In this document: positions 1-64,000 of the stretch, piece after piece
How the letters are laid out: every line of letters begins with the position of its first letter
Numbering within the stretch: position 1 is the first letter of the stretch
IMG/VR virus record: IMGVR_UViG_3300020576_005257
Location: 1 to 64,000 of that record
Source: a virus
Lineage: Duplodnaviria; Caudoviricetes
Length of the DNA stretch: 64,000 nt
Strand: one strand, 5' to 3'
Notes under the pieces: model-generated
Databases searched by the model: none
The model's input: only the letters and a program-made list of their open reading frames with translations
Told to the model about the DNA's origin: nothing
Translations under genes and position numbers: made by a program

Positions 1-605
1 GAAGTCCACCAATGAGTGACAACGAATGGCTCATAGAATCCTACTCTTGCTACAGCATTTGTAGCTGGTAGTTTGTATCCAATTAAATCACCTGGGTTTG
101 ACCAGTTTCTAGTTGAACAAACAAACATCAATGATGGATAGGTTTTACGCAACTCACCAATAAGGTAAGATTGCATATTGAACTTCAAAGCTGAGTCTAC
201 AGCTCCTGGGGCTTCAACATCCATAGCATAAGCAAACGTTTTAGAGAAAGGTAACGTCCCTGCTATACTAAGAATTCTCTGGTGGAATCTAAGTTGCTCA
301 GCCCAGGTTGCTGGATCTTGCTTACTTTCATAATGAGCTTTATCTCTACCATGATCTCCAACAAGAAGAGTTGAAGTACCTGGTAATGCTGAAAATCTAA
401 GAAGAATATCAACTACAGCTTTTAGTTGAGCATCACTAAAGTCTGTTCTAGGCATAGCACACAATTTCTTATGAGTTTTGTGAATTTTAATTAGCCTAGC
501 ATCAGTATATTCAGCTGATATTCGCTCAGGAGTCCACTCTTTCTTAAGCGACAGTATCTCGTCTGTTGCGCCAAGTACTCTAGAAGTCATTATAGGGTGC
601 TTCAT
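1..605 (-). CDS. GH5 (cellulase family A)-like protein, degenerate, truncated by window edge
   Basis: Not in ORF track. ATG at 605 opens MKHPIMTSRV...MDVEAPG...LIGELRKTYPSLMFVCSTRNWSNPGDL...VGFYEPFVVTHW, which resembles the GH5 segment in 17716..19056 (IRPILPNNWIIATTHSYSGPETL...HCYSPFWFTH); the NE acid/base motif appears as DVE. Confidence 0.55.
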   Translation of the reverse strand, partial: MKHPIMTSRVLGATDEILSLKKEWTPERISAEYTDARLIKIHKTHKKLCAMPRTDFSDAQLKAVVDILLRFSALPGTSTLLVGDHGRDKAHYESKQDPATWAEQLRFHQRILSIAGTLPFSKTFAYAMDVEAPGAVDSALKFNMQSYLIGELRKTYPSLMFVCSTRNWSNPGDLIGYKLPATNAVARVGFYEPFVVTHWWT

Positions 606-650
606 TCTTTTTATCCAATATTAATAGAGCAATCTAATGTTTAAAATTTT

Positions 651-688
651 GGGGCTTTAGCTCATGGCTGGTTAGAGCAGAATCCTTA
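651..688 (+). pseudogene. 5' half of an interrupted class I tRNA (probably Ile)
   Basis: GGGGCTT-TA-GCTC-ATGGCTGGTTA-GAGC-A-GAATC-CTTA; acceptor and anticodon stems pair with 1530..1569. Confidence 0.85.
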
Positions 689-699
689 AAAACTAGTTT

Positions 700-791
700 G
701 GTAGTGTAGCTCAGTCGGTCAGAGCCCGTGCCTTATAAGCGCGAAGCCCCAACAAGGTATACGGTAAGTTCAAATCTTCCCACTACCACCA
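700..791 (+). tRNA. tRNA-Ile(UAU) with long variable region, nested inside the split tRNA
   Basis: GGTAGTG/CACTACC acceptor, A73-CCA, CGTGC-CT-TAT-AA-GCGCG anticodon arm, ~20-nt extra arm, GTAAG-TTCAAAT-CTTCC T arm. Confidence 0.88.
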
Positions 792-1477
792 TTAATTTTT
801 AAAATTCCATGATCAAATTCCCAATGACAATTTGGACATAACCAAACTAAATTTTCTACTTTATTAATTTCACTAATTAAAGTACTTTTTTCATGTTCAC
901 TAATCCCTTTTATATGACAACATTCTACATGTTTATCATATTTACATACTAAACACTTCTTATCTGGAAAGTGACTTTTCAAAATATTTCTCGCATGGAA
1001 TCTAATATTGCCGAATCTATTGGAACCCTGACCTTTAGTATTTGTTTCTTCTTCTAATGTTCTACTAGCTATTCCAGGTTTTAGTATTATAATTTTTCCT
1101 TTCTTTTCAGCAACTAAACCTCTTTCTATTTCCTTCTTTATAAAACATTCTTTACAGTATGTTAACTTAGACTTTATTTTTGTTTGGCAATTTTTACATT
1201 TGCCTTCCATTTCTCTTTTTGGAGTTTTTCTATTATTACTTTTTGCTCCACAACTTTGCGAACAGAACTTTCTATTTGTTTCCTTAGTTTTGAAAGATTT
1301 TCCACAATATTCACATAAAATTTCTGTTTCTTCCCTTCTTCTGGATAAATGCTGACATTTACTAGAACAATAAGGTTTGTAAGTAGGATTATCTTTCTTC
1401 CTTCTTGCTACTTCCTTCGTAGTTTTAAAGACCTCTAAACCGCAAAAACTACAATTCAACTTAATTTTCTTTTCCAT
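770..1477 (-). CDS. HNH homing endonuclease with Zn-finger repeats
   Basis: CHIKGIS...ENLVWLCPNCHWEFDHG HNH core, CxxC/FCSxxC repeats; likely start MEKKIKLNC at 1477 because the longer track ORF runs over the tRNA half. Confidence 0.88.
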   Translation of the reverse strand: MEKKIKLNCSFCGLEVFKTTKEVARRKKDNPTYKPYCSSKCQHLSRRREETEILCEYCGKSFKTKETNRKFCSQSCGAKSNNRKTPKREMEGKCKNCQTKIKSKLTYCKECFIKKEIERGLVAEKKGKIIILKPGIASRTLEEETNTKGQGSNRFGNIRFHARNILKSHFPDKKCLVCKYDKHVECCHIKGISEHEKSTLISEINKVENLVWLCPNCHWEFDHGILKINGGSGKI

Positions 1478-1529
1478 CTTATTTAAGATAGAGGAACCAA
1501 ATTGAACTGAAACTACTAACAAAATTTTA

Positions 1530-1569
1530 AAGATTTTGGTGCTGGGTTCGACCCCCAGAGGCCCCACCA
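1530..1569 (+). pseudogene. 3' half of the interrupted tRNA begun at 651
   Basis: AA-GATTT-TGGTG-CTGGG-TTCGACC-CCCAG-AGGCCCC-A-CCA. Confidence 0.85.
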
Positions 1570-1579
1570 ACAAACTAAT

Positions 1580-1849
1580 ATGTTATACTTAATTCCCTTA
1601 CTTGTTATTATATACCTTATCATAGGTGTATTTGTTGTAGCTAGATGCTTAATGAATCATTACGATTTCAATCATCATCACCATGATGCATTTGAACTTA
1701 TTATGTTCATTATAGTTTCGTGTCTATGGCCTTTAGTCCTAGTACGTAACTTCTTAGCATCTATTTTCCATTATTTTCATAACCTACCAAATATATTCTT
1801 TGGGTTTGTCTACAAAGTAACTAACTTTCCACCTAGGAAGATTGATTAA
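1580..1849 (+). CDS. hypothetical membrane protein
   Basis: two hydrophobic segments. Confidence 0.6.
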   Translation: MLYLIPLLVIIYLIIGVFVVARCLMNHYDFNHHHHDAFELIMFIIVSCLWPLVLVRNFLASIFHYFHNLPNIFFGFVYKVTNFPPRKID

Positions 1850-2842
1850 CATGAACAAATATGAATCTATAGCTGTTGTTGCTGTATGTGCTTTCTTAGC
1901 TGTTGTCTTATCTTTTGGTGCTCAGTGTACTTCAGAGACTGTAAAGTCTAATAATAGAGTTAAGATAGCTGAAATTCAGTATAGAGAACAAAAATGATTG
2001 AACGGAAGGATGCATTAAAAGTCTGGAAGAATCTAGATAAAAACCAACAGCAGCAAGTTCATCAAGTTTCTTCTTACAAGGAACTACCTTTCTCAGTTTT
2101 TACTTTATCTACTAGTATGATTCATCATGCTCTTCAAGAAGCTGAGAGCAAAAACCTTGATTTGTTATCTAGAGTTTCTAATAAGGATTAAACTATGTTC
2201 TTTACTATGTTTCTCGTTTTCCTCATCATAGCTTTTTTAGGTATGTGGTTATTTGGTGATGATCCATTTCTAGAAGGTATGGGTTGTTTTGCTCCATTTT
2301 GTGGACTTCTTATAGGAGTTTTCCTTCTCACTAATCAGAATTTATTCTTTGTATTAACTTTACCTATGTTATTTGTTTATATGTTCTGTCTTGTAAGAGA
2401 TACTAGAAAACTTAATAACTTACGAAAAAATCAAGAAAATGAAAAAGAAGATTACTAAATTTAAGTTTTCTGGAAGAGATTCTCATAAAACTCCACCACA
2501 GCTATATTTTTTAACCAGACTACTATCTGTAAATGATTCTTCCAGTACTAAGAATAAACTAATTGATTCAGGTAAGTTAGTTATTAACTGTGGTTGCGAA
2601 GCAACCACAAATCAATTTTTAGTTAGTGTACTTGATAACAACTATAGTCAAACTATGTCAATCTTGAAGGAAAACTAAAAGGAACTTGAATATGTCTCAG
2701 CAAACAATAATTGATTCTCCTACCAAGTGTATAGTTTGTGGTAAGTTTATGTCAGATGATCAGGTTCTACTTGGTTGGACTAAACTTAAAGATATGGGTG
2801 GATATTCTCTTGAAGAATATGCTCATTACGAATGTTATCTAG

Positions 2843-3223
2843 ATGATCCTGAAGTTAAACACAGGGTATAGTAATATGAGAAAAAAAGGAAGACGACAAA
2901 GGCCTGCTACTTTTGCAATGCAACATGAATATGCATATCTTTCTATGACTCAGGAAGAATATCAGAATGCTCAACAGGTCAACTGGAAGGAACCTTATTA
3001 TTGGAAAGATGTAGATAAATATCCAAACAAGAAAGAACTAACTAATTTAGGTTGTGGAGGATGGAATCATAAAAGGTACTATTACCATCCTTCCAGTGGT
3101 GCTATTTATGCTACTAAGAATGGTAGATGGATGGTTAAGTATTTTACTGAAAAGAATACTACTGATACTAGACTTATTCAAAATAGCTTTGGTGAAAGGG
3201 GACAATTCTATGACGCTAACTGA
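2843..3223 (+). CDS. hypothetical protein
   Basis: ORF in tightly packed + strand run. Confidence 0.55.
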   Translation: MILKLNTGYSNMRKKGRRQRPATFAMQHEYAYLSMTQEEYQNAQQVNWKEPYYWKDVDKYPNKKELTNLGCGGWNHKRYYYHPSSGAIYATKNGRWMVKYFTEKNTTDTRLIQNSFGERGQFYDAN

Positions 3224-3278
3224 GACTCCTTGCTGGGAACTTTTGGTATCCCTTCACAGTTTAGATTCCTTTATATAG
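3210..3278 (+). pseudogene. orphaned 5' start of the gene that continues at 4052
   Basis: MTLTETPCWELLV vs MIVSQHKLFELLVP; GAACTTTTGGT repeated at 3237-3247 and 4079-4089, GGACAAT upstream of both ATGs. Confidence 0.6.
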
Positions 3279-4015
3279 ACTAGTAATCCTTCAACCTTTT
3301 CTTCGTTTTCTTCTAAAAATCCAAGGGCTAAGTTACACGATCTGCATAAAAGACCTCTTATACACTTCCCACAAGAAAATCTTTTATTGCAACATTTATG
3401 GTCATGGTCAATACTGTGGATTGGTAAACTACATCCTTCAATTGCACATACTCCATTCTGCTTGTTGAAGAGATCGAAGTAAATGTCATATCTCATATTA
3501 TGTTTTGCTAATTGAGTACAAATTTTACAATAAGGTTTTCTTCCAGATGGCCTGCTTGATACTTTACCAAAATCTTCCAATCTTCTTGTTCTATTACACC
3601 AAGGACAAAACTTCTCTTCTAAGGTAAATTTTCTACTAGTTAAAGAAATCTTTTTTCCTTTACAGTTACTACACCCTCTTGACTTACCGGATTTCAGATC
3701 TCCCCCATTAATGGTCTTTACAATACCACAAGAACATTTACATTCCCACATTGTTCCTTTATGTCTCTTTGCTGATCTACCCAAAACGGTCCAATCCCCA
3801 AAGTTTAGACCCTCCAAATCCTTATATTCACCTTGGAGTGCTCTACCTGAAAAATGACTAATATCTATCCCCAACTCCTCTATTCTTTTTTTCACTTTTC
3901 TGATATTATAGCTATCATAGGATAAGCCACATTGATTCAAAATGTGCTTTTTGCTATCAGCTCTTTCAACTAAGTTTCTGAAAGCTGACTCTTCTATTAA
4001 ATCTATCTTTCCCAT
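3254..4015 (-). CDS. Endonuclease VII-like (His-Me) homing endonuclease
   Basis: IDHDHKCC...CGKCIRGLLCRSCNLALG; WECKCSCG...SRGC module; N-terminal IDISHFSG module. Confidence 0.88.
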   Translation of the reverse strand: MGKIDLIEESAFRNLVERADSKKHILNQCGLSYDSYNIRKVKKRIEELGIDISHFSGRALQGEYKDLEGLNFGDWTVLGRSAKRHKGTMWECKCSCGIVKTINGGDLKSGKSRGCSNCKGKKISLTSRKFTLEEKFCPWCNRTRRLEDFGKVSSRPSGRKPYCKICTQLAKHNMRYDIYFDLFNKQNGVCAIEGCSLPIHSIDHDHKCCNKRFSCGKCIRGLLCRSCNLALGFLEENEEKVEGLLVYIKESKL

Positions 4016-4051
4016 AGTAATTTAAATAGAGGATTTCCAAGGACAATAATA

Positions 4052-4408
4052 ATGATTGTTTCCCAACATAAACTGTTCGAACTTTTGGTCCCGCATCGGA
4101 TGGGCCAGCATGATAACTCTAATCCTAATATTCCTAGAAGTAATAAGACTATCCCTGTACCCTGGCACCGTGATTGGGATGCCTTTGTCATTGAAATTAG
4201 TGGTGGTTTGACTCTACAAAGGGCAACTAGAGGTCAGTGGATCTGTCCTAATGGAAAACTGTACAAAGAGATTATGATCCCTGTACGTATCGCCTGTACA
4301 GAAGAACAGATAGCTATCATAGCTGACTTTACCCTTGAACATTATAAACAGTTAGCAGTATTTGTAACTCTCATTTCAGAAAGAACTCTTATATTTACTA
4401 GAGAATAA
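4052..4408 (+). CDS. conserved phage hypothetical protein
   Basis: ELLVP...WD...ISGGLT...GQW...MIPVRIACTEEQI pattern. Confidence 0.7.
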   Translation: MIVSQHKLFELLVPHRMGQHDNSNPNIPRSNKTIPVPWHRDWDAFVIEISGGLTLQRATRGQWICPNGKLYKEIMIPVRIACTEEQIAIIADFTLEHYKQLAVFVTLISERTLIFTRE

Positions 4409-4739
4409 TTATGGAAACACAATCAGATAGTTCTACCGTTACTGAACTTACAGTTAAGGATTTACAACTTTATCCTATTTATACTGTGTATAGAGTAGCT
4501 GAACAAATACTTCCAAAAACAAAACATAGTAAAATTAGTCAGGACATTGTTATACTAGGATCTGACTCAGACGGATATAAAGTATATCATTCTGTAACTA
4601 CTTTATATTATACAGCTAAAACTTGTCCTTGGTCAGCAACTTCCTCTGGTTATAAACTTAAAGACGCTAAGAAACTAGCTTTAAAAGCTTTTAAAGATTT
4701 ATCTGAAAGACAAATTGGATGGAGGTTAACAAATAACCA

Positions 4740-5192
4740 TTGAAAGTTTTGTTTCTAGATATTGATGGTGTTTTAAACTATCTTGGTTTCTCTGCTCCTA
4801 AGATTCATCCAGATAAAGTTAGGCTGCTTAATAAGTTTTTAGATAAGTATCCTGAACTACAGGTAGTTATTAGTTCTTCTTGGAGATTTATAGTGAACCG
4901 TGGTGATATAAACTTAGATGGATTAAGATTTTTATTTAGGACTCATGGAATAGATTTGATGAATCCTGATGGTACTAACAGACTTATAGCTGTTACTAAC
5001 CCTAATATACTTAACAGAGGCAGAGCTATAAATGATTTTCTAGATCATAACAAAATAGAAAACTTTGTAGTCTTTGATGATGAATACATAAGCTTAGAGA
5101 CTAGTTTCCAAAAACATTTTGTATATATAGATAGTAGACAGGGTTTAACCAAATCAAATATTGAATATGCTAGTAAAATACTAGGAGAATAA
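4740..5192 (+). CDS. HAD-family phosphatase (Swiss-Army-knife RNA repair type)
   Basis: KVLFLDIDGVLN, VVISSSWR, RG..I, FVVFDD, GLT motifs. Confidence 0.85.
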   Translation: MKVLFLDIDGVLNYLGFSAPKIHPDKVRLLNKFLDKYPELQVVISSSWRFIVNRGDINLDGLRFLFRTHGIDLMNPDGTNRLIAVTNPNILNRGRAINDFLDHNKIENFVVFDDEYISLETSFQKHFVYIDSRQGLTKSNIEYASKILGE

Positions 5193-5196
5193 ACTA

Positions 5197-5934
5197 ATGC
5201 AGATAATCGATCACAATAAGCAATTTTACGATTTTGTGATTCAAGATTACCAACCTAGAACTTTCTGGAAAAGAGAGGAAAAGACTCTTTCCGTTTTAAG
5301 AAATCAAGATAACTTTACAGACGAGCAAAAAAGATTAATATCTTACTTTGATATTCATTGGTCTAGAAATTGGATGTCAATGAGAACCAAGCGACTTGTT
5401 CTTTTGGCTATAGGAGATTTAGTTTACAAACTTACTCTAAAAACTAAGTCCACCCTTACTAAAGAACAAGCTGATAGTAATCCTAACATGGTCTGTTTTG
5501 AGAATACTAAGTATATCTTTGATTTTCTTAAAGATGAAGACTTAGAAATTTTATTATCCCCAACAGGCAAGGAAAAGATAGGTGATTTGATTAACAACAA
5601 TGATCTTTTTACTAATATTAAAAAGTATCAAGTTGCTTTCAATCAACCTGTAGTATTATTTATGCCTTACGGTAATCCACTTGCAGGTATGAATGAATAT
5701 GATTATTCTACCGAAATAGGCGAGCCTAGAATCATGATTACCCATTCGCCTAACTTGAATAGGTTTTATGATTTACTTGCTAACGATGCTATGCTTATCT
5801 ACCAAGAGATTGAGACATGGTTAAGTAGACAGAATCCTGAACCAATAACAACCGTGGGTGGTGATCAAATTATTGCACAATCTAAAGGCTTTGATGATAA
5901 AAACTTTAGAAAAGCACCCTCTAAGAAAAAATAA
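5197..5934 (+). CDS. hypothetical protein
   Basis: 245-aa ORF between HAD and RNA ligase. Confidence 0.65.
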   Translation: MQIIDHNKQFYDFVIQDYQPRTFWKREEKTLSVLRNQDNFTDEQKRLISYFDIHWSRNWMSMRTKRLVLLAIGDLVYKLTLKTKSTLTKEQADSNPNMVCFENTKYIFDFLKDEDLEILLSPTGKEKIGDLINNNDLFTNIKKYQVAFNQPVVLFMPYGNPLAGMNEYDYSTEIGEPRIMITHSPNLNRFYDLLANDAMLIYQEIETWLSRQNPEPITTVGGDQIIAQSKGFDDKNFRKAPSKKK

Positions 5935-5936
5935 TT

Positions 5937-6956
5937 ATGAAGCACATTTCTTGGCCCAAAATTGGGCAGTTTAGTCAAGTTATTAGGGAAATTTCCATTG
6001 ATACTTCTTTTGTAGGTTTTGATGAGGATTTTCAGCCTATTTATGACTCTACACTACCTAAACCTACACTTAAATTTACTGGAACGGTAAAACTTCACGG
6101 AACTAATGCTGGAGTATCTTATAATAAGGAACATGGCATTTGGTTTCAATCTCGTGAGAATATTATAACTCCTTTAAAAGATAATGCTGGGTTTGCTTTC
6201 TTTGCAGATTCAATTAAGGAGCATTTCTTAAACTTCTTTAATGCAGTATATGAAAATTTTGAATTAACTGAAGACCATACTCTCACTATCTTTGGTGAAT
6301 GGGCTGGAGAAGGAATTCAAAAAGGGGTAGCTATTTCTAAATTGCCAAAAGCTTTTTATGTTTTTGGTCTCAAAGTATCGAAAGATGAGGCTGATTTTAA
6401 GAACTACTATCTAGACTCTTCATGGATTAAACTTCCAGAAGAAAGAATCTACAACATTTATGACTTTCCTTCTTATCAGTTAGAAATTGATTTTAACAAT
6501 CCCAAAACTGCTCAGAATGATTTAATCCACATTACTGAACAGGTAGAGAAAGAATGTCCTGTAAGTAAAACTCTTGGTATTTCAGGTACAGGTGAAGGTG
6601 TTGTTTGGACTGGAGAATACAAGGGTCAGAATTATCGCTTCAAGGTGAAAGGAGCAGAACATTCTGTTTCAAAGGTTAAAACCTTGGCACCAGTTGACGA
6701 AGAAAAACTGGAATCAATTAAAGCTTTTGTTGATTATGCAGTTACTGAGAATCGTTTAGATCAAGCTATTGAAAAGAATGGTTCAGAAATGACTAACCTT
6801 GGTGATGTTATTAGGTGGATGGTTAATGACATTGTTACTGAGGAGAGTCAGACTATGAAGAAGAGTGGTCTTGAGCCAAAGTCAGTGAATAGTGAAGTTG
6901 CTAAAAGAACGAGGATGATGTTTATCACAAGATCACAACAAGGTTTGTTAATTTAA
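5937..6956 (+). CDS. RNA ligase, Rnl2 family
   Basis: KLHGTN (motif I), IFGEWAG, FYVFG, GEGVVW, FKVKG nucleotidyltransferase motifs. Confidence 0.88.
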   Translation: MKHISWPKIGQFSQVIREISIDTSFVGFDEDFQPIYDSTLPKPTLKFTGTVKLHGTNAGVSYNKEHGIWFQSRENIITPLKDNAGFAFFADSIKEHFLNFFNAVYENFELTEDHTLTIFGEWAGEGIQKGVAISKLPKAFYVFGLKVSKDEADFKNYYLDSSWIKLPEERIYNIYDFPSYQLEIDFNNPKTAQNDLIHITEQVEKECPVSKTLGISGTGEGVVWTGEYKGQNYRFKVKGAEHSVSKVKTLAPVDEEKLESIKAFVDYAVTENRLDQAIEKNGSEMTNLGDVIRWMVNDIVTEESQTMKKSGLEPKSVNSEVAKRTRMMFITRSQQGLLI

Positions 6957-6973
6957 AGAAATTATTAACAATT

Positions 6974-7049
6974 TACCCAGTAGTCTAATTGGTAGGACGC
7001 CTCCCTTTGGTGGAGGAGATTCTGGGTTCGAAACCTAGCCGGGTAGCCA
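6974..7049 (+). tRNA. tRNA-Gln(UUG)
   Basis: TACCCAG/CCGGGTA acceptor with U1-A72 (one mismatch), CCTCC-CT-TTG-GT-GGAGG, TTCGAAA T loop, G73-CCA. Confidence 0.9.
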
Positions 7050-7057
7050 ACTTAAAA

Positions 7058-7390
7058 ATGATAACTAATAGAATCATCACTGAAGCTGAATTTAGACTAA
7101 AATTACAAGAGTTTTTAATTGGCTGTCCTGCCAAATGGGTAACTGGTCCTGGTAGATCAGGAGCTATAGCTGCTGTTTATGCTTCCTATTTATTGAAGAT
7201 TCCATATGTACCATATGGATGCACTCCCCATATTTATTCTGGATATCCAGTATTAGTAATTGATACTGCTAGAAATACTGGAAGAACTATGAGGAAAGCA
7301 ATTCGTAGATACTTAGCTTACTCACCTATAGAATGTGTTCTTTTTGAAGAACCACCTCGTGTTAGATTTTGGTATGAAAAGGAACTTTAA
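7058..7390 (+). CDS. phosphoribosyltransferase-fold protein
   Basis: VTGPGRSGAIAA and VLVIDTARNTGRTM (PRPP-loop-like); start moved to ATG 7058, downstream of the tRNA. Confidence 0.65.
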   Translation: MITNRIITEAEFRLKLQEFLIGCPAKWVTGPGRSGAIAAVYASYLLKIPYVPYGCTPHIYSGYPVLVIDTARNTGRTMRKAIRRYLAYSPIECVLFEEPPRVRFWYEKEL

Positions 7391-7565
7391 AATATGGCTG
7401 ACCTTCCAGACATTTATGTACAAGCATTAGTAGATATTCTTAATAATGCTAAGAACCTTGTAAGGAAAGATAATGAGTTTTTTATTCATGGAGGAGTACG
7501 TACTTTTAAAAGTGATGCTTTAGCACAAGTTTTAGACAGGCATAATCAACAAGGGAAAAAACAAA

Positions 7566-8294
7566 ATGGCACTACCACCACCTGAAATAGTAAACTATCA
7601 GGACAGTAAAACTCTAACTTTACTCAACCCAGACCAAGAGATTATTGTAGTTAACAAAGTAGAATTAAATCTACAAGACTTAACTAAAGTAGCCACCTTA
7701 ATTTTTAAGGAAGTTGCTGAAACTAAACTTCATCAACTTGATGCTCTTCGTCTTACCTACGATGATAGAGAAGTTTATAAAGATCAATATTACTCTTTAT
7801 CTCAGGAATGGTGGGATTATCAATCACCTTTAGCTCCTGTTTTGGCATCAATCAATTCTGTAAGTAGAAAGAAGTATAGAACTGAACTTCCAGTTGAAAT
7901 GCCTAATTTTGTTTATACTACTTCTCCTGTGCATGGTGAATATTATGATGATTATTGTGATGATAATCATGACGACTCACGTCTTTGTATAAAAATTAAG
8001 AAATATGCTGCTATGGTTAAAGATCATTCTGCATATATGAGCAAACATGAATGTACTGCCATTCTAGATAGAAATAAAGAAATATCTGCTCAAATGGGTC
8101 GAGTTCAATATTGGTTATCCTATCCAAAGGAATTAAATGATAGGCTATTCCCTTACATAACTCAAGCTGTTATGATGGGTACACTTACTCCTAATGATTT
8201 CAAGCCAACTATTGCTAAGATATCCAAACAAATTGTAGAAGACCTCATTAATAAAAGACCTACTAATGTAGAATTTACATCTAATAATTACTAA
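7566..8294 (+). CDS. hypothetical protein, paralog of 8302..8958
   Basis: shared DxxKVAxxIFK and MxGxLTPxxF segments. Confidence 0.65.
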   Translation: MALPPPEIVNYQDSKTLTLLNPDQEIIVVNKVELNLQDLTKVATLIFKEVAETKLHQLDALRLTYDDREVYKDQYYSLSQEWWDYQSPLAPVLASINSVSRKKYRTELPVEMPNFVYTTSPVHGEYYDDYCDDNHDDSRLCIKIKKYAAMVKDHSAYMSKHECTAILDRNKEISAQMGRVQYWLSYPKELNDRLFPYITQAVMMGTLTPNDFKPTIAKISKQIVEDLINKRPTNVEFTSNNY

Positions 8295-8301
8295 GACTAT
8301 C

Positions 8302-8958
8302 ATGTTACCCGAACCACTCTCTCCTAACCACCTCTCTGCCAACGAACCAATTGCCGTTCACAATCATATCACGCTCAGTGCTAATGATTTTGACAAGGTA
8401 GCACTTGTTATTTTCAAGGGTGAGATTAATGATGTAATTAAGGAACTTAGAAAAGATCTGCTTCCTTTGCAGGAATATAAGTCTCTTCAATCTCAACTAG
8501 AAACTGAGAAGGAAAATTTCTTTACAAATCATCCTGTTATTGTTCAAGCTCTTACCCTTCTAAACAATTTAGTTGAAGAACCACTCCAGTTCCATTACTT
8601 TGATACTGAAACTGGTTTTACTACTTTCGAACATGTTAAACCACAGGAGTCTCATGTCAGGTATAACGAAGGTCGCAATCGTTCTTTTGTTGTTTTAAAA
8701 CTTCTTAATTCTGAAAATATTGGAAAGGAATGGGAGCAAATTTACAAAGCTAAGGAAGAACATTCTAAACTTAATGCTCATAATGCAAATACCTATAGAA
8801 TAACTAAACTAGAAAAACTTAGTACTGGGAATGACTTGGAAACCTTGATTTCAGCTAGAGTAGCACAACTACTTATGGAAGGTTCTCTTACACCTAAGAC
8901 TTTCTCTGATAAAATTAAAGAGGAAGCTAAGACTTTCTTATCTAACTATGAGGGATAA
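8302..8958 (+). CDS. hypothetical protein, paralog of 7566..8294
   Basis: shared DxxKVAxxIFK and MxGxLTPxxF segments. Confidence 0.65.
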   Translation: MLPEPLSPNHLSANEPIAVHNHITLSANDFDKVALVIFKGEINDVIKELRKDLLPLQEYKSLQSQLETEKENFFTNHPVIVQALTLLNNLVEEPLQFHYFDTETGFTTFEHVKPQESHVRYNEGRNRSFVVLKLLNSENIGKEWEQIYKAKEEHSKLNAHNANTYRITKLEKLSTGNDLETLISARVAQLLMEGSLTPKTFSDKIKEEAKTFLSNYEG

Positions 8959-9730
8959 TGTTTAATATAGGAGATTTTGTCATTGTAAAAACTCAACTAA
9001 CTAGAGTTAATACTTTAGGAAAGCCTAGACTTTATGCTAGGAAAGGTACTAGAGGTGTTATTACTGATATCTTTTTATCTCCTGCTAATGAAAGGTATAA
9101 TAACTATCCATATAAAGTTGGTTATGCTAAAGTAAAAGTAGCAAATACTATAACTGGAAGGATAGAGATATTAACTTTTAGACTTAGTTCTCTAGTTCTA
9201 AATGAAGATGTTACTGATATAGATCGTTTAAACGAAACTAGACCTGAAGGTCAGATGCATCTTTAAGGTAATAAAATGATTTCAAGAACTCCAGATATTA
9301 GAATAGAAGCTGAACATACCCTTCAACCTATTTATCTAGTTGACTTCCCCCAAACTTCCAGTCTAAGTGGAACATCTTATAGTATTTATACTGATAAGTT
9401 GTTTTCTTTGAAGTATGGAAAACATGGAGGCATAGATTGCTTGCCATTAGTTATTCGCTATAAAGAGAGAGCTTTTATGGAAGTATTCATAGCTGGAGAA
9501 ACTTTATCAGAGTTTCGACAACTATGTCCTGAAGGCTTCTCCAGAGTTAACCTCCAGAAAATTGAAACTGAAATTGTTCATTTTTTACTTCAAATTTCTT
9601 TTCTTATCTTTCAAAAATATCCTCATCTTTTTCCTCTCTTTTTAGATTCAGCTTTCTCTTTAGGTTTTTTTGAGGGCGGATCTAGTAAAATCTATGAAAT
9701 CAAAAAAACTTTAGGTTTAGTTTAATATAC

Positions 9731-9759
9731 GCTCGGGTGGCGGAATTGGTAGACGTAGC
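9731..9759 (+). pseudogene. 5' fragment of interrupted tRNA-Leu
   Basis: GCTCGGG-TG-GCGG-AATTGGTAG-ACGT-A-GC; acceptor pairs with CCCGAGT at 10335-10341. Confidence 0.85.
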
Positions 9760-9773
9760 ACAACACTATATGT

Positions 9774-10205
9774 GTGGCTACAAGAAAATACAATTCTTAT
9801 ACTATAGATCAGTTAAAAGAAGCTGTTTCTACTTCCTTTTCAATTGCTCAAGTTTTGAGGCTCTTAGATTTAGCTCCAGTAGGTGGTAACTATTCTACTA
9901 TGAGAGTTAAGATTGCTAAACATTCAATTGATACTTCTCATTTTACTGGAATGTTATGGAATAAAAATAAATCTTTAAAAGATTATAGTGAATATAAAAG
10001 AAATGGTAATCTTAAAAATAAGCTTATCAAACAGGAAGGACATATTTGTATGAATTGTCAAAATGCTAAGTGGCAATCCTTACCTATTCCACTTGAATTA
10101 CACCATATTAATGGGAATTCTACTGATAATTCTAGAGAGAATTTACAGTTACTATGTCCTAATTGTCATTTTCAAACTCCTAACTTTAGAGGAAGAAATA
10201 TTTAG
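9774..10205 (+). CDS. HNH homing endonuclease
   Basis: CMNC...LELHHINGNSTDNSRENLQLLCPNCH; N-terminal IDTSHFTG module. Confidence 0.9.
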   Translation: MATRKYNSYTIDQLKEAVSTSFSIAQVLRLLDLAPVGGNYSTMRVKIAKHSIDTSHFTGMLWNKNKSLKDYSEYKRNGNLKNKLIKQEGHICMNCQNAKWQSLPIPLELHHINGNSTDNSRENLQLLCPNCHFQTPNFRGRNI

Positions 10206-10209
10206 TTTT

Positions 10210-10295
10210 GGCCCGATGGTGGAACTGGTTTACACAGCAGGTTTAAGCCCTGCTTTCCGAAAGGATTGAGAGTTCGAGTCTCTCTCGGGTCACCA
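10210..10295 (+). tRNA. tRNA-Leu(UAA), nested inside the split tRNA-Leu
   Basis: GGCCCGA/TCGGGTC, GCAGG-TT-TAA-GC-CCTGC, long variable arm TCC-GAAA-GGA, A73-CCA. Confidence 0.93.
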
Positions 10296-10345
10296 AATCC
10301 GTTGACTGGGAAGTCGTATGGGTTCAAGTCCCTTCCCGAGTACCA
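10296..10345 (+). pseudogene. 3' fragment of interrupted tRNA-Leu
   Basis: AA-TCCGT-(GAC..GTC variable arm)-ATGGG-TTCAAGT-CCCTT-CCCGAGT-A-CCA. Confidence 0.85.
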
Positions 10346-10351
10346 ACTTTT

Positions 10352-10428
10352 GACCCGGTAGCTCAATTGGCAGAGCAACACCCTTTTAAGGTGGAGGTTT
10401 CCGGGATCGTTGCCTGGTCGGTTCACCA
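10352..10428 (+). tRNA. tRNA-Lys(UUU) with non-canonical T loop
   Basis: CACC-CT-TTT-AA-GGTG anticodon arm, A73-CCA; T loop ATCGTTG; C3:U70 mismatch. Confidence 0.82.
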
Positions 10429-10690
10429 ATTTATTAACATGAGACCAAAGAGAAAGAAGAAAAAGGATAACAGAAAGATTGGTAAAGACACTAAATTCTT
10501 TCGTAAACCTAAAATATCTATTTGGAAAAGTATTTATCCTTACTCAGTTTTAGGTTCTCTTAAAGGAGATCAAAATGCTGTATTAAATTATCTTATTGCA
10601 AGATGGTCTAAAACTAGATACAAAAGAAAACAGCAACGTATCTTAGATCTTGAAATACGTAAAATGCTTGAAGATGATTAAGGTAGTCTT

Positions 10691-10891
10691 ATGGTTCAAA
10701 TCTGTCCTGATTGGGATTCTAGAACATGTTCTTTTATTTTTAGAATCAAGAATCTAAAAGTACACTTTATCAGATCTATTCGTAAAGATAATATTGCTAT
10801 TAGTAAAGAAACTGCCTCTGTTAAGCTTCTTTACTATAATACTACTTTAGAAGAATTTATGCCTCAATATATGGACTTTACCTATATATAG
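10691..10891 (+). CDS. YxxxLEEF-family microprotein
   Basis: C-terminal YNTTLEEF. Confidence 0.6.
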   Translation: MVQICPDWDSRTCSFIFRIKNLKVHFIRSIRKDNIAISKETASVKLLYYNTTLEEFMPQYMDFTYI

Positions 10892-11908
10892 TTAAAGTAA
10901 AACAAGGTTAAAAAATGAGCATTGATCTACAAGAAGATATGTTCAAAGCTGTTAATGAATTAGCAGAAACTTTAGGTGGTTGGAAGGAGTAACATGATAA
11001 TTAAAATGACTTGTCCAAGATGTAACGAAGGACACCATACTAGATATGAACGTGGTATTCTATTTTGTGATAAATGTGAGACATCAATTATTAATATAGC
11101 TCTAGGTTTAGAGCAAGATAAACTAGATATTATTGAAGTTCTTTTCTCTCAGATAAAAGAATTGAAGAATGAAATTCACGATCTAAAAATGAGTCACCAT
11201 TAATTATGTTAAAAGATTGGAAAATAAGAATACTTAAAGCTCGCTTGAAGAAAGCCTACCAATATTTACTTGAGCTTGATGATGAACTTGGTAGCTCTGG
11301 TGGTGCTCATATACTAAGTCTAATATCCTCCAAATATCAAACAGCAGCTATGAATGTAGTATTATGTTTTGAAGCTTTAAAACCACTAGATTCTAAATGT
11401 CCAGATTGTCCAGCATGGATTGAAAATGCAGCTGGCAAACATCATTACAAAGAACAAGATTTGGAAGAGGAGCTAACAAAAGCATAATGTATTTAGTAAG
11501 AGTTACTGGTATTGATTATACAGTTCAATTAACCAATACAATTGATTTTCAACAAAAAGCTTTAGCTATTTGTGGTCATGATGATCACTGGTATTCTAAT
11601 AATTTCAGAGCATGTATATGTAAGAAACTTATTATCTCTTCCATAATAGAACCCTCCTTAGTAACTGTTGTTTTTGACTTTCTTAGGAATAAATTTACCA
11701 GCGAAGAGATAGAAATGGCTAAATCTTCTCTTTATATTCATATTGCTTCTGAGCCTATAAATGATGTAGGTATGGTTTTCCTTCCTGCTGGTATGCATTT
11801 TAGAGTTAAACTTGAGGATATTTTAAAACACCCAAAAATTGAAGATGCAAGACAACACTTGTTAAGCTCTAAATTTTAATTTTTACAGAAAAAATATCTA
11901 ACTTATTA

Positions 11909-12139
11909 ATGGACTTTTCATTTTTTAACAAGAGAAAAAAACAGCAACCTAATTTTATTGGTTTTAGTCCATTTGTAGGTTTTAGCTATTCTATAGATAC
12001 TTTTACCTCTGAAGCTTTGAAGTTCAATGATTCAGGATATATAGTTTCTTATATACATTATCCTAGTAATGCTTATATATCAAAACCATACTTTTCTTAC
12101 GACTTTTCTTTAGAAATATTTACACCTTTAAGAAGATAA
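11909..12139 (+). CDS. YxxxLEEF-family microprotein
   Basis: C-terminal YDFSLEIF. Confidence 0.6.
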   Translation: MDFSFFNKRKKQQPNFIGFSPFVGFSYSIDTFTSEALKFNDSGYIVSYIHYPSNAYISKPYFSYDFSLEIFTPLRR

Positions 12140-12581
12140 TGATACCTAGAAGATGTCCATCTGATAAAATCCATTGGGGGTCAAAGTGTGATTGTATCTC
12201 TAATAATCCTCTTTATTACCATTCTGGAAGATGGAATCTAACTGAGAAAGAACAATTTGATACACCACATTCATCTCTGTCTTTCTCTGGTCAAATGAGT
12301 GGTGTTGATCTATGGTTAGCTGGAGTTAAATCTGGTATACTACTTTTTCTTATTCTTGCTCTTATAGTTTTAATAGTAATTTGGTATGAAATTAACAAAA
12401 GATAATTATGATTACAAGAAACTTTTTAACATGCACAAATTGCCAAAAATCTGATGATACAGTTATTCAAGTAATTGATATTTTTCAGAGTTTTGATGAG
12501 AACAAAGATCTATTTCTTTGTCCAGATTGTTTAACTAATTATTCAGCTTTAGTTGAACCCTCCTAAAACCTAACTACCACT

Positions 12582-13070
12582 ATGAATCAAATACTCACTC
12601 CCAAAGGCATAACTATAGGTTCTATAGTTTCTGACGTACTTACAGGTTTTAAAGGAACAGTTACTGTTCTTTATCATTCCCGTACTGGCATCTGGCAAGC
12701 TCATGTTAGATCAAATGAACTGAAAGATGGAGCTATTCAAGAAGGACATTGGTTCGAAGAACCCCAACTTGAACTTGTTAACGAAGAATCTAAATTTAAA
12801 TGTCCTGATTATGAAGATACAGGCTTTAAATTCAACCAAAAAGTAGTAGATAAGATTTCTGGTAAGAAAGGTTTTATTACTGGTTTTAGTTATCATATTC
12901 ATGGTTGTACTACAATTGAATGTCGTATTGAGCATGAAAAAGATGCAGAGAAGTTTACAGGTCGAGTAAGTTTTGATCCACAGGACCTTGAAGCAGTGCA
13001 AAATCAAATAGAAGTAATGCCTGTTTCCAAAAGAACTGGTGGTCCTATCAATAGTTCTGTAAGAGCTTAG
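12582..13070 (+). CDS. hypothetical protein with two tandem SH3-like repeats
   Basis: GSIVSDVLTGFKGTVT / NQKVVDKISGKKGFIT internal duplication. Confidence 0.65.
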   Translation: MNQILTPKGITIGSIVSDVLTGFKGTVTVLYHSRTGIWQAHVRSNELKDGAIQEGHWFEEPQLELVNEESKFKCPDYEDTGFKFNQKVVDKISGKKGFITGFSYHIHGCTTIECRIEHEKDAEKFTGRVSFDPQDLEAVQNQIEVMPVSKRTGGPINSSVRA

Positions 13071-13097
13071 ATTTTTTTACTTGAAACAATAAAAAAA

Positions 13098-13424
13098 ATG
13101 AAACCTATATATGTAATCGCAATAGTAATTTTCATTCCACTTCTCATTGCTCTTTTATGGGCTTTAAGTATTGGTGGAATTGGTCTTTCAAAAGATCTTA
13201 ACAAACGCCAAGCTGATGCTAATCGTGATGTTTATCAACATAATGCAAGTTACGTCCTTGGTAAACAACAAATTATTGGTAAGTATTTAGCTGAATATCG
13301 TTTAGCTAAAACTGAAGATGATAGAGCAGCCTTACGTTCTGTTATCAACTCTGAACTAGCCACCGTGGATCGAGCTAATCTTGCCCCTGACATTGATAAG
13401 AATCTAAAACAAGAGGGATTTTGA
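13098..13424 (+). CDS. membrane-anchored hypothetical protein
   Basis: N-terminal TM helix followed by helical domain. Confidence 0.65.
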   Translation: MKPIYVIAIVIFIPLLIALLWALSIGGIGLSKDLNKRQADANRDVYQHNASYVLGKQQIIGKYLAEYRLAKTEDDRAALRSVINSELATVDRANLAPDIDKNLKQEGF

Positions 13425-13918
13425 AAACATTTATTATTTCGTTACTTACTGTTACTGTGTTAGCTGGTTGTATGCCAGATACTAATAGTACCTCTGATTC
13501 TAAAACTGCTAAGGAACAAGAAGCTTTAGTAGAAGAAGGCGTCAACCAAACAGGAATGCCAGCAATCGTTAACTTCCAAGAGAGGAAGTTAATGAAGATG
13601 ATCTATGAGAAAAGGGATCAAGCCGATTTAATTACCTATACATATATTGTTGATATGCAAGGTAAACGACATTTCCTTACAAAGAGTATGGGTTTTGGTT
13701 TACCCTATGGTACTCAATATAGTAATCCTGAGAAACTAACCTATATTTACAATCATGGTTATTTTACTCTTCCACAAGCAGAACCTAATAGTTTGTTTAT
13801 GCCAGACTCAGCAGCAGCTACTTGGGTGATGGCTATTCCTCCTAATGGTGGAGAACCTCAACCTATGTATGTTGAAGATAACATCTTAGTTTCCCTCTGG
13901 CCCTTAACTGAAAATTAA
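13421..13918 (+). CDS. lipoprotein
   Basis: signal peptide with lipobox LAG-C. Confidence 0.75.
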   Translation: MKTFIISLLTVTVLAGCMPDTNSTSDSKTAKEQEALVEEGVNQTGMPAIVNFQERKLMKMIYEKRDQADLITYTYIVDMQGKRHFLTKSMGFGLPYGTQYSNPEKLTYIYNHGYFTLPQAEPNSLFMPDSAAATWVMAIPPNGGEPQPMYVEDNILVSLWPLTEN

Positions 13919-14146
13919 GTTTTCCTAAAAACCTTTTAGCTTATGGTTTTTGGTGGTGTGAATTTTGAATCTAATTTTTTGGATTTTGATTATCTTTACT
14001 GGAAGCATGAAGAAGAGGATGACTATTTATCTCATTTTACTGTAACTAATTTTCATGGTATTTCAGATAGAATAGAATTTGATAATTCCATTGACTATGA
14101 CCATAAGCTAGAAATTTTGGATTTTATTAATCCTTAGGAGAAAACA

Positions 14147-14722
14147 ATGCTCTTTTTTACTAACGATTTTTTCAATGATAAGCAAATAGCTCTTTTGAGA
14201 AAAGCAAAGGACTTTGCTATTAGCAAGCATAATCTTACTAATTGCACTTATGCAGGTGAACCGTATTCAGTACATTTGGAACATGTTGTTACTGTTGCTG
14301 AGGAAATATTTGATAGTATTGAAGACGGCTTTACTGAATCTCAAATTTTAATAATTCTCCAAGCTAGTTGGTTACATGATGTAATTGAAGATTGTAGAGT
14401 AAGCTATGGGGAAGTCAAAGATAACTTTGGTGTTGAAGTTGCTGACATTGTATTCAATATTAGCAATGAACTAGGCAAAAATAGAAAAGATAGAGCTATT
14501 AGAACTTATCCTAAAATAGCTTCTTGTCCTCTTTCCACTTTTGTAAAGGTATGCGACCGTATTGCTAATACTGAATTTAGTAAAACTTCAGGCCATGGCA
14601 TGTACGAAAAATATATTTCTGAGTACCCACTTTTTAAGGAAGCTTTATATCCAACTGATAGGAAATTAAACTCAGATGAAAAAGCTGCTTGGAATAGATT
14701 AGAGGCTTGTAATATTCAATGA
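14147..14722 (+). CDS. HD-domain hydrolase, RelA/SpoT/Mesh1-like ((p)ppGpp hydrolase-like)
   Basis: AISKH...GEPYSVHL..V, WLHDVIED, FGVEVADIV, VKVCDRIAN. Confidence 0.85.
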   Translation: MLFFTNDFFNDKQIALLRKAKDFAISKHNLTNCTYAGEPYSVHLEHVVTVAEEIFDSIEDGFTESQILIILQASWLHDVIEDCRVSYGEVKDNFGVEVADIVFNISNELGKNRKDRAIRTYPKIASCPLSTFVKVCDRIANTEFSKTSGHGMYEKYISEYPLFKEALYPTDRKLNSDEKAAWNRLEACNIQ

Positions 14723-15009
14723 ACATAGAACTCTTAACTCAAAAAGTTTTTAAGATTCTAGAAGTAGAACTTGACCTTGATCTTTTTCTCAATATAAAAC
14801 TTACTGATCATTTGAAAGATGATCTTGAAGCTGATGAACTTGATCTAATTGAACTCTTTATGGCTTTTGAAGAAGAGTTTGCAATTGATATTCCAGACGA
14901 TGATGTAGTTCAACTAAAAACAGTTGTAGACTGTATAAATTACCTTGGACACAGATTAAATGTACATAATCTTCCTTCAAACTCACAATATTACTTGGAT
15001 ATAAAATGA
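14719..15009 (+). CDS. acyl carrier protein-like protein lacking the phosphopantetheine Ser
   Basis: DDLEADELDLIELFMAFEEEFAIDIPDD aligns with ACP helix II (DLGADSLD..ELVMALEEEF..EIPDE); DSL is DEL here. Confidence 0.85.
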   Translation: MNIELLTQKVFKILEVELDLDLFLNIKLTDHLKDDLEADELDLIELFMAFEEEFAIDIPDDDVVQLKTVVDCINYLGHRLNVHNLPSNSQYYLDIK

Positions 15010-15798
15010 GAAAAGTACAAACAAGAAAAGAACAAGTAGAATGGCAAGATCTGAATTTTGACGAAAGAGAATTGTTCCGGAAAGCTAATAACTTGGATGA
15101 TGCTATTAAAGGAGTTAATGCTTTTCTTAGAACTAATAGAGTAACCACGCTTAGTTGGATGGATTTACCTCTGTTCTTAAATTCTAATCTTTCAACTCAG
15201 AAACAGAACTCAAATTGTTTTGAACTAACTAACTTAGGAAAAGATTTAATGTATGAGATAACTATAGCTGAGTATGATGTTTCTTTCAATAGTATATCTA
15301 ATTGTATAAGAGTACATTGGGGAAGAAATAAACATAAAGAATCTGAAAAATCCTTAATGGAAAAATATTAAATGAACGATTTTACATTACATCCTTATTG
15401 CGAAGCTCTTAGAATAGCTTTTCATGAACGTAGAGTATTAAGAGCTTCTAACATAGTTTCCCTTCAATTTGATGAGCAGACTGAAATTTTCTATGATGAA
15501 TCTGATCAAGAAAAACTAGCTAATGATGAAGAAGCTGTTATTCAAATACTGGAAGAAGGGCATAAAGAATTTGGTATCTTTGTTCAGTCTAGTTCTGATA
15601 GTTTAGTTCCTACTTCTCAATGGCTTTTTAACTGTACTCCTTATAAGGTAGTTACTACTCTTAATGATTGTACAGAAGTAATCCAGTATGGCTGGGAACA
15701 CAAAGAAACTGGTTACCTTTATGATAATTTAGTGCAGCCTACGGAAGATAGTATATTTCCTGATAGGAAAGTAACACATTTCTTCTTTTTGAATTAAA

Positions 15799-16167
15799 AT
15801 GGAATCTCTGACACTTGATCCTAAAAATGAAATTTTGGATCAGCTATGCCCCATAGGTGGATTAGATAGTTTACCTCCTAGAATATATTTACTAAGAAAC
15901 GATACTAAGTATATTTTTATGTCAGTTATCCTTACTGGAAAGGATAAGATGAGATTGCAGTTACTTGTAGGATCTAAAACTGGTGATGAGGCAATTAAGT
16001 TTAGAGATAGCTTGGGATCTTTAGGTATTGCTAATCCAGCTGCTTTTGAACCATATCTATGTCCTTTTGAGGAAGCTAGAGAAATAGCTATTAGAAATAG
16101 TGCTGATGGTATAGGTATCCAAAAAGATGGTAACTTTCCAGAATCTCAAATACACTATGTAAAGTAG
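15799..16167 (+). CDS. hypothetical protein, paralog of 35581..35928
   Basis: shared PxxGL, FExARxIA and IHYVK C-terminus. Confidence 0.65.
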   Translation: MESLTLDPKNEILDQLCPIGGLDSLPPRIYLLRNDTKYIFMSVILTGKDKMRLQLLVGSKTGDEAIKFRDSLGSLGIANPAAFEPYLCPFEEAREIAIRNSADGIGIQKDGNFPESQIHYVK

Positions 16168-16169
16168 CT

Positions 16170-16598
16170 ATGAATGTAATTCTTTCCTTTGATAATGAAT
16201 ATTCTTTTCTTAGTAACTTTGCACCTTGTGAAATTGAGTATGAAGGTTTAAAATTTACTTCTCTAGAAGCAGCTTATCAAGCTGCTAAATGTGCTGATAA
16301 AACACAGATGATTCAGTTTACTACTTTGACCCCTGGCAAAGCCAAAAAGTTAGGTCAAATAGTAGATTGTGTAGAAAACTGGCATGATATCAAAGATTCA
16401 GTCATGACTACACTCTTAGAATCTAAATTTTCCAATAACAATCCATTACTATTAAAGAAGCTATTAGCTACTAATGGTATGGATTTAGTAGAAGGTAATA
16501 CTTGGAATGATACTTATTGGGGGGTTTGTGACGGTGTAGGTCAAAACAAACTCGGTAAGCTATTAGTAGCTGTAAGATCAAAAAGATTACAAGAATGA
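16170..16598 (+). CDS. NADAR (YbiA-like) protein
   Basis: FLSNF, EAAYQAAK, LVEGNTWNDTYWG, GQNKLGKLL. Confidence 0.9.
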   Translation: MNVILSFDNEYSFLSNFAPCEIEYEGLKFTSLEAAYQAAKCADKTQMIQFTTLTPGKAKKLGQIVDCVENWHDIKDSVMTTLLESKFSNNNPLLLKKLLATNGMDLVEGNTWNDTYWGVCDGVGQNKLGKLLVAVRSKRLQE

Positions 16599-17719
16599 AA
16601 TATTTAGGAATTCTTGACTATAACCCATCTATATTTAATTATACTACTAGAAAATTTATGCCTAAATATAAGTCTAAATTTCTTTTAGAATCCAAATATC
16701 CTTTAATATTTATTTCCAATCATAACCGATTCTTTCTCTCTGGTTATATTTATTATTGCTTTTTAGAAGAATATGGAATACTTGAAATTGATGGTTTCTA
16801 AAATTTACTCTTTTTTTGATTTTGATGAAAACTTATTTTATTATACAACAGGAGTATCTTTTTATATAGCTTGGTATAGTAATGACATTATTACTATATA
16901 TAGATCTGATTCTTTTCTTCGTTCCTATAGTACAACACTTGAATTTTTTGTTAGTGGCAATCTCATTTCATAATGCAATTCCAAGTATTCCATCAAACAG
17001 TTCATTTTGTTTATAGTGAATTCCCACACTATAAACATTTTGAGATAATAATTAAGCATATACATTTTAACTTGTATTGGTGGTATTCCCCAATACTAGA
17101 AGAATTTTATAAAGGAAATAGATCTGGATATGTCTTATAAGATTTTAGAAACACTTTATGAAAATACTGGTTCTGAAAATTCAGAAAGTTTGTATATTGT
17201 AGTTAGTAATAATTGTGTATACAAACTTAGAACCCGTCAAACCAAACAAGGAAAAGTTGATTTATTTCTTTCACCAGGTCAGTTAGAAGATGGGTTTACC
17301 TTTCCACTACAAGAAGTTAAATATCTAGTTAACAAACACAACTTAATTTTTGATAACTATGAAATATAAACACTTTTCAAATGTTTATTTTAATGCAACA
17401 TTATTCCCACACTTTATGTATGGTAAAGAGCTTAACTGTTCTTTAGGTAAGTATTTTTCTGTAAAAGGAATACTTTCTTTTAGATATGATCCTCAATTAG
17501 AAATGTTTTTTCCTGAGAACTATGATTTATAAACCTACTGAGTTTGCAGGAAGATATAACTATCATCATCCTATAACAAACAAACACGTTGATATCTGTT
17601 TGCTATACATATATACAGAACTACGTAGAAATATTGAATACTTTATTTCCTTTGACAAATCATTCTCTTCGTATCTTCTTTATTCTTGCACTTTTGATTC
17701 CTTTTTGGGAAGGTTTTAA
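16595..17719 (+). repeat. cluster of 5 YxxxLEEF-family microprotein genes (16595, 16773, 16973, 17350, 17522), interrupted by unrelated 17130..17369
   Basis: YYCFLEEY, YSTTLEFF, YSPILEEF, YDPQLEMF, YSCTFDSF. Confidence 0.7.
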
Positions 17720-19056
17720 CCTGCATCCCAAGCTGGAGTACCACTAGTAAACTTAGTAGCTCTTGTTAACTCTGTAATAGCAGTTTGAGCAAAAGTTAAA
17801 TAATCTTTGGTAAATAGTCCAAAGTCATATGTATTTCCTATTCGGTAATCCACATCATGTAATGTGAACCACATAACAGGAATACCAAACCTTATAGCAT
17901 TTCTTGCATAATGTTGGTACCAAATAGATCTGTCTTTTGGATTACCATATTTTAAGCTTCCAATTTCATTAAGAACAATACTTTGATTATAAGTATTACT
18001 CCAATTCTTCATTGTCTGGAAAATTGCTATAACTTCATTTTCTCCAAATACTCCACTATCTCCTAAATCGCTTAGAATAGTGGCTGCTACCCATGATCCA
18101 CCATTAGTAAGGTAAGTTCTAATAGCAGCAGTATTAGCAGTAGTAGCTGGATAAGGTACTGCATATCCACTTGCTGCTGATAAGTTTACTAGCATTGGCC
18201 AACTAGGACTAAATGGACTACCAGCATGCGTAAACCAAAATGGAGAATAACAGTGAATAGCTATAGCCGTTTTAGTATCACCAATTCTTGAAGTCCAATA
18301 AGCTAAAGTTTCTGGGCCAGAATAAGAATGTGTAGTTGCTATAATCCAATTATTAGGAAGTATAGGTCTTATATTGCTAATAACCTCTTCCTGCCTAGCT
18401 TTCCAAGCAGTAACTACATCTGCTACAGCCATAGCACTTCCAGTAGCAAAGGACCCAGGACTGTTCCAATTTGAAGTAGTTTTTATAGTTCCTATTTCAT
18501 TAGCTAATTCTAATGCTACTTTATGGGCTGGAAAACCTGTAACCATATTTGCTATTTCTAACAAATAGTTTTTCCATCTAGGTTCTTGATTATTTACAAT
18601 TCTGCTCCAATGCCAAGTATCTCCAGCTATATGGCATAGATCAAGCATAACTGTAATACCATGATCTATGAAAGCTTGAATCTTATCTTGTAGGAGAGTT
18701 TTATTAGTTTGTGTAATTGTCCAATTACCACCTCCAACTTCTAGAACACCGCTGCCTACTCCTGTAAGCACCGCAGGATCTGAAATGATTCTTACACTCC
18801 TAACACCATTATCATACATGGACTGAATAATATCATCAGAAAACCATGCTCTTCTAGTAACATCTGAAGATGGGCCATATGATTGTAACCAACCAGCAAT
18901 ATTAACACCCTTGTCAAAATCAGCTAAAGGTTGGTTCTCATAGAAGTCTGTCGTAGTATCATTACGAAGACTATTAGATCCAAAAATACTAGGAATTGAG
19001 GATGGATCACTCATTCTCCCTAGAATGGACCATATTTGTGGTTGTTCATAAGACAT
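17716..19056 (-). CDS. glycoside hydrolase family 5
   Basis: KGVNI, VRSVRI, VMLDLCH, LELANE (acid/base), HCYSPFWFTH, IVLNEIG (nucleophile). Confidence 0.88.
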   Translation of the reverse strand: MSYEQPQIWSILGRMSDPSSIPSIFGSNSLRNDTTTDFYENQPLADFDKGVNIAGWLQSYGPSSDVTRRAWFSDDIIQSMYDNGVRSVRIISDPAVLTGVGSGVLEVGGGNWTITQTNKTLLQDKIQAFIDHGITVMLDLCHIAGDTWHWSRIVNNQEPRWKNYLLEIANMVTGFPAHKVALELANEIGTIKTTSNWNSPGSFATGSAMAVADVVTAWKARQEEVISNIRPILPNNWIIATTHSYSGPETLAYWTSRIGDTKTAIAIHCYSPFWFTHAGSPFSPSWPMLVNLSAASGYAVPYPATTANTAAIRTYLTNGGSWVAATILSDLGDSGVFGENEVIAIFQTMKNWSNTYNQSIVLNEIGSLKYGNPKDRSIWYQHYARNAIRFGIPVMWFTLHDVDYRIGNTYDFGLFTKDYLTFAQTAITELTRATKFTSGTPAWDAG

Positions 19057-19528
19057 ACCTAAAATAGAGGTTTTAGTTAGTTAAGGAAATAAAAAATATG
19101 TCAATAAGAATGTGTGGATGTACTTCTAACTCTCAGGGTAATACGGCTGGAGCTGAATTCCAGGATAAACAGTATGGAAGAGGAAACCGGATTTATACTG
19201 ATGGTGGAAAAGAAGGTAAAAAGATTCGTTGTACAGTATGCGGTAAAGTAATTGAAACTGGAAAGAAGGATCCAACTACGGGTAAATGACAAGAGAACTC
19301 TTTTTAGCAATATATTGTACAATAACAATTCCTCCATTAATGTATTTCTTTTTCTATATGCTAAGAAATCACACAAATGGTCACACTAAACAAGAAGATG
19401 AAGATTTAATTAAAGGTCTCTGTGCCTTTACCTTTATAATATCAGTAGTGATATTTATTATTGGATATTGTTGGTGGGTTGTGTTTCCCTCAAGTAATAT
19501 AAAGTAAGGTTTCTTAGTAGGAGTAACT

Positions 19529-19786
19529 ATGAATAAATATACAAGAGTATCAATCTTGGTTCTAATTTCTATGACTGGAGTTTTTGGCTCAGTTTTAGCA
19601 AATATACCAGAACCACCTGACGAAAATGCTGAATTTAGTAAGTGCTGTCAGCTATTACCAAAAGGTTATAGGTGCTCTGATGCACAAAGTAAAATTCAAT
19701 GTTATAAAGCATGTCAAGCTGGTTGCGGTGATCCAGATGGGCTTCGCGGTAAGAAGTGTCGTCAAGCTTGTGATAGGTGGTTTTAA
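19529..19786 (+). CDS. secreted Cys-rich small protein
   Basis: signal peptide, 8 Cys in the ~60-aa mature part, AGGAG SD. Confidence 0.7.
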   Translation: MNKYTRVSILVLISMTGVFGSVLANIPEPPDENAEFSKCCQLLPKGYRCSDAQSKIQCYKACQAGCGDPDGLRGKKCRQACDRWF

Positions 19787-20218
19787 ATGTCGCATAAAAC
19801 TTTTGTAATTTCTTTGACCCTCATTTTAGGAATCTTTTTAGGTTATGGTACTTATAAGTGGCTTAATACACCCCAACATACCTATGCTTTTGAAGATTTA
19901 ATGACTAAAGCTCAAGTAGGTAAACTTGAAAGTTCTGAGAAAACTGAAGTAGACAAACTACTAACTTCTGATAATCCTTTAAGGATTCGAGAAGGTATTA
20001 GTATTGCTATGATGTACAAGGAACCAACCTTGGTTAATGAAACTGATTATAAGTTTAGGAAGCTAATTACTCATGAAGATCCTGATGTACGCTCAGGTGC
20101 CCTTATTGGCCTCTACAAGCTTCACTCAGACTACTATGAGACTGCTTACGCAACTATTGTCCCTGATAAAGATGGCTTAGTTCAAAATGCTAAGAATCTT
20201 TTAGATTCAAAAAAGTAG
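19787..20218 (+). CDS. membrane-anchored HEAT-repeat-like protein
   Basis: N-terminal TM; LITHEDPDVRSGALIGL HEAT-like repeat. Confidence 0.65.
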   Translation: MSHKTFVISLTLILGIFLGYGTYKWLNTPQHTYAFEDLMTKAQVGKLESSEKTEVDKLLTSDNPLRIREGISIAMMYKEPTLVNETDYKFRKLITHEDPDVRSGALIGLYKLHSDYYETAYATIVPDKDGLVQNAKNLLDSKK

Positions 20219-20312
20219 ATTTACACCACTACCAAAATTCAATTTAGGGGGTAAAACTGTCTATGAATTAAGATATAATATACTTCATACTCTTCTCCAG
20301 AAACCTCAAAAA

Positions 20313-20338
20313 AAGGGGGGAAACCCCCTTCTATTTTT
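20313..20338 (+). terminator. putative intrinsic terminator
   Basis: AAGGGGG-GAAA-CCCCCTT stem-loop followed by T-rich run. Confidence 0.55.
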
Positions 20339-20435
20339 AAAACCAATTTTTTTAGTTTCCCTTTTGGACTATGTATAGATGTTAAAAAACCTATGTGAAT
20401 GAGGATTTCTAAATCTTCAACTAAAGGCTACCAAA

Positions 20436-21041
20436 ATGCAGAACCACTTGTTGCATACAGACGTTATTGATCTTATAATCAAACACCATTACCAGCGGCT
20501 AATCAATATTTCATTCCGTATTTGCGGTAATCTTGATGATGCTAACGATGTTGTTCAAGATATTTTACTTAGAGTAACTAAAGAACCAGAAAAGTATCAA
20601 GGAGAACCAATTACTACTGCCTCATCTTTTCCTTTACCAACTAACAATCCTTTCCTTTGTTACATTGTTTCTGGTATTACAAGACGTTCTATCGATAGGG
20701 CAGTTCTTTCTAAAACTAATTCTTCTCGATATTCTAAACATGCTAATTTAGAAATTACTGAACAACAATATGCTAATACTAATGATCCTAAATGTATTGA
20801 CTATTTTGGTTGCAATATGGTAACTGAATTTGATGAACCTTTTCTGGAAGAAAGGAAGTATATTATTTCCTTCTTACCTAAATTATCCTCACAACAATCT
20901 AGATTAATTATGGGTGTTTTGGAAGGAGATTCCTATCAGGAAATAGCTGACAAAAATAACATTCTTTTGGGTTCCATGAAATCTAATCTATTCAGAGCTA
21001 AAAGAAAGATAATTAATAGTTTAGTCTTAGCAAATCATTGA
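20436..21041 (+). CDS. ECF-type sigma-70 family factor
   Basis: region 2 DDANDVVQDILL; region 4 SYQEIA...LGSMKSNLFRAKRKI. Confidence 0.85.
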   Translation: MQNHLLHTDVIDLIIKHHYQRLINISFRICGNLDDANDVVQDILLRVTKEPEKYQGEPITTASSFPLPTNNPFLCYIVSGITRRSIDRAVLSKTNSSRYSKHANLEITEQQYANTNDPKCIDYFGCNMVTEFDEPFLEERKYIISFLPKLSSQQSRLIMGVLEGDSYQEIADKNNILLGSMKSNLFRAKRKIINSLVLANH

Positions 21042-21180
21042 GACCGACTAGACTTAAATATATGAAACATAACCTCTCCAGTAAAGAAAGGTATAAGTAT
21101 TATACTTATATATGGATTGTACTTTCATTAATATGTATCTTGGATTTCATATATGAACTAACTAAAGCTTATTGACATTT

Positions 21181-21259
21181 GCAGTAGTAGCTCAGTGGTC
21201 GAGAGCGGGGACCTCTAAATTCCTGTCATTCATCGGGGGTTCGAATCCCCCCTACTGCG
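21181..21259 (+). tRNA. amber suppressor tRNA (anticodon CUA)
   Basis: perfect GCAGTAG/CTACTGC acceptor, GCTC/GAGC D stem, GGGAC-CT-CTA-AA-TTCCT, 10-nt variable region, GGGGG-TTCGAAT-CCCCC, G73; followed by CTA rather than CCA. Confidence 0.85.
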
Positions 21260-21267
21260 CTAACTTT

Positions 21268-22509
21268 ATGAATAACTTCTTGATATTTTCCTCACCAATA
21301 GGTTGGGGGCATGTATTTTTCTATCCGAATAATCTATTTTCTTTGACTTTATCTCAAAATGTTCTTACTATTGGCAAATTAAAGTCTGCTTCTTCACTAG
21401 AAAGAACTTATACTGTATATGATACATACAATAGTAACTATGAAGAATTTGATACACTTACTTATTCTTGGATAATGACTATTTCATATGAATATATTAA
21501 CTTAATGTTAAAGAAAACTGATGCCTAAACATATTGGTTTATATTCAAAACTTACAATTTTTCACACCTATGACTATGGTAGAATAAAGTCTTGGTTAGG
21601 AATATATTCAAGAAATCTTTATTTTGGAGTACATTCATTAAAGGGAAAAGTTGTTTATAATGTTATATATAACCAACAGTTTGAGGAGTTTGAAAAGGTT
21701 ACTTATAATGATATTTAGAGGACTTATTAACAAAGCTACCTTTCCTCCTTTGTTTACCTACTCTAGTGAGTTAAACTATGCTATTGGAGTTTTAAATATG
21801 CATAACCTCCATAGAGATTCAATTTCCTTATTTTCCGCTCCTACTCCTATAGTTAACTTTAATAATTTTTATTTAGGTCTACTTTTGTCAGTATCAAAAA
21901 TTCATTCTTATAATCTTCATCTTGACCAATACGTTACTTATAAGGTTTAAATGAAGTATCTAAATTTTGGAGTTATTCTTAATAGACTTTTACATCAAGT
22001 ACGCTATGATTCAGTAACATTTTCTAAAATACTAGAAGGAAATATTATTTATATTACTAAGAATAGTCAACATAACCTTGTGTATGATATTCTTTTTGAG
22101 GAATTTAGATAGTAAAAAATAATGTCTTCTTTAGAGAATTTTAAATTTAGTGATTTTACAAGACACGTAGATGCTATTAACCTTGAAGGCTTTATTTATG
22201 GAAACTTGCTAATTTATCTAATTTGGGATAAACAAAACATAAGATTTCTGTCTGATTATCCCCAACAGGTTTTTAAAGTTAGTCCCCATTATTATCATTC
22301 TTTTCTTTACTCTTTGAATTTGGATATGTTTTAATATGATATATAAACACTTTAGTTTTTCTGGCAAAAATACTGCATTTTTATATTCATACCCCAATCT
22401 ATTTTTCTTTGACTTAAATATGAATAACAGAATAACTATAGAAAAAAGAAGAAGGTCGTTTCGTGCCAACTTTTCCTTTTTTGATTTGTCAATGGAGTTT
22501 TATTATTAG
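21268..22509 (+). repeat. cluster of 6 YxxxLEEF-family microprotein genes (21268, 21521, 21651, 21951, 22122, 22336)
   Basis: YNSNYEEF, YNQQFEEF, YNLHLDQY, YDILFEEF, YSLNLDMF, FDLSMEFY. Confidence 0.7.
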
Positions 22510-22730
22510 CTTAAACAAGTTTTTTGTAATTCATTAAATGAAAAAAACATCTCTATTTTAATGCTGAACATGAACACTATAATGTGGAGTAACAATATGT
22601 TGTAGGTAACTTTTAATTTATATTTAATATTACTAATACTTTATAGGAATCATTCTCCTCCTTGACTGATTATCTTGTTGTTTTCTAGCTTTATGCTACT
22701 TTCACTTGAACAAACAAAATAATCAAAAAA

Positions 22731-23108
22731 ATGAAAACTTTATCAAAAAAAATTACTTCATCTTTCTATACTACTCCTGATAGTTTTAACTCTATAAAAC
22801 AAGTCTGGAAGAATAGGCTTGCCAATAAGGAACCTTTAACTGCTACTGATCATATGATCTATGCTATGTTGAGAGGTAAGGATTGGACTAAGGGGTTTAC
22901 TCCTGTTACTAATCCAAATAAGTTAGCTAACGGTAGAAAACCTAATGACACCAAAAAGAAACTCGTCTTTCTTCTTGTTTATGGTAGATTAGGTAACCAT
23001 CTTGACCCTTATAGACATTTAGTTTCTGAGTCTGCTTTTAGAGATATAACAATGAGCTTTGTTACTTCTGATGGTTATGCTACTAAAACACTTGAGGTTG
23101 CTTCGTGA
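22731..23108 (+). CDS. hypothetical protein translationally coupled to the Pth-like gene
   Basis: HMIYAMLRGK motif; its TGA overlaps the GTG at 23105. Confidence 0.7.
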   Translation: MKTLSKKITSSFYTTPDSFNSIKQVWKNRLANKEPLTATDHMIYAMLRGKDWTKGFTPVTNPNKLANGRKPNDTKKKLVFLLVYGRLGNHLDPYRHLVSESAFRDITMSFVTSDGYATKTLEVAS

Positions 23109-23419
23109 ACTAGGTAACTGAATATATCTATGTGTTTATCAGAAAAGATTTACCCATAGTTCAACAATTAGTTCAAGTAGGTCATGTTTGTTATGAAGCA
23201 GGAAATAAGTTTAACGCTTCTGACAATACTCACCTAGTTCTTTTCCAGATTAACTCAGAGAAAGAATTACTTAATATAGAAGAAAAGCTCTTATTGAAAG
23301 GAATTCTTACTCATAAATTCTTTGAACCAGATAATGATTATGGTTTTACATCTTTATGTACTGAGCCAATTTCTGGCAGTAAAAGAAGAAAGATATCTGG
23401 ATATACCCTCTGGTCTTAA
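23105..23419 (+). CDS. PTH2-like peptidyl-tRNA hydrolase with in-frame TAG at codon 3
   Basis: GAGGT SD at 23094-98, GTG AAC TAG GTA ACT GAA TAT ATC TAT GTG TTT; YIYVFIRKDL...QVGHV, LVL, FFEPD...TSLCTEP motifs. Confidence 0.75.
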
Positions 23420-23431
23420 GACCAGAGGGTA
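23404..23431. terminator. 28-bp perfect palindrome over the Pth-like stop codon
   Basis: TACCCTCTGGTCTT|AAGACCAGAGGGTA. Confidence 0.6.
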
Positions 23432-23442
23432 AACTGATTTCA

Positions 23443-26004
23443 ATGTTTATAAATCGAAGTTATAGTTTTTTTTACAATGAAGCAAAATTTGAGCCCACTA
23501 ATCCTACTGATTGGGATCTATATTTTTGTATTGATTACCATATCTCTCTTGTAAAAATTTCTACTTTTGATCAACTGTTTTCTAATAAAAAATGCCTTTC
23601 CTATGATTTTAAAATAGAAGCATTTATATGATATGAACTTCTTTGATTTTACATATTCTAATACTCCTCTTGGTACTTTTTTTGAATATAGAACTAAGCC
23701 TGTTGCCTTATTCAATAAAAATACCATTCTTATAGAAAATACATTTGGATCAATTTTAAGATTTTGTGGTGGTTTACTCTTTATGTTTTCTTATAACTCT
23801 AATTTAGAGGTGTTTGGATATCCAGACTAACTTACCTTATATGTACGATAGAAATGGAAAATATAGTTGGTCCTCTAATGATACTAGAAACTTTCTGTTT
23901 CAAGTTTTGTATCGTAAAGACATACTAATAATGCTACCTAGCTATGGTGAATTTTACTATTACCCAGACCTTGAAGAATTTTCCTTACATTAGTATGTTA
24001 ATTTTATATAATCACGCTTTAAAATATATTCCTCTTAGTCACCAAAGTCTCTCTAAATATCAATTTCTACCATCTAAGCCTTCTGCAATTACTCTCTTTA
24101 CTAGGTTTACTAGACCTATTTTTTATGAATGTACATTAGAAGAATTTATTTGATTATATGAGCGTATTTCTTGCACTTTACAATATAAGATTAAAACGTT
24201 CTTTTAATCTTATATTTAATCAAATTACAAAGAAACCTGGATTTAATTTTCATTATTCAAAAAATGGTCAATATACATGTCTGTTTGATTCTAATCAACC
24301 ATATCAAATAAATTTTTATTCTTCTTTTTTTGTTAATGGAATTTATCTTATAAGGCCTTGGCCTAGTACAACTTTTGTTTATAACTCATCCTTGGATGAG
24401 TTTGAATGTTTATGAAATATCTTTCTAATGATCCTCCTGGAGAGACTCAAATGCCTTTTGAAATAAGGCATTCTTATGTATATACTATTGACAATCTTCC
24501 TAAGATTATTATAGTTCAACTAAAGAATTATTTTCTGTTCGAATTTTATCCTATTAAAGATATTTATAAAGATGTTTACTATCAATTTAAATTGGAAATT
24601 TTTGAGAGGATAAGAAACAATTACTTATGATAAAATTAGCTACTAAGAAACCTTTAAAGGATGCCATTATTGGTCAAGTTGTACTACTAAATGGTAATCC
24701 TAGAATAGTCAAAAAGATAAAGAAACCTTTTTTATTTAGAACTACCTATACAGTAGTTTTTGATGACAATAGTACTATAGCTTTTACTAATACAGATCCT
24801 TACTACACTTTATTATTTCCTTTTTGGATGAGTATGGAAGATTATCAAGAAGATGTTAGAATGGGCGAACTGCCTGTTAATGAATTGTGGTTAGAAGATA
24901 ATCCTGTTTCTTTAGTAGAAAAACCAAAGAAAAATGTTCAAATTATTGAAATTAAGAAAAAACAAATAAAACTTAATTCTACTAAAGAAAATTGTGATTG
25001 TGGAAATGATTGTGAATGCAAAACCCATAAAGACTAACTTCCCAGCATCTATTACTGGTAGAATTTCTGTGTCAGGTTTTCCTAATCGTAATCACATTAT
25101 AATAACTAATTTTCTTGATTACGATAAAGTTAATTTCTATGATTCAACCATTTCTTTTGGTTATCAAAAAAATAGTCTATATAACAGTTTTAGTAATACA
25201 CCACGTACTTTCTTCTGGATAACTTCTGACATGTCTACCTATGTTTCACAATATGAAGACTTTGAGAAGCCTACAGGATTTAAAGTTAGTTGAATACTCC
25301 TTTAACTTTGGATATATTAGAACTTTCTATTAGGAAAATATTTAGCCAACCTGTAACAGGACCTCATGTTCATCCTGTATTTTTTCAAGATATGGTACAC
25401 ACTGAAGGTAAAGTTTATTTTCATAAATCAGAAACCACAAAAATAATAGTTTTTTGTGAAGGTTTTCAATTTGTTTTTCTTCCTGATGGTAAATTTATCT
25501 CAGCACAATTTTATCCTCTTTCTCACTTTTTTAATTCTAAAGATAAATTATTCTATTTACTACAATATGATATATTTCAATTGGATTCTTGATTATTATG
25601 AAATATCATAAGTATGAAAATCAATATTATCCAGCGTGGATAGGAGGAGAACCTCTTGGTTTATTTTACTATAACTCACTTACTTTATTTGTATTTAAAA
25701 CTCAAGAACAACTTATTTTATTTTCTAAAGCTGTTAATGGTATACAGAAATTCAAATTTCCAGATTTACTTTTTGGTTACGAGGTAAATTTAGAAGATTA
25801 TTTGTGTGATAAAATATAGTGCTATACGATATATTTAAGTTTGATAAATATTCAACTGGAAGTAATGAGATTCATTACATAGATAAAAATTCTAAGTTAT
25901 TGATGACTTTCTGTTTCAACCATCTTTGTTTTTTTGAAACTGATTGGCGTATATATTTTGCTTATGATTTTTCATTGGATGAGTTCGGAGTTTCTCATGT
26001 ATAA
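23443..26004 (+). repeat. cluster of 10 YxxxLEEF-family microprotein genes, interrupted by unrelated 24627..25037
   Basis: YDFKIEAF, YNSNLEVF, YYPDLEEF, YECTLEEF, YNSSLDEF, YQFKLEIF, YVSQYEDF, YLLQYDIF, YEVNLEDY, YDFSLDEF. Confidence 0.75.
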
Positions 26005-26007
26005 TTT

Positions 26008-26024
26008 TAAAAACCCTTTATGGT
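26008..26024 (+). promoter_or_regulatory. TAAAAAC-N4-TATGGT motif, candidate phage promoter
   Basis: same motif at 37016-37032 and 42935-42951, all at gene boundaries. Confidence 0.5.
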
Positions 26025-26339
26025 ATGGAAAAAGTACTAACTCAACAACCTGAAGAAACTCACCGTCAAAACGTGACTTGGTTAAAAGAAAACAACCTAG
26101 ATATCACGTTTACTTATGAACAACAAAAGAAGAAACGGCATACTAGGCAAATAACAATTTGCATAATCTCCCAAAACAAAGAGGAGATTGCTAGAGGAAT
26201 AGCTATTCAGAATCCTTCTGATACTAACAACCGTGTAGTTGGTAGAACTCTCTCTTTCTTAAATGCTACTGCTCAACTTGAAGAGGACCTTAGAAAGGCA
26301 ATTAGAGCCCACTCACCCATTAAGATGAGGCAGCACTAA
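26025..26339 (+). CDS. conserved phage hypothetical protein
   Basis: TICII...ARGIAIQNPSDTNNRVVGR pattern. Confidence 0.6.
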   Translation: MEKVLTQQPEETHRQNVTWLKENNLDITFTYEQQKKKRHTRQITICIISQNKEEIARGIAIQNPSDTNNRVVGRTLSFLNATAQLEEDLRKAIRAHSPIKMRQH

Positions 26340-26348
26340 GATTACAGT

Positions 26349-26380
26349 GTGGATATAGCTCAATGGCTTAGAGCGACTGT
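26349..26380 (+). pseudogene. 5' half of interrupted tRNA (His-like)
   Basis: GTGGATA-TA-GCTC-AATGGCTTA-GAGC-G-ACTGT; pairs with 27104..27138. Confidence 0.8.
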
Positions 26381-26390
26381 AACCTTTATG

Positions 26391-26433
26391 CATTTGGATG
26401 TAACAAAATCTTATCTTTTGTTACATCCAAATG
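26391..26433. repeat. 18-bp inverted repeat over the HNH stop codon
   Basis: CATTTGGATGTAACAAAA-TCTTATC-TTTTGTTACATCCAAATG. Confidence 0.8.
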
Positions 26434-27079
26434 TGGGTGTTTGAGAATGACAATTAGGACATAATAATCTTACATTGTCTATAGAGTTATTATTTGGATT
26501 ACCGTCAATGTGATCTAGTTGTAATACTAATTTCTTACCTTCCCATTCCTCAGAAAGACCACAAACCTTGCAAACATTAAATCCTAAATGTTTTAGTGCC
26601 CGTTTCAGCGTAAAATTAGTTTTAATTTCATTATCTTCTAATCTTTCTATTCTTTTTGTTTTCATATGTTCTTTGTAGCAATTTCGAGAACAGTAAACTC
26701 CTCTTTGTTTTTGTATATTATTATTACAAAACTTACATATTCTTTCAGTTTTTACTTGTTTAACCTTATTTCTGTTTTGGTATTTAGCATTACAAGATTG
26801 ACAGCAGAAATGGTTTTTTGATTTCTTAATGAGAGACGTTCTTTTGAAAAAAGTAACAGAACAATTTGTACACTTAATTTGTTCTTGGCTTTGCCTATGC
26901 AAAGCGAAACAAGCTACTGAACAAAATTTATGGGCTCTATTTGTTAATTTACCTGATAACACTGTTTGTACTTCATGTTTCTTCTTGTAAAAACTACATT
27001 TACAATGGTAACATTCTAAAGGAACTATTGCTCTAGATTTCAACATACTAAATTCTTCATTCGTAATTAACATCTTCAT
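26411..27079 (-). CDS. HNH homing endonuclease with Zn-finger repeats
   Basis: CKVC...LQLDHIDGNPNNNSIDNVRLLCPNCHSQT; FCSxxC repeats. Confidence 0.9.
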   Translation of the reverse strand: MKMLITNEEFSMLKSRAIVPLECYHCKCSFYKKKHEVQTVLSGKLTNRAHKFCSVACFALHRQSQEQIKCTNCSVTFFKRTSLIKKSKNHFCCQSCNAKYQNRNKVKQVKTERICKFCNNNIQKQRGVYCSRNCYKEHMKTKRIERLEDNEIKTNFTLKRALKHLGFNVCKVCGLSEEWEGKKLVLQLDHIDGNPNNNSIDNVRLLCPNCHSQTPTFGCNKR

Positions 27080-27103
27080 TGTTATAACTTAGTGTTGTCT
27101 CTA

Positions 27104-27138
27104 ATAGTAGATGGCGAGTTCAATTCTCCCTATTCACC
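27104..27138 (+). pseudogene. 3' half of interrupted tRNA (His-like, C73)
   Basis: ATAGT-AGATG-GCGAG-TTCAATT-CTCCC-TATTCAC-C; anticodon loop absent. Confidence 0.78.
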
Positions 27139-27218
27139 CCCTAGTTGATTAAAATCTTTTTGTGAACTTTAAGTTCAACCTATGTTATCCGATTAGAGAA
27201 AACAAGGATCTCGCACTT

Positions 27219-27254
27219 GCAGGACCATTCCCGATTAGGTGGTCCTGCTTTTTT
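27219..27254 (+). terminator. intrinsic terminator
   Basis: GCAGGACCA...TGGTCCTGC followed by T6. Confidence 0.75.
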
Positions 27255-27458
27255 CCCTAAAGACATGTATTATAGGTCTATTGGATACAACAAAGGTAAA
27301 ATATTTCTATGTTTTGAGCATGGTTCTTTTGTTCGTATAGCTTATCAAATAGAACACAAAATTATTAGCCTAACCCTTTTATGGAATTTAGACATCGCAA
27401 TACATTATAATCAGGCATATCCCCAATATATATATATACGATTACTTACTACAACAAT

Positions 27459-29504
27459 ATGTCACTGAATGGTAGATATCACTTAGAATTAGATAATAAA
27501 ATATCTATTGCTGTCCTTCCTCCTAGAAAAGAAATAGTTAAACTGGGAGGATGGACTTATAACATATTCATTAATAGTAAAAAACATTATGGCTTCTTTG
27601 GTGTTAATCCTAACTCTCTCAAACCTCTTCTTAGAGAGAATATTAATATAACTAACGTTTGGAAAATAAACAAATTTGCTATATCTCAAACTCAGTCTCA
27701 TTATTCAACTAATCTGGAAGAATACGTTTTATGAAAAACTCTTTAATTCACACTGTAACTCATGCTTTTGTGATACAAGTTGGTCATAGGTCTAATTATT
27801 CTAAATTATTTGGTTCTAGGTATAGAGCAGAGTTTGATAAGCAAGTAGATAAACTATGCTTAAAACTGGAAAAATATGGTCATGTTGTTTCTATTGACCA
27901 GGGAGAATGGGAATTCTTTTTAGTTATTACTATCATCACTGATAAGGAGTTTAACTCTCTCTTAAAGCTAATTGAAAAAGATTTGTTATCTTGTTTTCCT
28001 CAATTAACAGATCAACCAGTTTCTGAAATACAAAAAGAAGTTGTAGTTAAAAAGACAACTTCTAATAAAAAACCTATAGTAATAGAAGAACCAGTTTTAA
28101 TTCCACCTAAAAAAAGAGGAAGACCAAAAAAGGAGTAGCAAAGTTATGGGAGTATTAATAGTAGTTTCTACATGGTTATTCTTTATAGTATTACAAACTA
28201 TATACCATATAACCCGAAATAAGTCAAACGAAGAGCATATCATTCCTCCAGTATTAGACTTGATATGTCAATCGTTTTTCTTCACAGTTATTACTGTATT
28301 TTTACTTGTAATGATATTTAGATGATATTTCAAAAGTTTATTCTATTTCCACCAGAGCTTTGTTTTGTATATCACAATCTCCAATTTTTTAACTTAGAGC
28401 ATTTCAAGTTTATTTCTGTTTCCATAGCTAATCCTAATCTTTCCTTTCCAATTGATTATTACTATGAACTAGAAACTATGTCTATACCTAAACAATGAAA
28501 TTTCTAACATATGTTAGTCCTCTTTGTCTTTTTTCCTACGATAACTCAGTATTCAATAAAGCGACATTTTTTCCAGTTATATATATTTATCTTTCTCCAT
28601 ATGGAGGCAGTTTTGATTATCATTATGAATTAGAAGCTTACTTTAATGATATATAAAAAATATAATAACAACCTATCTCAGTTTGTTTATGATATTGGTA
28701 TTACTGAAATACATATTAATCCTACAAGAGAAAATTCTAGTATATTTGTTTGGAATTGTACTTTAGATACTTCAATGTATACGATTGGATCAGTTCTTCA
28801 TAGAATAATTTTAAACTACTCTTTACCTTTAGAATGCTACCTCACCAAGTAAAGTACCTGTGTTGTGATTTAAACTACAATAGTGTTACACTTAGTTATG
28901 GTTTACCATGTGATAAACTTGTATTCATTTATGGGCCATTTTATAATCATATAACATTAACAAAGTTCGGTCCTGAAAACATTGCAGCTACAGGTACTGT
29001 CATCTTTAAATTTAAAGTACACTATAATCCAGTGTTTGAGGAATATGTTTAATTCTTTTCAACTAGAAGGATTCTGCTTCAATTATGAAAGAACTATACC
29101 TTTAGGTTCTTATGATAAACTTTCAAAGTACTATAGAATACATGAGTGTGGTCATTATTCTGTTCTATTTTCCAAAAGTATCTATCCACGTATTCCATGG
29201 TATTGGGATAATTATATAAGGCTTGGCCCTGCTAAATACGATTCAATTTTTGAGGATTTTAGTAGAGTCTATTAAAATGAAATTCAAAGGGTTATCGTCG
29301 TATAATAATCTTTTCTATTATACAAGTGAACGTGGTATTCCTACTTTAAATTATACTCTTCTTATAGTTTATCCTTTTGATAAGTTTCTTATCAATTTCA
29401 CTATTAATCAATATAGGGAAAATAATTCAGGAACAATGATTGTAGGTCCAGCTTATCAATTAAACTATGATCAGTTTCTATCAGGAGAGGTTTACAAAAG
29501 ATAA
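27459..29504 (+). repeat. cluster of 7 YxxxLEEF-family microprotein genes (27459, 28322, 28495, 28646, 28834, 29045, 29277) with unrelated ORFs interspersed
   Basis: YSTNLEEY, YYYELETM, YHYELEAY, YSLPLECY, YNPVFEEY, YDSIFEDF, YQLNYDQF. Confidence 0.7.
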
Positions 29505-29533
29505 ACAATTTTTAACAAAAAAGGGGGTTATGC

Positions 29534-29808
29534 GCCCCAGTAGCTTAGTGGATAAAGCAACAGCCTTCTGCTAATAATATAACAGTGGGCCTTATAAGGG
29601 AAACCCTATAAGTGTAAGTTGTCAAATTCGGTGAACGCTAAAGAGAAATCCATGCCAATACCGAGCCAAGCCCTTTATGGGAAGGTGTAGAGACTAGACG
29701 GCAACTACCTAATCTCCTTTGGAGTAAGGTAAAGGTATAGTCCAACGAGTCAGGAAACTGACATAAAGTTGAAGCTGTTTATCGGAGGTTCGAGTCCTCT
29801 CTGGGGCG
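29534..29808 (+). tRNA. tRNA-Arg(UCU), exons 29534-29569 and 29772-29808, split by group I intron
   Basis: spliced: GCCCCAG-TA-GCTT-AGTGGATA-AAGC-A-ACAGC-CT-TCT-AA-GCTGT-TTATC-GGAGG-TTCGAGT-CCTCT-CTGGGGC-G. Confidence 0.9.
29570..29771 (+). ncRNA. group I intron, subgroup IC3 (Azoarcus-like), 202 nt, no ORF
   Basis: P1 UCU/GGG with U.G at splice site, P2 GAAA loop, TGTCAAATTCGG, CCGAGCCAAGC, GAAGGTGTAGAGACTAGACGGCA, ATAGTCCA, P9 GTCAG-GAAA-CTGAC, P9.0 AAC/GTT then terminal G. Confidence 0.93.
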
Positions 29809-30334
29809 CATAGCTAATATTATTTAATTCTAGTAAACCATGATCAAGTTCCCAATGACAGTTGGGACAAAGTGCTATAAGGTTTTCTATTTTGTTTATT
29901 TCTGAAACTGGTGTATTATCTGTGTGTGTACTAATACCTTTTATATGACAAATTTGTACATGTTTCTTATAAGAACACCTGGAACAGGGGCAATTTTTGC
30001 CATATGTATCTATATAGATTTTCCTTGCAAGAGTTCTTATAGCTGAATTTTTTTGATATTTTCTTCTTTCTACCATTTCCCCATAAGTAACTTTTTCCCA
30101 ATTTATCCCATTTAGTGTTCTACAATCTTTACAATATGTATAATCTGATCTTATTAAATTATTGCAAGTTTTACATATTTTTGTTCTCTTTCTTTTAGGA
30201 GTTAAATTTGTAAACTTAGCAGCGCAAGATCTAGAACAAAAGGATAATCCTGATTTTGATTTGTTTAAGTCCTTTTTTCTAATTTCTCTTTTAAACTCTT
30301 CCTTACAATTACCACACGTATAAGTTTCTACCAT
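29750..30334 (-). CDS. HNH homing endonuclease (paralog of 770..1477)
   Basis: KHVQICHIKGIS...SEINKIENLIALCPNCHWELDHG; C-terminus runs antisense through the tRNA-Arg 3' exon. Confidence 0.88.
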   Translation of the reverse strand: MVETYTCGNCKEEFKREIRKKDLNKSKSGLSFCSRSCAAKFTNLTPKRKRTKICKTCNNLIRSDYTYCKDCRTLNGINWEKVTYGEMVERRKYQKNSAIRTLARKIYIDTYGKNCPCSRCSYKKHVQICHIKGISTHTDNTPVSEINKIENLIALCPNCHWELDHGLLELNNISYAPQRGLEPPINSFNFMSVS

Positions 30335-30359
30335 ACTAATATATTAGTGTTGACATAAC

Positions 30360-30389
30360 TCGGAGGTTCGAGTCCTCTCTGAGGCGCCA
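30360..30389 (+). pseudogene. displaced duplicate 3' end of tRNA-Arg with CCA
   Basis: TCGGAGGTTCGAGTCCTCTCTGAGGCGCCA; first 28 nt are 27/28 identical to 29782-29809. Confidence 0.88.
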
Positions 30390-30407
30390 TTTTATTAACA
30401 TCTAAAT

Positions 30408-32463
30408 ATGAAAATACAATTTAGTAAAACAGATTTCTATGATGGAAGTAATTACTTCTATCAGGATAATCGTGGTATATTCATGTGTGCATTTCTTCCA
30501 ATATTTTACAATGATATAGAATTAGTAAAATTTTACTTAGATAGTATTAAAAGATTTCCTTTAGCTATTTATAGTTCTATTTTAGAACAATATGAAGAGT
30601 ATTAAATTTTATATGAAATACTGGGATGCTGATTGGTATGTAGATAAAGGTTGGTTCTTTAGATATGATTCTATTGGATTTCATATTGATACTATGAGTA
30701 CCATTAGAGTCTTTTATAGGGCAATAACAATTCCAGCCCTTCGTTATTGTCCTACTTTAGAAGAATTTAAGTAATATTATGTTTCAACACTTCTTCTTTG
30801 AGTTTAACACTATTTCTTTCTCTTATGATGTATTGAACTTTTTTATGAGAAGTTATCCTGATTTTGGTGATATTATTCCTTATAGTTACCATAAAGAAGG
30901 TAGAGTATATTTGCAATCTTATTACTCAGATTTAGAAAACTATGCATAGTTATCATGGTCTTTATCTACCACATGATGATAGAAGATTTGTATATACAAT
31001 CAATAATTTATATGCTGTTCATATTTATTACAATGACTTAAATATTATTAGAATAGCCTTTGTAGATTTATGTAGAGATCAAATTCATTATAACTTTTCA
31101 TTAGAAGAATTTTCACATAAAATATATGAATATTTGTTTCAATAGACTTATTAATTATTCTGGAGTTATACAGTATAACTATACGTCGATACAGATTTGG
31201 CATTATTCTGCTCGCCCTCAAGTTATACAACTTCTTTTAAATACTACTAAAATTGTTTGCTACTATTATCCCCAATTAGAACAATATGAATAAAACTAAA
31301 CCTTCGAGAAAATATATTCGATTTTTCGAATATATTTATGTTAACTTAGGTTTTATTTATCGTTGGGATAATTACCTCCATAATATTCATATTTTTTATG
31401 ATCAAAATGCGAGGATCATTGGTATAAATTTTCCTTATCAAAGTACAATAACTATTTATTATAACTTAACACTAGAAGAGTTCAAAAAGATTTAACCTGT
31501 AATATGAAATTTTTCAACTACAATAATAGTCACTTTTATTATTCTTCAACTGTTTTTACTAGCAGATACACTTCTTATTGTACAATTTGGAAAAGATATA
31601 TTAAAAACCCTAATTACTCTGAAAGAGTTATATATCATTATTCTTTAGAAGATTTTAATTCACTGCCACCTGTTCCTGGTATAATTTTATGGTTGCCAAA
31701 AACTGTTCATAAACTTCTACAAGCTTATAGAGAGAAATATGAAAGTTGAAATAGAAGTAGTATCGTCCAATACTTATGAGTACCACTATAAGAAACCACA
31801 AACTCACATTACAGCCTGTGTTGGCGATATTAAAGAATGCGTATATTTAGATTTCACAAAAAATTTGGGTGCTGGTTTTAAGAATTCTAAAAGCTTGGAG
31901 TTTGATTATATATTATCTCTAGATGAATTTGTTGAACATGTTTGGATATGAAATATAGTCTCTTTGATTTCAATACGTCTAATGATTGTGGTTTTTGTTA
32001 TAACTCAACAGAAAAATATTTTCAAGTATTTCCTCAATTTTTTGATGTAGATATTATTCGTTTTATAAATAAGAAATACTGTTACTCAACTGTTCTTGAA
32101 CAGTTTATTTTTTTAGATGACTTATAAAATATTTGGAAATAGCTGGCCTTCATTTGACTACTATAAAATTGACTTACTAGATAGTAAGTCAATTTTTGTT
32201 TCTAGAAATAGGAAACATTTCATTTTGTTTACCTTATCTGACCTTTCCTATGATACTGTACTAGAAGAGTTTTATATGATATGAAATACATAAAATTTTT
32301 TGATCAGCTTTTTGTTGAGACTGTTTTTGATTATCGAACTAAAAGTGATTCTAGATTTTATTTAAATATATATCCTAGTGTCACCATTAAAAACTCAATA
32401 AAATTTGAGAAAAACCTAAGTTTTACATATAATTTCTTATTTGAAGAATTTACTTCACCTTAA
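30408..32463 (+). repeat. uninterrupted cluster of 11 YxxxLEEF-family microprotein genes
   Basis: YSSILEQY, YCPTLEEF, YYSDLENY, YNFSLEEF, YYPQLEQY, YNLTLEEF, YHYSLEDF, YILSLDEF, YSTVLEQF, YDTVLEEF, YNFLFEEF. Confidence 0.8.
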
Positions 32464-32866
32464 AAAAACATTTTTGTTAACTTTAAATTATTATTAGGAT
32501 AAAATAAACTACCTTGAAAACTGAGCTACTTAGATCTAAATATACTGAAAGAATCTCTACTCTTGATGATGAAGTAAAGAATGATATCGAAGAATATGTT
32601 AATTCTTTAAGACTACTAAACTCTTTACTTATGTCTGAAACCGGTACTGCTAAGTCAAGAAAACTTAGAAGAAGTATGTGGCATGATGGTAAGACAAGAT
32701 GGTTTCTTGATGATGTTATCGTTGCAAGAGAAATAGTTGCTGTTAATAACCAATATTACTCTTATGAGATTTATGACCCTTATAAAGAACCAAAACAATT
32801 ATGGGTAACTGCTGGAAGTTATAAAGATTTTTGTGAGACTGTTGAAAAGGAATTATTAGAACTAAA

Positions 32867-33595
32867 ATGACAATGCAAACTAGGCCACAATTAGCAGGAT
32901 ATCCACTCATTTCTCAAACTGTTGGACAACTTATAGCAGGTTGCAATTCATTTGAACAGGAAACTACCCTTCATGAACTGCACAAATACTATACTAGTCC
33001 AGGACGGTACTATCATAATTTAACTCATATAGAGAAAATGCTTGGTTCTTTCTTGTATATATGTGAGTATTTTAAACTTAACGTTTCTTGTGAGACACTT
33101 ATAGCAATACTGTTTCATGATGCTGTTTATAGTATCGGAAAAACTGATAATGAGATCAACTCTGCTAAACTTGCTTTAGATTTTATCGTCAAATATAACA
33201 TTCCAGTCAATTCTGTAATTGTTGAAGAATTTATTTTAGCTACTAAGAACCATTTAATACCAGATAACCCAACACTAAAACCTACTAGTCCTTTCGATTG
33301 GTTAATATTAGATCTAGATCTCGAAATTCTTTCATCTAAAAGATCAGACTATGAACAATTTGGTGCTGATATCTATCGTGAGTATAATGGCTCTGAATAT
33401 CCTTCCACTACCAATCCATCTCACATATCTTATGTAAGAGGTAGAATAAGAGTTTTAACTGGTTATGCAAAACGGAAGGAGTTATATACCTCTCTTCCCT
33501 TCTTCCAGAAAGAAGAAACAGCAAAAGCCAATCTTTGGTGGGAAATCAATTATTGGTCTTCATGGTTGAAGCAAGCAGGATTAGCTGTACAATAA
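32867..33595 (+). CDS. HD-superfamily metal-dependent phosphohydrolase
   Basis: RYYHNLTHI, LFHDAVY, DNEINSA, ILATKNH, LDLDL. Confidence 0.85.
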   Translation: MTMQTRPQLAGYPLISQTVGQLIAGCNSFEQETTLHELHKYYTSPGRYYHNLTHIEKMLGSFLYICEYFKLNVSCETLIAILFHDAVYSIGKTDNEINSAKLALDFIVKYNIPVNSVIVEEFILATKNHLIPDNPTLKPTSPFDWLILDLDLEILSSKRSDYEQFGADIYREYNGSEYPSTTNPSHISYVRGRIRVLTGYAKRKELYTSLPFFQKEETAKANLWWEINYWSSWLKQAGLAVQ

Positions 33596-33608
33596 AAAAC
33601 TAGTAACA

Positions 33609-34022
33609 ATGGAAAAAGAAAAAATGATTTTTGTGTTTGATTCTAATTTAAAGGGTGTCGAAAGTAAAGGCAATGCCCAAATAGCTCGGGAACACTTCGG
33701 TGCTGATCCTAAGGTAGTTACTGGGCGTTCTGGTAACTCTTATGCTATTCCTACCAAGGATAAGCATCTTGCTACTCTTAACGTCGATAGAATTATGCCC
33801 TATGTTGAGGAGTTTAAGGAATATGCTAAAGCAAATCCTGATACTACTTTTATAGTTACAAAAATTGGTACTGGTTTACTAGGTCATTATGATCAAGCAA
33901 TAGCTACTTTATTTAAAGGAGCACCTAGAAACTGTTCTTTTCACTTTACTTGGAAACCATTTCTCACTACTGAAAATGATCCTTTTAAAGGTGATTACAA
34001 CTACTATTCTAAAATAGCATAA
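33609..34022 (+). CDS. conserved phage protein (FVFxSN...SYAIPT family, macro-like fold)
   Basis: IFVFDSNLKG, GNSYAIPTK, FIVTKIGTGL. Confidence 0.7.
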   Translation: MEKEKMIFVFDSNLKGVESKGNAQIAREHFGADPKVVTGRSGNSYAIPTKDKHLATLNVDRIMPYVEEFKEYAKANPDTTFIVTKIGTGLLGHYDQAIATLFKGAPRNCSFHFTWKPFLTTENDPFKGDYNYYSKIA

Positions 34023-34735
34023 TGATTAAAATACAGAGAGTTGGGGATATTCCTGTATTTCTTATCACCGATCAACATCTTTACCACGATAACATCAGAA
34101 AGTTTGAAGGTAGACCAGAAAACTTTGAAGCTACAATTTTAAAGTCTTTATCTAAACTACCTGAAGAGTCTATTTTAATAGACCTTGGCGATATTATCTT
34201 TGGTGACAAAACTGAAGATCTAAAGAAGTTTATATCCGTATGTCCTAGTAGAACTAAGGTTCTATGTATAGGTAACCATGATCGCAAAAGCTACTCGGCT
34301 TATTTAAGAGCGGGGTATAATTTTGTATGCGAGCATTTTTACTGGCCGGGGATTCTTTTCAGTCATAGGCCTATAGCTAGAGAATACTGGCCAGAAGGAT
34401 GTAGGTATAATATCCATGGTCATCTTCATACTAACTATAACCATTATGGTATTTATGGTAATCCTAAAAAGCATGAGGGGCATTTATTAATAGCTCTGGA
34501 AGATATGGGTTATAAAGTTAAACATATTAATGAGATTTTAACTCACCAATTTGGAATTGATTTTATAACTCCTAAGTTTAATCCGACTAAATGGATGATA
34601 TGCCTAGATTCAGACCGACACGTTTTGTACCGCGATCAGCCATATGATACTTATGCTGAAGCTAATAAAACAGCTAAAGAGTTAACTAAAACTCTTGGTC
34701 AAAAATATGTAATTTTTGATATCCCGGCAGAATAG
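34022..34735 (+). CDS. calcineurin-like metallophosphoesterase
   Basis: TDQH, LGD, GNHD, FSH, HGHLH. Confidence 0.9.
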   Translation: MIKIQRVGDIPVFLITDQHLYHDNIRKFEGRPENFEATILKSLSKLPEESILIDLGDIIFGDKTEDLKKFISVCPSRTKVLCIGNHDRKSYSAYLRAGYNFVCEHFYWPGILFSHRPIAREYWPEGCRYNIHGHLHTNYNHYGIYGNPKKHEGHLLIALEDMGYKVKHINEILTHQFGIDFITPKFNPTKWMICLDSDRHVLYRDQPYDTYAEANKTAKELTKTLGQKYVIFDIPAE

Positions 34736-34762
34736 TCTGCCCAACTAGTTAAACTAAGGGAG

Positions 34763-35197
34763 GTGAGTACTATGTACTTTACTTTAATATTAAGTATGCT
34801 TATTCCTACATATGTTCAGGAAGCACAACTTACAACTAAACTTACAGGCAGAGAGCCTGTAGTTATTCGTAAAGAGAAGGTGAAAAAAGTAGTTTTGCAA
34901 GCTGCTGCCGTCTCAAAAACCAAAACTGCTCTAGTCATCAAGAAAGATACTAAGCAGATTTATGCTATATTGGAGATTGTTAAGAAAGAATCTACTTACA
35001 ATCCATATGCACAAAACCCATCTTCAACTTCATCCGGTTTAAACGGATTTTTGAATAGTACTTGGAAGGGTGTAGACTTGAAAAAAAGCTATGATCCTTT
35101 AGTACAAATGGAAGCTATGTTTCGATATATTGATAATCGATATAAAGGCTACCCAACCCATGCTTTGACCTTTCATATTAGAAATGGATGGTATTAG
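34763..35197 (+). CDS. lytic transglycosylase (SLT-like) with N-terminal signal/anchor
   Basis: KESTYNPYAQNPSSTSSGL..F, YIDNRY, GWY C-terminus. Confidence 0.8.
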   Translation: MSTMYFTLILSMLIPTYVQEAQLTTKLTGREPVVIRKEKVKKVVLQAAAVSKTKTALVIKKDTKQIYAILEIVKKESTYNPYAQNPSSTSSGLNGFLNSTWKGVDLKKSYDPLVQMEAMFRYIDNRYKGYPTHALTFHIRNGWY

Positions 35198-35580
35198 AAA
35201 CAAAAATAAATGAACTATCTTTTGTTGCCTGAACAGGCTAACCTGCTTAAGAATAAATTAGAAAAACTAATTAAAGAACATAAATTTGAGATTTTATGTC
35301 TTGATAATCCTCCACCCAGTACATGGGTTAAAGTAGGAGCTGGTTTATTCTCGTATACCCTTTGGGATCTACTAATCTTTCCTGACGTAGTTAAGGATAA
35401 ATTAGTAAATGATATAGTTAATCTAAAAAACCAATTTGGTAATAACATTGGTTGTTACGCTTTGGATCCTGTTGACTTTGAAGGTGTCGTATTCAAATTT
35501 GAGTGTTATAGGCAAATTACTCAAAAAGATCGATTTTCTCCAGAAAAGGAGATAGGTAAAAAGAAAACTTATCACTCTAG

Positions 35581-35928
35581 GTGAAATATATGTTTAGTGC
35601 TTCTAATCCTGATTCTTCGATACCCGTGAACTTTGACTTTCCTCTTTGTGGTTTGGAAAATGACATTCCTGATAAACTATTTTTAGTAGTAAGAATGCCC
35701 AATTTTCTAGCTACCAAAGCTCATGATCATAAGATCATGCTTCCTTGTTTTCAAAGCGAGGAGCTAGGAAAAGATTATGTAGCCAACGAGTATCCAAGAC
35801 ATCAAGAACAATTTCACTTTACTGAAGTTAGTTTTGAAGATGCAAGACAAATCGCAAAAAACTTAAAACAAACAGTAGCATTGTTGGTATATAACAAAGA
35901 AGGTCAAACAATCCATTATGTCAAGTAA
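35581..35928 (+). CDS. hypothetical protein, paralog of 15799..16167
   Basis: shared FExARxIA and IHYVK. Confidence 0.65.
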   Translation: MKYMFSASNPDSSIPVNFDFPLCGLENDIPDKLFLVVRMPNFLATKAHDHKIMLPCFQSEELGKDYVANEYPRHQEQFHFTEVSFEDARQIAKNLKQTVALLVYNKEGQTIHYVK

Positions 35929-36290
35929 AACAGAAAAAGCACCATTACTACAGAAGAAGAAAGATAACTTCTATACTCTTCTATACAATCCAGGATTCGG
36001 TCCTCTCTTCCCAGAACAAGACACTTTGTTTTTGTTTAAGGAAGCTATGGAAAGTAATGAGCCTGATTATGCCCATATTTATGAAGAAATTCAGCCTGGT
36101 GATCAGATCCTGGTAGAGCTGGATTTAGAGCATGAGTTTGTTAAGCAAATTCTGGCAACTGGTGCTGAAAGCTTTGTGAACTATGTTCCAACTGTCTATG
36201 TCTTTAATACTGCTAAATCTCCTGATCCTGAGATTAATCTAAAAGCTGCAAGGAGATGCGTTTAAGCATCTAAGAAGGAAATTAGAAAAA

Positions 36291-36707
36291 ATGAATAAAT
36301 TTATTATTCTGGCGTTTGCTCTAGCAGTTAGTACAACTGCTATGGCCACTTCTACTAAGACTGATACAAGTCTTAATCTGAAACTTAGTTCGTTCACCGA
36401 ACTTGATAAGGGTCATCGAACATCTATCGGACTTACTTTAGATGTAGCTCGATATGATCGATTCTCAGCTGGCTTGTTTGCTGGCTTTGATTCTGATGTT
36501 TGGTTGAATACACTAAGAAATCCAGGACAGAAGAACTGGTTTGACGGTCAGTCAGCTAGTGTTGGCCCAGTAATTAGCTACACAGTTGGTCAATGGGGAA
36601 ATCTCTCAGTTGATCTTGCTGGAGGGTATCTTGGAACTATGAGAACTCTTGAAATTCCAAAACACGGTAAGTGGGTTGCTGGGGTTTCTTTGGGCTTTAA
36701 GTTTTAA
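36291..36707 (+). CDS. putative small outer-membrane beta-barrel protein
   Basis: Sec signal peptide (AMA-T), alternating amphipathic strands, C-terminal VAGVSLGFKF beta-signal. Confidence 0.6.
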   Translation: MNKFIILAFALAVSTTAMATSTKTDTSLNLKLSSFTELDKGHRTSIGLTLDVARYDRFSAGLFAGFDSDVWLNTLRNPGQKNWFDGQSASVGPVISYTVGQWGNLSVDLAGGYLGTMRTLEIPKHGKWVAGVSLGFKF

Positions 36708-36724
36708 TAACTAGGTACGTGACC

Positions 36725-36764
36725 ATGGGGGTTAGCCTAATAAGCTTCCCCCATTATTTTTTTT
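36725..36764 (+). terminator. intrinsic terminator
   Basis: ATGGGGG...CCCCCAT stem then T8. Confidence 0.7.
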
Positions 36765-37015
36765 GCTTCTATGTCAATTTTTATACCCCTCTCTAACATA
36801 CACCTCGTAAAAGCTGAAGGTATATATCAGATTTTTGAGGGATCTAATCCTATTCAAGGAACTAAACATAGAAATGAAGAATTTGCTTTACAAGATTTAG
36901 AGACTTTCACAGAGTTTGCTTCTAATAAACAAGCATTTTCTAGAGCTAAAGATTCTAATGACCCTATAGTCAGATTATCTGTAAAGACTTGGCAGAATCA
37001 CCTTAATAGGTTTTA

Positions 37016-37032
37016 TAAAAACTAACTATGGT
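37016..37032 (+). promoter_or_regulatory. TAAAAAC-N4-TATGGT motif
   Basis: TAAAAAC-TAAC-TATGGT upstream of HTH gene. Confidence 0.5.
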
Positions 37033-37074
37033 TAGCTCCTCGCTAACTGTCCATTTATGGAGTTAATTTAATTT

Positions 37075-37551
37075 ATGTCAACAAATAATGATATTCTTGA
37101 ACAATACGGGGCAGCAATTTACAATGCAATGAATGCCAGAAACATTACTCTGGCTCAGATGGCCTTCTTGACCAAGACCTCACCTCGAAGCTTCGCTAGA
37201 GTGAGAGATGGTGAAGTCGCACCGCCAGCAGCAGTTATTGAGATTGTTAATAACATCTTCAATGATAAGTCCATCGCTAAGCTCGGTCAGCAGATCGTAA
37301 CTCAATATGGGGAGAAAGGATCTTCCAGAACTCCTATGGGTAGTAGATCTAGTTATGCAACTAGAGTAGCACACAAGTTTGCTGATACTGCTTACATTGC
37401 CAATACAAGTAATTCTCTTCCTTTCGATGCTCATAAAGTAGCTAGTATTCTAGGTGTTAACTATAACAAGTTAATCTTGGCTATTACACAAGCTACTGAG
37501 GCAGTTGGAAAGAAGATTACTGAAGTAACTAGAGTCAATACTAGTCGCTAA
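37075..37551 (+). CDS. XRE-type HTH DNA-binding protein
   Basis: RNITLAQMAFLTKTSPRSFARVRDGEVAPP. Confidence 0.65.
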   Translation: MSTNNDILEQYGAAIYNAMNARNITLAQMAFLTKTSPRSFARVRDGEVAPPAAVIEIVNNIFNDKSIAKLGQQIVTQYGEKGSSRTPMGSRSSYATRVAHKFADTAYIANTSNSLPFDAHKVASILGVNYNKLILAITQATEAVGKKITEVTRVNTSR

Positions 37552-37559
37552 AAAAACCT

Positions 37560-37589
37560 TGGTTGGGGTAGGTTTACTTGCCCCAACCA
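37560..37589 (+). other. intergenic hairpin
   Basis: TGGTTGGGGTAGG-TTTA-CTTGCCCCAACCA. Confidence 0.6.
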
Positions 37590-37605
37590 GATTAGGAAAT
37601 GCCCT

Positions 37606-38286
37606 ATGAACAACCCAAAAATTAAAGTTAACGTGACCAATGCAAAACGGCTCCGAGCTGCTATCCAAGATCCTGCTCATGAAGCATCTTTACCAGCTAA
37701 TCAGGCAGGTTTTATTGCAGAAGCTTACAAAGAAGCTGACAAGACTGTAGAACCTGTACCAAATACTCCTGAGGTTGCTACTCCAGTTTCTGATCCCAGA
37801 TATGACCAATTGCTTCAACAACTGTTAGCTTTAACAGCTTTGCCCATAGCTTCCACTACTAAGATTCCCATTGATCCTAAAGGTACTACTAAAACTTTAG
37901 CTGAGATCTTTATTGATCTTATTTCAGGACGATCAGTTATGGTGGTTGATCTGGAAATGGAAGTAGCTAAGAAGGCCACTACTAATAAGGACATCACTGA
38001 AGGACTTATTAACAATTCTCCTTTCTATAGTCAGAAGACTCTAGAAGAGATTGCTACAATGATGATTGAATCTGGTCTTGTAGAACCAGGTTCTAGTATT
38101 GAAATTGTAGACCCACTAGCTACTTATTTAAGGCCTACTGCTGAATCTATTGCAGTAGCTGGTAAGTTTACAGAGATGATGAACAATAAGTGGCCTTCTT
38201 TTGCTGCTGATGGTATTGATATTTTCTCATATTCATTAGCACAGATGGGAACTTATTTACAAGAAAAGGGCTACAAACCGAAGTAA
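37606..38286 (+). CDS. hypothetical protein
   Basis: 226-aa ORF. Confidence 0.65.
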   Translation: MNNPKIKVNVTNAKRLRAAIQDPAHEASLPANQAGFIAEAYKEADKTVEPVPNTPEVATPVSDPRYDQLLQQLLALTALPIASTTKIPIDPKGTTKTLAEIFIDLISGRSVMVVDLEMEVAKKATTNKDITEGLINNSPFYSQKTLEEIATMMIESGLVEPGSSIEIVDPLATYLRPTAESIAVAGKFTEMMNNKWPSFAADGIDIFSYSLAQMGTYLQEKGYKPK

Positions 38287-38347
38287 AGATTAGGGGGAAT
38301 TTAAAAACTTTATTGGTGTAACAACCAGAGGTTTATAAGATAGAAAA

Positions 38348-38872
38348 ATGTCAGTAATTCCCCCAAAATCAAATTATTATTTTAGGCCAAAAGATGGACA
38401 ATTCCAGGTTTGGCCTACTGATAAGTATGGTGAAACAGCTGCTGTTGTAACTGGAGTACTTTTAGGTGTCTGTTTAAGGCAAGATGAAGGTACTCCTAAG
38501 CAAAAAGGAAAAGTAGCTGTAGAGCCTTACACCTCTTTTGAAGTATCACTTAAGGATCCAGAGAAAAATGAATATTATGTGATTAAGTCAAAGAGTACAA
38601 TCAACTTCTCAAAGTTTCTTTGTTCAGCATTAGTGAACATAGAACCAGGAACTCCTCTTCAAATTAGTGTTAGACCTGGTACAGAGCAACCTAAAGTTAC
38701 TCTAGTACAAGTTCATGCTCAGTATGAAGATAACGGTCCTTGGCAAATTATTCTTTCTAACAGATTTGAAGGCGATCAAGATGAATTTCTTGAAATGGTT
38801 AAGAATCTTCCAGCCTATAAAGAATGGACAAAGAAAGAAGAAACACCAGCAGTTGAACTAACAGAAGGTTAA
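38348..38872 (+). CDS. possible OB-fold ssDNA-binding protein
   Basis: beta-rich pattern with acidic C-terminal tail; weak. Confidence 0.35.
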   Translation: MSVIPPKSNYYFRPKDGQFQVWPTDKYGETAAVVTGVLLGVCLRQDEGTPKQKGKVAVEPYTSFEVSLKDPEKNEYYVIKSKSTINFSKFLCSALVNIEPGTPLQISVRPGTEQPKVTLVQVHAQYEDNGPWQIILSNRFEGDQDEFLEMVKNLPAYKEWTKKEETPAVELTEG

Positions 38873-38903
38873 ATAAAGGGGTCTACCTGCCCCTACCACT
38901 ACT

Positions 38904-39539
38904 ATGAGAATATACCACGGAGCTATTAGAGCATCAAAGGATTTAGATTTGACTAATCCCCTAGACAAAGACTTTGATGATCTTTGTAAATATTTAAAAG
39001 TTTTCTTTCCTGTAAACTTTATACCTAAACAATGTACCATTGAGTTTTATGATGATGTCTTGTTTCGAAGACCAGAGATCTTTACTTTAACCAGACAGAT
39101 TCCAGCTAAATACTTTGATTATGGATACATTGAAATTTATAAGGGTCTTGCTTACTGCATATATTTTCCTGATCAGGAAAATTTAACTATATATACTGTA
39201 CATAAATCTACTTATGTAAACTATTTGCAATCTCTGAAAGGAGAGTTTGATTTAGAAGAGTGTATTAATAGACTACCTAAGGATAATGATTGGATTTTTC
39301 TTTGTTCTAATTACTGTGAGACTTTAACAGGAACTGGGAATAAGATACATCCTTGTCCTCAAAGTTATCCTAGATCATTCCCCCTTTATTGTCAAACTAC
39401 TTTCTATAGAAAACTAGTTGCTTATGGTATTACTGCTAAAGGTATGAGATCTGTAATGACAATAATGAAAGAAACAGATAATAAAGTTTTAAACAAAACT
39501 GAAATACTTCCTGGAAAATCTGATTATTTTATGAAATAA
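38904..39539 (+). CDS. conserved-Cys paralog family, member 1
   Basis: YKGLAY..DWIFLCSNYCE..P..YCQTT. Confidence 0.75.
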   Translation: MRIYHGAIRASKDLDLTNPLDKDFDDLCKYLKVFFPVNFIPKQCTIEFYDDVLFRRPEIFTLTRQIPAKYFDYGYIEIYKGLAYCIYFPDQENLTIYTVHKSTYVNYLQSLKGEFDLEECINRLPKDNDWIFLCSNYCETLTGTGNKIHPCPQSYPRSFPLYCQTTFYRKLVAYGITAKGMRSVMTIMKETDNKVLNKTEILPGKSDYFMK

Positions 39540-39543
39540 AAAT

Positions 39544-40161
39544 ATGGATATGTATCACGGTGAGATTGTTGAAAAATTTTCTTTGGATTTAAATAATCCA
39601 ATAGATAAAAGTTTCCAGGAGCTTTGTTCATTTTTAGGTAATATATTCAAAGCAGAACAAACATTATCTAGAGTTCAAATCATTTTTTCTGATAGTGTTT
39701 TAGATGGGGAAGATTTTACAGAATTACGAAGAATTCCCTTCTCAAAACATGATGCTGAAGGTTATGGTTTAATCTTTGCTGGCACAGCATATGGTTTGAA
39801 ATTTACTCAATCAGCTATTTGTGCTTATGCAGTACACAAGCTACATTATAAAACCTACTTAGAATCTTTTGACGATCTTAATGTAGAGGAATTAATGTCT
39901 ATCTTACCTAAAGATAGTGACTGGGTTTTTCTAGCTGGAAATTACTGTGAGGTATTAAGAGGTAGCGAGGATGAAGTTTATCCCTGCCCAATGTCAAATC
40001 CTATCTCCTTCCCAGTATATTGTCAGACTACCTTATTAAGAAAACTATCAACTTGTGGTATTAAATCTACAGGACTTTCTTCAGTTATGCACATTTATGA
40101 TAGTGATGATGAATTAGTTAAAACTGAAGTTGAACCTGGGTTTAATGACAATTTTTGGTAA
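39544..40161 (+). CDS. conserved-Cys paralog family, member 2
   Basis: FAGTAY..DWVFLAGNYCE..P..YCQTT. Confidence 0.75.
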   Translation: MDMYHGEIVEKFSLDLNNPIDKSFQELCSFLGNIFKAEQTLSRVQIIFSDSVLDGEDFTELRRIPFSKHDAEGYGLIFAGTAYGLKFTQSAICAYAVHKLHYKTYLESFDDLNVEELMSILPKDSDWVFLAGNYCEVLRGSEDEVYPCPMSNPISFPVYCQTTLLRKLSTCGIKSTGLSSVMHIYDSDDELVKTEVEPGFNDNFW

Positions 40162-40531
40162 AAAACCAATGTGTGTTAATTAATAGATATTTAAAGCAAC
40201 AGAAAAAAAAAGGAATTACTTTAGATCTTTTTAAAGTACAAACAATTCCTGTTAAATTGTCTAAGGAACAAATATCTAAAGATAAGAAAAAAGAATATTA
40301 TTGGGATGACTTTGATTGTACTCTCCAATGTGAAGATTATTATAAAAGCTAAGTAATCTACCAAAACTATGAAATATCCTTATAGTGGCCTACTAATTGC
40401 TCAAGAAGCACCAGATTTTAACGATCCTCAGTACCAAAGACTCCAGGATATATTAAATAAAGTTTCTTTTCTTGAGACTTTTACAATACAAAAAATTACC
40501 AAAATGGGTGCAGCACCTAAAGTGTTAGCAC

Positions 40532-41212
40532 ATGGCAAGGGAAAAACTAATGCATAAATCTTATTGTGGACTAGTCTTAAAGTCTTGGCCTGATTTAGAA
40601 GAAACAGACGAACTTCAACGTTTGAGGGATCTTGTCAAACGTTTATCTAATATTGATCATTTTATTATTGAGGAAGCTATTTTATTAGCTGGACAGTATC
40701 AAAGAAAACGCCCTTTGTGGTATACCAAGCATACTTTAGTTAATACTAAAGGAGTAAAAGAAAGCTTACTTAGAACTGTATCCAAAAATTTTCAACAAGA
40801 TTCTAGTTATTATGGTGACTTGTTTAATTTTAATGAAAAAGGTTCAAAAGTCAGTGCTATGTATTTTGGTAAAGTTTACTCTTTAACATCAATGTATAGC
40901 TCAATTTTTGTTGTAACTAGAAAAAACTATTTAGAGTTTATTGCTGCTGTTGGTTCTCCAAATATCGAAGAAGTAGAGCGGCTTGTACCTGATTTTGAGT
41001 TCCTTCCAATTGATCAATCTTGGTGTTTATTGGCTCCAGGATTTAGTGCTGTGGATGAGCATGTTGCTATGTCACCAATATTATGTCCTATATCATTAGA
41101 AACATTTATTTATACTTATTATTTACAACAACAAATGAGATACAGCGGTAATAATCTTGTTAAAAAAGGAGTTATTTATGCAGATGCTAAAAATAGAGAA
41201 AGAATCGGTTAA
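40532..41212 (+). CDS. conserved-Cys paralog family, member 3
   Basis: YFGKVY..NYLEF..EFLPIDQSWC..SP. Confidence 0.7.
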   Translation: MAREKLMHKSYCGLVLKSWPDLEETDELQRLRDLVKRLSNIDHFIIEEAILLAGQYQRKRPLWYTKHTLVNTKGVKESLLRTVSKNFQQDSSYYGDLFNFNEKGSKVSAMYFGKVYSLTSMYSSIFVVTRKNYLEFIAAVGSPNIEEVERLVPDFEFLPIDQSWCLLAPGFSAVDEHVAMSPILCPISLETFIYTYYLQQQMRYSGNNLVKKGVIYADAKNRERIG

Positions 41213-41960
41213 AACGGAACTAACACAAGAAAATAAATCTGTAAGAACTCCAGTTCCTAACCCTAAACTTAGAGCTTACTCGGGAGTAAATTTAGATCAC
41301 ATACTTTTAGAATCTCCAACTTCTAAATTTGAAGAAGAAATTTTTAATACTTTGAAAAGATTTCCTCATACTGGAGATTATAAAGTTTATAAATGTCTTT
41401 CTGTTGTATATCAGAATTATTATTATGATACTTTCAAAAATTTTACTAATATTACCTTAATACCTTGTAAAGTAGCATTATTACCGAAAGATGTTACTAT
41501 AGATTCTTTTAAACAATCTTCTTCTTTATATTTTGCTCCTGGTTCGTTTAAAAGAAAAAAAATAGATAAATCTAAATATATTCAACTTGGTCAATGTCAG
41601 TATCAAGATGGTGAAATTTATATAACTTACTTTGGAATTTCTTATTGTATAGAAATTAGATCTATGAAAATAATTCTAGCTTCTACTCAAGACTACTTAG
41701 AATTTTTAGAGGCTATTGGTTGTATTAATTTGAATCTTGAAAAAGAGACTTTGGTTAAAGAATCTATCCAAGTAATTGGATCCTCATTTTGTAATGTAAT
41801 AGATGGAGAAGGTGCTCATATTTTTACAACACCTTTAACTAACCCAACACCATTTTTTACTTATTTGTGTACTACTTTACTTGGCCATCTAACACACTAT
41901 CTACGAGTAAAAGATATTGCTAAGCCTTTAGACTCTAGATTCAAATCAAATGTTGAATAA
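41157..41960 (+). CDS. conserved-Cys paralog family, member 4
   Basis: YFGISY..DYLEF..IQVIGSSFC..P..YLCTT. Confidence 0.7.
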   Translation: MLKKELFMQMLKIEKESVKTELTQENKSVRTPVPNPKLRAYSGVNLDHILLESPTSKFEEEIFNTLKRFPHTGDYKVYKCLSVVYQNYYYDTFKNFTNITLIPCKVALLPKDVTIDSFKQSSSLYFAPGSFKRKKIDKSKYIQLGQCQYQDGEIYITYFGISYCIEIRSMKIILASTQDYLEFLEAIGCINLNLEKETLVKESIQVIGSSFCNVIDGEGAHIFTTPLTNPTPFFTYLCTTLLGHLTHYLRVKDIAKPLDSRFKSNVE

Positions 41961-41963
41961 AAA

Positions 41964-42917
41964 ATGAAACCTCCTCTTACTTATCATACTCAATTAGTTT
42001 TCTTTCCTCAACAAGGTGAAAACTTAACACCTAAAGAAATTCACTTAGGAGAATTTCTAACAAATCCTGGTCATTTTGCAAATCATAAGTTTTCATTTGC
42101 AGTTAACAAAGATGGAATTCTTTATTCTTTTGATGAAGTTTTAAAATATGCTTTAAAATCTAATGAAGAACTTGTTGAGGCAGTATTTAGTCGTGGTTCT
42201 TTGTCTCCTTATCCTAATGTTTATTTTTCTTCTTTACCTATAGAAGAACTAAGAAAAGAGATTACTTTTCAATTACCAGTCCAAACGTATGATTATTTTG
42301 ATGCTCTTAAAGTAAGAAATATTAAAGAAACATTTATTGAAAATTCAGCTGAAGACTTTCTCAAAAGTTTTTCTCATCTTCCCCATTTACAACAACTTTC
42401 TATGAAAGCTTTTCCTGTTGAAGTTAGGCAGGAAGTTTACAATACTAAGTATCATTATAAACTAGGTTGTCCTTCTACATTTAAATTTAAACACGGAGAA
42501 AAATCATTCCAAAGTTTTTCCAAATATAAGCTAAATAAAGCCGCCCACAAACTTCTTCTTCCAGATAAATTTTCTACTTCTTATTTAGGCCCAGCTTACT
42601 TTGTTTCTTTTGGTGATTTAAATCTATATATAGTTGTAGCTAAAAAATCTGATTATCTTAAGTTTCTTAAGTGGCATATTTCTAAGTTTAAGTTTTGGAA
42701 CTATTCAAAGATTAAAAAGCAGTTACCTGCTGGGGACTATGTTCTTATTAGTACTTCTTTCTGTGAGAGATTTGATGATTGTAAAGATGGTTCACCACCA
42801 CTTCCACATCAAAGAAATATGACCTTAGATTTATTCCTTTCAACTACTCTTGTTATATACATTAAACAGAAGCTTAGATCTTCTCTGATGTTAACAGGAA
42901 TTGTTTTTTCTAAGTAA
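41964..42917 (+). CDS. conserved-Cys paralog family, member 5
   Basis: YLGPAY..DYLKF..DYVLISTSFCER..PHQ..FLSTT. Confidence 0.7.
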   Translation: MKPPLTYHTQLVFFPQQGENLTPKEIHLGEFLTNPGHFANHKFSFAVNKDGILYSFDEVLKYALKSNEELVEAVFSRGSLSPYPNVYFSSLPIEELRKEITFQLPVQTYDYFDALKVRNIKETFIENSAEDFLKSFSHLPHLQQLSMKAFPVEVRQEVYNTKYHYKLGCPSTFKFKHGEKSFQSFSKYKLNKAAHKLLLPDKFSTSYLGPAYFVSFGDLNLYIVVAKKSDYLKFLKWHISKFKFWNYSKIKKQLPAGDYVLISTSFCERFDDCKDGSPPLPHQRNMTLDLFLSTTLVIYIKQKLRSSLMLTGIVFSK

Positions 42918-42934
42918 AGTTATTTTTTTTCCAT

Positions 42935-42951
42935 TAAAAACCTATTATGGT
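42935..42951 (+). promoter_or_regulatory. TAAAAAC-N4-TATGGT motif, with a second variant copy near 42970
   Basis: TAAAAAC-CTAT-TATGGT and AAAAGC-TTTA-TATGGT upstream of 43018. Confidence 0.5.
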
Positions 42952-43017
42952 TAGGAAACCTTTAGGCTAAAAAAGCTTTATATGGTTTAATTACCAACTA
43001 GTTAAATAGGCAAACGT

Positions 43018-43512
43018 ATGGAAAATGTCAATAAAGTCACAACCCTTCTCTCCAACAAGTCGTTGAATGAAGGAACCACCGTTATCCTGTCCCTCTCCAA
43101 CAATGGAGACGGCGGAAAGCGAATTTCTGTCAATGAGAACTTGACTCTTGGTGAGATTGGTGTAAACCCCCAAGGTGGAGCAGCTGCTGAGCCTTCATTC
43201 GCTGATGTGCAGCTTCGAGTTGCTCAAATCAGTGCTGGTGCTGGTACTCCTGATTCTAAGGCTACGGCTATTAGAGCAGAAATGGATAGCTACCAAGCTC
43301 AGGTCGCTCAGTTCAAGCAAGCTGGCGGTCAGAACATCACTGATCGAGTCATGCAGGGAGTCTGCAACTGGCTCGTTGCTAACAAGGGTTTCACTACTGC
43401 TGATGAAGCTGGTAAGCCGAGAATCTCGGCTGCTGATCTTCAAGTTACCGCTATCCAGACTCAGGGTGGCGAAATGGTGTTCAACGTCGTCGGTTCGTCT
43501 GTCTGGGGTTAA
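43018..43512 (+). CDS. putative ubiquitin-like (beta-grasp) protein with helical insert, C-terminal Gly
   Basis: TVILSL..KRISVNENLTLGEI (beta-beta-alpha start), GGEMVFNVVGSSVWG-stop; GC-richer codon usage suggesting high expression; two genes upstream of ThiF. Confidence 0.45.
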   Translation: MENVNKVTTLLSNKSLNEGTTVILSLSNNGDGGKRISVNENLTLGEIGVNPQGGAAAEPSFADVQLRVAQISAGAGTPDSKATAIRAEMDSYQAQVAQFKQAGGQNITDRVMQGVCNWLVANKGFTTADEAGKPRISAADLQVTAIQTQGGEMVFNVVGSSVWG

Positions 43513-43526
43513 TCTCCTTTCATGAC

Positions 43527-43675
43527 GACCCTTCGGGGTTTGGGTATAACTAATCTTCTCGTATAGGTAGATGCGAGTTGCCGAAAAAAGAAGTTTAAAG
43601 TCACATTATCAGTGGTTGGTGTGACTACTTCTTTATCATTGTAGTGCTACCGCTAGCAATAGTGGTAGCCTACAA
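43527..43675 (+). ncRNA. multi-hairpin structured intergenic element
   Basis: GACCC-TTCG-GGGTT; AAAGAAGT..AGTCACA/TGTGACT-ACTTCTTT; TTGTAG-TGCTACCGCTA-GCAA-TAGTGGTAGC-CTACAA. Confidence 0.55.
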
Positions 43676-43707
43676 CTTTACAATTTATTTCTTAAAAACT
43701 AATTCTC

Positions 43708-45156
43708 ATGGATAACATTAAAGCATGGCTTAAAAAACATGGTATTGAATCTCATTATGCTCTAGGCCTTAGTGTTCTAGACTTAGCTCTTCTTACAATA
43801 CCAGCTGAAGGTGAAGCTGTTCTCAGCCGGAAATATTCTTCTCAGTCTAAAGCTATAAATCAAAATAGTAACTTTATTATTAAGAACAAAGTTATTTCTA
43901 CTGGAAAGATTGGTAAGAAGTTGGATAAGCCTTCTCAGTATGATGGTATTGATAGTTATATTGTTGACTTGAAACCATACAAAACCTTAGAAGAATTCCC
44001 AGTTGATGAAGATGGTTTGTTAGCTATTCCTAGTTTTATTCAAGAGTTACAATCTGGAAAACATCCTTTTTCTTTTCTGCTTAAACCTGATGGAACACCG
44101 CAAAATAATATTATAATTAATTTTTACAATCTTATTAGTTCTTACGCTTTAAATCCTCTAAGTTCTGAAAATAAAGAAATTGTTCCTTCTTTAACTGAAC
44201 ATGGATCTCAGTTTAAATTCAGGTTTCGCCCAGTACTTAAAACTACACAACTATTGATTACTGATACTGAATGGTATCAAAATATTGTGCATAATTTAGA
44301 AGTTTTAAGTCAAATTCTTCCTTATTCTAGATCTAGAGACTATTTAGCGGCTTTATGGAACTATCCTGAATATGTCAAAACTTCTACTGCCTCAGCCGAA
44401 ACTGAATATAACAAAAAACATCAATTCAGTCTTGAAGAGTTATATAAAGCTGTAGAAACTTCACACTACAAACAACGTAGTGGTTTTAATGCTGATAGAG
44501 CTTCTTATATAGAAGTTAATACTCCAGTTGAAGAGATTGAAAAGATGAAAGAACAGGTTCTACATCATTGTAGATTTATTCCTAATCTGGAAATTAAGGA
44601 TCTTAGAAAGATCAGCTTAGTTTATAACTCTGATGGTGATTTTGCTAATACAGCTGATGCAGTAAATCATCCTAAAACTAAGAGAGATATTGTTTGGTCA
44701 GCTAAAGAAGGTTACCATGTTGTTCCAGTAAATAAAGACTTAGGTCCGCAATGGGGTAGACCAGTAATCTATGTCGGGGAAGCTTGGAGAATTTACTTCA
44801 CAATTGGAGGTGTTGATTATTTACAAAATAACTTTGTTAACTTCGTCACTCCTGAACAATTCCTTGATTGTTATACCAAATTACGACCTGATCTTATTGA
44901 AGAAGGTTGGAAGCCATGGTCAGATTTAATTTTCATTTCAACTGATTGGTGTGAAAGAAATGGTGCTAGAGTTAAACAAACTACTGGTGCTATTGATTTA
45001 CAATCACCCCATCAAAAGAGAATTGCCTTGTGGCAATGGATTATTGGACCACTTGCAGGTAAATGTTTACAAAATGGAAAACCAATAACATCTTTGGGTC
45101 TTCAAGTAGTAAATGGTGCTGATCATAGTTCTCGTCTTAAGAAAATGATATATTAA
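43708..45156 (+). CDS. conserved-Cys paralog family, member 6 (longest; adjacent to ThiF)
   Basis: YVGEAWRIYF..QFLD..DLIFISTDWCER..SPHQ. Confidence 0.75.
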   Translation: MDNIKAWLKKHGIESHYALGLSVLDLALLTIPAEGEAVLSRKYSSQSKAINQNSNFIIKNKVISTGKIGKKLDKPSQYDGIDSYIVDLKPYKTLEEFPVDEDGLLAIPSFIQELQSGKHPFSFLLKPDGTPQNNIIINFYNLISSYALNPLSSENKEIVPSLTEHGSQFKFRFRPVLKTTQLLITDTEWYQNIVHNLEVLSQILPYSRSRDYLAALWNYPEYVKTSTASAETEYNKKHQFSLEELYKAVETSHYKQRSGFNADRASYIEVNTPVEEIEKMKEQVLHHCRFIPNLEIKDLRKISLVYNSDGDFANTADAVNHPKTKRDIVWSAKEGYHVVPVNKDLGPQWGRPVIYVGEAWRIYFTIGGVDYLQNNFVNFVTPEQFLDCYTKLRPDLIEEGWKPWSDLIFISTDWCERNGARVKQTTGAIDLQSPHQKRIALWQWIIGPLAGKCLQNGKPITSLGLQVVNGADHSSRLKKMIY

Positions 45157-45213
45157 AAAATCACGTTGGGTGTAAAAACCTATCTACCGTAAATTAGGAA
45201 AAAAATAAACCAC

Positions 45214-45999
45214 ATGTATAACTTCCACTTAGTAGGAGCCGGGTCACTAGGTAGTGGCATCGCAATTGAAATCTCTCGCCGTCTTGCAGCTCTAACATGG
45301 CCAGCAAAGCTTGTTATTTACGATGATGATACAGTTGAAGAACGGAATATCTTCTCTCAAGATTTTCTTCCTTCTGACATTGGTAAAGCTAAAGCAGAAG
45401 CAGTAGCTGAGAAATGTGCTCAATACAACTTTGTGGAAGTTGAGTGGCAAAAGGTCCGAGTTGTTGAAGATAATATCAACAAGATTATGGAACTTGATCC
45501 ATTATCAATTATTATTGATGCAGTAGATAATATTGAAGCTCGCCACTTGCTTTGGTACCACACCCTTGCTACAGGTGTTCCTGTTATGCATATGGGAATG
45601 ACCCCAGAAGGAGCTGGTTTAATCAGTTGGACTTGTGAAACACATCATGATAGTTTCAATTTAAGTCCTATGAATATGACTGCTGAAAGTATTAAGCAGC
45701 TTACTTCTGCTCATGACAATAAAATGCCACCCTGCGAATTAAATGGTTTTAGATCTTTGATTTTGAATACCGTACTAGCAGGAGTAAATTCGTTATTTAT
45801 TGCTATTGGTAAAGATTCTTTAAAAGAAATCCAAATTGATGGTGAGCTTCAGGAGTCTCCTGGCACTCTCACTACTTGGAATACTCACATGAGGGGATTT
45901 GAACTTAATCCTCAAATTACTGCTGTAGTGCCTTGGCCAAAGAGTGAAGAGGAACTCTTTATCCTAGAAGCTCAAAGAATGGCTTTAGCAAATGCATAA
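45214..45999 (+). CDS. ThiF/MoeB/E1-family adenylyltransferase
   Basis: LVGAGSLGS, YDDDTVEERNIFSQ, GKAKA, IIDAVDNIEAR; candidate catalytic Cys in MPPCE; no CxxC Zn pairs. Confidence 0.9.
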   Translation: MYNFHLVGAGSLGSGIAIEISRRLAALTWPAKLVIYDDDTVEERNIFSQDFLPSDIGKAKAEAVAEKCAQYNFVEVEWQKVRVVEDNINKIMELDPLSIIIDAVDNIEARHLLWYHTLATGVPVMHMGMTPEGAGLISWTCETHHDSFNLSPMNMTAESIKQLTSAHDNKMPPCELNGFRSLILNTVLAGVNSLFIAIGKDSLKEIQIDGELQESPGTLTTWNTHMRGFELNPQITAVVPWPKSEEELFILEAQRMALANA

Positions 46000-48574
46000 T
46001 ATTGATCCACGGTTAGTAACTGATTTAGTTGCAGCTGTAAAACATAACTACGAACATAGAGGCTTACCCATGGCAAAAAAAGAAAATACAACTACTGAAC
46101 AAGTTATTGATAACACAGAGGAAAAAGTAATTATTCCTCCTGGGGATCAAGAAGCTGATACTCAAGAAGAAGTAGCCGTTGCTACTATTGATAAGAAGAA
46201 GGAAGAAGATTTAGGTGAAGTTTTTCCAAACGAAACTAATGTTTTAGTTGTTAGTCCTGGTTTAACTGATAAACATAAGTCTTGTCCATTTGGTGTAGTG
46301 AAATCTCATCACTATACTAATAATGGCGCATATCCTCCAGCCCTCCGGTATAAAATTTCATTCTTCCAGAACGAAGTTGAAGATTTAGTCGAATTTTTTG
46401 CGACTGAAGTTTATGACTTACAACGTATTCTTTCTGAAGATGTTCAAGTAGGGGATACTGCTTATCATAAACAGTCTGGAAAAGTTCTGAATATTACTCG
46501 TGTTACTGTAATTAACAATGAGGATAGAGCATTTGGTTGGTGGCGAGATGGAGTTACTGAAAAGTGTGAACATGTTTCAGTAAAAGATCTTTATCCACTT
46601 ATCAATTCCTTTACTGATCTTACTCAAAGAGGAAAAGTTCAACAAAGTGCTAAAGCTCCTAATACTTCAGCTTTGTTTACTTTGAACAACTCTAGTCCAT
46701 CTAAGGATTCAAGTAGTCAGAGTAGAATTGGTTATGGTGGAAGTTCTTCTAGTTCTGGTTCTGCATACTCTAGTACTAAAACTGGAATTCCAGTTATTGA
46801 TAATCATACTACTAGTAAAGATCCTATCTTAGTTGAAATCGTAGGTGGCGGTAAGTTTACTATTCAACTTACTCCTAAAGAACTTTTAAATGCAACAAAG
46901 GTTCTTGACTTTGAAATCATTGAATGCGGGGGAGATGATAATGTCTCTAAAGATGTTGTCAAACTTATCCTACCATTAGAACGGGCTAGATTTAGTAAAA
47001 CTACCAAAGAGGTACTTTGCTGTGCTTTTGATGCAACTAACGAGTATATGCAAACTATGGGCTTTGGTAAGCTTGGTTTTGCCGCACGAACTTGGTATAA
47101 AGCTCATCCTAAAACAGTCAGTAGTGGCCTACCAGCAGCGTTTACATTTAGTACTCTAAATGAACTAGTTGCTCCTTATGGCTTAGGTATTAGCCGAATC
47201 TTTATCAAGAAGGGGCTAGCTGCTTGGGAAGATACTAAAGCTTGGGAAGAGATTCTCGGAGTTAATCCTGCTGCATCTATGGATAAAACAGTATCTAACG
47301 CTGATTTTATTGATATGATGGGTGGGCCAGAAATGGCAGCTATGGCTGGTTATAATGTTAATGACTGGAGGTTGGAGTATGTAGATAATGTTCCTTCCGA
47401 TATTCCAAGAGTCGGTATGGCTGGTGCTAGTGGTGGATTTGCTTCTGGTGGGGGTCATGCTAGTTTCTACGAGCCCCGTCAACCCATGACAAATTGGACG
47501 ATGGCCTTACAATACGACAGGATTGAAAACTGCAATTGGAAAGGAGTTCCTCCAGTATTTGAATATGCTGATGGAGATTTTGTTCTGAATCTTGATATTG
47601 CTGAATGTCTTGATGTCAATGGAAAGAGACTCAAAGTTTCTGTCTATGACAATATGTCTATTGGACCAGATCCTAAAATTGGTTATTGGTGGGATCCTCC
47701 AACCTACAAAAGCTACACCCCGGCATCAAGCTCACATGGCGGGGGTCAGTCTCACTACAACTATGAAGAGTTTATGGGGAGCGACACAGAGCGTCCTAAA
47801 GGATCTCTTCCTTTAGGTGTGGAAAAAAAAAATCTAATAGACAAGAAAGGAAACTCCTCAGGGAGCAGCGGCGGATCAATAGCAGGAAACAGGAAGCTGA
47901 GCGAATGGATATCAAGCCGCAGCGACGAGGCAGAAGGTGTCGCAAGAATTCTCGCTAGTTTGACCCCTGGTGCTGATGAGGAACTGTCTATAATTCAAAA
48001 TGCTCTTTCTTATGACTCTATAAAAAAGATTGTTAAAACTCCTGATAAGCAGCCATTTTGGAAACACTCCAAAATGGCCCTTAAAAGGACATCTATTATC
48101 AATGCTGTAAAGTCAAGAAATAATCCTCAACTTGAATACATAGGATTGTTTACAGCTGCACTTGGTTATAATTTAGATTCATCAATTGATTGGGAATACT
48201 CTGATTTTCATTATGAGAAAAGAAAAGTTGACGTAATTGTTGATAAATTACTAATTGCATCTAAAAAGTTTGAATTTATTCAATGGTTTGATCTTTTAGT
48301 TGAATCTGATATTAACTCTGGTATAACCATGATTCAAGAGTTGGAAGGTGGTCTTGTCACCTTCCTTGAACTTATTCAAGATGGTGCTACTAGAGCTTTA
48401 ACTGATGTTCAAATTGAAGAAATGTTTATGATTGATCTTGAACCAATCATGGCCCTTCTTCATAAAGCTACTGTAGTAGAAAGAGCTGTTGTTCTTCTAC
48501 GATTAGCAGAACAGGAACCAGAAGAGATTATACTTTTCATGTTAACTCTCTTCATTCTTTTTGCATACGTATAA
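45992..48574 (+). CDS. large multidomain protein with a possible papain/C39-like protease domain
   Basis: CCAFDATNEYMQTMG...SSGLP...LNELVAPYGLG...GGHASF; Ser/Gly-rich linkers. Confidence 0.5.
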   Translation: MHNIDPRLVTDLVAAVKHNYEHRGLPMAKKENTTTEQVIDNTEEKVIIPPGDQEADTQEEVAVATIDKKKEEDLGEVFPNETNVLVVSPGLTDKHKSCPFGVVKSHHYTNNGAYPPALRYKISFFQNEVEDLVEFFATEVYDLQRILSEDVQVGDTAYHKQSGKVLNITRVTVINNEDRAFGWWRDGVTEKCEHVSVKDLYPLINSFTDLTQRGKVQQSAKAPNTSALFTLNNSSPSKDSSSQSRIGYGGSSSSSGSAYSSTKTGIPVIDNHTTSKDPILVEIVGGGKFTIQLTPKELLNATKVLDFEIIECGGDDNVSKDVVKLILPLERARFSKTTKEVLCCAFDATNEYMQTMGFGKLGFAARTWYKAHPKTVSSGLPAAFTFSTLNELVAPYGLGISRIFIKKGLAAWEDTKAWEEILGVNPAASMDKTVSNADFIDMMGGPEMAAMAGYNVNDWRLEYVDNVPSDIPRVGMAGASGGFASGGGHASFYEPRQPMTNWTMALQYDRIENCNWKGVPPVFEYADGDFVLNLDIAECLDVNGKRLKVSVYDNMSIGPDPKIGYWWDPPTYKSYTPASSSHGGGQSHYNYEEFMGSDTERPKGSLPLGVEKKNLIDKKGNSSGSSGGSIAGNRKLSEWISSRSDEAEGVARILASLTPGADEELSIIQNALSYDSIKKIVKTPDKQPFWKHSKMALKRTSIINAVKSRNNPQLEYIGLFTAALGYNLDSSIDWEYSDFHYEKRKVDVIVDKLLIASKKFEFIQWFDLLVESDINSGITMIQELEGGLVTFLELIQDGATRALTDVQIEEMFMIDLEPIMALLHKATVVERAVVLLRLAEQEPEEIILFMLTLFILFAYV

Positions 48575-48587
48575 AAGAAAATAAAAA

Positions 48588-48619
48588 CCATAGTAGCTAG
48601 TATTTCCTAGCTACTATGG
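48588..48619. terminator. 13-bp stem hairpin after the 860-aa gene
   Basis: CCATAGTAGCTAG-TATTTC-CTAGCTACTATGG. Confidence 0.6.
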
Positions 48620-48758
48620 AGTATAATCTTTAAATGCAAATGTTACCTGTGGCTCTTCACTTATTAACTCGTGGTTTGTTAGCTTTAACAATTTTCCTTG
48701 AAAGTCATCTTTCTCAAAAAGGAAATTTTCCCAAAATTTGATTCTTAGTTTCTGATTT

Positions 48759-49223
48759 ATGAATCACTCTAAGATAGATTTAGAAATTCTATTAAAGATT
48801 TCTGAGATTACTGGGAAGAAGTTTTTCTCTCCCAATTCCTCCAGACTGGAAGAATGTAGAGATCAAATTTTTGATCACTTAATTGATCTTTATTTGGATA
48901 GTAAAAAAACTGGTTTTAAATTATCTGAGTCTTATTGTTGGAAGGTTGCTATAAATCAAGCTTGTACTTGTTATCGAAAGATTAATAAAAGATCTTTTGT
49001 AGGTAATCTAGATTACCTAGTTGCTTCGTATCCTACAGAAAACTCTCTACTTGATCAAATTCACTTATCTATCTTAGCTAATAGTAATGACATAGATGGT
49101 GAAATAATTAATTTGTTAGCTGAAGGATACAAAAGAAAAGAAATTTGTAAAGAATTGAAGATAGTACCAAGTACCCTTAATACTAGGATTGATAGGAATA
49201 GGGGTACAAAATGGAAACTATAA
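48759..49223 (+). CDS. sigma-factor-like protein (ECF-like, region 4 HTH)
   Basis: YCWKVAINQACTCYRK; LLAEGYKRKEICKELKIVPSTLNTRI. Confidence 0.7.
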   Translation: MNHSKIDLEILLKISEITGKKFFSPNSSRLEECRDQIFDHLIDLYLDSKKTGFKLSESYCWKVAINQACTCYRKINKRSFVGNLDYLVASYPTENSLLDQIHLSILANSNDIDGEIINLLAEGYKRKEICKELKIVPSTLNTRIDRNRGTKWKL

Positions 49224-50587
49224 TCTACATTGGTGGGGAAATTGCTATCAAGAATTGTCCAACACATATTGCTCAGCAATTAAAGTTTCAAGCTACTTTA
49301 CCCAACCCTAAATACTATATGTGGGAAGCTAAAGCTTCCAAGAATAGTTGGTATAAAGATAATGTCTTACAACCTGAGAGAAACTATGTATACTGGAGGG
49401 AGAGTAAAGGTAATTTATATTTACCCAGAGGTATGTGGGATGCTGTTCTTTCTCTTTTACCAAATGCTAAAATTGTATCTTTACTAGTAGACCCCAAACC
49501 AGTTTCTCCCTTCCAGTTTAATGGTAAGTCATGGTATGGTCAAGCAGAAGCAGTAGACTCTGCATTACAACATAATTTTGGTTATGTACTAGGTCCTACT
49601 GGAAGTGGTAAAACATCTATAGGAATCCAAATTGCATGTAAACTTGGTTTAACTACTTTATTTATGGTTCATACTGATGCTTTATTACAGCAAGCTTATG
49701 AAAGAGTAGAAAAGTTTACTGGGTATACTCCTGGTTTAATAGGTGGTGGTAACTGGAATGTTAAAGATTTTACTATTGGTACCTTTCAAACCATATATAA
49801 AAAAGATTGTAGTTCTATTAAGAACAGCTTTGGCTTGGTAATTGCTGATGAATTTCATCATATGCAAGCTGAAACCTTTTTTGCAGCCGTTAGAAAGTTT
49901 AACTCTTTACATGCTTATGGTTTAACAGCTACTGATACTGGTAAGATGAAGTATATCAACTTGGCTCTTGGTCAGAAAGTAGCTGAAGTTGATAGAAAAG
50001 GTTTAGTTGAAGCTAAAACTATTTTGGAGGCTGAAGTATATGTAATCAAAACAGGATATAAAACTAAAAAAGAATATGAGAACTACGATCTTGCAAAGTT
50101 ATATACTGAGTTAGCTTCCTCTCCCAAAAGAAATAGTTTTGTTCTTGATCTTATAAAGAGCATACAGCCTGGAAGAAGAACTGTTATTGCTTCTCATAGA
50201 ATTGATCAACTGGATTGGTTTTATGAGCAATTAAAAGAATTTAATCCTGTATTATATCATGGAAAATTAAAAACCAAACAAAAAAAAATCTCTTTTGATA
50301 GAATGCAGAATGATGATGATAATCGTATAGTTCTAACTACTGTTCAGATTATTCAAGAAGGTTTTGATGCCCCCCATTGGGATCAATTAGTTATGGCTAC
50401 TCCTATTGGTGGGAGAGATGGCGTAGAACAACTTATTGGTAGAGTTGTTAGGAAGTCAGAAGGTAAGATGACTCCAAGAGTATTTGATCTGTTAGATAAT
50501 TCAATCTTAACAGAAACATGGCTTAACAATAGACTAAATAGATACGAGAAACTAAATGCAAAAGTCCACTTCGACAAAACGTTTTGA
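49211..50587 (+). CDS. SF2 DExH helicase (UvsW/ResIII-like)
   Basis: GPTGSGKT, DEFHH, GLTAT, EGFDAP, QLIGRVVR. Confidence 0.92.
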   Translation: METIIYIGGEIAIKNCPTHIAQQLKFQATLPNPKYYMWEAKASKNSWYKDNVLQPERNYVYWRESKGNLYLPRGMWDAVLSLLPNAKIVSLLVDPKPVSPFQFNGKSWYGQAEAVDSALQHNFGYVLGPTGSGKTSIGIQIACKLGLTTLFMVHTDALLQQAYERVEKFTGYTPGLIGGGNWNVKDFTIGTFQTIYKKDCSSIKNSFGLVIADEFHHMQAETFFAAVRKFNSLHAYGLTATDTGKMKYINLALGQKVAEVDRKGLVEAKTILEAEVYVIKTGYKTKKEYENYDLAKLYTELASSPKRNSFVLDLIKSIQPGRRTVIASHRIDQLDWFYEQLKEFNPVLYHGKLKTKQKKISFDRMQNDDDNRIVLTTVQIIQEGFDAPHWDQLVMATPIGGRDGVEQLIGRVVRKSEGKMTPRVFDLLDNSILTETWLNNRLNRYEKLNAKVHFDKTF

Positions 50588-51815
50588 ACCACTAACTTCT
50601 ATCCGTAGAATCAAGGATTATGAATTGCCTAAAACAATTCAACTTGCTGGGGAGGATACACCTATTCCAAAAAGACTTAGAAGAAAAGACATTTCTTATA
50701 CCTATATCACTGGTCCTGATGGAGCTGTTAAGCTTACTAGAACCTGTTGGATTACTCAGTCTTTATCTCATCTACTTAACGCTCAACGATTTAATGTTGA
50801 TGGCGAATTGTATGATAAAGAGAATCCTCATGGTTCCTTGACAACTTATGTTAATGAATTAATTCTAGCTAAAGAATGTGCTTTATCAACTATTGCTAGA
50901 ATGATTAAAGATGATGTTCTTAAAGACAAGAAAGGCCCAGGATTCATGGCTTTTGTACAATCTAATGAGAACGTTCCTGTAGGAAGTATTTTAATTACAG
51001 AAAGAACTTTACGGACTTTTCTAGTTCCACACAACAAAAATTGGAAGGATGCAAGTAAGGTCATCGTTACTAGGTTTCCCAACTTAGGTCCTAATACTAC
51101 AATTGAACTTAATTTATTAGTTCAAAAAGCTCCTAACAATTCCTATAAAGAGAATGCTTTAACTGAGCAATTAAAAGTGTTCTTGGATGAGAATATCGGT
51201 GTTCTTGAAGATGCAGAAGATTTAATGGATCCAGTATTCATTCACCCAGACATTTTGAAAGATTGTTTACAGGGTGATGGAGACGGAGATACTGTTTATT
51301 CTGTTATTTCAGAACAGAATGGAGTAAATTTTACTGACCTATCTCTTCTTAGAAATCCTGGCGAAGATCAGTTATTTGAAGATGAAATTGAGAAAGCTTT
51401 ACAAAAAGCTTCCAGATATGACGGTAAAACTATTTCTAATTATTTACCTCAACTATTTGATCAGTCTCCTATTGGTCCAGCCACCTATGCCATTAGAATG
51501 CAGGTTCACCAATTAGCTAAATCTCTTAAAGGAACTTGTGATCACCCAATGCATGAAGCTTGGAAACAGGTTGCTCCTTGGGCTATTGAGTTGATTGAGT
51601 TTGTTATGGATATTCGCAAAGGAGATTATACTACTGAGCAAATCCAAGATAATTTAAACCAAATTTCTGCGTGGAGTATAGCAATTAAAAAGGCTAAAGA
51701 AGATGGTTGTTGGTTTGCTAAAACTGTAACTACTAGTGATATTGGTTCCATAGAAGATTTTATAGAAACATTCCCAACACTTCAAGACTATGCAGATACC
51801 ATTTATGTTCAATGA
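50556..51815 (+). CDS. divergent RNA polymerase beta-prime-like catalytic subunit
   Basis: VIVTRFPNL (RxP motif) and IHPDILKDCLQGDGDGDTV (DxDGD metal site). Confidence 0.72.
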   Translation: MQKSTSTKRFEPLTSIRRIKDYELPKTIQLAGEDTPIPKRLRRKDISYTYITGPDGAVKLTRTCWITQSLSHLLNAQRFNVDGELYDKENPHGSLTTYVNELILAKECALSTIARMIKDDVLKDKKGPGFMAFVQSNENVPVGSILITERTLRTFLVPHNKNWKDASKVIVTRFPNLGPNTTIELNLLVQKAPNNSYKENALTEQLKVFLDENIGVLEDAEDLMDPVFIHPDILKDCLQGDGDGDTVYSVISEQNGVNFTDLSLLRNPGEDQLFEDEIEKALQKASRYDGKTISNYLPQLFDQSPIGPATYAIRMQVHQLAKSLKGTCDHPMHEAWKQVAPWAIELIEFVMDIRKGDYTTEQIQDNLNQISAWSIAIKKAKEDGCWFAKTVTTSDIGSIEDFIETFPTLQDYADTIYVQ

Positions 51816-52045
51816 AACATTTCATTAGCTCGTCATCCAAACCTAATTGTGCTTGTGGTAAAGAAGAACTTAATATATTTAGTTCTGAAGCTAGTCCTAT
51901 AGGGCTTTCAAATGATCTAGTTGATTTAAAGGAAGGATTTGATCCTTTCATTGTTAAATCTTTTTGTTCATGTGCTACAATACATACCTTCAAAGTTTTT
52001 GAAGGCAAGGAAAATCTCACTCCAATCTTCGTTAAACAACCATGA
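51812..52045 (+). CDS. small Zn-ribbon protein between RNAP subunits
   Basis: CACG...CSCA; overlaps both neighbours (ATGA). Confidence 0.6.
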   Translation: MKHFISSSSKPNCACGKEELNIFSSEASPIGLSNDLVDLKEGFDPFIVKSFCSCATIHTFKVFEGKENLTPIFVKQP

Positions 52046-53472
52046 GCGAACTCTTCAAAGTTAATTGTTCTCCGTATCTAGGCAGTGTTGAACAGCTGTC
52101 TCCTGAAATTGTTACTCTTTTATCTACCAGAGGAGATGTACAAGTTGCATCTTCTCCTAAAATAGTAACACCTATTCTTACTTATGACGAAGATGGGGAT
52201 TTTACATTTACAAAGGCTAGTACTATTGTAAGTAAAGCAATCCCAGAAAATAAGTATTACTCAGGATCTAAGGAATATTCTCCTGAACGGATTGCTGATG
52301 TAATTTACTCTAGAACACAAAAGAATCTAGAATCTTATCCTTTTCTACCTACCTACAAAAATGGAGATAAAACATCTTATCATCCATTAGCTCTTTTAAA
52401 TTATTACGATTTAGTCCGGTTACAACCAAGCCCCGAACTTGCTACTAGACTTATGAGAGAAGATTTCAATGGTCAAGGTAAACTAAAGGCTAGTAGTTTA
52501 GACAAGTTAAACCAAAGATTTTTTCACTTTTTTAAGAAAGAACTGGATCTTTATTCAGTTCCAAAAAGAGAAATTGGTACTTTCTGTAATATAGCTTATA
52601 CAGGAAACTTCAATCGACTAGCCTGGCATCTTGGTTTTGGAATGGCAAACTGCATTCCAAGAGATAGAATTGCTAGAGAGGCAAGTAGTCTTAAATCTGC
52701 TGAACGATTTCTAAATCCAGTTGAAGTACCTTTTGGTGATTTTCCTAAATTCTGTGGTCCATATATTACTATGCTTCGTGTAGCTTTTATAGCTACTGAA
52801 ACAAGTATGCTTGACTCAGGAGATCTCATGCCAAGTGCTTTTCCTAGAATTGCTTGTAAGCTATCCAAAATTCACAAAATTAAGGATCTAAAAGCTGCAC
52901 AAGAACAGTTTGGTTCCTTAAATATATCTAAACAAGCATCTAGAGCTGGTATTGAGTTGACTCATGATATTCTGGAAGAGTATGACGAAACTCATTTGCA
53001 TCCTGGTGCTATAAGATTTGTATTTCCAGGTGGTCTTAAAGTTAATACTCACTGCTTAGATACTAAAATCCAAGCTTATACTAATGATCAAGAAGAAGTT
53101 GACTTGTTGCTTGATATTAGAAGTATTACTTCTAAAGGTGCTGCTGTACTTTTAGCTATGCAGGATCCAAGATTTGCTGGAAAAGATATGAATTTTGAGG
53201 AGTTACGTCAAGTTATTCCTCAACTCAAAAAACAACAAGTTAGGGTAGGTGCTATGAAGTACTCTGCCTACGTTGGCTGGTTACCAGTGATGAGACCTGG
53301 CCAACGCTATACTGATTTTAGCAAGCCTACTAATGACATTCCAAATGACATTATTGCTAAAGCTATTATGAAACAACGATTTGACATCCCAGAAGAGCTT
53401 GAAAAGCACTATGCTGAGATGGTTCAATATGTCTCCTCCCTTACGAGTGAAATCAATGCTATCCAAAGTTAA
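52042..53472 (+). CDS. divergent RNA polymerase beta-like subunit
   Basis: LRVAFI..SMLDS, IRFVFPGGLKV (R...K eight residues apart like the two beta catalytic lysines), VDLLLDIRSITSKG. Confidence 0.6.
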   Translation: MSELFKVNCSPYLGSVEQLSPEIVTLLSTRGDVQVASSPKIVTPILTYDEDGDFTFTKASTIVSKAIPENKYYSGSKEYSPERIADVIYSRTQKNLESYPFLPTYKNGDKTSYHPLALLNYYDLVRLQPSPELATRLMREDFNGQGKLKASSLDKLNQRFFHFFKKELDLYSVPKREIGTFCNIAYTGNFNRLAWHLGFGMANCIPRDRIAREASSLKSAERFLNPVEVPFGDFPKFCGPYITMLRVAFIATETSMLDSGDLMPSAFPRIACKLSKIHKIKDLKAAQEQFGSLNISKQASRAGIELTHDILEEYDETHLHPGAIRFVFPGGLKVNTHCLDTKIQAYTNDQEEVDLLLDIRSITSKGAAVLLAMQDPRFAGKDMNFEELRQVIPQLKKQQVRVGAMKYSAYVGWLPVMRPGQRYTDFSKPTNDIPNDIIAKAIMKQRFDIPEELEKHYAEMVQYVSSLTSEINAIQS

Positions 53473-54661
53473 CGTTACCACTGCTCTTCGTCTTGCCCAA
53501 CGGTGCTATAATCTTCAACAACTAACGGGTGAAAGATATGTTCTTAACTTGTTAGGCCCTGCTGGACAAGGAAAAACTGCACTTAATAATGATCATAGAG
53601 ATCATTTGGCTAATTTATTAGTAAATCGTACAGTTGCTTTGAAGTCTTATAGACTTAATCAATCAGATCCTACCGATCTTAAGGGAGTTCCTATGTATCA
53701 TGAAAATGAAGATGGACTCAAAACTTGTGAATGGGCAGTTCCTCAAATCTTTCCAGTTATTGGTTCTCCTCATTCTGGAAAGGCTGACTTTACTTTATTC
53801 TTATTTGATGAGTTTAATCAAGCTGCACAATCTATGCAGAACTTGGCTGCTAATGTTATTGATCAAGTAGTCGGAGATCAGACTCTTGATTATACACGTT
53901 ACCAGATTATCCTTGCTGGAAATAGGACTGAGGATGGTGCTGCTGTTTATGCTTTGCCTACTAATTTGAAAACTCGTCTTATTACAGTACAACTTGAAAA
54001 TACTTTAGATGATTGGATTAAATGGGCCACTCAAAATAATATTCATCCTGGTATTATTGGTTATCTAAAGAATTTTAGTATAGCTTTCAATGATACTACT
54101 TCAACTTCTGAGTATTCATCCCATCCTAACCCTAGAACCTGGCATCGTCTTAGTAGTGATATTACTTTCCATGACGATTGGGCAGCTGATGAAGATTCAA
54201 GAATCATGGCTATAGGTCTTCTTGGTGAGAAGGTTGGCAGTGCTTTTTATTCCTTCTTCCAGAAGTTCTCAGCTGAGTTTTCTATTGACAAAATCATGGA
54301 ACAAGGTGGTAAAGTAGAGATGAATTACAAAGAACTTGAGTTTGTATATACTATTATAGTTGAACTAGCTTATAGGGTAACTAAAATTCTACAAACTGCT
54401 ATGGAAAGTTTGTCACCTGATGATAGAAAAGATAGTGAGGCTGTATCCTCAATATTAACTCATCAAGATTACCAACATATTCTTAATGTTTATGATTGGC
54501 TCCATTCAGCTGATTTTCCTAAACCAATTAAACTTCTTCTAGGCACCTTTATTAATCAAACTGAGTATAATATGCTTATGAGATTAATTAGATTAGATCC
54601 CAAACTTGACAAAGCTGGTATTCAATATTCAGAGATAACTAAGCAGCTTCATGCTATCTAA
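53456..54661 (+). CDS. MoxR-like AAA+ ATPase
   Basis: GPAGQGKT, DPTDLKGVP, FLFDEFNQA, ILAGNR, LKTR, NPRTW; start moved to ATG 53456. Confidence 0.88.
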   Translation: MLSKVNVTTALRLAQRCYNLQQLTGERYVLNLLGPAGQGKTALNNDHRDHLANLLVNRTVALKSYRLNQSDPTDLKGVPMYHENEDGLKTCEWAVPQIFPVIGSPHSGKADFTLFLFDEFNQAAQSMQNLAANVIDQVVGDQTLDYTRYQIILAGNRTEDGAAVYALPTNLKTRLITVQLENTLDDWIKWATQNNIHPGIIGYLKNFSIAFNDTTSTSEYSSHPNPRTWHRLSSDITFHDDWAADEDSRIMAIGLLGEKVGSAFYSFFQKFSAEFSIDKIMEQGGKVEMNYKELEFVYTIIVELAYRVTKILQTAMESLSPDDRKDSEAVSSILTHQDYQHILNVYDWLHSADFPKPIKLLLGTFINQTEYNMLMRLIRLDPKLDKAGIQYSEITKQLHAI

Positions 54662-54667
54662 AAAACA

Positions 54668-55882
54668 ATGATTCCTGAATTTCGAGCAGAAATAAACTAT
54701 CCAGAAGCTAAGCCTGAGTGGAAACAGGCTCTTCTGGATTGTGTTGAGACAGATTTGTCTCAACTTATTCGTAATGCCCCTTGGGTTAGTATGATTCTAG
54801 CCAACTTAGAAGTCATAGGTATTACTTCTAGACTAGCTAATATATCTGTTAGAAGGCTTTCTTTAAATTGTTGGCCTAAAGCTGAAGGAAATGAGGCAGG
54901 TACTTGTTACTATGAGTACCCAAAACCAGAGAGATATACTTTGTTAAATCACTTAGTAACTCACTTAGTTTTCAAACACACCTCTATCCCAGAAGGATTG
55001 GATGACGGTTTAGTAGTAATTAGTCAGGATGCTACTGTTAACAACGCCATTAAGAATAGTGCTAATTCAAAGCTAAGTAGCTTCCCAGGACATATAACAA
55101 CTAATAGTGCAGGAGATACGTTAATTATTGGTGAGTTTGAAATTAAAATTCCCCAAATTGATTCTTTAGATTGGAAGGAACTTTATAACATTCTTTTTGA
55201 CCATGGTCTTGATACTACTGGTTGGGAATCTGATATAGAAAATGATCCTAATATTCTCCCTGAAGAGATAGAGAAGTTTGAGGATAAGGTCATTTCTGTT
55301 CTAACTCAAATGGAAGACAAGATCCCCGATCCTTATAAGAGACATTTATGGAAAATGTTAACTCCTAAGGTTACTTGGGCTGACAAAATAAGAATGATTC
55401 TTAATAGTATTGTTGGTAGAACTGATTTCTCCTACAATCCTAATCCTAGAAAAATTCATATTGGTATTCTTCCAACTATCACTAAACCTGCTGGTGGTAC
55501 AGTGTTTCTTGCTTTTGATACTTCAGCTAGTATGAGCAGAGAAGAAATTGAACAGGGCATTGCAGAAGCTAGACAAATCCAAAAACAATTTGGCTGTGCT
55601 ATGGAAATCATAGTTTGTGATCAAGAAGTTACTAAGATACATAGCTTTGATGGTTCTTCTGAACTTGGTTGGGCAGACTTAGAAATGCCTGGTCAAAGAG
55701 GAACAAGTTTTGTTCCAGTGTTTGATTACATAGCTGAAACTAAAGGACCAGCACCATCAGTTCTGGTATACTGTACTGATCTGGAAGGACACTTTCCTGA
55801 TAAAGGACCCAGTTATCCAGTTATTTGGTTAACCAAGAATCAAAATCATCCAGTGCCATTTGGTAAAATAGTACTAGTCTAA
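54668..55882 (+). CDS. VWA-like domain protein (DUF2201-type partner of MoxR)
   Basis: DTSASMS MIDAS, RGTSFVPVF, YCTDLEG, YPVIW, PFG; N-terminal HExxH degenerate (NHLVTH). Confidence 0.85.
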   Translation: MIPEFRAEINYPEAKPEWKQALLDCVETDLSQLIRNAPWVSMILANLEVIGITSRLANISVRRLSLNCWPKAEGNEAGTCYYEYPKPERYTLLNHLVTHLVFKHTSIPEGLDDGLVVISQDATVNNAIKNSANSKLSSFPGHITTNSAGDTLIIGEFEIKIPQIDSLDWKELYNILFDHGLDTTGWESDIENDPNILPEEIEKFEDKVISVLTQMEDKIPDPYKRHLWKMLTPKVTWADKIRMILNSIVGRTDFSYNPNPRKIHIGILPTITKPAGGTVFLAFDTSASMSREEIEQGIAEARQIQKQFGCAMEIIVCDQEVTKIHSFDGSSELGWADLEMPGQRGTSFVPVFDYIAETKGPAPSVLVYCTDLEGHFPDKGPSYPVIWLTKNQNHPVPFGKIVLV

Positions 55883-56658
55883 TGTCCCATAAAAGACCTA
55901 AATATAATCCTAAAGCCCAGACTAAAGTTCCAACTTTAGGCTTCTATAGGAAGGTTCAAAACTATGAACAGAATCAGATTAAATCTGGTTCTGTTCTCAT
56001 AGACAGAGTTTTATCATTAAAGAAAGGGGAAAGTTTACTTATTAAGACTGAACCTTATTCTGGAGGGTCAGCTGTATGTTTTGAATATGCCAGCTATTTC
56101 ACTAAAAATTTTGACGGGTACTGTTTATACATAGACTGCAATGATTCCTTCTTACCTTCCAGAACTTCTGATATTGATTTAGAAAAACTTATCCATATTA
56201 GGCCTAATTCTTCTCAACAGGTAATTGATGTTATAAAGGAATTTGCTGTTTTAGATAAGGAGTTTCTTATTATCTTAGACAATCCTTTCTTATTAAAAGA
56301 TGGTCCAACTATTAGTAATTTTCTTGTTACTATTAGAAAGATTCTTCCACATTGTACTATTATAGCTACTGAAAGAATATTAAAGAAACATACAGATGTT
56401 TGGAATAAAGTTTGTACTTTAGGTTTTAAACAAAGACATTACGTAGAAAGAGATTTGATTGGTCATACTATATCTCTGAAAATAGGTTTAGAAGAAATAG
56501 TACATTACTTATCTTATAAGTATGGTAGATTATCAAAAGTTTATGAGCATATGATTTTGGATATTGAAGAAAACAATAAAACCAAAGGTGATGTTTTTGA
56601 ATTTGACGGCTATGTAGTTAGAGGTTTCTGGTCAATGTTGAAAACTATTGAGATGTAA
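55882..56658 (+). CDS. RecA-fold protein with degenerate Walker A
   Basis: IKSGSVLIDRVL, EPYSGGS (no Lys), CLYID, IILD. Confidence 0.6.
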   Translation: MSHKRPKYNPKAQTKVPTLGFYRKVQNYEQNQIKSGSVLIDRVLSLKKGESLLIKTEPYSGGSAVCFEYASYFTKNFDGYCLYIDCNDSFLPSRTSDIDLEKLIHIRPNSSQQVIDVIKEFAVLDKEFLIILDNPFLLKDGPTISNFLVTIRKILPHCTIIATERILKKHTDVWNKVCTLGFKQRHYVERDLIGHTISLKIGLEEIVHYLSYKYGRLSKVYEHMILDIEENNKTKGDVFEFDGYVVRGFWSMLKTIEM

Positions 56659-56660
56659 TT

Positions 56661-57833
56661 ATGGGCGATTTCTTTGTTTGCCATTGTGGTTTTTGTAAAT
56701 TACCAGTTACTAAAGAAGAAGGTTTAGTAATTACCGATCCTGACAATTATAAATACCGTGGTGTACTTTTCCACAAACAATGTTTGTATTTTATAGAACA
56801 TCCGCCAACTTTTGGTGTGCTTTATGTTTTACAAAACTCTAGACTTTCATCTTATGACCTAAACAGAAATGCATTAGAATGGTATAATAAGAATAATATG
56901 TCTAACGTTTATTTGGAAATTAGTTAATTATGAATTATCAGCCTTTTGACTTTACCCACTTACAATCTAGCTTTTCAAAAATTCTAGAATTTAAAACCAG
57001 CAACTATAAGGGAGCCTCTTATTGTTCTGGTTGTAAAAAACCAATAGTAGATGAAGAGCCAACCCTAGATGAACGTGGGTATCATTTTCATGAGTGTTGT
57101 TTAGCTTACTCTAAAACTTTACCTCAACAAGACGATTCTGTATTTTGGGGATGTTTAGGAAGATTTACTTTTGCTGAAGCCTATGATTGGTATAAAGCTC
57201 ATCCTAAAATATATTTGAGGATTGAATAATTATGTGGGAAAACGTCTCTTCAATTACCAAAATTGCCGATCACGACTATACTTGTTACTGTTGTGGTACC
57301 CCAATATATCAAAACTTTGACTATGTTACCGTTACTGGGACTTATGATGGAGCTTTTATGTCGGTAAAATATCATACTCCTTGTCATAAGTACTTAGAAT
57401 GGTATGGTGTTATTATGCCACAAGAACATGGATTTAATTATCATTTTATTCTTAGTTGGTATAAAAAGATGCATCCACCTCCAACTTACTATTTGAGCAT
57501 TCAATAATTATGTGGCACCATTTAAAAACTAAACATCATAAAGCTAAGAAGCGACACACATGTTATGCTTGTGGTTCTCCTATAATGCCTAATGAGCTTT
57601 ACGCTTATATCACAGGTATAATTGATGGACATGAGTTTCAAGTAATGAAATTACATGGATGCTGTCACGAATATGCAAACTACATTGAGTGGAATGATGG
57701 TGAAGGTATTTACGAGTCTGATTGGAATTACAATTCTATAGAAGAATGGTATGATGAAGAGATGCGCCGAAAAGAACAATATAGAATTAATAAAATTAAA
57801 AGCCTAGGCGGAGTATATTTACAAATAACATAG
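56661..57833 (+). repeat. four tandem small Zn-finger paralogs (56661..56927, 56930..57229, 57232..57507, 57510..57833)
   Basis: CxxC..P[IV]...HxxC, WY, C-terminal YLxIx; joined by TAATTATG junctions. Confidence 0.8.
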
Positions 57834-57834
57834 T

Positions 57835-58320
57835 ATGGATACATTGAAATTTTTTAAGTTAAGAGAAGACGCAGTTATACCAGAGATTAAGACTGAAGGA
57901 TCTGTAGGGTATGATATTACTATCTTGGAATTTGCTAAGCAGCTTTCTCAGGATGTATTTTTATTTCATACAGGATTAGTTGCTATTGCTCCTAAAGGTT
58001 ATCATCTAGAATTAATACCTAGAAGTTCTATTAGCAAAACTGATTGGAGCCTTGCTAATTCAGTTGGAGTAATTGATCAAGATTATCGTGGAGAAATTTT
58101 GGTGGCTTTAAGGTATAATGGAGAGTATTCGTATACTGGCGAACAAGTAGGCATGGAAGTAAAATTTGGAATTGAGTTAGATAAACTACTCAAACCTCTT
58201 GATATGCCTAATAGAATAGCTCAGCTTATTCTTAGAACAACTCATGTACCACCTGTTGAAGAGATTTTTAGTCTTGATGAAACTGAGAGGGGAGATGGTG
58301 GTTTTGGGAGCACCAATTAA
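57835..58320 (+). CDS. dut: trimeric dUTPase
   Basis: GSVGYDI, PRSS, GVIDQDYRGEI, RIAQL, RGDGGFGST. Confidence 0.95.
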   Translation: MDTLKFFKLREDAVIPEIKTEGSVGYDITILEFAKQLSQDVFLFHTGLVAIAPKGYHLELIPRSSISKTDWSLANSVGVIDQDYRGEILVALRYNGEYSYTGEQVGMEVKFGIELDKLLKPLDMPNRIAQLILRTTHVPPVEEIFSLDETERGDGGFGSTN

Positions 58321-58322
58321 AA

Positions 58323-58817
58323 ATGAATATTATAGAAATTAAATTTGCTAGTCCTATTAATAGGCTACCTGGAGGAGAGGTCACAGTTCAACTTGAAGTA
58401 GTATTTGAGAATGATGCTGTTTGTTGTGGTTTTGCTAATGCTGCTTCTGCTACCAATGAAGATATTAGTACTGCTATTGATGAGGCTATTACTGATGCCA
58501 TTAGTAGGGCTACTAAACAGGGCCTATTCTCTACAGACAGCTCTGATACAGTGTTAGCTGATGTAATTGCCACTACCCTTGCTCCACAAGCTGAGAAGGG
58601 CTATAAAACAAGAAAGGAAGACGGTGCAATTACTGAAGAAGAGTTTAAGCAACTTTATGAGCCAGCTGATCATCATAAACAAAAAGACCTTGACAATCTA
58701 TGTGATGGGTTAGGTATAACTAGAATTGATGCAAAAGAGAGAGGGTGGAATATGCTTGAAGCTATTTCTGTTATCTCAGCTCTTGGTAAATATGCTAAGA
58801 GATTAGAATCAAAATGA
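58323..58817 (+). CDS. hypothetical protein
   Basis: 164-aa ORF in replication module. Confidence 0.6.
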   Translation: MNIIEIKFASPINRLPGGEVTVQLEVVFENDAVCCGFANAASATNEDISTAIDEAITDAISRATKQGLFSTDSSDTVLADVIATTLAPQAEKGYKTRKEDGAITEEEFKQLYEPADHHKQKDLDNLCDGLGITRIDAKERGWNMLEAISVISALGKYAKRLESK

Positions 58818-59149
58818 CTTGTGTAATTATTGGAGAAGTAATAAGTTTCAAAGGTAATACTATTCTGATTAAAGATAGTATTACCGGAGAAATTCATGAT
58901 ACTACTTCTCATGATGATGAGACTTTTGAATTGGAAGAAGGAGCTACTGGTATATTTATAGGTACCTTTGAAAAAGGTATTCCTGTTATTAATAAATATG
59001 AACTTAAGAAATTCCTTGATCCAATGTATGAAGATGATTTAATGGAAATTTCTGGTAAAATTATTGTTGAACTTGTTAATGATCCATTTCCTAAAATCTT
59101 TGCTGATAAGGAAGTACAACAAACTATTATTGATGCAAGTATTCAATAA
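58814..59149 (+). CDS. hypothetical protein, OB-fold-like
   Basis: IIGEVIS...LIKDSITGEI...GIFIG. Confidence 0.45.
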   Translation: MTCVIIGEVISFKGNTILIKDSITGEIHDTTSHDDETFELEEGATGIFIGTFEKGIPVINKYELKKFLDPMYEDDLMEISGKIIVELVNDPFPKIFADKEVQQTIIDASIQ

Positions 59150-59174
59150 AATTTTTTTTATCTAATTTAGACTT

Positions 59175-59621
59175 ATGGCTACAGAATCGGTTGACTTGAA
59201 AACGGATCTACTTCCGTTTGTAAAAGAGAAAAAATATCATAGAGCTTTATTTGATGGGGGTATTTTTAATAGAACAGAAAAAAAGACTTTTACTATCTTA
59301 GATTTCTGGAGACATTATATAATTGCTACTATTGGTTCAAGAGAAGCTGCTGGAAGGATGGGAGACTATACTAAACAGGATAGACTAGCCCTCATAGAAA
59401 GCATAATAGGAGAACAGAGGCCTTTAAGAAAATTAGAAGCTGAATATATTTATAAAATTGTTAAGAAGCATGGCTTACAAATAGTTCTGTTTGCAGTTGA
59501 TGAGATTTCTTTAGGTGAGCAAGAGCAATCTGGTTTACCAAGACTTGATGTTATATTGGACTTTATTAAAAGTGGTAGTGTCTATCTACACAAACTTTTG
59601 AGAGAAGATAAAGGACAATAA
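59175..59621 (+). CDS. hypothetical protein
   Basis: 148-aa ORF before helicase. Confidence 0.6.
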   Translation: MATESVDLKTDLLPFVKEKKYHRALFDGGIFNRTEKKTFTILDFWRHYIIATIGSREAAGRMGDYTKQDRLALIESIIGEQRPLRKLEAEYIYKIVKKHGLQIVLFAVDEISLGEQEQSGLPRLDVILDFIKSGSVYLHKLLREDKGQ

Positions 59622-59648
59622 TTTTTTGGAGTTGTGTAATTTTTAATA

Positions 59649-60698
59649 ATGATTCATTCAGTTGGTAATGTAAAACATATTGATCCTGATTTCTGTATTC
59701 AGAAATATAAGACTGTCATAGAAAAGCTTGGTAATAGAACAGGACCAAATGTTCAATGGATTAAAGAATATGAAGATGATACTAAAATGCGAGTTCCTAA
59801 TAGGAATTTTACTGATGGTATTCCTACTTTTAACCAAGTAGCATCTGATTATACAGAAGGTCTTTGTTTTGTAGGTGGTCGAGCAAACGCTGGTAAATCC
59901 ACATTTCTAATTAATCTTCAAAAAGGTGCCCTTGAAAATAATGATAACGTGGTTATCATTGATTTATCTTTAGATGATCCACCTAAGAAAAGGTATCAAC
60001 AGTATATAGCTGCTATTAGTGGGCTTAGATATACTGAAGTAGCTAATCCAGCTATGCTGGATCCTAGAAAGCAGGATATATTAGAAAAAGCCAGAAATCA
60101 ATTTTTTGATTGGTTAAAATCTGGAAGATTGATTAGTCTTCATAATATTGAAAAATTTTCAGAAGGCAAGCAACTTAATCTGAGAGATTATAGAACTCAA
60201 GTTCACTTGATGAGAAAAATACGAGAAGTCTTTCCAGATTCTAAGATAGCTTTATTTGTTGATGCTTGGAATAATGTAGATATTACTGCTGGAAGACCTG
60301 GATCCGAAATTCTACAAGGTAATGAGGCACTTAACTATCTAAAAGGTGGTTCTGAAGATAATGAGATTATGGGTTTCTACTCAGCTCATATTAGAAAAAC
60401 TACTGAAAAGAGAATTACTATTCAGGACATTAAAGGAACTAGTAATATTGAGTATGATGCTGTTCTTGCATTAATTTTAAGAAATGAACAAAGAGAGAAT
60501 CAACTTGATGAGCCCTTAGTTTATGAAATGAATGATAATGAAATTCCAATCTTGACTATTGATGTATCTAAGAATAAGTCATCTGATTGGGATTATCCCC
60601 TTTTCCATCCAGCTAATACTGGTGCTTGTCAGTTATTTACTTTGAATCCTTTAGAATATAGGCAAATTTATGATGTATATAGAGGCAAAAGAAAATGA
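59649..60698 (+). CDS. DnaB-like (SF4) replicative helicase
   Basis: GGRANAGKST, DLSLD, LFVDAW, SAHIRK, IKGTSNIEYDA, VSKNK. Confidence 0.85.
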   Translation: MIHSVGNVKHIDPDFCIQKYKTVIEKLGNRTGPNVQWIKEYEDDTKMRVPNRNFTDGIPTFNQVASDYTEGLCFVGGRANAGKSTFLINLQKGALENNDNVVIIDLSLDDPPKKRYQQYIAAISGLRYTEVANPAMLDPRKQDILEKARNQFFDWLKSGRLISLHNIEKFSEGKQLNLRDYRTQVHLMRKIREVFPDSKIALFVDAWNNVDITAGRPGSEILQGNEALNYLKGGSEDNEIMGFYSAHIRKTTEKRITIQDIKGTSNIEYDAVLALILRNEQRENQLDEPLVYEMNDNEIPILTIDVSKNKSSDWDYPLFHPANTGACQLFTLNPLEYRQIYDVYRGKRK

Positions 60699-60900
60699 CA
60701 ACTGAATGGAATGATGAAGATGATACTCAGGTTGAACAAATCAATATATTTTTTAGTGATCTGTCTCCTACTTGTCAAAATTATCTAAGAGATTTAATCT
60801 CTGAATGGGAAAACAAAGATGAAATTTTATCTAGTAGATACGCATTAGGATCTCTGGATAAGGTATTATTTCACAATCTAATGAAATATAAACAATAATT

Positions 60901-61359
60901 ATGAAAACATTTGAATTTGAAGGAGTTGAGTTAACTGACGAAACAGTTTTGTTTAAAGCTATTGTTTCTACTAGAACTGCTGATCCAAAGCGATTAGAAG
61001 ATTTAAGAGAGTTGCTTATTGAATCTGTTGCATCTTTTATTACTGCTAGGAAATCTGTAGAGAACTTAGAGTATAAAGAAGATCCTGAAGCTATTCATGA
61101 TAAGCTTTCTATTCTTCATAACTACTCTGGAGCTTTATTGGGATTAGCTGATTCAGTACATAGAAGGATTAAATCTAGATCTTATCTAGATCTTCTAGTT
61201 GTAGAACCAGGTGAGAAAGCACCTACACATGATATTAGGGAATATCATGCAAGAGAAGCAAGCTGTGACCTTGAAGGTCTTATTAGAATGCTTGATACAA
61301 ATCAAAGAAATATTCTTGAATCTATGTCTGTACAGTCTGGAATGATTAAGAGAAGATAA
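60901..61359 (+). CDS. hypothetical helical protein
   Basis: 152-aa ORF. Confidence 0.6.
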   Translation: MKTFEFEGVELTDETVLFKAIVSTRTADPKRLEDLRELLIESVASFITARKSVENLEYKEDPEAIHDKLSILHNYSGALLGLADSVHRRIKSRSYLDLLVVEPGEKAPTHDIREYHAREASCDLEGLIRMLDTNQRNILESMSVQSGMIKRR

Positions 61360-61364
61360 TTACT

Positions 61365-61754
61365 TTGATGAAAAACTGGGAGAAAGCTGAATCTGTTGTT
61401 GCTGATTATCTGAAAGGATACAGAGTTTCTGGTTCCGGTAATAAAGGAACCAGGGGCGATGTTAGAAAAAAAGGATATGTAGTAGAAGTTAAACAAACTG
61501 ATAGAAATCTTATTTCATTTAAAGATGAATGGATGAGAGAACTTGTAAAACTTTCTAGCAGAGATGAAGTAGCTATTGCGCTTTTCTTTGATCTAAGAGG
61601 CTATATTTATTTCTATGATGGTATTGATTTTACTTTAGATGAAACTATTCCATGGAAAACAAAGGATTTTACAGAAGAGAATCTTCCAGAAACTTTTTAT
61701 TGGGGTAAATATAGGTGGTCACTTGGCACTTTGCAAGACTTGAGACATTGGTAA
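61365..61754 (+). CDS. PD-(D/E)xK nuclease, Holliday-junction-resolvase-like
   Basis: AESVVA..GSG..RGDV..VEVKQT. Confidence 0.78.
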   Translation: MMKNWEKAESVVADYLKGYRVSGSGNKGTRGDVRKKGYVVEVKQTDRNLISFKDEWMRELVKLSSRDEVAIALFFDLRGYIYFYDGIDFTLDETIPWKTKDFTEENLPETFYWGKYRWSLGTLQDLRHW

Positions 61755-62759
61755 ATGGACGCTAGACAAGTACTTATTTCTAATTTTGGAGAACCGATTG
61801 AGGTTTCTGGCCCAGAATTAAAATTTGTTTGTACTCAATGTGGGCATAGGTCTTTAACTGGATCTATGCTCACTGGTGTTTATTATTGTTTTGTTTGTGA
61901 GTATGGAGTAGGCCAAAAGCCACTTTTTGTTAATTCTAATTACAAAAAAAGAAAGATTGATTTTGATAAGCATCTTGAAATTACTAAGTGGCTTAAGGAT
62001 AATTTAACCCTTAGTAACTCTCACCGAAACTACTTAAAGTCAAGGGGTATTTATAATCCAGACTTTTTTGGTTTGAAAACTATTCCCACTAGGCTTGAAT
62101 TAAGGATGAAAAAGCATTTTAGTGATACTGAATTACTAGACAGTGGATTTTTCAAACCAGGATTCCATACAGACATAACTGGATGGCCTTGTTTGAAACA
62201 TAATAGAATTTTTATTCCTATTATGAATCACAATAAGCTCTGTGGCTGTAAAACTAGATGCGACTTTAGAGAAGATCTTCAAGAAGATGTAAAATATGCT
62301 TTTCCTACTGGAAGTAGGGCTAATGATTTTGTATCTTATTATCCAACTGGGTCTGATGACTTATTGATTAGTGAGGGTGATTTTAAAGTTATGGCTGCCA
62401 GAGAGTGTGGATATAGTTCTATTTGTAGCTCTGGTATTAATGGTACTGCTGCTTTAAGAAAATTCTTTTTTAATAGTCGTACAAAATATAAAAGAAGATT
62501 TATTATCTTTGATACTGAGAAATCAGATAGTAAAATTCTTTCTAGGGTACAAGCCTACAAACTCTCTGAAAGTTTAGATCATACTGATGTAGCTATTGTT
62601 ATTTTACCTAGACTTAAACCTAATACTAAAATGGACTTAGATACATATTTATTGACTTTTCCTGGAAGATTGAATGATTTACTAGAAGAAGCTTGGTATA
62701 ATAGACAAGAAACTCTTGATAGGGAATATGAATTGACTTATGGCCACATCTCGCACTAA
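61755..62759 (+). CDS. DNA primase (Zn finger + TOPRIM)
   Basis: CTQC..CFVC, YLKSRG, RIFIP, KY, ISEGDFK, FDTE, KMDLD. Confidence 0.88.
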   Translation: MDARQVLISNFGEPIEVSGPELKFVCTQCGHRSLTGSMLTGVYYCFVCEYGVGQKPLFVNSNYKKRKIDFDKHLEITKWLKDNLTLSNSHRNYLKSRGIYNPDFFGLKTIPTRLELRMKKHFSDTELLDSGFFKPGFHTDITGWPCLKHNRIFIPIMNHNKLCGCKTRCDFREDLQEDVKYAFPTGSRANDFVSYYPTGSDDLLISEGDFKVMAARECGYSSICSSGINGTAALRKFFFNSRTKYKRRFIIFDTEKSDSKILSRVQAYKLSESLDHTDVAIVILPRLKPNTKMDLDTYLLTFPGRLNDLLEEAWYNRQETLDREYELTYGHISH

Positions 62760-63705
62760 ATACTCTGATATATTGGAACGAATCCAATTAGTTGATAAAG
62801 CTAACTTCAAAGCTATGGAACAGCATGGTGACTTTGAAGGTTTGTCTGAAAATCCTAAAGAGTTCCTTGAAGAAGTTTTTAAAAGGATGTCACTTTGTAC
62901 AAGGTGTGCCTTATCAGAAAAGAGGACCCAAGTAGTTCTTCCAGATGGTACTTATCAAGGTAAGATAATGATTCTTAGTGAAGGTCCTGGTAGTCTTGAA
63001 GATGCTAGCGGATTGCCTTTTACTGGTCCAATGGAGTTAAAAGCAAGCAGATGTGCTACTTGTGCAAATAGCGTTAGTTGTTACGATCATAGAATTCTTT
63101 ATAAGCCTAATAGTTATAATAAGAAATCTAAGCCTATTATTTGTAACCCTAAACCAGTTAATAAAAATACATTACCAAAACAGTTTTATATTAGGTCAGC
63201 TGGAGCAATTTTAGATGCAGTTATATCTAAAAGCTTTGGCAATAAATATCCAAGACAAAATTGGATTAACTTATATAATAAAGAAAAAGAAGAAAAAATT
63301 CCTTATGATAGTATTTGGTATATAACTAACACAGTATCTTGTAGAGCTTATAATCATATTACTGGAAAGGATGAGACTCCATCGAACACTTTTAGAAGTA
63401 TCTGTAAAAAGTGGCTTTTACTGCAATGGGCTGTTCTTCAGCCAGCAGTAATAGTTTGTTTAGGAAAATCAGCGTTAGAACTACTAGTAGGGGGAGCAGA
63501 TAAAGCTAACCAAGTAGTTGCTGGTGAACTATTCGATACTAAATATGGTAAGGTTATTTATCAACCTCACCCGGCATCTGTAATGAGAGAATCTCATTTA
63601 GAGTCCAGAGCATATGGCTATGCAAAATTAGCTGAAACTCTCAAGAAAGCTGTAGAATATACAGAATCTAATTATTTGGAATTACAAAATGTCGGAAAAC
63701 AATAA
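62740..63705 (+). CDS. uracil-DNA glycosylase, family 4-like, with Cys-rich insertion
   Basis: CTRCAL..RTQVV, SEGPGSLED.SGLPFTG, YITNTVSCR, IVCLGK, HPAS. Confidence 0.88.
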   Translation: MATSRTKYSDILERIQLVDKANFKAMEQHGDFEGLSENPKEFLEEVFKRMSLCTRCALSEKRTQVVLPDGTYQGKIMILSEGPGSLEDASGLPFTGPMELKASRCATCANSVSCYDHRILYKPNSYNKKSKPIICNPKPVNKNTLPKQFYIRSAGAILDAVISKSFGNKYPRQNWINLYNKEKEEKIPYDSIWYITNTVSCRAYNHITGKDETPSNTFRSICKKWLLLQWAVLQPAVIVCLGKSALELLVGGADKANQVVAGELFDTKYGKVIYQPHPASVMRESHLESRAYGYAKLAETLKKAVEYTESNYLELQNVGKQ

Positions 63706-64000
63706 AACTCTCTTTATAAATATGTTTTGTGGGCCAGGAGGCTCCAAAAGCACAGTAGCAGCTGGAGTATTCTTTACTCTCAAAACTATGAATATTAATT
63801 CTGAATATGTTTCAGAATATGCTAAAGACTTGGTTTGGGCTGAACGTCAGGGTGATCTTAGATGTCAACCCTATGTTACTGGTAAACAATTTTATCGTCA
63901 ATATAGAGTAGACGGTAAAGTAGATTTTGCTGTAGTAGATTCTCCTATTATTCTTGGAATTGCTTATGGTGGTTTTGGGGCTACTGCAAATTGGCAAGCT
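63689..64000 (+). CDS. NadR/AAA_28-like P-loop kinase, truncated by window edge
   Basis: Not in track: MSENNKTLFINMFCGPGGSKSTVAAG...EYVSEYAKDLVW...VVDSPIILG. Confidence 0.75.
   Translation, partial: MSENNKTLFINMFCGPGGSKSTVAAGVFFTLKTMNINSEYVSEYAKDLVWAERQGDLRCQPYVTGKQFYRQYRVDGKVDFAVVDSPIILGIAYGGFGATANWQA

Follow-up and report, generated by a model that had tools for sequence, protein, structure and literature searches.

The 234,927-bp genome of an uncultured phage harbours five tRNA genes with an endonuclease gene in or beside them. We consider it probable that these loci are homing endonuclease insertions that target tRNA genes, and that they represent different states of one life cycle. Four lie in the 64,000-nucleotide stretch of DNA that was analysed (the window), each with an HNH gene (HNH1 to HNH4 at loci 1 to 4; Table 1), while the fifth, outside the window, is a split tRNA-Gln gene (genome positions 202652-203153) cut by a PD-(D/E)XK endonuclease gene, with no spare tRNA inside. 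The architecture of the loci can be read directly, as can the tie between endonuclease families and particular tRNAs and the coexistence of different states among related phages.

tRNA genes broken by HNH genes

tRNA genes were identified using ARAGORN with long introns allowed, at default and relaxed thresholds. Calls were obtained at the default threshold for 651-1569 and 29534-30389, and the relaxed threshold was needed for 9731-10345 and 26349-27140. In three of the four window loci the HNH gene lies between the halves of a broken tRNA gene (651-1569, 9731-10345 and 26349-27138). A first-pass annotation had described all four tRNA loci as disrupted, which holds for loci 1-3 but not for locus 4, where the working tRNA is intact and the HNH gene lies downstream on the opposite strand. 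All four HNH open reading frames match Pfam HNH families (PF13391 for HNH1 and HNH4; PF01844 and PF13392 for HNH2 and HNH3), the residues of the HNH catalytic motif are intact in all four translations, and HNH1-HNH4 are the sole members of their families across the genome. HNH1 and HNH4 share 40% identity.

Table 1. Features of the four tRNA loci in the window
Feature	Position	Strand	Basis or remark
Locus 1, 5' half of broken short-variable-loop tRNA(UAA)	651-691	+	Acceptor, D arm, anticodon stem 5' strand, loop CTTAAAA; read from sequence
Locus 1, nested complete tRNA, anticodon UAU, 92 nt, long variable region	700-791	+	ARAGORN; Rfam tRNA 51.9 bits
HNH1, 235 aa, HNH_2 family, antisense to tRNAs	770-1477	-	ORF; Pfam PF13391, E 3.9e-8
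Locus 1, 3' half of broken tRNA(UAA)	1527-1569	+	Loop remnant TTAAA, anticodon stem 3' strand, T arm, acceptor, A73, CCA; sequence, ARAGORN, join test
Locus 2, 5' fragment of broken long-arm tRNA-Leu	9731-9761	+	Acceptor and Leu-type D arm; nhmmer against tRNA-Leu(UAA) profile, positions 3-30, E 0.03; sequence
CAACACTA motif	9761-9768	+	5 nt upstream of HNH2 start
HNH2, 143 aa, family tied to tRNA(UAA) genes	9774-10205	+	Pfam PF01844 and PF13392
Locus 2, nested complete tRNA-Leu(UAA), long variable arm, variant anticodon loop TTTAAGC	10210-10295	+	ARAGORN; Rfam 50.4 bits; loop comparison
Locus 2, 3' fragment of broken tRNA-Leu, from about position 36 (AAATCC...)	10296-10345	+	Variable arm, T arm, acceptor, CCA; nhmmer profile positions 37-84, E 2e-4
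Locus 3, 5' half of broken tRNA	26349-26381	+	Acceptor, D arm, anticodon stem 5' strand; sequence, ARAGORN relaxed threshold
HNH3, 222 aa, Cys-rich, antisense	26411-27079	-	Translation; Pfam PF01844
CAACACTA motif, further copy	27090-27097	-	Before HNH3
Locus 3, 3' half of broken tRNA	27098-27138	+	Loop, anticodon stem 3' strand, T arm, acceptor, CCA not encoded; sequence, join test
Locus 4, tRNA-Arg(UCU), 202-nt intron after anticodon	29534-29809	+	ARAGORN -i
Locus 4, ORF-less group I intron	29570-29771	+	Rfam RF00028, 96 bits, E 1.6e-23, over 29557-29764
HNH4, 194 aa, HNH_2 family, free-standing, antisense	29750-30334	-	ORF; Pfam PF13391, E 1.2e-7
CAACACTA motif, further copy	30345-30352	-	Before HNH4
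Locus 4, stranded remnant of older tRNA-Arg 3' end (T arm, acceptor, G73, CCA)	30360-30389	+	28 nt, 96% identical to 29782-29809

As previously annotated, a complete tRNA lies inside the insertion beside the HNH gene at loci 1 and 2 (anticodons TAT and TAA, respectively). At locus 1, ARAGORN called a tRNA-Leu(taa) with an insert of 842 nt, and the halves, once joined, gave a tRNA call at the default threshold. HNH1 shares its last 22 nt with the 3' end of the nested tRNA(UAU). Since the broken gene reads UAA and the nested one UAU, the lost decoding is not restored by this cassette, and the carried tRNA is better read as co-transferred cargo.

At locus 2, the acceptor strand of the 3' fragment pairs with 9731-9737, and the anticodon arm is missing from the broken tRNA-Leu. 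The first bases of the stranded 3' fragment imply that A was the last base of the former anticodon (UAA or CAA), and because the outer fragments are unpaired in the anticodon stem, the junctions are remodelled. The locus 2 cassette carries the isotype of the gene it broke (Leu), making this the only window locus that fits the proposal of self-complementing cassettes, in which the endonuclease destroys a tRNA gene and brings a replacement for it. Loci 1, 3 and 4 do not fit this proposal, and restored decoding does not stand as a general rule: the anticodons differ at locus 1, locus 3 lacks a spare and locus 4 uses an intron.

The joined halves of locus 3 form a tRNA-Glu(ctc) at the default ARAGORN threshold, an isotype call that is weak. 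Here HNH3 takes up nearly all of the 716-nt insert, leaving no room for a ribozyme, with no Rfam intron match and no nested spare tRNA. More generally, a search of window positions 1-32000 for a group I catalytic core (RF00028, E up to 5) gave no match in the inserts of loci 1-3, locus 4 being the exception; these inserts are occupied by the open reading frame and, where present, the nested tRNA. The inserts contain only the HNH open reading frame with or without a tRNA, and neither they nor the flanking open reading frames showed integrase domains. We also considered an integrase-borne island at a tRNA gene, and set this aside as the inserts hold no recombinase gene.

A group I intron beside a free-standing endonuclease gene

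Locus 4 has the order given in the first-pass annotation, with an intron-containing tRNA-Arg followed by the HNH gene and then by a stranded old 3' end with CCA. The RF00028 match lies well above the gathering score (96 bits against 50), identifying the intron as group I, and the bases at the splice sites, read from the sequence, are T29569 (the U before the 5' splice site) and G29771, which ends the intron. HNH4 lies downstream of the tRNA-Arg on the opposite strand, and its tail overlaps the 3' exon and the end of the intron. CCA is encoded by the remnant and not by the intact tRNA-Arg. The locus therefore combines an ORF-less intron with an adjacent free-standing endonuclease gene, a pairing that fits collaborative homing, in which tRNA function would be kept via the self-splicing intron, with no replacement isoacceptor.

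Such collaborative or trans homing has been described for F-CphI and the psbA intron of cyanophage S-PM2, and for T4 mobE and the I-TevIII intron (PMC3984707, PMC2790892). Locus 4 differs from these systems in having a tRNA gene as its target, with HNH4 extending over the 3' exon in antisense orientation and part of the former 3' end still present.

Relatives of the endonucleases in other phages

A total of 427 HNH2 homologues were identified. Among 73 unique related IMG/VR loci, a tRNA lies within 100 nt in 66 and tRNA-Leu(taa) in 60, with the HNH gene positioned in the group I intron of tRNA(UAA), next to an ORF-less intron, or free-standing. tRNA-Leu halves flank the HNH gene on both sides in approximately 16 loci, three of which have an Rfam group I ribozyme (L117, 55.6 bits; L065, 35.5; L095, 30.2); in L059 group I core motifs are visible by eye. 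In five loci the HNH gene sits beside a tRNA-Leu(UAA) gene whose intron has no ORF; the intron was recognised by Rfam in L116 (58.6 bits) and L118 (64.3 bits) and by eye in the others. In a quick maximum-likelihood tree the states are interleaved.

The layout of locus 2, in which a 5' fragment is followed by the HNH gene with a full tRNA(UAA) and then a 3' fragment, is repeated in five unrelated, independent IMG/VR phage contigs (L058, L084, L108, L110 and L131). The acceptor halves pair, with pairings that vary between contigs, in four of the five and in locus 2 itself; pairing was not seen in L084. The 3' fragments begin near A35, which corresponds to the classical U34/A35 intron site. L084 does not follow a rule of restored decoding, as UAG is broken and UAA carried.

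In contrast to the variant anticodon loop of the tRNA carried at locus 2, the canonical core is present in 14 of 15 interrupted alleles compared with 11 of 41 intact neighbours (Fisher p 9e-6). Because those 11 intact tRNA(UAA) genes beside free-standing HNH genes have the canonical anticodon arm, loop variation is no general basis of immunity. Conservation of the core in interrupted alleles might stem from base pairing that the intron itself requires, instead of marking what the endonuclease targets.

Three related contigs of 186-189 kb from one metagenome, all of which have the HNH gene, differ in state. In L100, a tRNA-Leu(UAG) gene contains the HNH gene and a ribozyme (41.8 bits, E 2e-9). 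L084 shares these exons (the 3' exon is 91% identical), its HNH gene has 74% nucleotide identity, and a whole tRNA-Leu(UAA) occupies the place of the L100 ribozyme. The broken gene in L084 is the counterpart of tRNA-Leu(UAG), and the carried tRNA is UAA. In L087 the HNH gene and tRNA are present and the fragments absent, with a flank that is 97.5% identical and begins exactly past the tRNA 3' end. These contigs look like natural intermediates in which endonuclease genes enter or leave introns, and the comparison across phages suggests that the forms are interchangeable versions of one kind of mobile element.

The HNH_2 relatives of HNH1 and HNH4 show similar associations. Among 40 unique loci, Arg(tct) is a neighbour within 100 nt in 10 and Ile(tat) in four. 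L018 has an HNH gene antisense within an Rfam-positive tRNA-Ser intron (54.1 bits), L040 probably has an HNH4 relative inside a tRNA-Arg(tct) intron, and in L001 an antisense HNH gene directly adjoins a long-arm tRNA(UAU), the same pairing as at locus 1. The Arg(tct) neighbours and L040 indirectly favour the prediction that HNH4 would cut intron-less alleles at the place where the intron inserts. Relatives of HNH2 and HNH1 in Felix O1-type phages lie directly at tRNA-Leu and tRNA-Ile genes. The earlier proposal of homing-endonuclease insertions at tRNA genes is supported.

Discussion

The loci described here would be explained by the following cycle. When two phages infect the same cell, a putative endonuclease from one would cut the other's uninterrupted tRNA gene close to its anticodon loop, and recombinational repair, with the flanking tRNA sequence as homology, would copy in the endonuclease gene and accompanying DNA. 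This insertion would destroy the recognition site and so render the carrier immune. Harm to the host might be handled in three ways. A group I ribozyme could splice the insert from the RNA, of which locus 4 would be the collaborative variant; a complete spare tRNA could travel with the endonuclease in the broken gene, of the same isotype at locus 2 and with a different anticodon at locus 1; or there may be no remedy, as at locus 3 and the split tRNA-Gln, which we propose is because the phage tRNA is dispensable. The broken halves would be dead DNA remnants, possibly still serving as homology arms, and would be lost over time. We looked for an empty allele or close relative of this phage and found none, and we therefore infer the order of events in this genome.

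We tentatively go further and propose that these insertions belong to a widespread, unnamed class of phage homing element, in which a complete spare tRNA gene stands in for the ribozyme of a tRNA group I intron. Such an element would be located in the anticodon loop, would use the broken tRNA halves as homology arms that it brings along, and would change readily between intron-borne, spare-tRNA and free-standing forms. Somewhat less probable is that the nested tRNAs were dragged along by co-conversion rather than selected as replacements, the halves being decaying debris with no later role in mobility. This would account for the differing anticodons at locus 1, the lack of a spare inside locus 3 or the split tRNA-Gln and the loss of both fragments in L087, and SegB likewise carries flanking tRNA genes (PMC2330249); it sits less well, however, with the finding of tRNA(UAA) inside broken tRNA-Leu every time, at locus 2 and in the five parallel contigs, and of the L084 tRNA exactly at the place of the L100 ribozyme.

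We think it rather improbable that the variant tRNAs are kept for resisting host anticodon nucleases, with the endonucleases mainly acting as vehicles or amplifiers between phages. Although SegB-driven amplification of a phage tRNA defeats Septu (PMC13096335), and variant anticodon loops are limited to intact tRNA(UAA) beside free-standing HNH genes, most carried tRNAs keep the canonical loop, and the location of the cassette inside a tRNA gene is left unexplained. It is very unlikely that the split genes still function, with the RNA halves joined by a ligase-based pathway or an intron that escaped recognition: the joined halves of loci 1 and 3 make good cloverleaves, but the search of loci 1-3 (E up to 5) gave no group I or other ribozyme, the locus 3 insert is filled by an antisense HNH open reading frame, and locus 2 entirely lacks an anticodon arm. 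Least credible is integrase-type insertion with att-site duplication, or an assembly artefact, since, despite the resemblance of the duplicated tRNA 3' end at locus 4 to an att repeat, the inserts have no integrase gene, loci 1-3 are broken within the anticodon loop and the same layouts occur in independent contigs.

These loci share features with several known systems. I-Ssp6803I is the endonuclease of the Synechocystis tRNA-fMet group I intron (PDB 2OST, cited in PMC3984707), and the PD-(D/E)XK open reading frame in the split tRNA-Gln matches 2OST (E 2.5e-4). As with I-Ssp6803I, the endonuclease gene lies within a tRNA anticodon loop, and relatives of HNH2 and HNH4 lie in tRNA group I introns; unlike I-Ssp6803I, loci 1-3 are without a ribozyme and the host is a phage. 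SegB of T4 and T6 is a free-standing GIY-YIG homing endonuclease of the tRNA cluster (PMC2330249, PMC13096335), which cleaves tRNA genes and takes adjacent ones with it as it spreads (PMC2330249). The window endonucleases would resemble it in cutting tRNA genes and in moving with tRNAs. SegB is of a different nuclease family, its recognition site is in the T arm, and the tRNA genes on either side of it are intact; for SegB, a broken host gene with a nested spare is not described. A further parallel is provided by WHO elements at yeast FBA1, which home without splicing, replace part of the target by their own copy and leave old remnants behind (PMC7282813). The same combination of endonuclease gene, replacement target copy and old remnant, without splicing, is seen at locus 2, L058, L084, L108, L110 and L131, although the WHO target is a eukaryotic protein-coding gene replaced at its 3' end only, whereas here a whole tRNA gene lies inside the broken one. 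We found no paper describing an endonuclease and spare tRNA within a broken tRNA gene.

As of a 2014 review, every known phage group I intron sat in a protein-coding gene (PMC3984707); group I introns with or without HNH genes are now documented in phage tRNA genes, where that review knew of none. Phage tRNAs have a bearing on codon supply and, as known from other systems, on the evasion of defences that cleave tRNAs. If our reading of the spare-tRNA cassettes is true, a spare gene would be a third route to harmlessness in an RNA gene, besides splicing at the RNA or protein level, and these elements may provide a route for the exchange of tRNA genes between unrelated phages.

HNH genes and broken tRNA genes at four loci

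The first-pass annotation had described four tRNA genes, each disrupted by an HNH endonuclease gene (loci 1 to 4, at 651-1569, 9731-10345, 26349-27138 and 29534-30389, with genes HNH1 to HNH4). Once long inserts were permitted, ARAGORN called all four intervals, in addition to five ordinary tRNAs in the window, and an intact HNH ORF was found in each; the tRNA of locus 4, however, proved to be whole, with only a remnant lying beyond HNH4. While 651-1569 and 29534-30389 were called at the default threshold, 9731-10345 and 26349-27140 required a relaxed one, at which spurious calls arise as well, and these two weak intervals were therefore checked separately. The two fragments of locus 2 match positions 3-30 (E 0.03) and 37-84 (E 2e-4) of a tRNA-Leu(UAA) profile built from 35 phage genes together with the window's own nested tRNA, and the joined halves of loci 1 and 3 are each called as a tRNA at the default threshold. 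The complete genome contains no further genes from the families of HNH1 to HNH4.

Features of the four tRNA loci, the leader motif and short leucine-anticodon tRNAs (window positions unless marked as genome or by the L-number of an IMG/VR phage contig locus)
Feature	Position	Strand	Remarks
Locus 1, 5' half of broken tRNA	651-691		full anticodon loop CTTAAAA
Locus 1, nested tRNA	700-791		92 nt, complete, anticodon UAU, long variable region
HNH1	770-1477	minus	stop codon within nested tRNA(UAU)
Locus 1, 3' half of broken tRNA	1527-1569		ends with CCA
Locus 2, 5' fragment	9731-9761		Leu-type
HNH2	9774-10205	plus	
Locus 2, nested tRNA-Leu(UAA)	10210-10295		complete, long-arm
Locus 2, 3' fragment	10296-10345		starts AAATCC, ends CCA
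Locus 3, halves of broken tRNA	26349-26381 and 27098-27138		flank 716-nt insert
HNH3	26411-27079	antisense	occupies nearly entire insert
Locus 4, tRNA-Arg(UCU)	29534-29809		202-nt ORF-less group I intron after anticodon (Rfam 96 bits)
HNH4	29750-30334	minus	overlaps 3' exon of tRNA-Arg(UCU)
Locus 4, remnant beyond HNH4	30360-30389		28-nt copy, 96% identical, of T arm and acceptor, plus CCA
(A)CAACACTA, HNH2	9761-9768	plus	
(A)CAACACTA, HNH3	27090-27097	minus	
(A)CAACACTA, HNH4	30345-30352	minus	
(A)CAACACTA, PD-(D/E)XK ORF	genome 203114	minus	
Short Leu-anticodon tRNAs	L058:1361-1434, L108:1402-1478, L110:1368-1443, L055:1946-2022		examples

As the annotation had it, a complete, divergent tRNA lies inside each of the first two insertions. 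At locus 1 the broken gene is a tRNA(UAA) with a short variable loop; a 14-nt spacer separates its 5' half from the nested tRNA, and TTAAA is present at both junctions. The outer gene of locus 2 lacks its anticodon arm. Locus 3 has no nested tRNA, and its broken tRNA is called, weakly, as Glu(CUC); no isotype was given by the relatives of HNH3, which are distant (≤32%) and lie near assorted tRNAs.

The arrangement proposed for locus 4, an intron-containing tRNA-Arg followed by an HNH gene and a stranded 3' end with CCA, was borne out. The intact tRNA-Arg(UCU) gene itself has no encoded CCA, and its intron ends in G and is preceded by U at the 5' splice site. This locus matches the layout of collaborative homing, in which an ORF-less intron sits beside an endonuclease gene (PMC3984707, PMC2790892). 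Near-copies of the intron's first 11-16 nt were noted after the tRNA 3' end (29570-29580 versus 29813-29823) and in the HNH4 leader (29572-29587 versus 30334-30349); these could be the trace of an ancestor with the HNH gene inside the intron, or could have arisen by chance in AT-rich DNA. An Rfam scan of window 1-32000 (E up to 5) returned no intron match at loci 1-3, locus 4 giving the sole one. Since the inserts of loci 1-3 in addition leave no room for a ribozyme, their outer tRNAs are dead genes rather than spliced ones.

The nested layout in the HNH2 family

The spare-tRNA layout is a real, recurrent architecture. Although HNH2 as a single-protein query found no related loci, an alignment of its homologues retrieved 80 from IMG/VR, 73 of them unique. 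A tRNA lies within 100 nt of the HNH gene in 66 of the 73, and a tRNA-Leu(taa) in 60. At about 16 loci the HNH gene sits between tRNA-Leu halves, with the break at profile position 36; a group I ribozyme was identified by Rfam in three of these split genes (L117, L065 and L095), and its core motifs can be made out by eye in L059. At five loci tRNA-Leu(UAA) contains an intron without an ORF and the HNH gene is adjacent (Rfam 58.6 bits in L116 and 64.3 bits in L118), and at many a free-standing HNH gene abuts an intact tRNA(UAA). Five loci of the family (L058, L084, L108, L110 and L131) show the layout of locus 2, tRNA halves flanking an HNH gene plus a tRNA. The 3' fragments of the family start at about A35; tRNA-Leu(UAA) introns classically insert at U34/A35. 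In phages of the Felix O1 type an HNH2 relative is immediately followed by a tRNA-Leu gene; no clear tRNA fragments were found in these phages, though their HNH genes adjoin tRNA genes.

At window locus 2 and in four of the five nested loci, the two outer fragments can base-pair through their acceptor halves; no such pairing was seen in L084. That these halves pair within a contig yet differ between contigs argues for the nested cassettes being independent insertions into resident genes.

Bacterial leucine tRNAs have a long variable arm. Many phage tRNAs with Leu anticodons, frequently partners of HNH2-family genes, were seen to be 73-77 nt long without this arm, most with UAA and, in L055, UAG. 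Two other RNA features were recorded on phage contigs: a tmRNA gene within a tRNA array (L032:1469-1866, Rfam 100 bits), and RAGATH-6, RAGATH-7 and hatchet ribozymes in a row (L131:261-986, Rfam 95-174 bits), about 400 nt upstream of the nested HNH and tRNA-Leu cassette of that unrelated phage contig.

Relatives of HNH1 and HNH4

For the separate HNH_2 family (Pfam PF13391), comprising HNH1 and HNH4, 52 IMG/VR loci were retrieved (40 unique); in 24 of the 40 a tRNA, most commonly Arg(tct) (10) or Ile(tat) (4), lies no more than 100 nt away. The HNH gene of L018 lies antisense in a tRNA-Ser(gct) group I intron that Rfam recognises (54.1 bits), and the HNH gene is antisense within a probable intron of tRNA-Arg(UCU) in L040, where core motifs are visible without an Rfam match. 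In L019 an antisense HNH gene splits a short tRNA(UAA), of which an intact copy lies 200 nt away. The closest relative of HNH1, in L001, is abutted in antisense by a long-arm tRNA(UAU), as at locus 1, with an intact short tRNA(UAA) another 320 nt on. In Felix O1 an HNH_2 relative overlaps a tRNA-Ile gene. When the surroundings of all 52 loci were searched by BLAST for partly duplicated tRNAs, the window alone gave a clear case.

A long variable arm is unusual in an isoleucine tRNA. Long-arm tRNAs with anticodon UAU, 86-92 nt in length, were observed in the window (the nested tRNA of locus 1), L001:3127-3212, L011:855-942 and L012:4252-4341; these genes align poorly and do not establish a conserved tRNA(UAU)-HNH unit.

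Intronic, nested and free-standing states

Three loci on contigs of 186-189 kb from one common metagenome form a natural series. The broken tRNA-Leu(UAG) of L100 contains an HNH gene and, after it, a group I ribozyme (1961-2215; 41.8 bits, E 2e-9). The exons of L084 are homologous to those of L100 (3' exon 91% identical), as is its HNH gene (74% nucleotide identity), and a complete tRNA-Leu(UAA) occupies the place of the ribozyme. L087 retains the HNH gene and tRNA without either outer fragment, and its downstream flank, 97.5% identical to that of L084, begins exactly past the tRNA 3' end. In a quick maximum-likelihood tree the intronic, nested and free-standing states are interleaved; six changes are required to account for the six nested rows, at least two of them forced by well-supported branches. 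The three forms may be read as interconvertible states of one element, with no direction of change implied.

The carried tRNA as a possible resistant replacement

The first-pass annotation had cast the loci as self-complementing cassettes, in which an endonuclease travels with a cleavage-resistant isoacceptor that replaces the broken tRNA. This is right in kind at locus 2, where carried and broken tRNA share the Leu isotype and the last base of the old anticodon was A, but too broad for locus 3, which carries no tRNA, and for the whole tRNA of locus 4. Carried and broken tRNA have different anticodons in L084 and also at locus 1, so that replacement is not general.

An 11-nt core (G30, A31, loop CTTAAAA, T39 and C40) is kept in 14/15 interrupted tRNA(UAA) alleles versus 11/41 intact ones beside free-standing HNH genes (Fisher p 9e-6 on unique anticodon arms, rows that are not independent). 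The loop of the window's nested tRNA-Leu is a variant one, TTTAAGC; the stranded fragment at that locus has the canonical sequence. Such a loop pattern fits, without proving, resistance of the carried tRNA; conservation of the core in interrupted alleles could reflect the intron's own pairing needs, and the variant loops could represent escape from host anticodon nucleases.

A fifth split tRNA and the genomic setting

Outside the window, a tRNA-Gln(UUG) (genome 202652-203153, minus strand; L162:2153-2654, L162 being a stretch of the same genome) is split after its anticodon by a sense-strand ORF of the PD-(D/E)XK type (Pfam PF11645, E 6e-15), which matches the tRNA-fMet intron endonuclease I-Ssp6803I (PDB 2OST, E 2.5e-4). 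Rfam found no ribozyme there, and the gene shows no close relationship to the intact tRNA-Gln (6974-7049). This ORF, HNH2, HNH3 and HNH4 share the motif (A)CAACACTA, placed 5-10 nt ahead of their start codons; the motif also occurs before three ordinary genes (genome 206133, 115228 and 202473) and is absent from HNH2 relatives in other phages. In this phage it may act as a promoter or leader signal.

The window, crowded with small plus-strand ORFs, forms the first 64 kb of a single contig of 234,927 bp (36% G+C), and Megablast of 24 kb of it against 50,697 phage records found no near match; the genome is best read as that of an uncultured jumbo phage. In a synteny search of IMG/VR and JGI metagenomes, relatives of the 339-aa neighbour gene (5937-6956) reach at most 46% identity and have no matching tRNA loci, and thus provide no allele free of the inserts. 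The broken tRNAs of loci 1 and 3 were also sought in intact form in IMG/VR by exact pattern, with 0 matches; none of these searches of IMG/VR, JGI metagenomes and phage records gave the empty alleles that the annotation had suggested looking for. Suppressor-type tRNAs were seen with anticodons CUA (window 21181-21260) and UCA (genome 218452-218526), the former directly downstream of a 201-aa ORF (20436-21041) with sigma-70 regions 2 and 4 (Pfam); reading TAG or TGA as sense gave no clear gain in a crude long-ORF test.

Relation to known homing strategies

SegB is a known example of a free-standing endonuclease tied to phage tRNA genes (PMC2330249, PMC13096335), and yeast WHO elements home without splicing, replacing part of their target and leaving remnants (PMC7282813). 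In a 2014 review every phage group I intron then known lay in a protein-coding gene (PMC3984707), and our search of the full-text literature, whose coverage is incomplete, found no published account of phage tRNA genes that contain group I introns, or of a broken tRNA gene enclosing a spare. The architecture extends known homing strategies and does not constitute a separate new category.

Follow-up and report, generated by a model that had tools for sequence, protein, structure and literature searches.

In the 64,000-nt stretch of phage DNA analysed here (the window; positions 1 to 64,000 of the Caudoviricetes record IMGVR_UViG_3300020576_005257), a tRNA-Leu gene is broken by a cassette that carries an HNH endonuclease gene and a second tRNA-Leu gene (Table 1). 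We consider it likely that this is a homing-endonuclease cassette at the tRNA-Leu(UAA) intron site, which replaces its target rather than being spliced out of it. Its two parts are an intact HNH gene, whose family is specific to tRNA(UAA) genes, and, right after it, a divergent but complete tRNA-Leu(UAA). By alignment with related loci, the cassette appears to lie in the anticodon loop, the place at which related endonuclease genes are carried by a group I intron.

Anatomy of the broken tRNA-Leu locus

Table 1. Features of the interrupted tRNA-Leu locus and its neighbour, in window coordinates.
Feature	Position	Strand	Description
Outer tRNA-Leu 5′ remnant	9731–9756	+	tRNA positions 1–26: acceptor 5′ strand, U8, D arm, A26
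Hairpin GUAGC...GCUAC with inner CA/UG stem	9754–9781	+	Spans the left junction and encloses the HNH GTG start
Insert	9757–10295		539 bp; HNH ORF and complete tRNA-Leu(UAA) only
HNH endonuclease gene	9774–10205	+	143 codons, 432 nt, GTG start; ORF list, Pfam, PHROG
Nested class II tRNA-Leu(UAA) with encoded CCA	10210–10295	+	86 nt; ARAGORN, Rfam RF00005
Outer tRNA-Leu 3′ remnant	10296–10345	+	tRNA positions 37–76 plus CCA
tRNA-Lys(UUU)	10352–10428	+	6 nt after the outer CCA; ARAGORN, Rfam 40.7 bits

The 5′ remnant reads GCTCGGG-TG-GCGG-AATTGGTAG-ACGT-A and the 3′ remnant AATCCGT-TGACTGGGAAGTCG-T-ATGGG-TTCAAGT-CCCTT-CCCGAGT-A-CCA, the latter comprising A37-A38, the 3′ strand of the anticodon stem (TCCGT), a long variable arm, the T arm, the 3′ strand of the acceptor stem, A73 and CCA. 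Joined, they form an acceptor stem of 7/7 pairs (one of them G·U), and the same GCTCGGG...CCCGAGT-A pairing occurs in the intact tRNA-Leu genes of loci L106, L170 and L090 and in the intron-bearing gene of L038. The recurrence of this pairing speaks, indirectly, against an origin of the two halves from different genes. The T loop is intact, and the T stem has a single mismatch that is common to the outer tRNA of another nested locus (L051) and therefore does not reflect decay. Alignment to the intact Leu(UAA) gene of L106, whose acceptor stem is identical, and of the 3′ remnant also to the exons of L038, assigns the halves to positions 1–26 and 36/37–76, position 36 counting as part of the 3′ remnant only if A10295 does double duty as the last base of the nested CCA. 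Absent from the outer gene are positions 27 to 35/36, i.e. 9–10 nt, or 7–8 nt if G27 and C28 (9757–9758), which may be original too, are counted as kept; the loss of "about 8 nt" over the anticodon region given in the preliminary description is thus a fair estimate. GCACA occupies the place where ACGGA would be needed for pairing with TCCGT.

The orphan 5′ half was detected by nhmmer (9731–9756; E = 5.5e-4), and its first 25 nt (9731–9755) exactly match tRNA-Leu starts in at least 120 metagenome contigs; a complete tRNA-Leu was present in 117 of the 121 examined contigs that match this piece. Matches from the exact scan with the 5′ half, to one viral contig and at least 120 metagenome contigs, were considered as possible relatives of the phage and rejected as such, since they are ordinary tRNA-Leu genes with six different anticodons; they instead confirmed the Leu identity of the half. 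That the outer fragments derive from one Leu-type tRNA, as had been proposed, is borne out by the D arm, the long variable arm, A73, the complete acceptor stem and the exact 25-mer, and sequence comparison confirms both pieces as one class II tRNA-Leu(UAA) gene, now broken. As it stands in this phage, the outer gene is a non-functional relic.

ARAGORN calls a tRNA spanning exactly 9731–10345 for 49 of 468 arbitrary internal deletions and, in a further deletion series, with 236 junction pairs. A loose scan for split tRNAs returned five in the real 235-kb genome, all at HNH or intron loci, with 1–3 matches per shuffled 235-kb genome as the chance control. The window derives from a metagenome contig, and tRNA-like repeats can mislead assemblers; an assembly artefact or chance resemblance is nevertheless extremely improbable, as the same nesting recurs in independent contigs of other samples (L050, L051 and L066), the halves match real tRNA-Leu exactly, and a chance match of the sort found in shuffled genomes need not bracket an HNH gene plus a tRNA.

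The preliminary description had put the insert at ~535 bp and its content at an HNH gene and an intact, divergent tRNA-Leu(UAA), which agrees with the ORF list, Pfam, ARAGORN and Rfam; about 17 nt plus 4 nt (~21 nt) of it are non-coding. The HNH protein consists of an N-terminal three-helix domain followed by a C-terminal nuclease domain of the form CxxC...HH...N...N...CxxCH, and has the catalytic ββα-metal motif with zinc-binding cysteine pairs. It scores 22.7 bits against Pfam PF01844 (cut-off 21.4) and 22.3 bits against PF13392, just below that family's cut-off, and matches PHROG 10822 with E = 5.4e-35. Homologues number at least 435 at about 50% identity. All 18 family-invariant residues are kept, among them C92, C95, H111, N119, N123, C128, C131 and H132, which are invariant in 42 homologues, and the gene is intact. 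The AlphaFold2 model (pLDDT 86.6) has HNH domains as its best Foldseek matches, albeit weak ones (McrA, E = 0.04), while the structure search with the N-terminal domain returned no informative relative. Having its own start and no ribozyme, the ORF is independent, as in free-standing nuclease genes of the intronless, SegB type.

A GTG start that lacks an obvious Shine-Dalgarno sequence and sits within a hairpin is a feature of the HNH gene that speaks against the reading favoured here. Folding of 9731–9800 gave a minimum free energy of –17.1 kcal/mol (z = –2.19 vs. shuffles, weak evidence), and the predicted hairpin may limit HNH translation. A helix pairing the two cassette ends was not seen in the RNA fold, only the local hairpin over the HNH start; the right end of the cassette is the acceptor strand of the nested tRNA itself.

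The nested tRNA reaches 50.4 bits against RF00005 (gathering score 29), with four stems and the discriminator A aligned and CCA following. It has the attributes of a bacterial-type tRNA-Leu, namely a long variable arm, A73 and UAA in a 7-nt loop, its anticodon arm being GCAGG-TTTAAGC-CCTGC. As previously noted, its CCA (10293–10295) is flush with the outer 3′ remnant, which follows from 10296. The nested tRNA and the joined outer halves share 64% identity and so do not constitute a repeat. According to ARAGORN, the nested gene is the only tRNA-Leu in the 235-kb genome, and it would read UUA, the commonest leucine codon of the phage (TTA makes up 37.7% of Leu codons at a genomic GC content of 35.9%). 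Judging from these sequence features, the nested tRNA most likely stands in for the broken outer gene as the functional copy. The broken gene was once part of a small tRNA cluster, as the tRNA-Lys neighbour indicates.

Group I introns and the HNH family at tRNA-Leu(UAA)

No group I intron was detected within the broken tRNA-Leu gene. Rfam cmscan of 9300–10800 at E ≤ 10 returned no intron match, and the intervening sequence contains no P3–P9 ribozyme core. Because Rfam at gathering threshold missed nearly all related tRNA-Leu introns—in a permissive run on the related loci, only the ORF-less intron of L033 was caught, which reaches the RF00028 threshold with 61.8 bits—an nhmmer profile was built from seven ORF-less tRNA-Leu introns of related loci. 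This profile matches every locus with the HNH gene inside a tRNA, and the tRNA(UAA) introns of HNH-family loci are group I introns. Across the whole phage genome, the profile matched only the intron of a tRNA-Arg gene (29574–29764), which Rfam confirmed; neither the Leu locus of the window nor any other nested locus gave a match. Nor do the outer exons join into a complete tRNA, given that positions 27–35/36 are absent. With the 5′ strand of the anticodon stem and the anticodon gone and no ribozyme present, the outer gene is unspliceable, so that splicing is excluded; the earlier argument that the deletion rules out simple splicing holds, and the Rfam and profile searches add the lack of a detectable ribozyme to it.

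The outer tRNA might nonetheless be made if its halves were spliced with the help of a protein or by a ribozyme that escaped recognition, or if they were joined once RNase P and RNase Z had released the nested tRNA. The halves do keep CCA and all stems but the anticodon stem, and the nested tRNA would bring RNase P and 3′-end cuts right to the 3′ half. However, joined as they are, the halves would yield a tRNA without an anticodon arm, the missing strand and anticodon being absent from the DNA, and the HNH coding sequence nearly fills an insert in which no ribozyme was found. We regard this route as very improbable.

To place the cassette within its family, the best ~160 of roughly 1,170 HNH-family loci were examined (84 viral and 80 bacterial). 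In 81/84 viral and 76/80 bacterial loci, the HNH gene either abuts a tRNA(UAA) gene or splits it, linking the family to a single anticodon in 157 of the 164 loci examined. It resides inside a tRNA(UAA) intron at 25 viral and 44 bacterial loci, next to an intron-bearing tRNA(UAA) at 10 and 6, next to an intronless one at 46 and 26, and in other settings at 3 and 4, respectively. At the ten viral loci with an intron-bearing neighbour, the tRNA-Leu(UAA) carries an ORF-less intron of 185–280 nt, and identical HNH genes were found beside an intron-plus (L059) and an intron-minus (L056) tRNA allele. Free-standing HNH genes next to tRNA-Leu also occur in bacteria such as Hymenobacter, cultured species of which have the gene order tRNA-Gly–HNH–tRNA-Leu(UAA). 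In many of the free-standing modules, the HNH stop codon and the tRNA are only 0–10 nt apart, and most HNH-tRNA pairs have no outer-tRNA remnants at all.

Introns of the family are inserted between U34 and A35. Cassette junctions share this site across unrelated genomes: many lie exactly between ...CTT and AAAA..., as in the sister nested loci L051, L063 and L054 with their exact ...CTT ends, and most are either at the intron site or only a few bases away from it. In the window, the 3′ junction is 1–2 nt from the canonical 3′ splice site and the 5′ junction 6–8 nt upstream of the 5′ splice site.

Proposed homing and immunity, and the recurrence of nested loci

Under the favoured reading, the HNH enzyme would be expressed and cut HNH-free tRNA-Leu(UAA) genes near U34 and A35 in a co-infecting genome. 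The break would be repaired from the cassette-bearing genome, with the outer tRNA halves and their flanks as homology, and repair would copy the HNH gene plus the spare tRNA into the target. Insertion would abolish the recognition site, as an intron would; since the cassette has no ribozyme, the tRNA would be supplied as a replacement instead of being restored by splicing. The spare tRNA differs from the presumed target (GG-TTTAAGC-CC vs. GA-CTTAAAA-TC) and should therefore be immune to cutting. As to the repair step, a break mended from a donor of the plain HNH-tRNA type would be expected to give a chimeric rather than a nested tRNA, a point that counts against the scheme.

The presumed target 11-mer GACTTAAAATC (consensus site ...GGACTTAAAATCC...) occurs in all intron-bearing genes for which ARAGORN placed the intron correctly; of the 10 spare tRNAs from nested or half-nested loci, only one has it. 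A changed anticodon loop was also considered as a general rule of immunity and rejected: the loop CTTAAAA is kept in 34/45 intronless tRNAs adjacent to an HNH gene, and the whole 11-mer in 16/46. The idea holds only for the nested subset. The 16 target-bearing tRNAs count against the favoured reading, and they imply that the enzyme in reality recognises another or a longer site, or that immunity is gained by another route.

About ten viral loci have the design of the window or a decayed trace of it. Both outer halves are present in L050, L051 and L066 and probably in L087, the 5′ half alone is kept in L054, L063 and L089, and the 3′ half alone in L014 and L048; the end points of the deletion vary between loci. 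We found no published description of a nested HNH gene with a spare tRNA. A BLAST match to PAK_P4-like phages over the nested tRNA and the remnant was rejected as an instance of the same cassette: there, the orphan 3′ half comes after a tRNA-Leu(UAG), and the HNH gene in the vicinity is unrelated. Scans of viral contigs with protein patterns (for the HNH protein and for the upstream ORF), exact DNA scans with the 3′ half and the Leu-Lys junction, and an exact look-up of the HNH protein returned nothing besides the window itself, and the upstream 149-aa ORF is an ORFan for which the search found no homologue. In these scans, a close relative of the phage, and hence an empty site or sister allele, was not found.

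Persistence of the halves raises the alternative that they are maintained as a tRNA-like clamp, serving either as an RNase P/3′-processing signal that releases the HNH-tRNA transcript or as homology arms for homing. Apart from the deletion, the remnants are nearly undamaged: the acceptor stem pairs throughout, 25 nt including the D arm are identical to intact genes, the T loop is preserved, the T-stem mismatch is shared with L051, and both halves persist in several unrelated loci. Yet other loci retain one half only and with variable deletion ends, which has the look of neutral scar decay, and most HNH-tRNA pairs do without remnants. We therefore judge a maintained clamp to be unlikely.

A second alternative is that the arrangement arose in place as a one-off scar, from an HNH-bearing group I intron whose ribozyme was swapped for a tRNA and whose 5′ exon was clipped. 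Indeed, one intron architecture of the family, 5′ exon–HNH–whole ribozyme–3′ exon (e.g. L028, L035, L038 and L062), equals the layout of the window with a ribozyme where the window has a tRNA. Consistent with such an origin, the 3′ junction is no more than 1–2 nt from the 3′ splice site, the 12 top matches of the outer halves are all intron-bearing Leu(UAA) genes, and the nested loci do not form a single clade on the HNH tree (a quick tree with weak support). This scatter also counts against the favoured reading, in that the design may arise repeatedly as a repair scar instead of spreading as a unit. Against an origin in place, no trace of a ribozyme is left, the window HNH groups in the quick tree with the free-standing genes next to tRNAs of L003, L005, L013 and L015, and the tight spacing between HNH stop and tRNA is typical of free-standing modules; grouping and spacing together suggest that HNH gene and tRNA arrived jointly. 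The intron layout and the matches of the outer halves are also in line with the favoured reading, as is the resemblance of the nested tRNA to intronless HNH-adjacent tRNAs (10 of its 12 top matches). An origin in place is, on balance, quite improbable.

Relation to known systems and meaning for phage tRNA genes

Free-standing homing endonucleases of phage tRNA clusters include the GIY-YIG enzyme SegB of T4 and T6 (PMC2330249, PMC13096335) and the F-Tfl HNH enzymes of T5 (PMC2330249). SegB recognises tRNA-gene DNA and drives the preferential inheritance of itself and of neighbouring tRNA genes, termed "intronless homing" (PMC2330249, PMC13096335), its target being the conserved TΨC motif without isotype preference (PMC13096335). 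Like these, the nuclease gene of the window is located among phage tRNA genes and lacks an intron. Unlike SegB, which lies between genes, it belongs to a different nuclease family, is located within the anticodon-loop region of its presumed target tRNA gene, is linked to a single anticodon, and comes with a whole substitute for the gene broken.

The classical tRNA-Leu intron is described as ORF-less, and the enzyme of the tRNA-fMet intron, I-Ssp6803I, is a PD-(D/E)XK and not an HNH nuclease. Target gene and insertion point of the window family are those of the classical tRNA-Leu group I intron (PMC3984707), whereas the cassette locus lacks a ribozyme and has no exons that could be rejoined. 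In collaborative or trans homing, a free-standing endonuclease has an ORF-less intron as its neighbour, and this intron splits the endonuclease's own target site, as for T4 mobE/I-TevIII (PMC2790892) and, as a further case, cyanophage F-CphI at the psbA intron site (PMC6083498). The ten viral loci with an HNH gene beside an ORF-less-intron tRNA-Leu(UAA) resemble this arrangement; in the window, by contrast, the home genome would be protected because the old gene is destroyed and a variant tRNA takes its place, rather than because the site is split by an intron. Integrase elements, such as mycobacteriophages with attP/attB at tRNA-Leu, restore the 3′ end of the tRNA with a copy of their own (PMC3706429). 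The window element likewise lands in a tRNA gene and compensates with its own tRNA sequence; it differs in its small size, in having the HNH gene as its only ORF, with neither an integrase nor an attachment-site repeat, and in bringing a whole, divergent tRNA while leaving the old gene non-functional.

Homing genes are thought to survive in essential genes only by way of an intron or intein, and otherwise to lie between genes. For an RNA gene, the window and its sister loci suggest another solution, i.e. to break the gene and bring a substitute. With one HNH family at a single tRNA anticodon in both phages and bacteria, the intron-borne, intron-adjacent, intron-free and nested states offer a natural series for the gain, loss and replacement of mobile introns. 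The data also reveal group I introns in many phage tRNA genes, where a 2014 review reported none, all phage introns then known lying in protein-coding genes (PMC3984707). Cassettes of this kind lead tRNA finders to overlook genes or to assign them the wrong type, and some of the turnover in phage tRNA sets may be due to them.

More tentatively, and with a little less than an even chance in our estimation, HNH-plus-tRNA cassettes form a distinct, actively spreading class of mobile elements, a "cut-and-replace" drive for RNA genes that homes into the same site between U34 and A35 and decays to a free-standing HNH gene next to tRNA-Leu. If so, homing elements would shape which tRNA alleles phages carry, and such cassettes would join introns and inteins as a third means by which a homing gene can reside inside an essential gene.

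A tRNA-Leu gene enclosing an HNH gene and a second tRNA

Inspection of the 234,927-bp IMG/VR phage record, of which the window forms the first 64 kb, revealed a tRNA-Leu gene whose two halves enclose a 539-bp insert with three components. The ends of the halves form an acceptor stem (7/7 pairs), and the 3′ half retains the 3′ strand of the anticodon stem, the class II variable arm, the T arm, A73 and CCA. Once the middle was deleted, ARAGORN called a tRNA over exactly 9731–10345, the cut points being nearly irrelevant (49/468 junctions), and did so at 236 junctions in a second deletion series. tRNA-Leu gene starts in at least 120 metagenome contigs are letter-identical to the 25-nt 5′ piece, and 117 of 121 examined metagenome matches to it were complete tRNA-Leu genes with six anticodons. 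Together with the Leu-type D arm, variable arm and A73, these exact matches uphold the Leu identity proposed in the preliminary description. Among comparison loci, the acceptor combination GCTCGGG...CCCGAGT-A also occurs in the intact Leu(UAA) genes L106 and L170, in L090, which encodes Leu(CAA), and in L038, a Leu(UAA) gene with an intron.

Features at the interrupted tRNA-Leu locus
Feature	Position	Strand	Details
ORF	9276-9725		149 aa, immediately upstream of the broken tRNA; 0 homologues among 5.8 billion proteins, no Pfam match
Outer tRNA-Leu, 5′ piece	9731-9756	+	GCTCGGG-TG-GCGG-AATTGGTAG-ACGT-A; Leu-type D arm
Spacer	after 5′ half	+	about 17 nt, before HNH ORF
HNH endonuclease ORF	9774-10205	+	143 codons; Pfam; PHROG 10822, E=5e-35
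Nested tRNA-Leu(UAA)	10210-10295	+	86 nt, complete; ARAGORN; Rfam 50.4 bits
Outer tRNA-Leu, 3′ piece	10296-10345	+	AATCCGT-TGACTGGGAAGTCG-T-ATGGG-TTCAAGT-CCCTT-CCCGAGT-A-CCA

Alignment to L106 assigned the outer halves to tRNA positions 1–26 and 36/37–76. What is absent is the anticodon together with the 5′ strand of its stem; the loss of the anticodon described earlier thus stands, and its size of about 8 nt was a fair estimate of the 9–10 nt, or 7–8 nt with G27 and C28 counted as surviving. With stem strand and anticodon missing, splicing of the outer gene is ruled out, as had been argued before, and even an unconventional splicing of the outer tRNA is highly improbable, excluded in practice by the same loss.

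The HNH protein keeps 18/18 residues invariant among 42 homologues, and AlphaFold2 (pLDDT 86.6) predicted a three-helix N-terminal domain and a zinc-ribbon HNH domain; a structure search found no informative solved relatives. Four bases separate its stop from the nested tRNA, whose CCA is flush against the outer 3′ remnant and which shares 64% identity with the outer halves, in line with the initial account of an HNH gene and an intact, divergent tRNA-Leu(UAA) abutting the remnant. ARAGORN called the nested tRNA as the sole tRNA-Leu in the genome (35.9% GC), where TTA is the top leucine codon (37.7%). Besides the two tRNAs, Rfam gave no meaningful score for any RNA family in 9300–10800, down to E≤10. 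A hairpin that spans the left junction and includes the GTG from which the HNH gene starts (z = −2.2) might conceivably hold back HNH translation.

A loose genome-wide scan found five split tRNAs, every one at an HNH or intron locus, vs. 1–3 matches in shuffled genomes. The same phage has four further interrupted tRNA genes (window 651–1566, 26349–27138 and 29534–29808; genome C1 202655–203153, minus strand), which comprise a nested tRNA-Ile(UAU) with antisense HNH, an antisense HNH without spare tRNA, a tRNA-Arg(UCU) whose 202-nt group I intron, confirmed with Rfam, precedes an HNH, and a 499-nt split tRNA far downstream. In the tRNA cluster of the cultured Pseudomonas phage PAK_P4 (L211, NC_022986.1), an unrelated HNH gene is surrounded, at 1215–1239, 1471–1495 and 1617–1641, by 3′ halves of tRNAs that lack a matching 5′ half and consist of T arm, acceptor and CCA; one of these is annotated as a tRNA-Lys overlapping the HNH gene end.

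The HNH family and the group I introns of its relatives

At least 435 proteins are homologous to the window HNH, with identities of about 50%. A profile scan yielded 581 viral and 589 bacterial loci, of which the best 80 each were inspected, plus three fetched by identity (viral n=84, window included). The family is linked to a single tRNA, that with anticodon UAA: among these best-ranked viral loci, the HNH lay within the ‘intron’ of such a tRNA (25), or adjoined an intron-bearing tRNA(UAA) gene (10), an intronless one (46) or other Leu isoacceptors (3), and the best 80 of the 589 bacterial loci divided into 44 within introns, 6 adjoining intron-bearing and 26 adjoining intronless tRNA(UAA) genes, and 4 without a tRNA nearby. 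Many anticodon-UAA tRNAs linked to the HNH differ from every normal tRNA-Leu in measuring just 74–78 nt and in having the class I shape, with a short variable loop; they are either intronless (L013, L014, L018, L020, L025, L027, L050, L051, L057, L063, L069, L077, L081) or with the same group I intron at U34/A35 (L033, L076, L078). L044 and L045 (1343–2014) represent a different placement of the family, tRNA-Leu(UAG)–HNH–tRNA-Leu(CAA), the flanking tRNAs having mutually complementary acceptor strands.

All intron-bearing genes share the exon junctions ...GACTT / AAAATC... (U34/A35), and their intron 3′ ends are conserved (...TAGTGGTAAG). Because Rfam missed the related tRNA introns other than the 200-nt ORF-less intron of L033, which was at its group I threshold (61.8 bits), an nhmmer profile was made from seven ORF-less introns. 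This profile matched every ‘HNH inside tRNA’ locus and, as a positive control, the Rfam-confirmed tRNA-Arg intron (29574–29764, E=4e-25), and had no match at the window Leu locus or any other nested or intron-free locus. The introns in HNH-family tRNA(UAA) genes are group I introns; the window Leu locus is without a ribozyme. The introns show two architectures: a ribozyme split by the HNH gene in either orientation, and 5′ exon–HNH–whole ribozyme–3′ exon (L028, L035, L037, L038, L041, L042, L062, L072, L084, L086), which is the window layout with a ribozyme in place of the tRNA. Identical HNH proteins are encoded in L056 (intronless tRNA) and L059 (185-nt intron).

Recurrence and ancestry of the nested design

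Both outer halves around HNH and tRNA(UAA) were present on further, independent viral contigs, in the window order (L066) or with the HNH antisense (L050, L051), and probably in L087, where a contig end cuts the locus; an artefact is vanishingly improbable. Other viral contigs keep the 5′ half (L054, L063, L089) or the 3′ half (L014, L048) alone, and that selection keeps the halves as a processing signal or as homology arms appears rather unlikely. In bacterial genomes, outer-half remnants were rare (L238, L267). Several 5′ junctions fell exactly at the intron site, ending ...CTT (L051, L063, L054), and several 3′ junctions restarted with AAAA... (L050, L051, L048, L014); the window, L050 and L066 had lost a few additional 5′-side bases. 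In L066, matches to RAGATH-6, RAGATH-7 and Hatchet ribozymes (261–986), some hundreds of bases upstream of the nested tRNA-Leu locus, scored above the Rfam thresholds, and another, partial Hatchet match lies downstream (3349–3426).

The outer halves are closest to intron-bearing Leu(UAA) genes (all top 12 of 141; best 82%), the nested tRNA to intronless HNH-adjacent tRNAs (10/12 top matches; best 76%). In a quick HNH tree, contexts were interleaved (22 changes), the three nested rows fell at three separate places, and the weakly supported neighbours of the window HNH were free-standing ‘HNH next to tRNA’ genes, with which it has in common an HNH stop–tRNA start spacing of 0–10 nt. Rearrangement in place, of a cassette never mobile as a unit, is quite improbable. 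Possibly, the first nested copy arose when a pre-formed HNH–tRNA module was captured at a break, or when a tRNA was swapped in for the ribozyme within an intron-bearing gene.

Proposed working and relation to known systems

The nested cassette reported in the preliminary description is confirmed and its interpretation supported: a nuclease gene of a tRNA(UAA)-dedicated family and a spare tRNA-Leu(UAA) lie within a few bases of the relatives’ group I intron site, in an old tRNA-Leu gene without its anticodon arm. By analogy with homing endonucleases that are encoded in introns or stand free (SegB, PMC2330249; mobE, PMC2790892), the enzyme would cut element-free tRNA-Leu(UAA) genes near U34/A35; a genome with the cassette would serve as template for repair of the break, the outer halves and flanks providing homology, and the cassette would be copied; insertion would abolish the recognition site. 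The spare tRNA would take over the lost function, and may itself be spared by the enzyme, its anticodon arm being different (GG-TTTAAGC-CC vs. GA-CTTAAAA-TC). The latter 11-mer is found in all intron-bearing genes in which ARAGORN located the intron correctly, and in just 1/10 nested or half-nested spare tRNAs; since 16/46 intronless neighbours overall also keep it, such immunity is suggestive only.

SegB is a free-standing homing endonuclease in a phage tRNA cluster that recognises a T-psi-C motif without isotype preference (PMC2330249; PMC13096335, section 10), the anticodon loops of bacterial tRNAs can harbour mobile group I introns (review PMC3984707), and ‘collaborative’ homing pairs an ORF-less intron with a nuclease that is free-standing (PMC2790892, PMC6083498). 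In contrast to all three, the window nuclease lies, without an intron, inside its target RNA gene and brings a whole substitute gene. While a 2014 review placed every phage intron then known in protein-coding genes, though phage tRNA genes are numerous (PMC3984707), in 35/84 viral loci here a tRNA(UAA) gene carries a group I intron. In the part of the full-text literature that was covered, no published account was found of a cassette in which a nuclease gene and a tRNA lie together inside a tRNA gene; to that extent, the locus is a previously undescribed form of a known type of element, with presumed function and mobility.

L056/L059, L022/L023 and L020/L033, with (near-)identical HNHs and an intronless tRNA-Leu(UAA) vs. 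a 185–200-nt ORF-less group I intron in the same gene, are natural intron-plus/intron-minus phage pairs suited to testing collaborative homing. Cultured Hymenobacter (L216, L227, L230, L239, L242, L252, L254, L261), with tRNA-Gly(GCC)–HNH–tRNA-Leu(UAA) loci lacking introns, may offer a tractable bacterial system for the enzyme’s target.

Follow-up and report, generated by a model that had tools for sequence, protein, structure and literature searches.

Tandem paralogue arrays are known from the jumbo phages G and 121Q, where large sets of 'very similar genes' have been interpreted as genome growth through duplication (Hua et al. 2017, mBio, PMC5646251). The locus described here, in the 234,927-bp genome of an uncultured jumbo phage, resembles those arrays: in both cases a phage genome exceeding 200 kb bears, on one strand, over 30 copies of a single uncharacterised gene family. 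Unlike those arrays, however, our copies average 18% pairwise protein identity (maximum 34%) and, as had been claimed for them, show no DNA similarity, self-blastn returning a single 44-nt match (82%) between members. They are also split into six clusters and singletons, and neither GenBank phages nor PHROG families showed a detectable sequence relation to them.

Two other systems bear comparison. The internal proteins IPI-III of T4 carry an N-terminal capsid targeting sequence of about 10 residues that ends in a prohead-protease site, and T-even internal proteins serve as counter-defence cargo, as IPI* does against a type IV restriction enzyme. Their loci, like ours, are tandem sets of small genes, hypervariable between and within phages, with a short constant terminal word; but the T4 tag is N-terminal with nothing else conserved, whereas our word is C-terminal, lacks L/I-x-E and is accompanied by further conserved blocks within a predicted folded domain, and the copy number here is roughly ten-fold higher. 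The multigene families MGF110, MGF360 and MGF505 of African swine fever virus (ASFV), a large eukaryotic DNA virus, are likewise lineage-specific, fast-evolving, variable in copy number, located in plastic regions and linked to host interaction, although they belong to another virus realm, encode much larger proteins and have no sequence or fold relation to ours.

Census and arrangement of the family

The window is the 64,000-nt stretch at positions 1 to 64,000 of IMG/VR record IMGVR_UViG_3300020576_005257. Between 10691 and 32463 it holds 36 small plus-strand ORFs with the motif Y-x3-[LFY]-[ED]-x-[FY] near the C-terminus (regex Y...[LFY][ED].[FY] at most 12 residues from the C-terminus, ORFs of up to 130 aa). 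Dinucleotide shuffling (100 shuffles) gave a mean of 0.12 such ORFs (maximum 2), shuffling the residues of the real ORFs gave a mean of 0.32 matches (maximum 3), and the motif was absent from minus-strand ORFs in the same scan, so the motif-sharing array reported in a preliminary description is real. An iterated HMM, a check proposed there, matched 46 ORFs genome-wide at E<=0.01 and one more at E=0.017; 39 of the 46 lie inside the window, where 42 had been counted, and a further cluster of 7-8 members lies past its end (genome 64674-66690). We put the total at about 47-50 paralogues of one orphan family. Members and candidates in the window, with C-terminal words and HMM E values, are:

10691..10891, +, singleton, YNTTLEEF; 2.7e-11, motif
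11909..12139, +, singleton, YDFSLEIF; 2.3e-8
13943..14137, +, possible degenerate member, YDHKLEIL; 1.2 only, weak
16595..16801, +, cluster 1, YYCFLEEY; 1.1e-7; start overlaps stop of upstream NADAR gene
16791..16973, +, cluster 1, YSTTLEFF; 3.4e-6; ATG at 16791, longest ORF from 16773
16973..17140, +, cluster 1, YSPILEEF; 2.7e-8
17359..17532, +, cluster 1, YDPQLEMF, MKY start; 5.5e-9; ATG
17522..17719, +, cluster 1, YSCTFDSF; 9.8e-7
21268..21528, +, cluster 2, YNSNYEEF plus 25-aa tail; 3.5e-10; directly after CUA-anticodon tRNA
21521..21718, +, cluster 2, YNQQFEEF; 3.3e-7
21708..21950, +, cluster 2, YNLHLDQY; 1.8e-8; ATG 21708, longest ORF from 21651
21951..22112, +, cluster 2, YDILFEEF; 6.1e-9
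22122..22334, +, cluster 2, YSLNLDMF; 1.1e-8; strain variant P0006 in public data
22336..22509, +, possible degenerate member, FDLSMEFYY; position and composition only, not among the profile matches listed
23443..23631, +, probable degenerate member, YDFKIEAF; motif with Ile replacing Leu, not among the profile matches listed
23633..23830, +, cluster 3, YNSNLEVF, folded member; 5.3e-9; AF2 pLDDT 77.5, six strands
23841..23993, +, cluster 3, YYPDLEEF; 1.6e-7; ORF from TTG 23814
23995..24153, +, cluster 3, YECTLEEF; 7.9e-5; ATG 23995, longest ORF from 23944
24158..24415, +, cluster 3, YNSSLDEF; 1.7e-10; mostly deleted in strain L002 (189 nt)
24412..24630, +, cluster 3, YQFKLEIF, MKY start; 5.3e-6
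25069..25293, +, cluster 3b, YVSQYEDF; 6.9e-12; ORF from 24994, start uncertain
25308..25592, +, cluster 3b, YLLQYDIF; 4.1e-9; ORF from 25290, start uncertain
25598..25819, +, cluster 3b, YEVNLEDY, MKY start; 8e-11
25819..26004, +, cluster 3b, YDFSLDEF; 8.2e-7
27459..27734, +, N-terminally extended member, YSTNLEEY; 5.3e-9; pN/pS 0.32 vs L002
28322..28498, +, cluster 4, YYYELETM; 1.3e-7
28495..28656, +, cluster 4, YHYELEAY; 9.4e-6
28646..28852, +, cluster 4, YSLPLECY; 3e-9
28834..29052, +, cluster 4, YNPVFEEY; 6.9e-7
29045..29275, +, cluster 4, YDSIFEDF; 1.6e-3; ATG 29045, longest ORF from 28982
29277..29504, +, cluster 4, YQLNYDQF, MKF start; 3.7e-10; ATG 29277
30408..30605, +, cluster 5, YSSILEQY; 4.8e-9
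30592..30774, +, cluster 5, YCPTLEEF; 1.3e-9; AF2 pLDDT 60 only
30779..30949, +, cluster 5, YYSDLENY; 2.3e-4
30942..31145, +, cluster 5, YNFSLEEF; 5e-10
31126..31293, +, cluster 5, YYPQLEQY; 1.4e-7
31286..31495, +, cluster 5, YNLTLEEF; 3e-10
31504..31749, +, cluster 5, YHYSLEDF plus 30-aa tail; 1.5e-6
31739..31951, +, cluster 5, YILSLDEF; 5.6e-8
31948..32127, +, cluster 5, YSTVLEQF, MKY start; 6.1e-10
32117..32284, +, cluster 5, YDTVLEEF; 1.7e-7
32281..32463, +, cluster 5, YNFLFEEF, MKY start; 1.5e-6

The earlier count was about right, and its additional ORFs fared unevenly: the profile supports those at 28322, 31504 and 21268-21528 and matches 13943 weakly, while 23443 and 22336 show a degenerate motif only. 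The ORF at 27217-27468, also proposed, is unsupported, being not among the profile matches listed, and positions 27219-27248 form a strong terminator hairpin. Members are about 55-75 residues long and run head to tail in long plus-strand operons; the tight packing described for them is seen at 31 within-cluster junctions, which span -20 to +14 nt and overlap in 19 cases. Their pI ranges from 4.3 to 9.8, a spread that does not suggest a common ligand.

A plastic accessory slot

The family occupies a plastic accessory slot. Its neighbours are tRNAs, homing HNH genes, a sigma-like factor, NADAR and HD genes, which are of accessory or early type. In strain L002 one member (24158..24415) is lost by a 189-nt deletion between flanks that are 99.8% identical. 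The second cluster lies within an insertion of about 9 kb relative to the related phage G002 (IMGVR_UViG_3300020576_005620). Among the relatives G002 alone has the syntenic slot, and in it lies a different orphan array. This 'family B' sits between the same conserved flanking genes and, like ours, consists of tandem small orphan genes (12+7), tightly packed on one strand, and bears an [ST]-L-x-x-[FY] word that loosely resembles our motif. In contrast to ours, its proteins have 90-125 aa, the word is N-terminal, and the C-terminal block reads Y-x-G-K-[IV]-V-x-I...P-Y. Kinship of the two families was rejected (hhalign probability 0.4%; 3 of 12 members fit our motif).

No homologue was found in Pfam, PHROGs, PDB sequences or GenBank phages, and among 1.8 billion representative proteins there was none besides the family itself and its strain variants. 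A scan of ten related phage contigs gave zero matches against 37 in our own genome as positive control, these contigs all being fragments (25-84% complete) that do not establish absence across the clade; judged by its capsid (69% identity), the nearest relative is a 245-kb ENA contig outside this set. By these searches, the family appears restricted to this jumbo myophage lineage. The earlier view that these small proteins are real and make up one old and diversified library is upheld, and the searches tied them to no characterised family.

Conserved core and the terminal motif

The family has a conserved core, comprising profile columns [FY]8, F11, F19-x-Y21, I36-F37-I38, F50-x-Y52, L56, E57 and F59; the M-K-[YF]..F start and the F-x-Y noticed earlier correspond to positions 1-11 and 19-21. 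The pattern follows beta-strand periodicity across a domain of about 60 residues. An AF2 model of the member at 23633..23830 is a six-strand antiparallel beta-sheet (pLDDT 77.5, pTM 0.49), in which the motif runs from the end of strand 5 through a turn and along strand 6; a structural search with this model gave no significant match. A beta-scaffold fold is what we infer for the family, on the basis of one medium-confidence model made from a paralogue-only alignment; a second member folded poorly.

The preliminary description pictured a fixed docking element at the C-terminus, with the rest of the surface free to vary; that picture finds no support in this form, conservation being spread over the whole domain. 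As a rival reading it would make Y-x3-L-E-x-F a portable element for docking or targeting: an amphipathic helix, with Y, L and F at positions i, i+4 and i+7 plus a single acidic residue, would bring some 50 different small bodies, as cargo or adaptors, to one partner in phage or host that all of them share, such as a protease, an ATPase or the phage's own E1/E2-like system. Information content does peak in this block (Y52 4.9 bits, F59 3.5, E57 2.9, L56 2.4), E57 alone among the conserved residues is polar, and in the AF2 model of 30592..30774 (pLDDT 60) LEEF folds as a short helix, where local pLDDT is highest (76). But [FY]8, F19 and Y21, remote from the motif, are equally conserved with beta periodicity, the motif ends 0 to 30 residues from the C-terminus, and it belongs to the sheet in the better model. 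The loosely similar word in the unrelated G002 array speaks for this reading, but the fit is poor by the membership count and hhalign value given above, and [ST]-L-E-E-F is a helix-capping word of a generic kind, present as well in a conserved but unrelated 137-aa protein of these phages. We consider a portable element unlikely. Because conservation is spread, tail distance varies and the motif lies in the modelled sheet, it looks mainly like a fold component, and the exposed Glu and aromatic face of members might still dock.

Packaged cargo, with conserved termini targeting the proteins to capsid or tail and variable bodies injected along with the DNA to disarm host defences, is suggested by the T-even anatomy of tandem small genes sharing little beyond a short terminal word. 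We judge it improbable, as the word is C-terminal with no conserved cleavage context after it, the acid directly follows Leu (L-E-x) rather than standing as in the L/I-x-E of T4-type prohead proteases, conservation covers the whole domain, and the minus-strand structural block, at about 100-193 kb, is far from the plus-strand accessory operons that carry the genes.

Coding evidence and candidate role

Family members are real genes whose protein products are under selection. Five codons from both codon families (TTA, TTG, CTT, CTA and CTG) specify the motif Leu. In comparisons with strains L002 and L014 the family has pN/pS values of 0.50 and 0.43, respectively, and neighbouring genes 0.13 and 0.05; pooled over close strains, in the selection test also proposed earlier, it is 0.49 (p=1.2e-6 for below 1), and conserved columns take up strain substitutions at half the frequency of the others (p=0.012). 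Because of the mixed Leu codons, pN/pS below 1, spared conserved columns and tight packing, we conclude that the genes are translated. Partly relaxed constraint, too, would be compatible with a pN/pS of about 0.5.

The same data bear on whether the units have no protein role at all, being decaying duplicates or fragments of a larger repeat protein, or a DNA or RNA signal such as a re-initiation element before the next start. In favour of such a reading, the DNA of the motif is frequently found 5-20 nt upstream of the next ATG, Shine-Dalgarno sequences are not evident, GC is low (27-30%) and pN/pS is 4-8 times that of the neighbours. Against this stand the synonymous Leu codons and protected columns, the motif's retention in singletons and cluster-terminal members with no family gene downstream, the unit's own Met (profile position 1 in 99% of members) with adjacent units in different frames, and the motif's absence from minus-strand ORFs and near-absence from shuffled ones (mean 0.12, maximum 2); we hold this reading to be quite improbable. 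RiPP precursors, with variable cores and one recognition sequence as in prochlorosin-type arrays, would also give many small tandem genes with conserved termini and variable middles, but are very unlikely indeed, given no RiPP-type modifying enzyme among the neighbours scanned, enrichment of Tyr and Phe rather than Cys (1.2%), Ser or Thr, and conserved positions scattered over a predicted folded beta domain.

Our preferred explanation, to which we give about an even chance, is a lineage-specific orphan family built on a small all-beta scaffold and diversified as early or accessory binders of variable host or competitor molecules. Each protein would be a single small all-beta domain in which the aromatic and aliphatic residues ([FY]8, F19-x-Y21, I-F-I, F50-x-Y52, the turn and L-E-x-F) hold buried or packing positions as the constant scaffold, while nearly all other positions would be free to vary and form a variable surface, with single copies gained and lost between strains. 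Arrays of tandem paralogues are already known in jumbo phages G and 121Q; the protein family here is an undescribed one, probably expressed early, whose putative binders may act in host take-over or counter-defence.

A motif-bearing family of small aromatic-rich proteins

An array of microproteins sharing the near-C-terminal motif Y-x3-[LFY]-[ED]-x-[FY] had been proposed between positions 10691 and 32463 in a preliminary description made from the sequence alone, and this observation is confirmed. When the expression Y...[LFY][ED].[FY] was applied to ORFs of at most 130 aa with the motif no more than 12 residues from the C-terminus, 36 ORFs were found in this region, all 36 on the plus strand, versus a mean of 0.12 matches (maximum 2 in 100 shuffles) in the dinucleotide-shuffled region and 0.32 (maximum 3 in 300) among the real small ORFs after residue shuffling that kept their aromatic richness. 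The motif is thus far commoner than in shuffled sequence. The whole genome gave 45 matches, eight of which form an extra cluster at about 64.4-66.7 kb, just beyond the window. An iterated profile converged at 46 ORFs (E ≤ 0.01), 39 of them within the window, and one further ORF at genome 65185-65406 scored E = 0.017; the 46-47 profile-supported copies in the 234,927-bp genome all lie on the plus strand. An independent six-frame search gave 37 matches in the phage's own genome, whereas ten related phage contigs whose GC is similar (IMG/VR records of 53-194 kb, 25-84% complete) yielded no member, which rules out a compositional artefact. Of the members originally listed, 13943 is supported weakly, 22336 and 23443 carry only a degenerate motif, and 27217-27468 is unsupported. 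BLAST-level clustering did not recover the family, its members being too divergent. By a rough estimate the array takes up about one in 7-8 genes of the phage and some 8-10 kb of DNA.

The median length is 68 aa when the longest ORF is taken, or about 55-75 aa with refined starts. Tyr (9.7%) and Phe (10.1%) stand at 2.3-2.5 times their level in the large proteins of the genome, Ala and Gly fall to 0.3-0.5 times that level, and Cys makes up 1.2%, the enrichment being in Tyr and Phe. Members vary in pI from 4.3 to 9.8, and none has an evident hydrophobic segment of transmembrane length. As the preliminary description had noted, the members have no similarity to one another at the DNA level; pairwise protein identity averages 18% and reaches at most 34%. 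The conserved profile positions are nevertheless spread over the whole chain (M1, [FY]8, F11, F19-x-Y21, I36-F37-I38 and F50-x-Y52-[NSD]-x-x-L56-[ED]57-x-[FY]59). The C-terminal motif is the best conserved block, the other blocks being conserved as well, and the sole polar residue among the conserved ones is E57. Most members have the motif 0-10 residues before the stop; in two the distance is 25 and 30 residues.

The i, i+2 spacing of the conserved residues matches that of beta strands. AlphaFold2 modelling of member 30592 with a paralogue alignment was poor (pLDDT 60) and gave only a short LEEF helix, whereas member 23633 with a start-refined alignment gave a medium-confidence model (pLDDT 77.5, pTM 0.49) of six antiparallel strands (3-11, 14-21, 31-36, 41-46, 50-55 and 60-62), with the motif spanning the end of strand 5, a turn and strand 6. 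The two models therefore differ at the motif, helix in one and strand in the other. Fold searches with the 23633 model returned best scores of E = 0.89 (Foldseek against the PDB), E = 0.5 (BFVD) and Z = 5.5 (VIA); these matches are background similarity to generic antiparallel sheets, the VIA value being below the level expected for unrelated folds. Going by this one model, we take the shared residues to be chiefly the core of a small predicted beta scaffold and not a detachable tag. The aromatic core is conserved and the surface is nearly free to vary. Of the earlier interpretation, the diversified library stands, while the purely terminal docking tag is not supported, given conservation along the whole chain and a motif placed within the predicted sheet.

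Selection, copy turnover and organization of the array

Three metagenomic contigs from close strains (L002, L013 and L014) match the phage at 90-99.8% identity. The dN/dS comparison that had been suggested (Nei-Gojobori) gave 0.50 for 16 members and 0.13 for 7 neighbouring genes against L002, and 0.43 for 11 members and 0.05 for 8 neighbours against L014, so that non-synonymous evolution of the family is 4-8 times faster than that of its neighbours. The pooled pN/pS of the members is 0.49 (p = 1.2e-6 for being <1), and the 12 conserved profile columns show amino-acid differences between strains at half the frequency seen elsewhere (16 of 286 versus 108 of 1020; p = 0.012), which together indicate purifying selection, strongest at the conserved positions. 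The members are real small-protein genes under selection, and they form a large, old set.

Compared with the window, L002 (JGI 3300020577) has two clean deletions, of 189 nt (24150-24338) and 177 nt (27269-27445). The first takes out most of member 24158-24415 in a setting where the flanking 2.4 kb is 99.8% identical, so single copies are dispensable and turn over. Over 7 kb, the identity of L002 to the window is a mosaic of 99.8%, 94.8% and 89.8%, a pattern which suggests that co-occurring strains may recombine within the array.

With ATG starts picked at the profile start, the 31 within-cluster junctions range from -20 to +14 nt, 19 being overlaps. The family is polycistronic, tightly packed, located in accessory regions and lineage-restricted, with turnover of copies. 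A scan for sigma-70-type promoters found 104 sites versus 102 in shuffles, i.e., no excess, and strong terminators were called only at 20313 and 27219. The latter is an intrinsic-terminator-like hairpin (27219-27248, 11-bp stem followed by a T-run) inside ORF 27217-27468, which is therefore probably not a gene; the transcription unit would end there, after a minus-strand HNH gene. The minus-strand HNH gene at 29750-30334 is bracketed by a 28-nt direct repeat (29782-29809 and 30360-30387, 96% identical), a pattern that resembles the trace of a mobile HNH cassette having inserted between clusters 4 and 5. The window encodes five tRNAs, one of which has a CUA anticodon (amber suppressor-type) and lies at 21181-21260, directly 5' of cluster 2. 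This phage uses TAG as an ordinary stop (14 of 164 large ORFs); it terminates nine family members, with a second stop mostly 0-8 codons on. Amber suppression in the family was rejected, since read-through would mostly add just 0-8 residues.

Genomic setting and the corresponding slot in a relative

The phage is represented in IMG/VR by a single contig of 234,927 bp (36% GC, CheckV completeness 95%), of which the window is the first 64 kb. Tail sheath, portal and HK97-type capsid protein (PF25209) genes are encoded on the minus strand at about 172-190 kb, and this gene content in a genome of such size indicates a jumbo myovirus-like phage. It has neither a nucleotide nor a protein match among 50,697 GenBank phage records. 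The array is adjoined by NADAR, HD, ACP-like and sigma-70-like genes, and the window also holds three to four HNH genes, a GH5 glycosidase, helicases, an E1-like gene (45992-48574) and a DUF2201/VWA gene (54668-55882). The small acyl-carrier-protein-like gene (14719-15006; PP-binding, E = 5e-6) follows the HD-domain gene in the same operon, a pairing that is uncommon in a phage early region. A seven-member paralogue family of 186-317 aa proteins occurs at window 38904-42917, a short distance (a few kb) past the main family cluster, and at genome 66700-69594, directly after the second cluster; two expanded families thus occupy the same plastic regions.

Among five related records compared, the early region is present only in IMGVR_UViG_3300020576_005620 (G002; 194 kb, capsid 51% identical), where it is collinear with the window and keeps the order of the orthologues of 5937, 14147, and 38348 onwards. 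The HD gene and the 38348 orthologue bound a slot of similar size in the two phages, 26.8 kb in G002 and 24.2 kb in the window. In G002 it contains no member of the window family; instead it holds a tandem array of 12 paralogous orphan proteins (90-125 aa) and 7 weaker matches (family B), distributed over two stretches:

G002 26.6-31.1 kb (L032:11660-16120), plus strand, family B array
G002 46.8-49.4 kb (L033 about 11860-14430), plus strand, family B array

Family B proteins begin with M-K-x-E-F-x-[ST]-L-E-E-F, share a C-terminal block Y-x-G-K-[IV]-V-x-I..P-Y, and have no matches in Pfam or PHROG. Homology between the two families was rejected (hhalign probability 0.4%); the alignment covered a single five-residue word, which pairs LEEF with the [ST]-L-x-x-F at the N-terminus of family B. 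The second cluster of the window family (64.7-66.7 kb) lies within a stretch of about 9 kb that is absent between adjacent orthologues in G002. The family therefore occupies plastic slots flanked by conserved modules, where related phages have expansions of their own.

Relatives, possible function and biological meaning

Searches of Pfam and PHROGs with the 39 aligned members and with single members found no family matched by more than one of the 39, even at E ≤ 10; a profile search of PDB sequences gave 0 matches at E ≤ 10, and tblastn and blastn against the 50,697 GenBank phage records gave none. The array thus matches no characterised family in these collections. An exhaustive profile search of 1.84 billion cluster representatives retrieved eight proteins at E ≤ 0.001, seven of them the phage's own or a one-residue strain variant; the eighth, P0005 (1036 aa), aligned over five short stretches only and was dismissed as compositional. 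Gene callers have partly missed the family, as only 8 of about 47 members could be retrieved from this 1.8-billion-protein library. Capsid relatives at 40-69% identity occur in metagenomes, the 69% identical one on the 245-kb ENA contig GROS21-1_SAMEA9560528_METAG-scaffold_68, and seventeen IMG/VR loci were recovered, ten of which are the related records scanned for the family; the helicase, HD protein and sigma-like protein as queries retrieved near-identical strains only, or nothing. A DNA-pattern scan of IMG/VR for two adjacent motifs gave 28 loci, none with a credible profile match (best E = 0.018, a single ORF), and word searches of the literature found nothing specific to the family.

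The gene neighbourhood, the strand and the distance from the structural block suggest that the proteins would be made early or in mid-infection. The members may be a diversified collection of proteins that bind variable targets in the host or in competitors, a reading in which we place about even confidence and which is the usual one for lineage-specific multigene families in large viruses. That the motif is a docking tag is less likely. A linear tag of this sort would be conserved on its own in a flexible region and would bind one shared partner; here the motif is the best conserved block, other blocks are conserved besides it, and the two models place it in a helix and in a strand. A combined form, in which a binder library on a minimal aromatic-core beta scaffold would use an invariant Tyr/Glu/Phe patch to dock about 50 variable bodies to a phage machine common to all of them (such as the phage's E1/E2-like conjugation system or a protease), is a long shot; if true, it would be an adaptor repertoire redirecting one enzyme to many host targets, and we know of no such mechanism described for phages.

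Packaged cargo is improbable. T-even internal proteins, which are packaged in the head and injected, carry an N-terminal tag ending in a prohead-protease site (L/I-x-E) and conserve nothing else. In contrast, the strongest word of the family is C-terminal, its acidic residue comes directly after Leu (L-[ED]-x-[FY]) with a variable residue two after Leu, and [FY]8, F19, Y21, I36-F37-I38 and F50 are conserved outside the motif. A non-functional or nucleic-acid-level explanation is very improbable: the motif Leu codons come from both codon families (TTA 16, CTA 7, CTT 5, TTG 4 and CTG 1), a freedom incompatible with a DNA or RNA signal, and Met stands at profile position 1 in 99% of members with adjacent units in different frames, so they are not fragments of one decayed repeat protein. 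In RiPP precursor arrays a modifying enzyme lies next to genes whose variable core, rich in Cys/Ser/Thr, follows one conserved leader; this alternative is scarcely credible here, as Cys is not enriched, the scanned neighbours include no modifying enzyme, and conserved positions occur at both ends and in the middle.

Jumbo phages of the G / 121Q type have genomes of >200 kb in which arrays of over 30 paralogous genes lie on one strand, with copies that are 'very similar', i.e., products of recent tandem duplication (Hua et al., PMC5646251). The array described here, with its 46-47 same-strand copies in a genome encoding sheath, portal and capsid proteins, is of that kind, but it is set apart by the extreme divergence of its copies, its very small units, aromatic-core signature and dispersed clusters, and the lack of a known relative. 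It has no sequence homology to the known jumbo-phage array families (no PHROG recurring among 39 members, no GenBank phage match), and it lacks the sequence features that define T4 internal proteins and those that mark RiPP precursor arrays. The array is striking for its scale and its documentation is clean; it means that jumbo phages can build and keep, in defined plastic slots, very large sets of tiny proteins that evolve fast. If the members are host-directed binders, new activities against host defences or for host takeover would be plentiful among them, and they would supply a very small natural beta scaffold; otherwise the array still offers a clean case for the origin and turnover of phage multigene families.

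What the first reader, a model, noticed from the sequence alone, without database searches (positions are those of the whole stretch)
21181..23419. Amber suppressor tRNA plus a peptidyl-tRNA hydrolase-like gene gated by TAG at codon 3
Seen: a CUA-anticodon tRNA at 21181; at 23105 a GTG with a well-spaced GAGGT SD, coupled to the upstream stop (GTGA), reads M-N-TAG-V-T-E-Y-I-Y-V-F-I-R-K-D-L. The first beta-strand of the PTH2-like fold lies partly upstream of the track start (23132), which has no SD. TAG is otherwise a normal stop here (e.g. 13070, 16167, 20218) and long genes have no internal TAG, so this window is not recoded. Inference: a translational switch in which the hydrolase is made only on amber readthrough (suppressor present or RF1 limiting); otherwise a two-codon minigene is made, and minigenes are known to cause peptidyl-tRNA drop-off.
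Basis: partly seen in the sequence, partly recalled or inferred. Interest (0 to 1): 0.82.

Follow-up and report, generated by a model that had tools for sequence, protein, structure and literature searches.

The report
Amber-gated phage Pth2-like gene
A giant phage that otherwise uses the normal genetic code keeps the stop codon UAG as the third codon of a small tRNA-hydrolase-like gene and carries its own UAG-reading tRNA nearby; many distant phages, some lab-grown, keep the same pairing, so the enzyme is probably made only when that tRNA overrides the stop.

Summary
Observation confirmed. The window is the first 64 kb of a 235-kb uncultured phage. It has a CUA-anticodon tRNA (21181-21259). 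On the same strand, 1.85 kb downstream, lies a 104-codon Pth2-fold gene whose SD-served GTG (23105) is followed by AAC and TAG (23111-23113). AlphaFold2 puts strand beta1 at residues 7-13, so the TAG-free start GTG 23132 (residue 10) would cut it.

The decisive evidence is comparative. Among 26 distinct homologous loci:
- 15 have TAG at codon 2-6, most behind a visible SD. These include cultured phages ME3, BF, CBB, RsoM2USA and Arash, where the gene is unannotated, truncated or split.
- 3 have mid-gene TAGs, and none has an in-frame TGA or TAA.
- The base after the gate TAG is a purine in 15 of 15.
- 17 have a tRNA-CUA in the fetched flanks.

The genome itself is not recoded: TAG ends 35 of 297 long ORFs, and it has no release-factor or GlnRS gene. 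The gene is therefore most likely translated only when the phage tRNA reads UAG.

Untested: the enzyme's substrate, the inserted amino acid, and the minigene/drop-off idea. I found no paper linking phage PTH2 with the 'orphan' phage suppressor tRNAs. Earlier follow-ups of this scan reported the same cassette on other DNA.

The parts
21181..21259 (+). tRNA with anticodon CUA (amber suppressor type). The loop is CUCUAAA. It has a C31.U39 mismatch, a variable loop of about 10 nt, discriminator G, and no encoded CCA.
   Evidence: ARAGORN; Rfam RF00005 55.6 bits; alignment with 12 other cassette tRNA-CUAs, with C34 U35 A36 A37 A38 invariant
22731..23108 (+). Upstream partner gene of 125 codons and no known family. 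Its TGA overlaps the GTG of the Pth2-like gene (GTGA).
   Evidence: ORF list; a homologue lies directly upstream of the Pth2-like gene in 10 of 23 loci; at least 133 database relatives, all unnamed except one stray label and none with a Pfam domain; the AF2 model is poor, pLDDT 58.7
23094..23098 (+). Shine-Dalgarno GAGGT, 6 nt before GTG 23105
   Evidence: Sequence; comparable SDs sit before the start of most of the early-TAG relatives
23105..23107 (+). Proposed start codon GTG
23111..23113 (+). In-frame amber codon TAG, codon 3, followed by G (purine)
   Evidence: conserved early TAG in relatives
23105..23419 (+). Pth2-fold gene, 104 codons when TAG is read as a residue
   Evidence: AF2 pLDDT 96.7; Foldseek top hits are archaeal Pth2 and human Bit1, TM about 0.75; family profile against solved Pth2 chains, E 5e-5; 892 relatives
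23132..23134 (+). Alternative TAG-free start GTG (residue 10). This is the start the gene callers used (95-aa product P0002).
   Evidence: it lies inside strand beta1
23405..23430 (+). Perfect 11-bp hairpin with the TAA stop codon in its 4-nt loop. No T run follows.
   Evidence: Sequence check; not called a terminator by the scan

Best explanation
The tRNA-CUA, the 125-codon partner gene and the Pth2-like gene belong to a conserved phage cassette.

Proposed mechanism: ribosomes start at the SD-served GTG 23105 and meet UAG as the third codon. Only when the phage's own CUA tRNA is made, charged and wins against RF1 do they go on to make the full 104-residue Pth2-fold protein. Otherwise they release a dipeptide. 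Output of the enzyme is thus tied to amber-suppressor activity.

The TAG sits in the short tail before strand beta1. There the identity of the inserted residue should not matter, and the aborted product is minimal.

The enzyme is most likely an ester hydrolase acting on peptidyl- or N-blocked aminoacyl-tRNA, serving or tuning the suppressor's activity.

What is shown and what is inferred:
- Shown: the sequence anatomy, the fold, conservation of the early TAG, linkage to tRNA-CUA, and that the genome is not recoded.
- Inferred: that the tRNA is expressed and charged, that it decodes this TAG, and what the enzyme does.
For: (1) Anatomy. The SD, GTG, AAC and TAG are as described, and the start overlaps the upstream gene's stop.

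(2) Fold. beta1 spans residues 7-13, so the TAG-free start at residue 10 is inside it. Family members start 2-6 residues before the Y-x-Y-x-F-V-R strand.

(3) Early TAG in relatives. TAG sits at codon 2-6 in 15 of 26 distinct loci: window, L003, L053, L055, L066, L067, L069, L070, L089, L091, and cultured ME3, BF, CBB, RsoM2USA and Arash. An SD before the upstream start is visible in most of them.

(4) Mis-called homologues. Four of five database homologues with cut N-termini whose DNA I could fetch were early-TAG genes mis-called by gene finders. The fifth (L090) starts at a TTG just after the upstream gene's TAG.

(5) Mid-gene TAGs. They lie in conserved parts of the gene in L062, L064/65 and L003. 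No in-frame TGA or TAA occurs in any member.

(6) Context. The base after the gate TAG is a purine in 15 of 15 (A in 13). At TAGs that end ORFs in this genome it is a purine in 15 of 35 (Fisher 8e-5). From classical E. coli work, recalled and not tested here, a 3' purine favours amber suppression.

(7) Linkage. A tRNA-CUA lies in the fetched flanks of 17 of 26 loci, often as the adjacent gene. Distances in cultured phages are ME3 0.45 kb, Arash 1 kb, BF 3.3 kb, CBB 3.7 kb and RsoM2USA 13 kb. All cassette tRNAs aligned share the loop core CUAAA.

(8) Phylogeny. The early-TAG trait is spread over the whole family tree on long branches, with at least 4 changes. It is therefore maintained by selection, not recent damage.

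(9) The genome is not recoded and has no RF or GlnRS gene. The gate is a local device.
Against: Nothing is experimental: expression, charging and identity of the tRNA are unknown.

The window's tRNA is atypical. It has a C31.U39 mismatch and a variable loop of about 10 nt, and its thermodynamic MFE is not a cloverleaf.

TAG ends about 12% of the long ORFs of this phage, with no enrichment of back-up stops (median 17 codons to the next TAA/TGA, against 11-14 after the other stops). A strong suppressor should therefore be costly.

In this window a canonical GTG does exist 6 codons after the TAG, so a shortened protein by reinitiation cannot be excluded here.

Nine of 26 family members have no TAG at all, although 7 of those 9 still sit beside a tRNA-CUA. 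Gating is therefore not obligatory for the family.

The single sequence does not reach Pfam's PTH2 threshold (13.5 bits against 23), and catalytic competence is untested.
Confidence: 0.7

Rival explanations
1. TAG is a true stop. GTG-AAC-TAG is a two-codon leader ORF. The real protein starts at GTG 23132 by termination-reinitiation or coupling, giving a 95-residue protein. The tRNA-CUA nearby serves something else.
For: GTG 23132 exists in frame 18 nt after the TAG. Gene callers chose it. SD use is weak in this phage overall (36% of long genes against 16% in the control), so the lack of an SD there is a weak argument.
Against: The start would fall inside beta1. Relatives L003, L055, RsoM2USA and Arash have no canonical start at the matching position. 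Mid-gene TAGs in L062, L064 and L003 cannot be passed by reinitiation. It does not explain the purine after TAG or the tRNA-CUA linkage.
Confidence: 0.12
2. The gate is real, but it is read mainly by host factors rather than by the phage tRNA: near-cognate readthrough, or low RF1 activity late in infection. In that case it senses termination capacity.
For: Several contigs with the gated gene show no tRNA-CUA in the fetched DNA (L003, L055, L066, L069, L089).
Against: Those contigs are short or fragmentary. Every complete genome checked (the window's 95%-complete record and five cultured phages) holds a tRNA-CUA. Ungated family members also sit next to tRNA-CUA, which points to a functional tie with the tRNA itself.
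Confidence: 0.08
3. The phage uses TAG as a sense codon generally (code 15-type recoding), and this gene is merely one of many TAG-bearing genes.
For: A phage suppressor tRNA is present. Relatives G002 and G003 carry TAGs inside this gene. In BF, CBB and RsoM2USA the next gene also carries a TAG.
Against: In this genome 35 of 297 long ORFs end in TAG, and the inspected ones are followed by an SD and the next gene's start. No other in-frame TAG is supported by coding potential or cross-genome alignments, though the latter had low power with only 1-7 shared ORFs. There is no RF2 or aaRS gene.
Confidence: 0.05
4. Pseudogene, recent nonsense mutation or assembly error.
For: A single early stop in one metagenomic contig looks like damage.
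Against: The same feature occurs in 15 independent genomes, including finished genomes of cultured phages. The rest of the ORF is intact and models with very high confidence.
Confidence: 0.02

Closest known systems
Stop-codon-recoded phages with phage-encoded suppressor tRNAs (TAG read as Gln, 'code 15': crAss-like, Lak and other gut phages; bioRxiv 10.1101/2021.08.26.457843, PMC9523058)
   Same: A phage-borne CUA tRNA lets in-frame TAGs in phage genes be translated in a standard-code host. The published idea is that such TAGs hold back translation of certain genes until the tRNA is active.
   Different: In those phages, dozens to hundreds of TAGs are scattered through late genes, TAG is avoided as a stop, and RF2 or aaRS genes are often present. 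Here TAG remains an ordinary stop. I found one supported in-frame TAG in 235 kb, at a fixed place (codon 2-6) of one small non-structural gene, and no RF or aaRS gene.
prfB (RF2) autoregulation through an early in-frame UGA
   Same: A conserved in-frame stop near the start of a translation-factor gene makes its output depend on how that stop is decoded.
   Different: prfB uses a +1 frameshift and senses its own product.
Archaeal/eukaryotic peptidyl-tRNA hydrolase 2 (Pth2, PF01981; PDB 2zv3, 3erj, 1wn2, 1xty, 1q7s) and the PTH2 genes noted in jumbo phages by Iyer et al. 2021 (PMC7824862)
   Same: The fold is the same (TM about 0.75). The R-x-D-L and Q-x-x-H-A motifs are shared, and an Asp aligns with the D of the D-A-G region. 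Iyer et al. already list PTH2 across jumbo phage groups 2 and 3 and propose ribosome rescue.
   Different: The phage family is shorter and lacks the G-K-G-K loop (a Gln aligns there). It falls below Pfam's threshold. That paper never uses the word 'suppressor', and its only 'amber' is in a reference title, so it mentions neither the amber codon nor the tRNA link.
Orphan CUA tRNAs of standard-code jumbo phages (XacN1, PMC5852040; RsoM2USA, PMC8504454)
   Same: Cultured jumbo phages carry a tRNA-CUA and have an otherwise standard code. RsoM2USA is one of the phages in which I find the gated gene.
   Different: The XacN1 authors read through 18 terminal amber stops and found no target. The RsoM2USA authors only noted that UAG is abundant. 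The target proposed here is an early, unannotated TAG that such a screen would miss.
Lambda bar minigenes (AUG-AUA-stop), recalled from the literature
   Same: An SD-served two-codon ORF that ends in a stop. Such ORFs shed peptidyl-tRNA and tax Pth.
   Different: Here the mini-ORF is in frame with, and directly continuous with, a hydrolase gene, and it ends in the one stop codon for which the phage carries a reader. Drop-off was not tested.

Membership tests
Pth2 (PF01981) peptidyl-tRNA hydrolase | Pth2 alpha/beta fold | tested here: met
   AF2 pLDDT 96.7, pTM 0.89. The 13 best Foldseek hits are Pth2/Bit1-type chains, E 1e-5 to 1e-3, TM 0.7-0.78.
Pth2 (PF01981) peptidyl-tRNA hydrolase | Score above Pfam's gathering threshold | tested here: not met
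   13.5 bits against a cut-off of 23, E 0.085. The family search in the genome is also silent. A profile of 39 relatives does reach solved Pth2 chains (24bt E 5e-5, 2zv3 0.011).
Pth2 (PF01981) peptidyl-tRNA hydrolase | Catalytic residues (from memory for S. solfataricus Pth2: a Lys in the G-K loop, an Asp and a Thr in the D-A-G-x-T region) | tested here: inconclusive
   R13, D15, Q24, H27 and D76 are invariant and T86 nearly so. D76 aligns with the Asp of the D-A region, but the G-K-G-K loop is replaced and a Gln aligns with the Lys. The residue numbers of the reference enzyme are recalled, not checked.
Pth2 (PF01981) peptidyl-tRNA hydrolase | Hydrolysis of peptidyl-tRNA | not testable with these tools
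   Needs an enzyme assay.
Code-15 type recoded phage | Phage-encoded tRNA-CUA | tested here: met
Code-15 type recoded phage | Many in-frame TAGs in (late) genes, and TAG not used as a stop | tested here: not met
   35 of 297 ORFs of at least 100 codons end in TAG, and inspected cases are followed by an SD and the next start. No other supported in-frame TAG was found.
Code-15 type recoded phage | Accessory RF2 or aaRS gene (frequent, not obligatory) | tested here: not met
   PF00472 and PF00749 are silent in the 95%-complete genome, with positive controls ringing.
Amber-gated Pth2-like cassette (as seen here and in earlier notes of the scan) | In-frame TAG within the first 6 codons behind an SD-served start | tested here: met
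   Codon 3, GAGGT 6 nt before GTG.
Amber-gated Pth2-like cassette (as seen here and in earlier notes of the scan) | tRNA-CUA on the same genome, same strand, nearby | tested here: met
   1.85 kb upstream, + strand.
prfB-like autoregulatory recoding | The gene product feeds back on decoding of its own in-frame stop | not testable with these tools
The idea rests only on the enzyme class and on ungated members also sitting next to tRNA-CUA.

The most novel reading that the evidence does not exclude
The cassette is a self-contained feedback controller. The Pth2-like enzyme acts on the acylated or peptidyl form of the phage's own CUA tRNA (or on ribosomes paused at UAG). Because the enzyme can only be made by UAG readthrough, it sets the level of amber suppression in the infected cell. 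That would give standard-code phages a private, self-limiting decoding channel and would explain their 'orphan' suppressor tRNAs.
Probability: 0.2. Interest if true: 0.9.

Novelty: new variant of a known kind. Interest (0 to 1): 0.7.

Why it matters
Suppressor tRNAs in phages that use the standard code have been a loose end. The XacN1 and RsoM2USA papers note them and name no target. This finding gives them a conserved, specific target: an early amber codon in a tRNA-hydrolase-like gene that annotation pipelines systematically miss, truncate or split.

It is a natural example of a suppressor-tRNA-dependent gene gate, the same logic that synthetic biologists build on purpose. It is directly testable in cultured phages of ordinary laboratory hosts.

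It also corrects gene models in several GenBank records.

If the enzyme turns out to act on the suppressor itself, this would be a new kind of translational feedback circuit.

Tried and rejected
- DNA-level search of the region against cultured phages found nothing.
- The word-indexed protein search found only the window's own truncated call.
- An alignment of 39 relatives was too diverse for the search for related loci. A 6-sequence alignment worked.
- Stop-to-stop ORF totals under alternative codes were uninformative, because every readthrough inflates spurious ORFs in an AT-rich genome.
- Cross-genome alignments to look for other in-frame TAGs had little power, because G000-G003 share only 1-7 ORFs.
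- Two other ORFs of this genome have a start, 1-3 codons, TAG and a long startless stretch (TAG at 120730 on the minus strand and at 211767 on the plus strand). They gave no Pfam or PHROG match and remain unresolved.
- The back-up-stop test after terminal TAGs showed no enrichment.
- The promoter scan was at chance level.
- The partner protein gave a poor AF2 model (pLDDT 58.7), so no fold search was run on it.
- The complex prediction of the partner with the Pth2-like protein gave no verdict, after two refusals because the machine was busy.
- The downstream gene that is conserved in cultured phages has no homologue in this genome and no Pfam domain.
- Initiation at the codon right after TAG was considered and rejected. 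Those codons (GTA, ATT, ATC, AAT, AAA, AAC, ACG, ACA, ACT) are not a consistent start-like set.
- The amino-acid identity of the tRNA could not be assigned. Acceptor stems and discriminator bases differ among the cassette tRNAs.
Full report
**What is in the window**

The window is the first 64 kb of a single 234,927-bp viral contig (GC 36%, CheckV completeness 95%).

ARAGORN finds a tRNA with anticodon CTA at 21181-21260. Rfam's tRNA model scores it 55.6 bits. Its anticodon loop is CUCUAAA. Unusual points are a C31.U39 mismatch at the bottom of the anticodon stem, a variable loop of about 10 nt, and no encoded CCA. Its thermodynamic minimum-energy fold is not a cloverleaf, which is common for tRNAs but is noted.

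- GAGGT at 23094-23098, then 6 nt.
- GTG 23105, AAC, TAG 23111-23113.
- Six sense codons, then GTG 23132.
- An open frame to TAA 23417-23419.

The GTG at 23105 overlaps the TGA of the upstream ORF 22731-23108. The stop codon of the gene lies in the loop of a perfect 11-bp hairpin, 23405-23430.

**What the protein is**

Read with a residue at the TAG, the product has 104 residues.
- Alone it misses Pfam's PTH2 threshold: 13.5 bits against 23.
- It matches PHROG 1866 from residue 4 onward.
- It has 892 relatives in the representative library.
- A profile of 39 relatives reaches solved Pth2 chains: 24bt E 5e-5, 2zv3 0.011.
- The AlphaFold2 model is very confident (pLDDT 96.7), and its best structural matches are all archaeal Pth2 and human Bit1, TM about 0.75.

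R13, D15, Q24, H27 and D76 are invariant in the family. D76 aligns with the Asp of the D-A region of Pth2. The G-K-G-K loop of Pth2 is absent.

I therefore call it Pth2-like. The fold and several motifs are shared, the Pfam threshold is not met, and catalysis is untested.

**Where the gene starts**

The model's first strand is residues 7-13. Homologues begin 2-6 residues before that strand. GTG 23132 is residue 10, inside the strand.

SD use in this phage is only moderate (36% of long genes against 16% in controls). The missing SD at 23132 is therefore a weak argument on its own, while the well-placed GAGGT before 23105 is a positive one.

Within this genome alone, 'start, a few codons, stop, long ORF' occurs by chance with all three stops: 14 TAG, 21 TGA, 24 TAA. 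The case has to be decided by comparison.

**Comparison with other genomes**

I collected homologous loci from:
- IMG/VR.
- Public assemblies, by way of database homologues with cut N-termini.
- Cultured phages.

I read each in frame with the stops kept. Among 26 distinct loci:

- 15 have TAG at codon 2-6, and most show a recognisable SD before the start. They are the window (codon 3), L003, L055, L066, L067, L069 and L070 (codon 3), L089 (codon 2), L091 (codon 5) and L053 (codon 6, followed by an internal ATG).
- The 15 also include the cultured phages Acinetobacter ME3, Ralstonia RsoM2USA and Salmonella Arash (codon 3), and Serratia BF and Pectobacterium CBB (codon 4).
- Three loci have TAGs in the conserved body of the gene (L062, L064/65, and a second one in L003).
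- No member has an in-frame TGA or TAA.

In GenBank the gene is started too late in ME3, truncated in CBB, absent in BF and RsoM2USA, and split in two in Arash.

Of five truncated database homologues whose DNA I could fetch, four were early-TAG genes mis-called by gene finders. The fifth (L090) starts at a TTG right after the upstream gene's TAG.

The base after the gate TAG is a purine in 15 of 15 (A in 13). At TAGs that end ORFs in this genome it is a purine in 15 of 35 (Fisher 8e-5). From classical E. coli work, which I recall and did not test, a 3' purine favours amber suppression.

On a maximum-likelihood tree the early-TAG members are spread over the whole family on long branches, with at least 4 changes and weak resolution. 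The codon is maintained, not recent damage.

**Link with the tRNA**

A tRNA-CUA lies in the fetched flanks of 17 of the 26 loci, often as the adjacent gene.

In the cultured genomes the distances are:

| Phage | Distance from the gene to its tRNA-CUA |
|---|---|
| ME3 | 0.45 kb |
| Arash | 1 kb |
| BF | 3.3 kb |
| CBB | 3.7 kb |
| RsoM2USA | 13 kb |

Seven of the nine members without any TAG also sit beside a tRNA-CUA. The tie between enzyme and tRNA therefore goes beyond the gate.

The 13 cassette tRNAs that I aligned share C34 U35 A36 A37 A38 but differ in acceptor stem and discriminator base. The inserted amino acid is therefore probably not the same everywhere. That fits a TAG placed in a tail where residue identity should not matter.

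The four genomes I fetched whole share only 1-7 ORFs. This is a mobile or ancient module, not a trait of one phage lineage.

**Is the phage recoded?**

No.
- TAG ends 35 of 297 ORFs of at least 100 codons. The cases I inspected are followed by an SD and the next gene's ATG.
- Coding-potential and cross-genome tests gave no other supported in-frame TAG, though with limited power.
- There is no release-factor or GlnRS/GluRS-type gene.
- Two further ORFs with a very early TAG remain unresolved.

A cost follows. If the suppressor is efficient, about a tenth of the phage's own genes would be extended (median 17 codons), and I see no enrichment of back-up stops. This argues for modest or timed suppression, and it is the main internal argument against a strong constitutive suppressor.

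**Partner gene**

The upstream 125-codon gene, which overlaps the start as GTGA, has a homologue directly upstream of the Pth2-like gene in 10 of 23 loci. It has at least 133 database relatives, all unnamed except one stray label and none with a Pfam domain. Its model is poor. Its role is unknown.

**Mechanism and rivals**

Best reading (0.7): translation starts at 23105, and the full protein is made only when the phage tRNA-CUA decodes codon 3. Otherwise a dipeptide is released.

The rivals fare as follows:
- Reinitiation at 23132 (0.12) cannot explain relatives without a start there, the mid-gene TAGs, or the tRNA link.
- Readthrough by host factors alone (0.08) is not excluded on short contigs, but every complete genome checked has the tRNA.
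- General recoding (0.05) fails the tests above.
- Damage or error (0.02) fails on conservation.

**Literature and earlier notes**

- Iyer et al. 2021 list PTH2 across jumbo phages and suggest ribosome rescue. The paper never uses the word 'suppressor', and its only 'amber' is in a reference title (PMC7824862).
- The XacN1 paper reports two CUA tRNAs and, after reading through 18 terminal amber stops, no target (PMC5852040).
- The RsoM2USA paper notes its CUA tRNA without a target (PMC8504454).
- Six searches of the held library found no paper that links the two. Subscription journals are largely outside that library.

After I had found the conserved early TAG and the tRNA link in relatives and cultured phages, a look-up showed that earlier follow-ups of this scan had reported the same cassette on other genomes. 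They agree with what I see. One later check there stressed that nothing is experimental and that a strong suppressor would be costly. I tested that for this genome and I share the point.

Noticed in passing
G000 218452-218526 (outside the window; locus L086): The same phage also carries a 75-nt tRNA with anticodon UCA (opal-suppressor type). I found no convincing TGA-gated gene near it. TGA ends 75 of 297 long ORFs.
   Followed up: partly
window 29557-29764: Group I catalytic intron, Rfam RF00028, 96 bits, E 1.6e-23. The host gene was not examined.
   Followed up: no
window 700-791: tRNA with anticodon UAU (Ile type) and a long variable arm of about 18 nt, which is unusual for tRNA-Ile.
   Followed up: no
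window about 21300-25600: More than ten small same-strand ORFs (53-100 codons) flank the partner/Pth2-like pair. Many end in a similar motif: aromatic, two or three residues, L/F, acidic, acidic, F. It looks like a tandem paralogue array.
   Followed up: no
L072 3312-3878 (Serratia phage BF), L073 3312-3878 (CBB), L074 about 3900-4475 (RsoM2USA): The gene directly downstream of the Pth2-like gene in cultured phages is intact in ME3 and Arash (about 180-190 aa, with an H-D-C-G-K-P motif). It carries an in-frame TAG at codon 47 in BF and CBB, where it is annotated as two CDSs. In RsoM2USA it appears to open M-K-S-TAG. So a second gene of the cassette is TAG-bearing. It has no Pfam match and no homologue in this genome.
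   Followed up: partly
G000 TAG at 120730 (minus strand; L084) and at 211767 (plus strand; L085): Two further ORFs with ATG, 1-3 codons, TAG and then 29 or 18 codons without any canonical start before a long ORF. Neither has a Pfam or PHROG match, so it is undecided whether they are also gated.
   Followed up: partly
GenBank KU935715 (ME3_195), KU574722 (CBB_406), KY630187, MG752970, OQ632216 (gp85c/gp84c): The Pth2-like gene is mis-annotated in the cultured phages because of the early TAG: late start, truncation, no CDS at all, or a split into two CDSs. The Arash tRNA-CUA is labelled tRNA-Phe.
   Followed up: yes
window 20436-21041: A sigma-70-family factor gene (regions 2 and 4, Pfam; PHROG 1740) lies just upstream of the tRNA-CUA.
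   Followed up: no
L059 5365-5439: In one relative, ARAGORN reads the cassette tRNA with a four-base anticodon 'ctaa', that is, an 8-nt loop. This could be a calling artefact or a variant loop.
   Followed up: no
L089 (Logan contig SRR27098865_55389): Here the gate is ATG-TAG (codon 2). The neighbours look cellular (ClpX, PilZ, peptidase M23), so the cassette may also sit in bacterial chromosomes or prophages.
   Followed up: no
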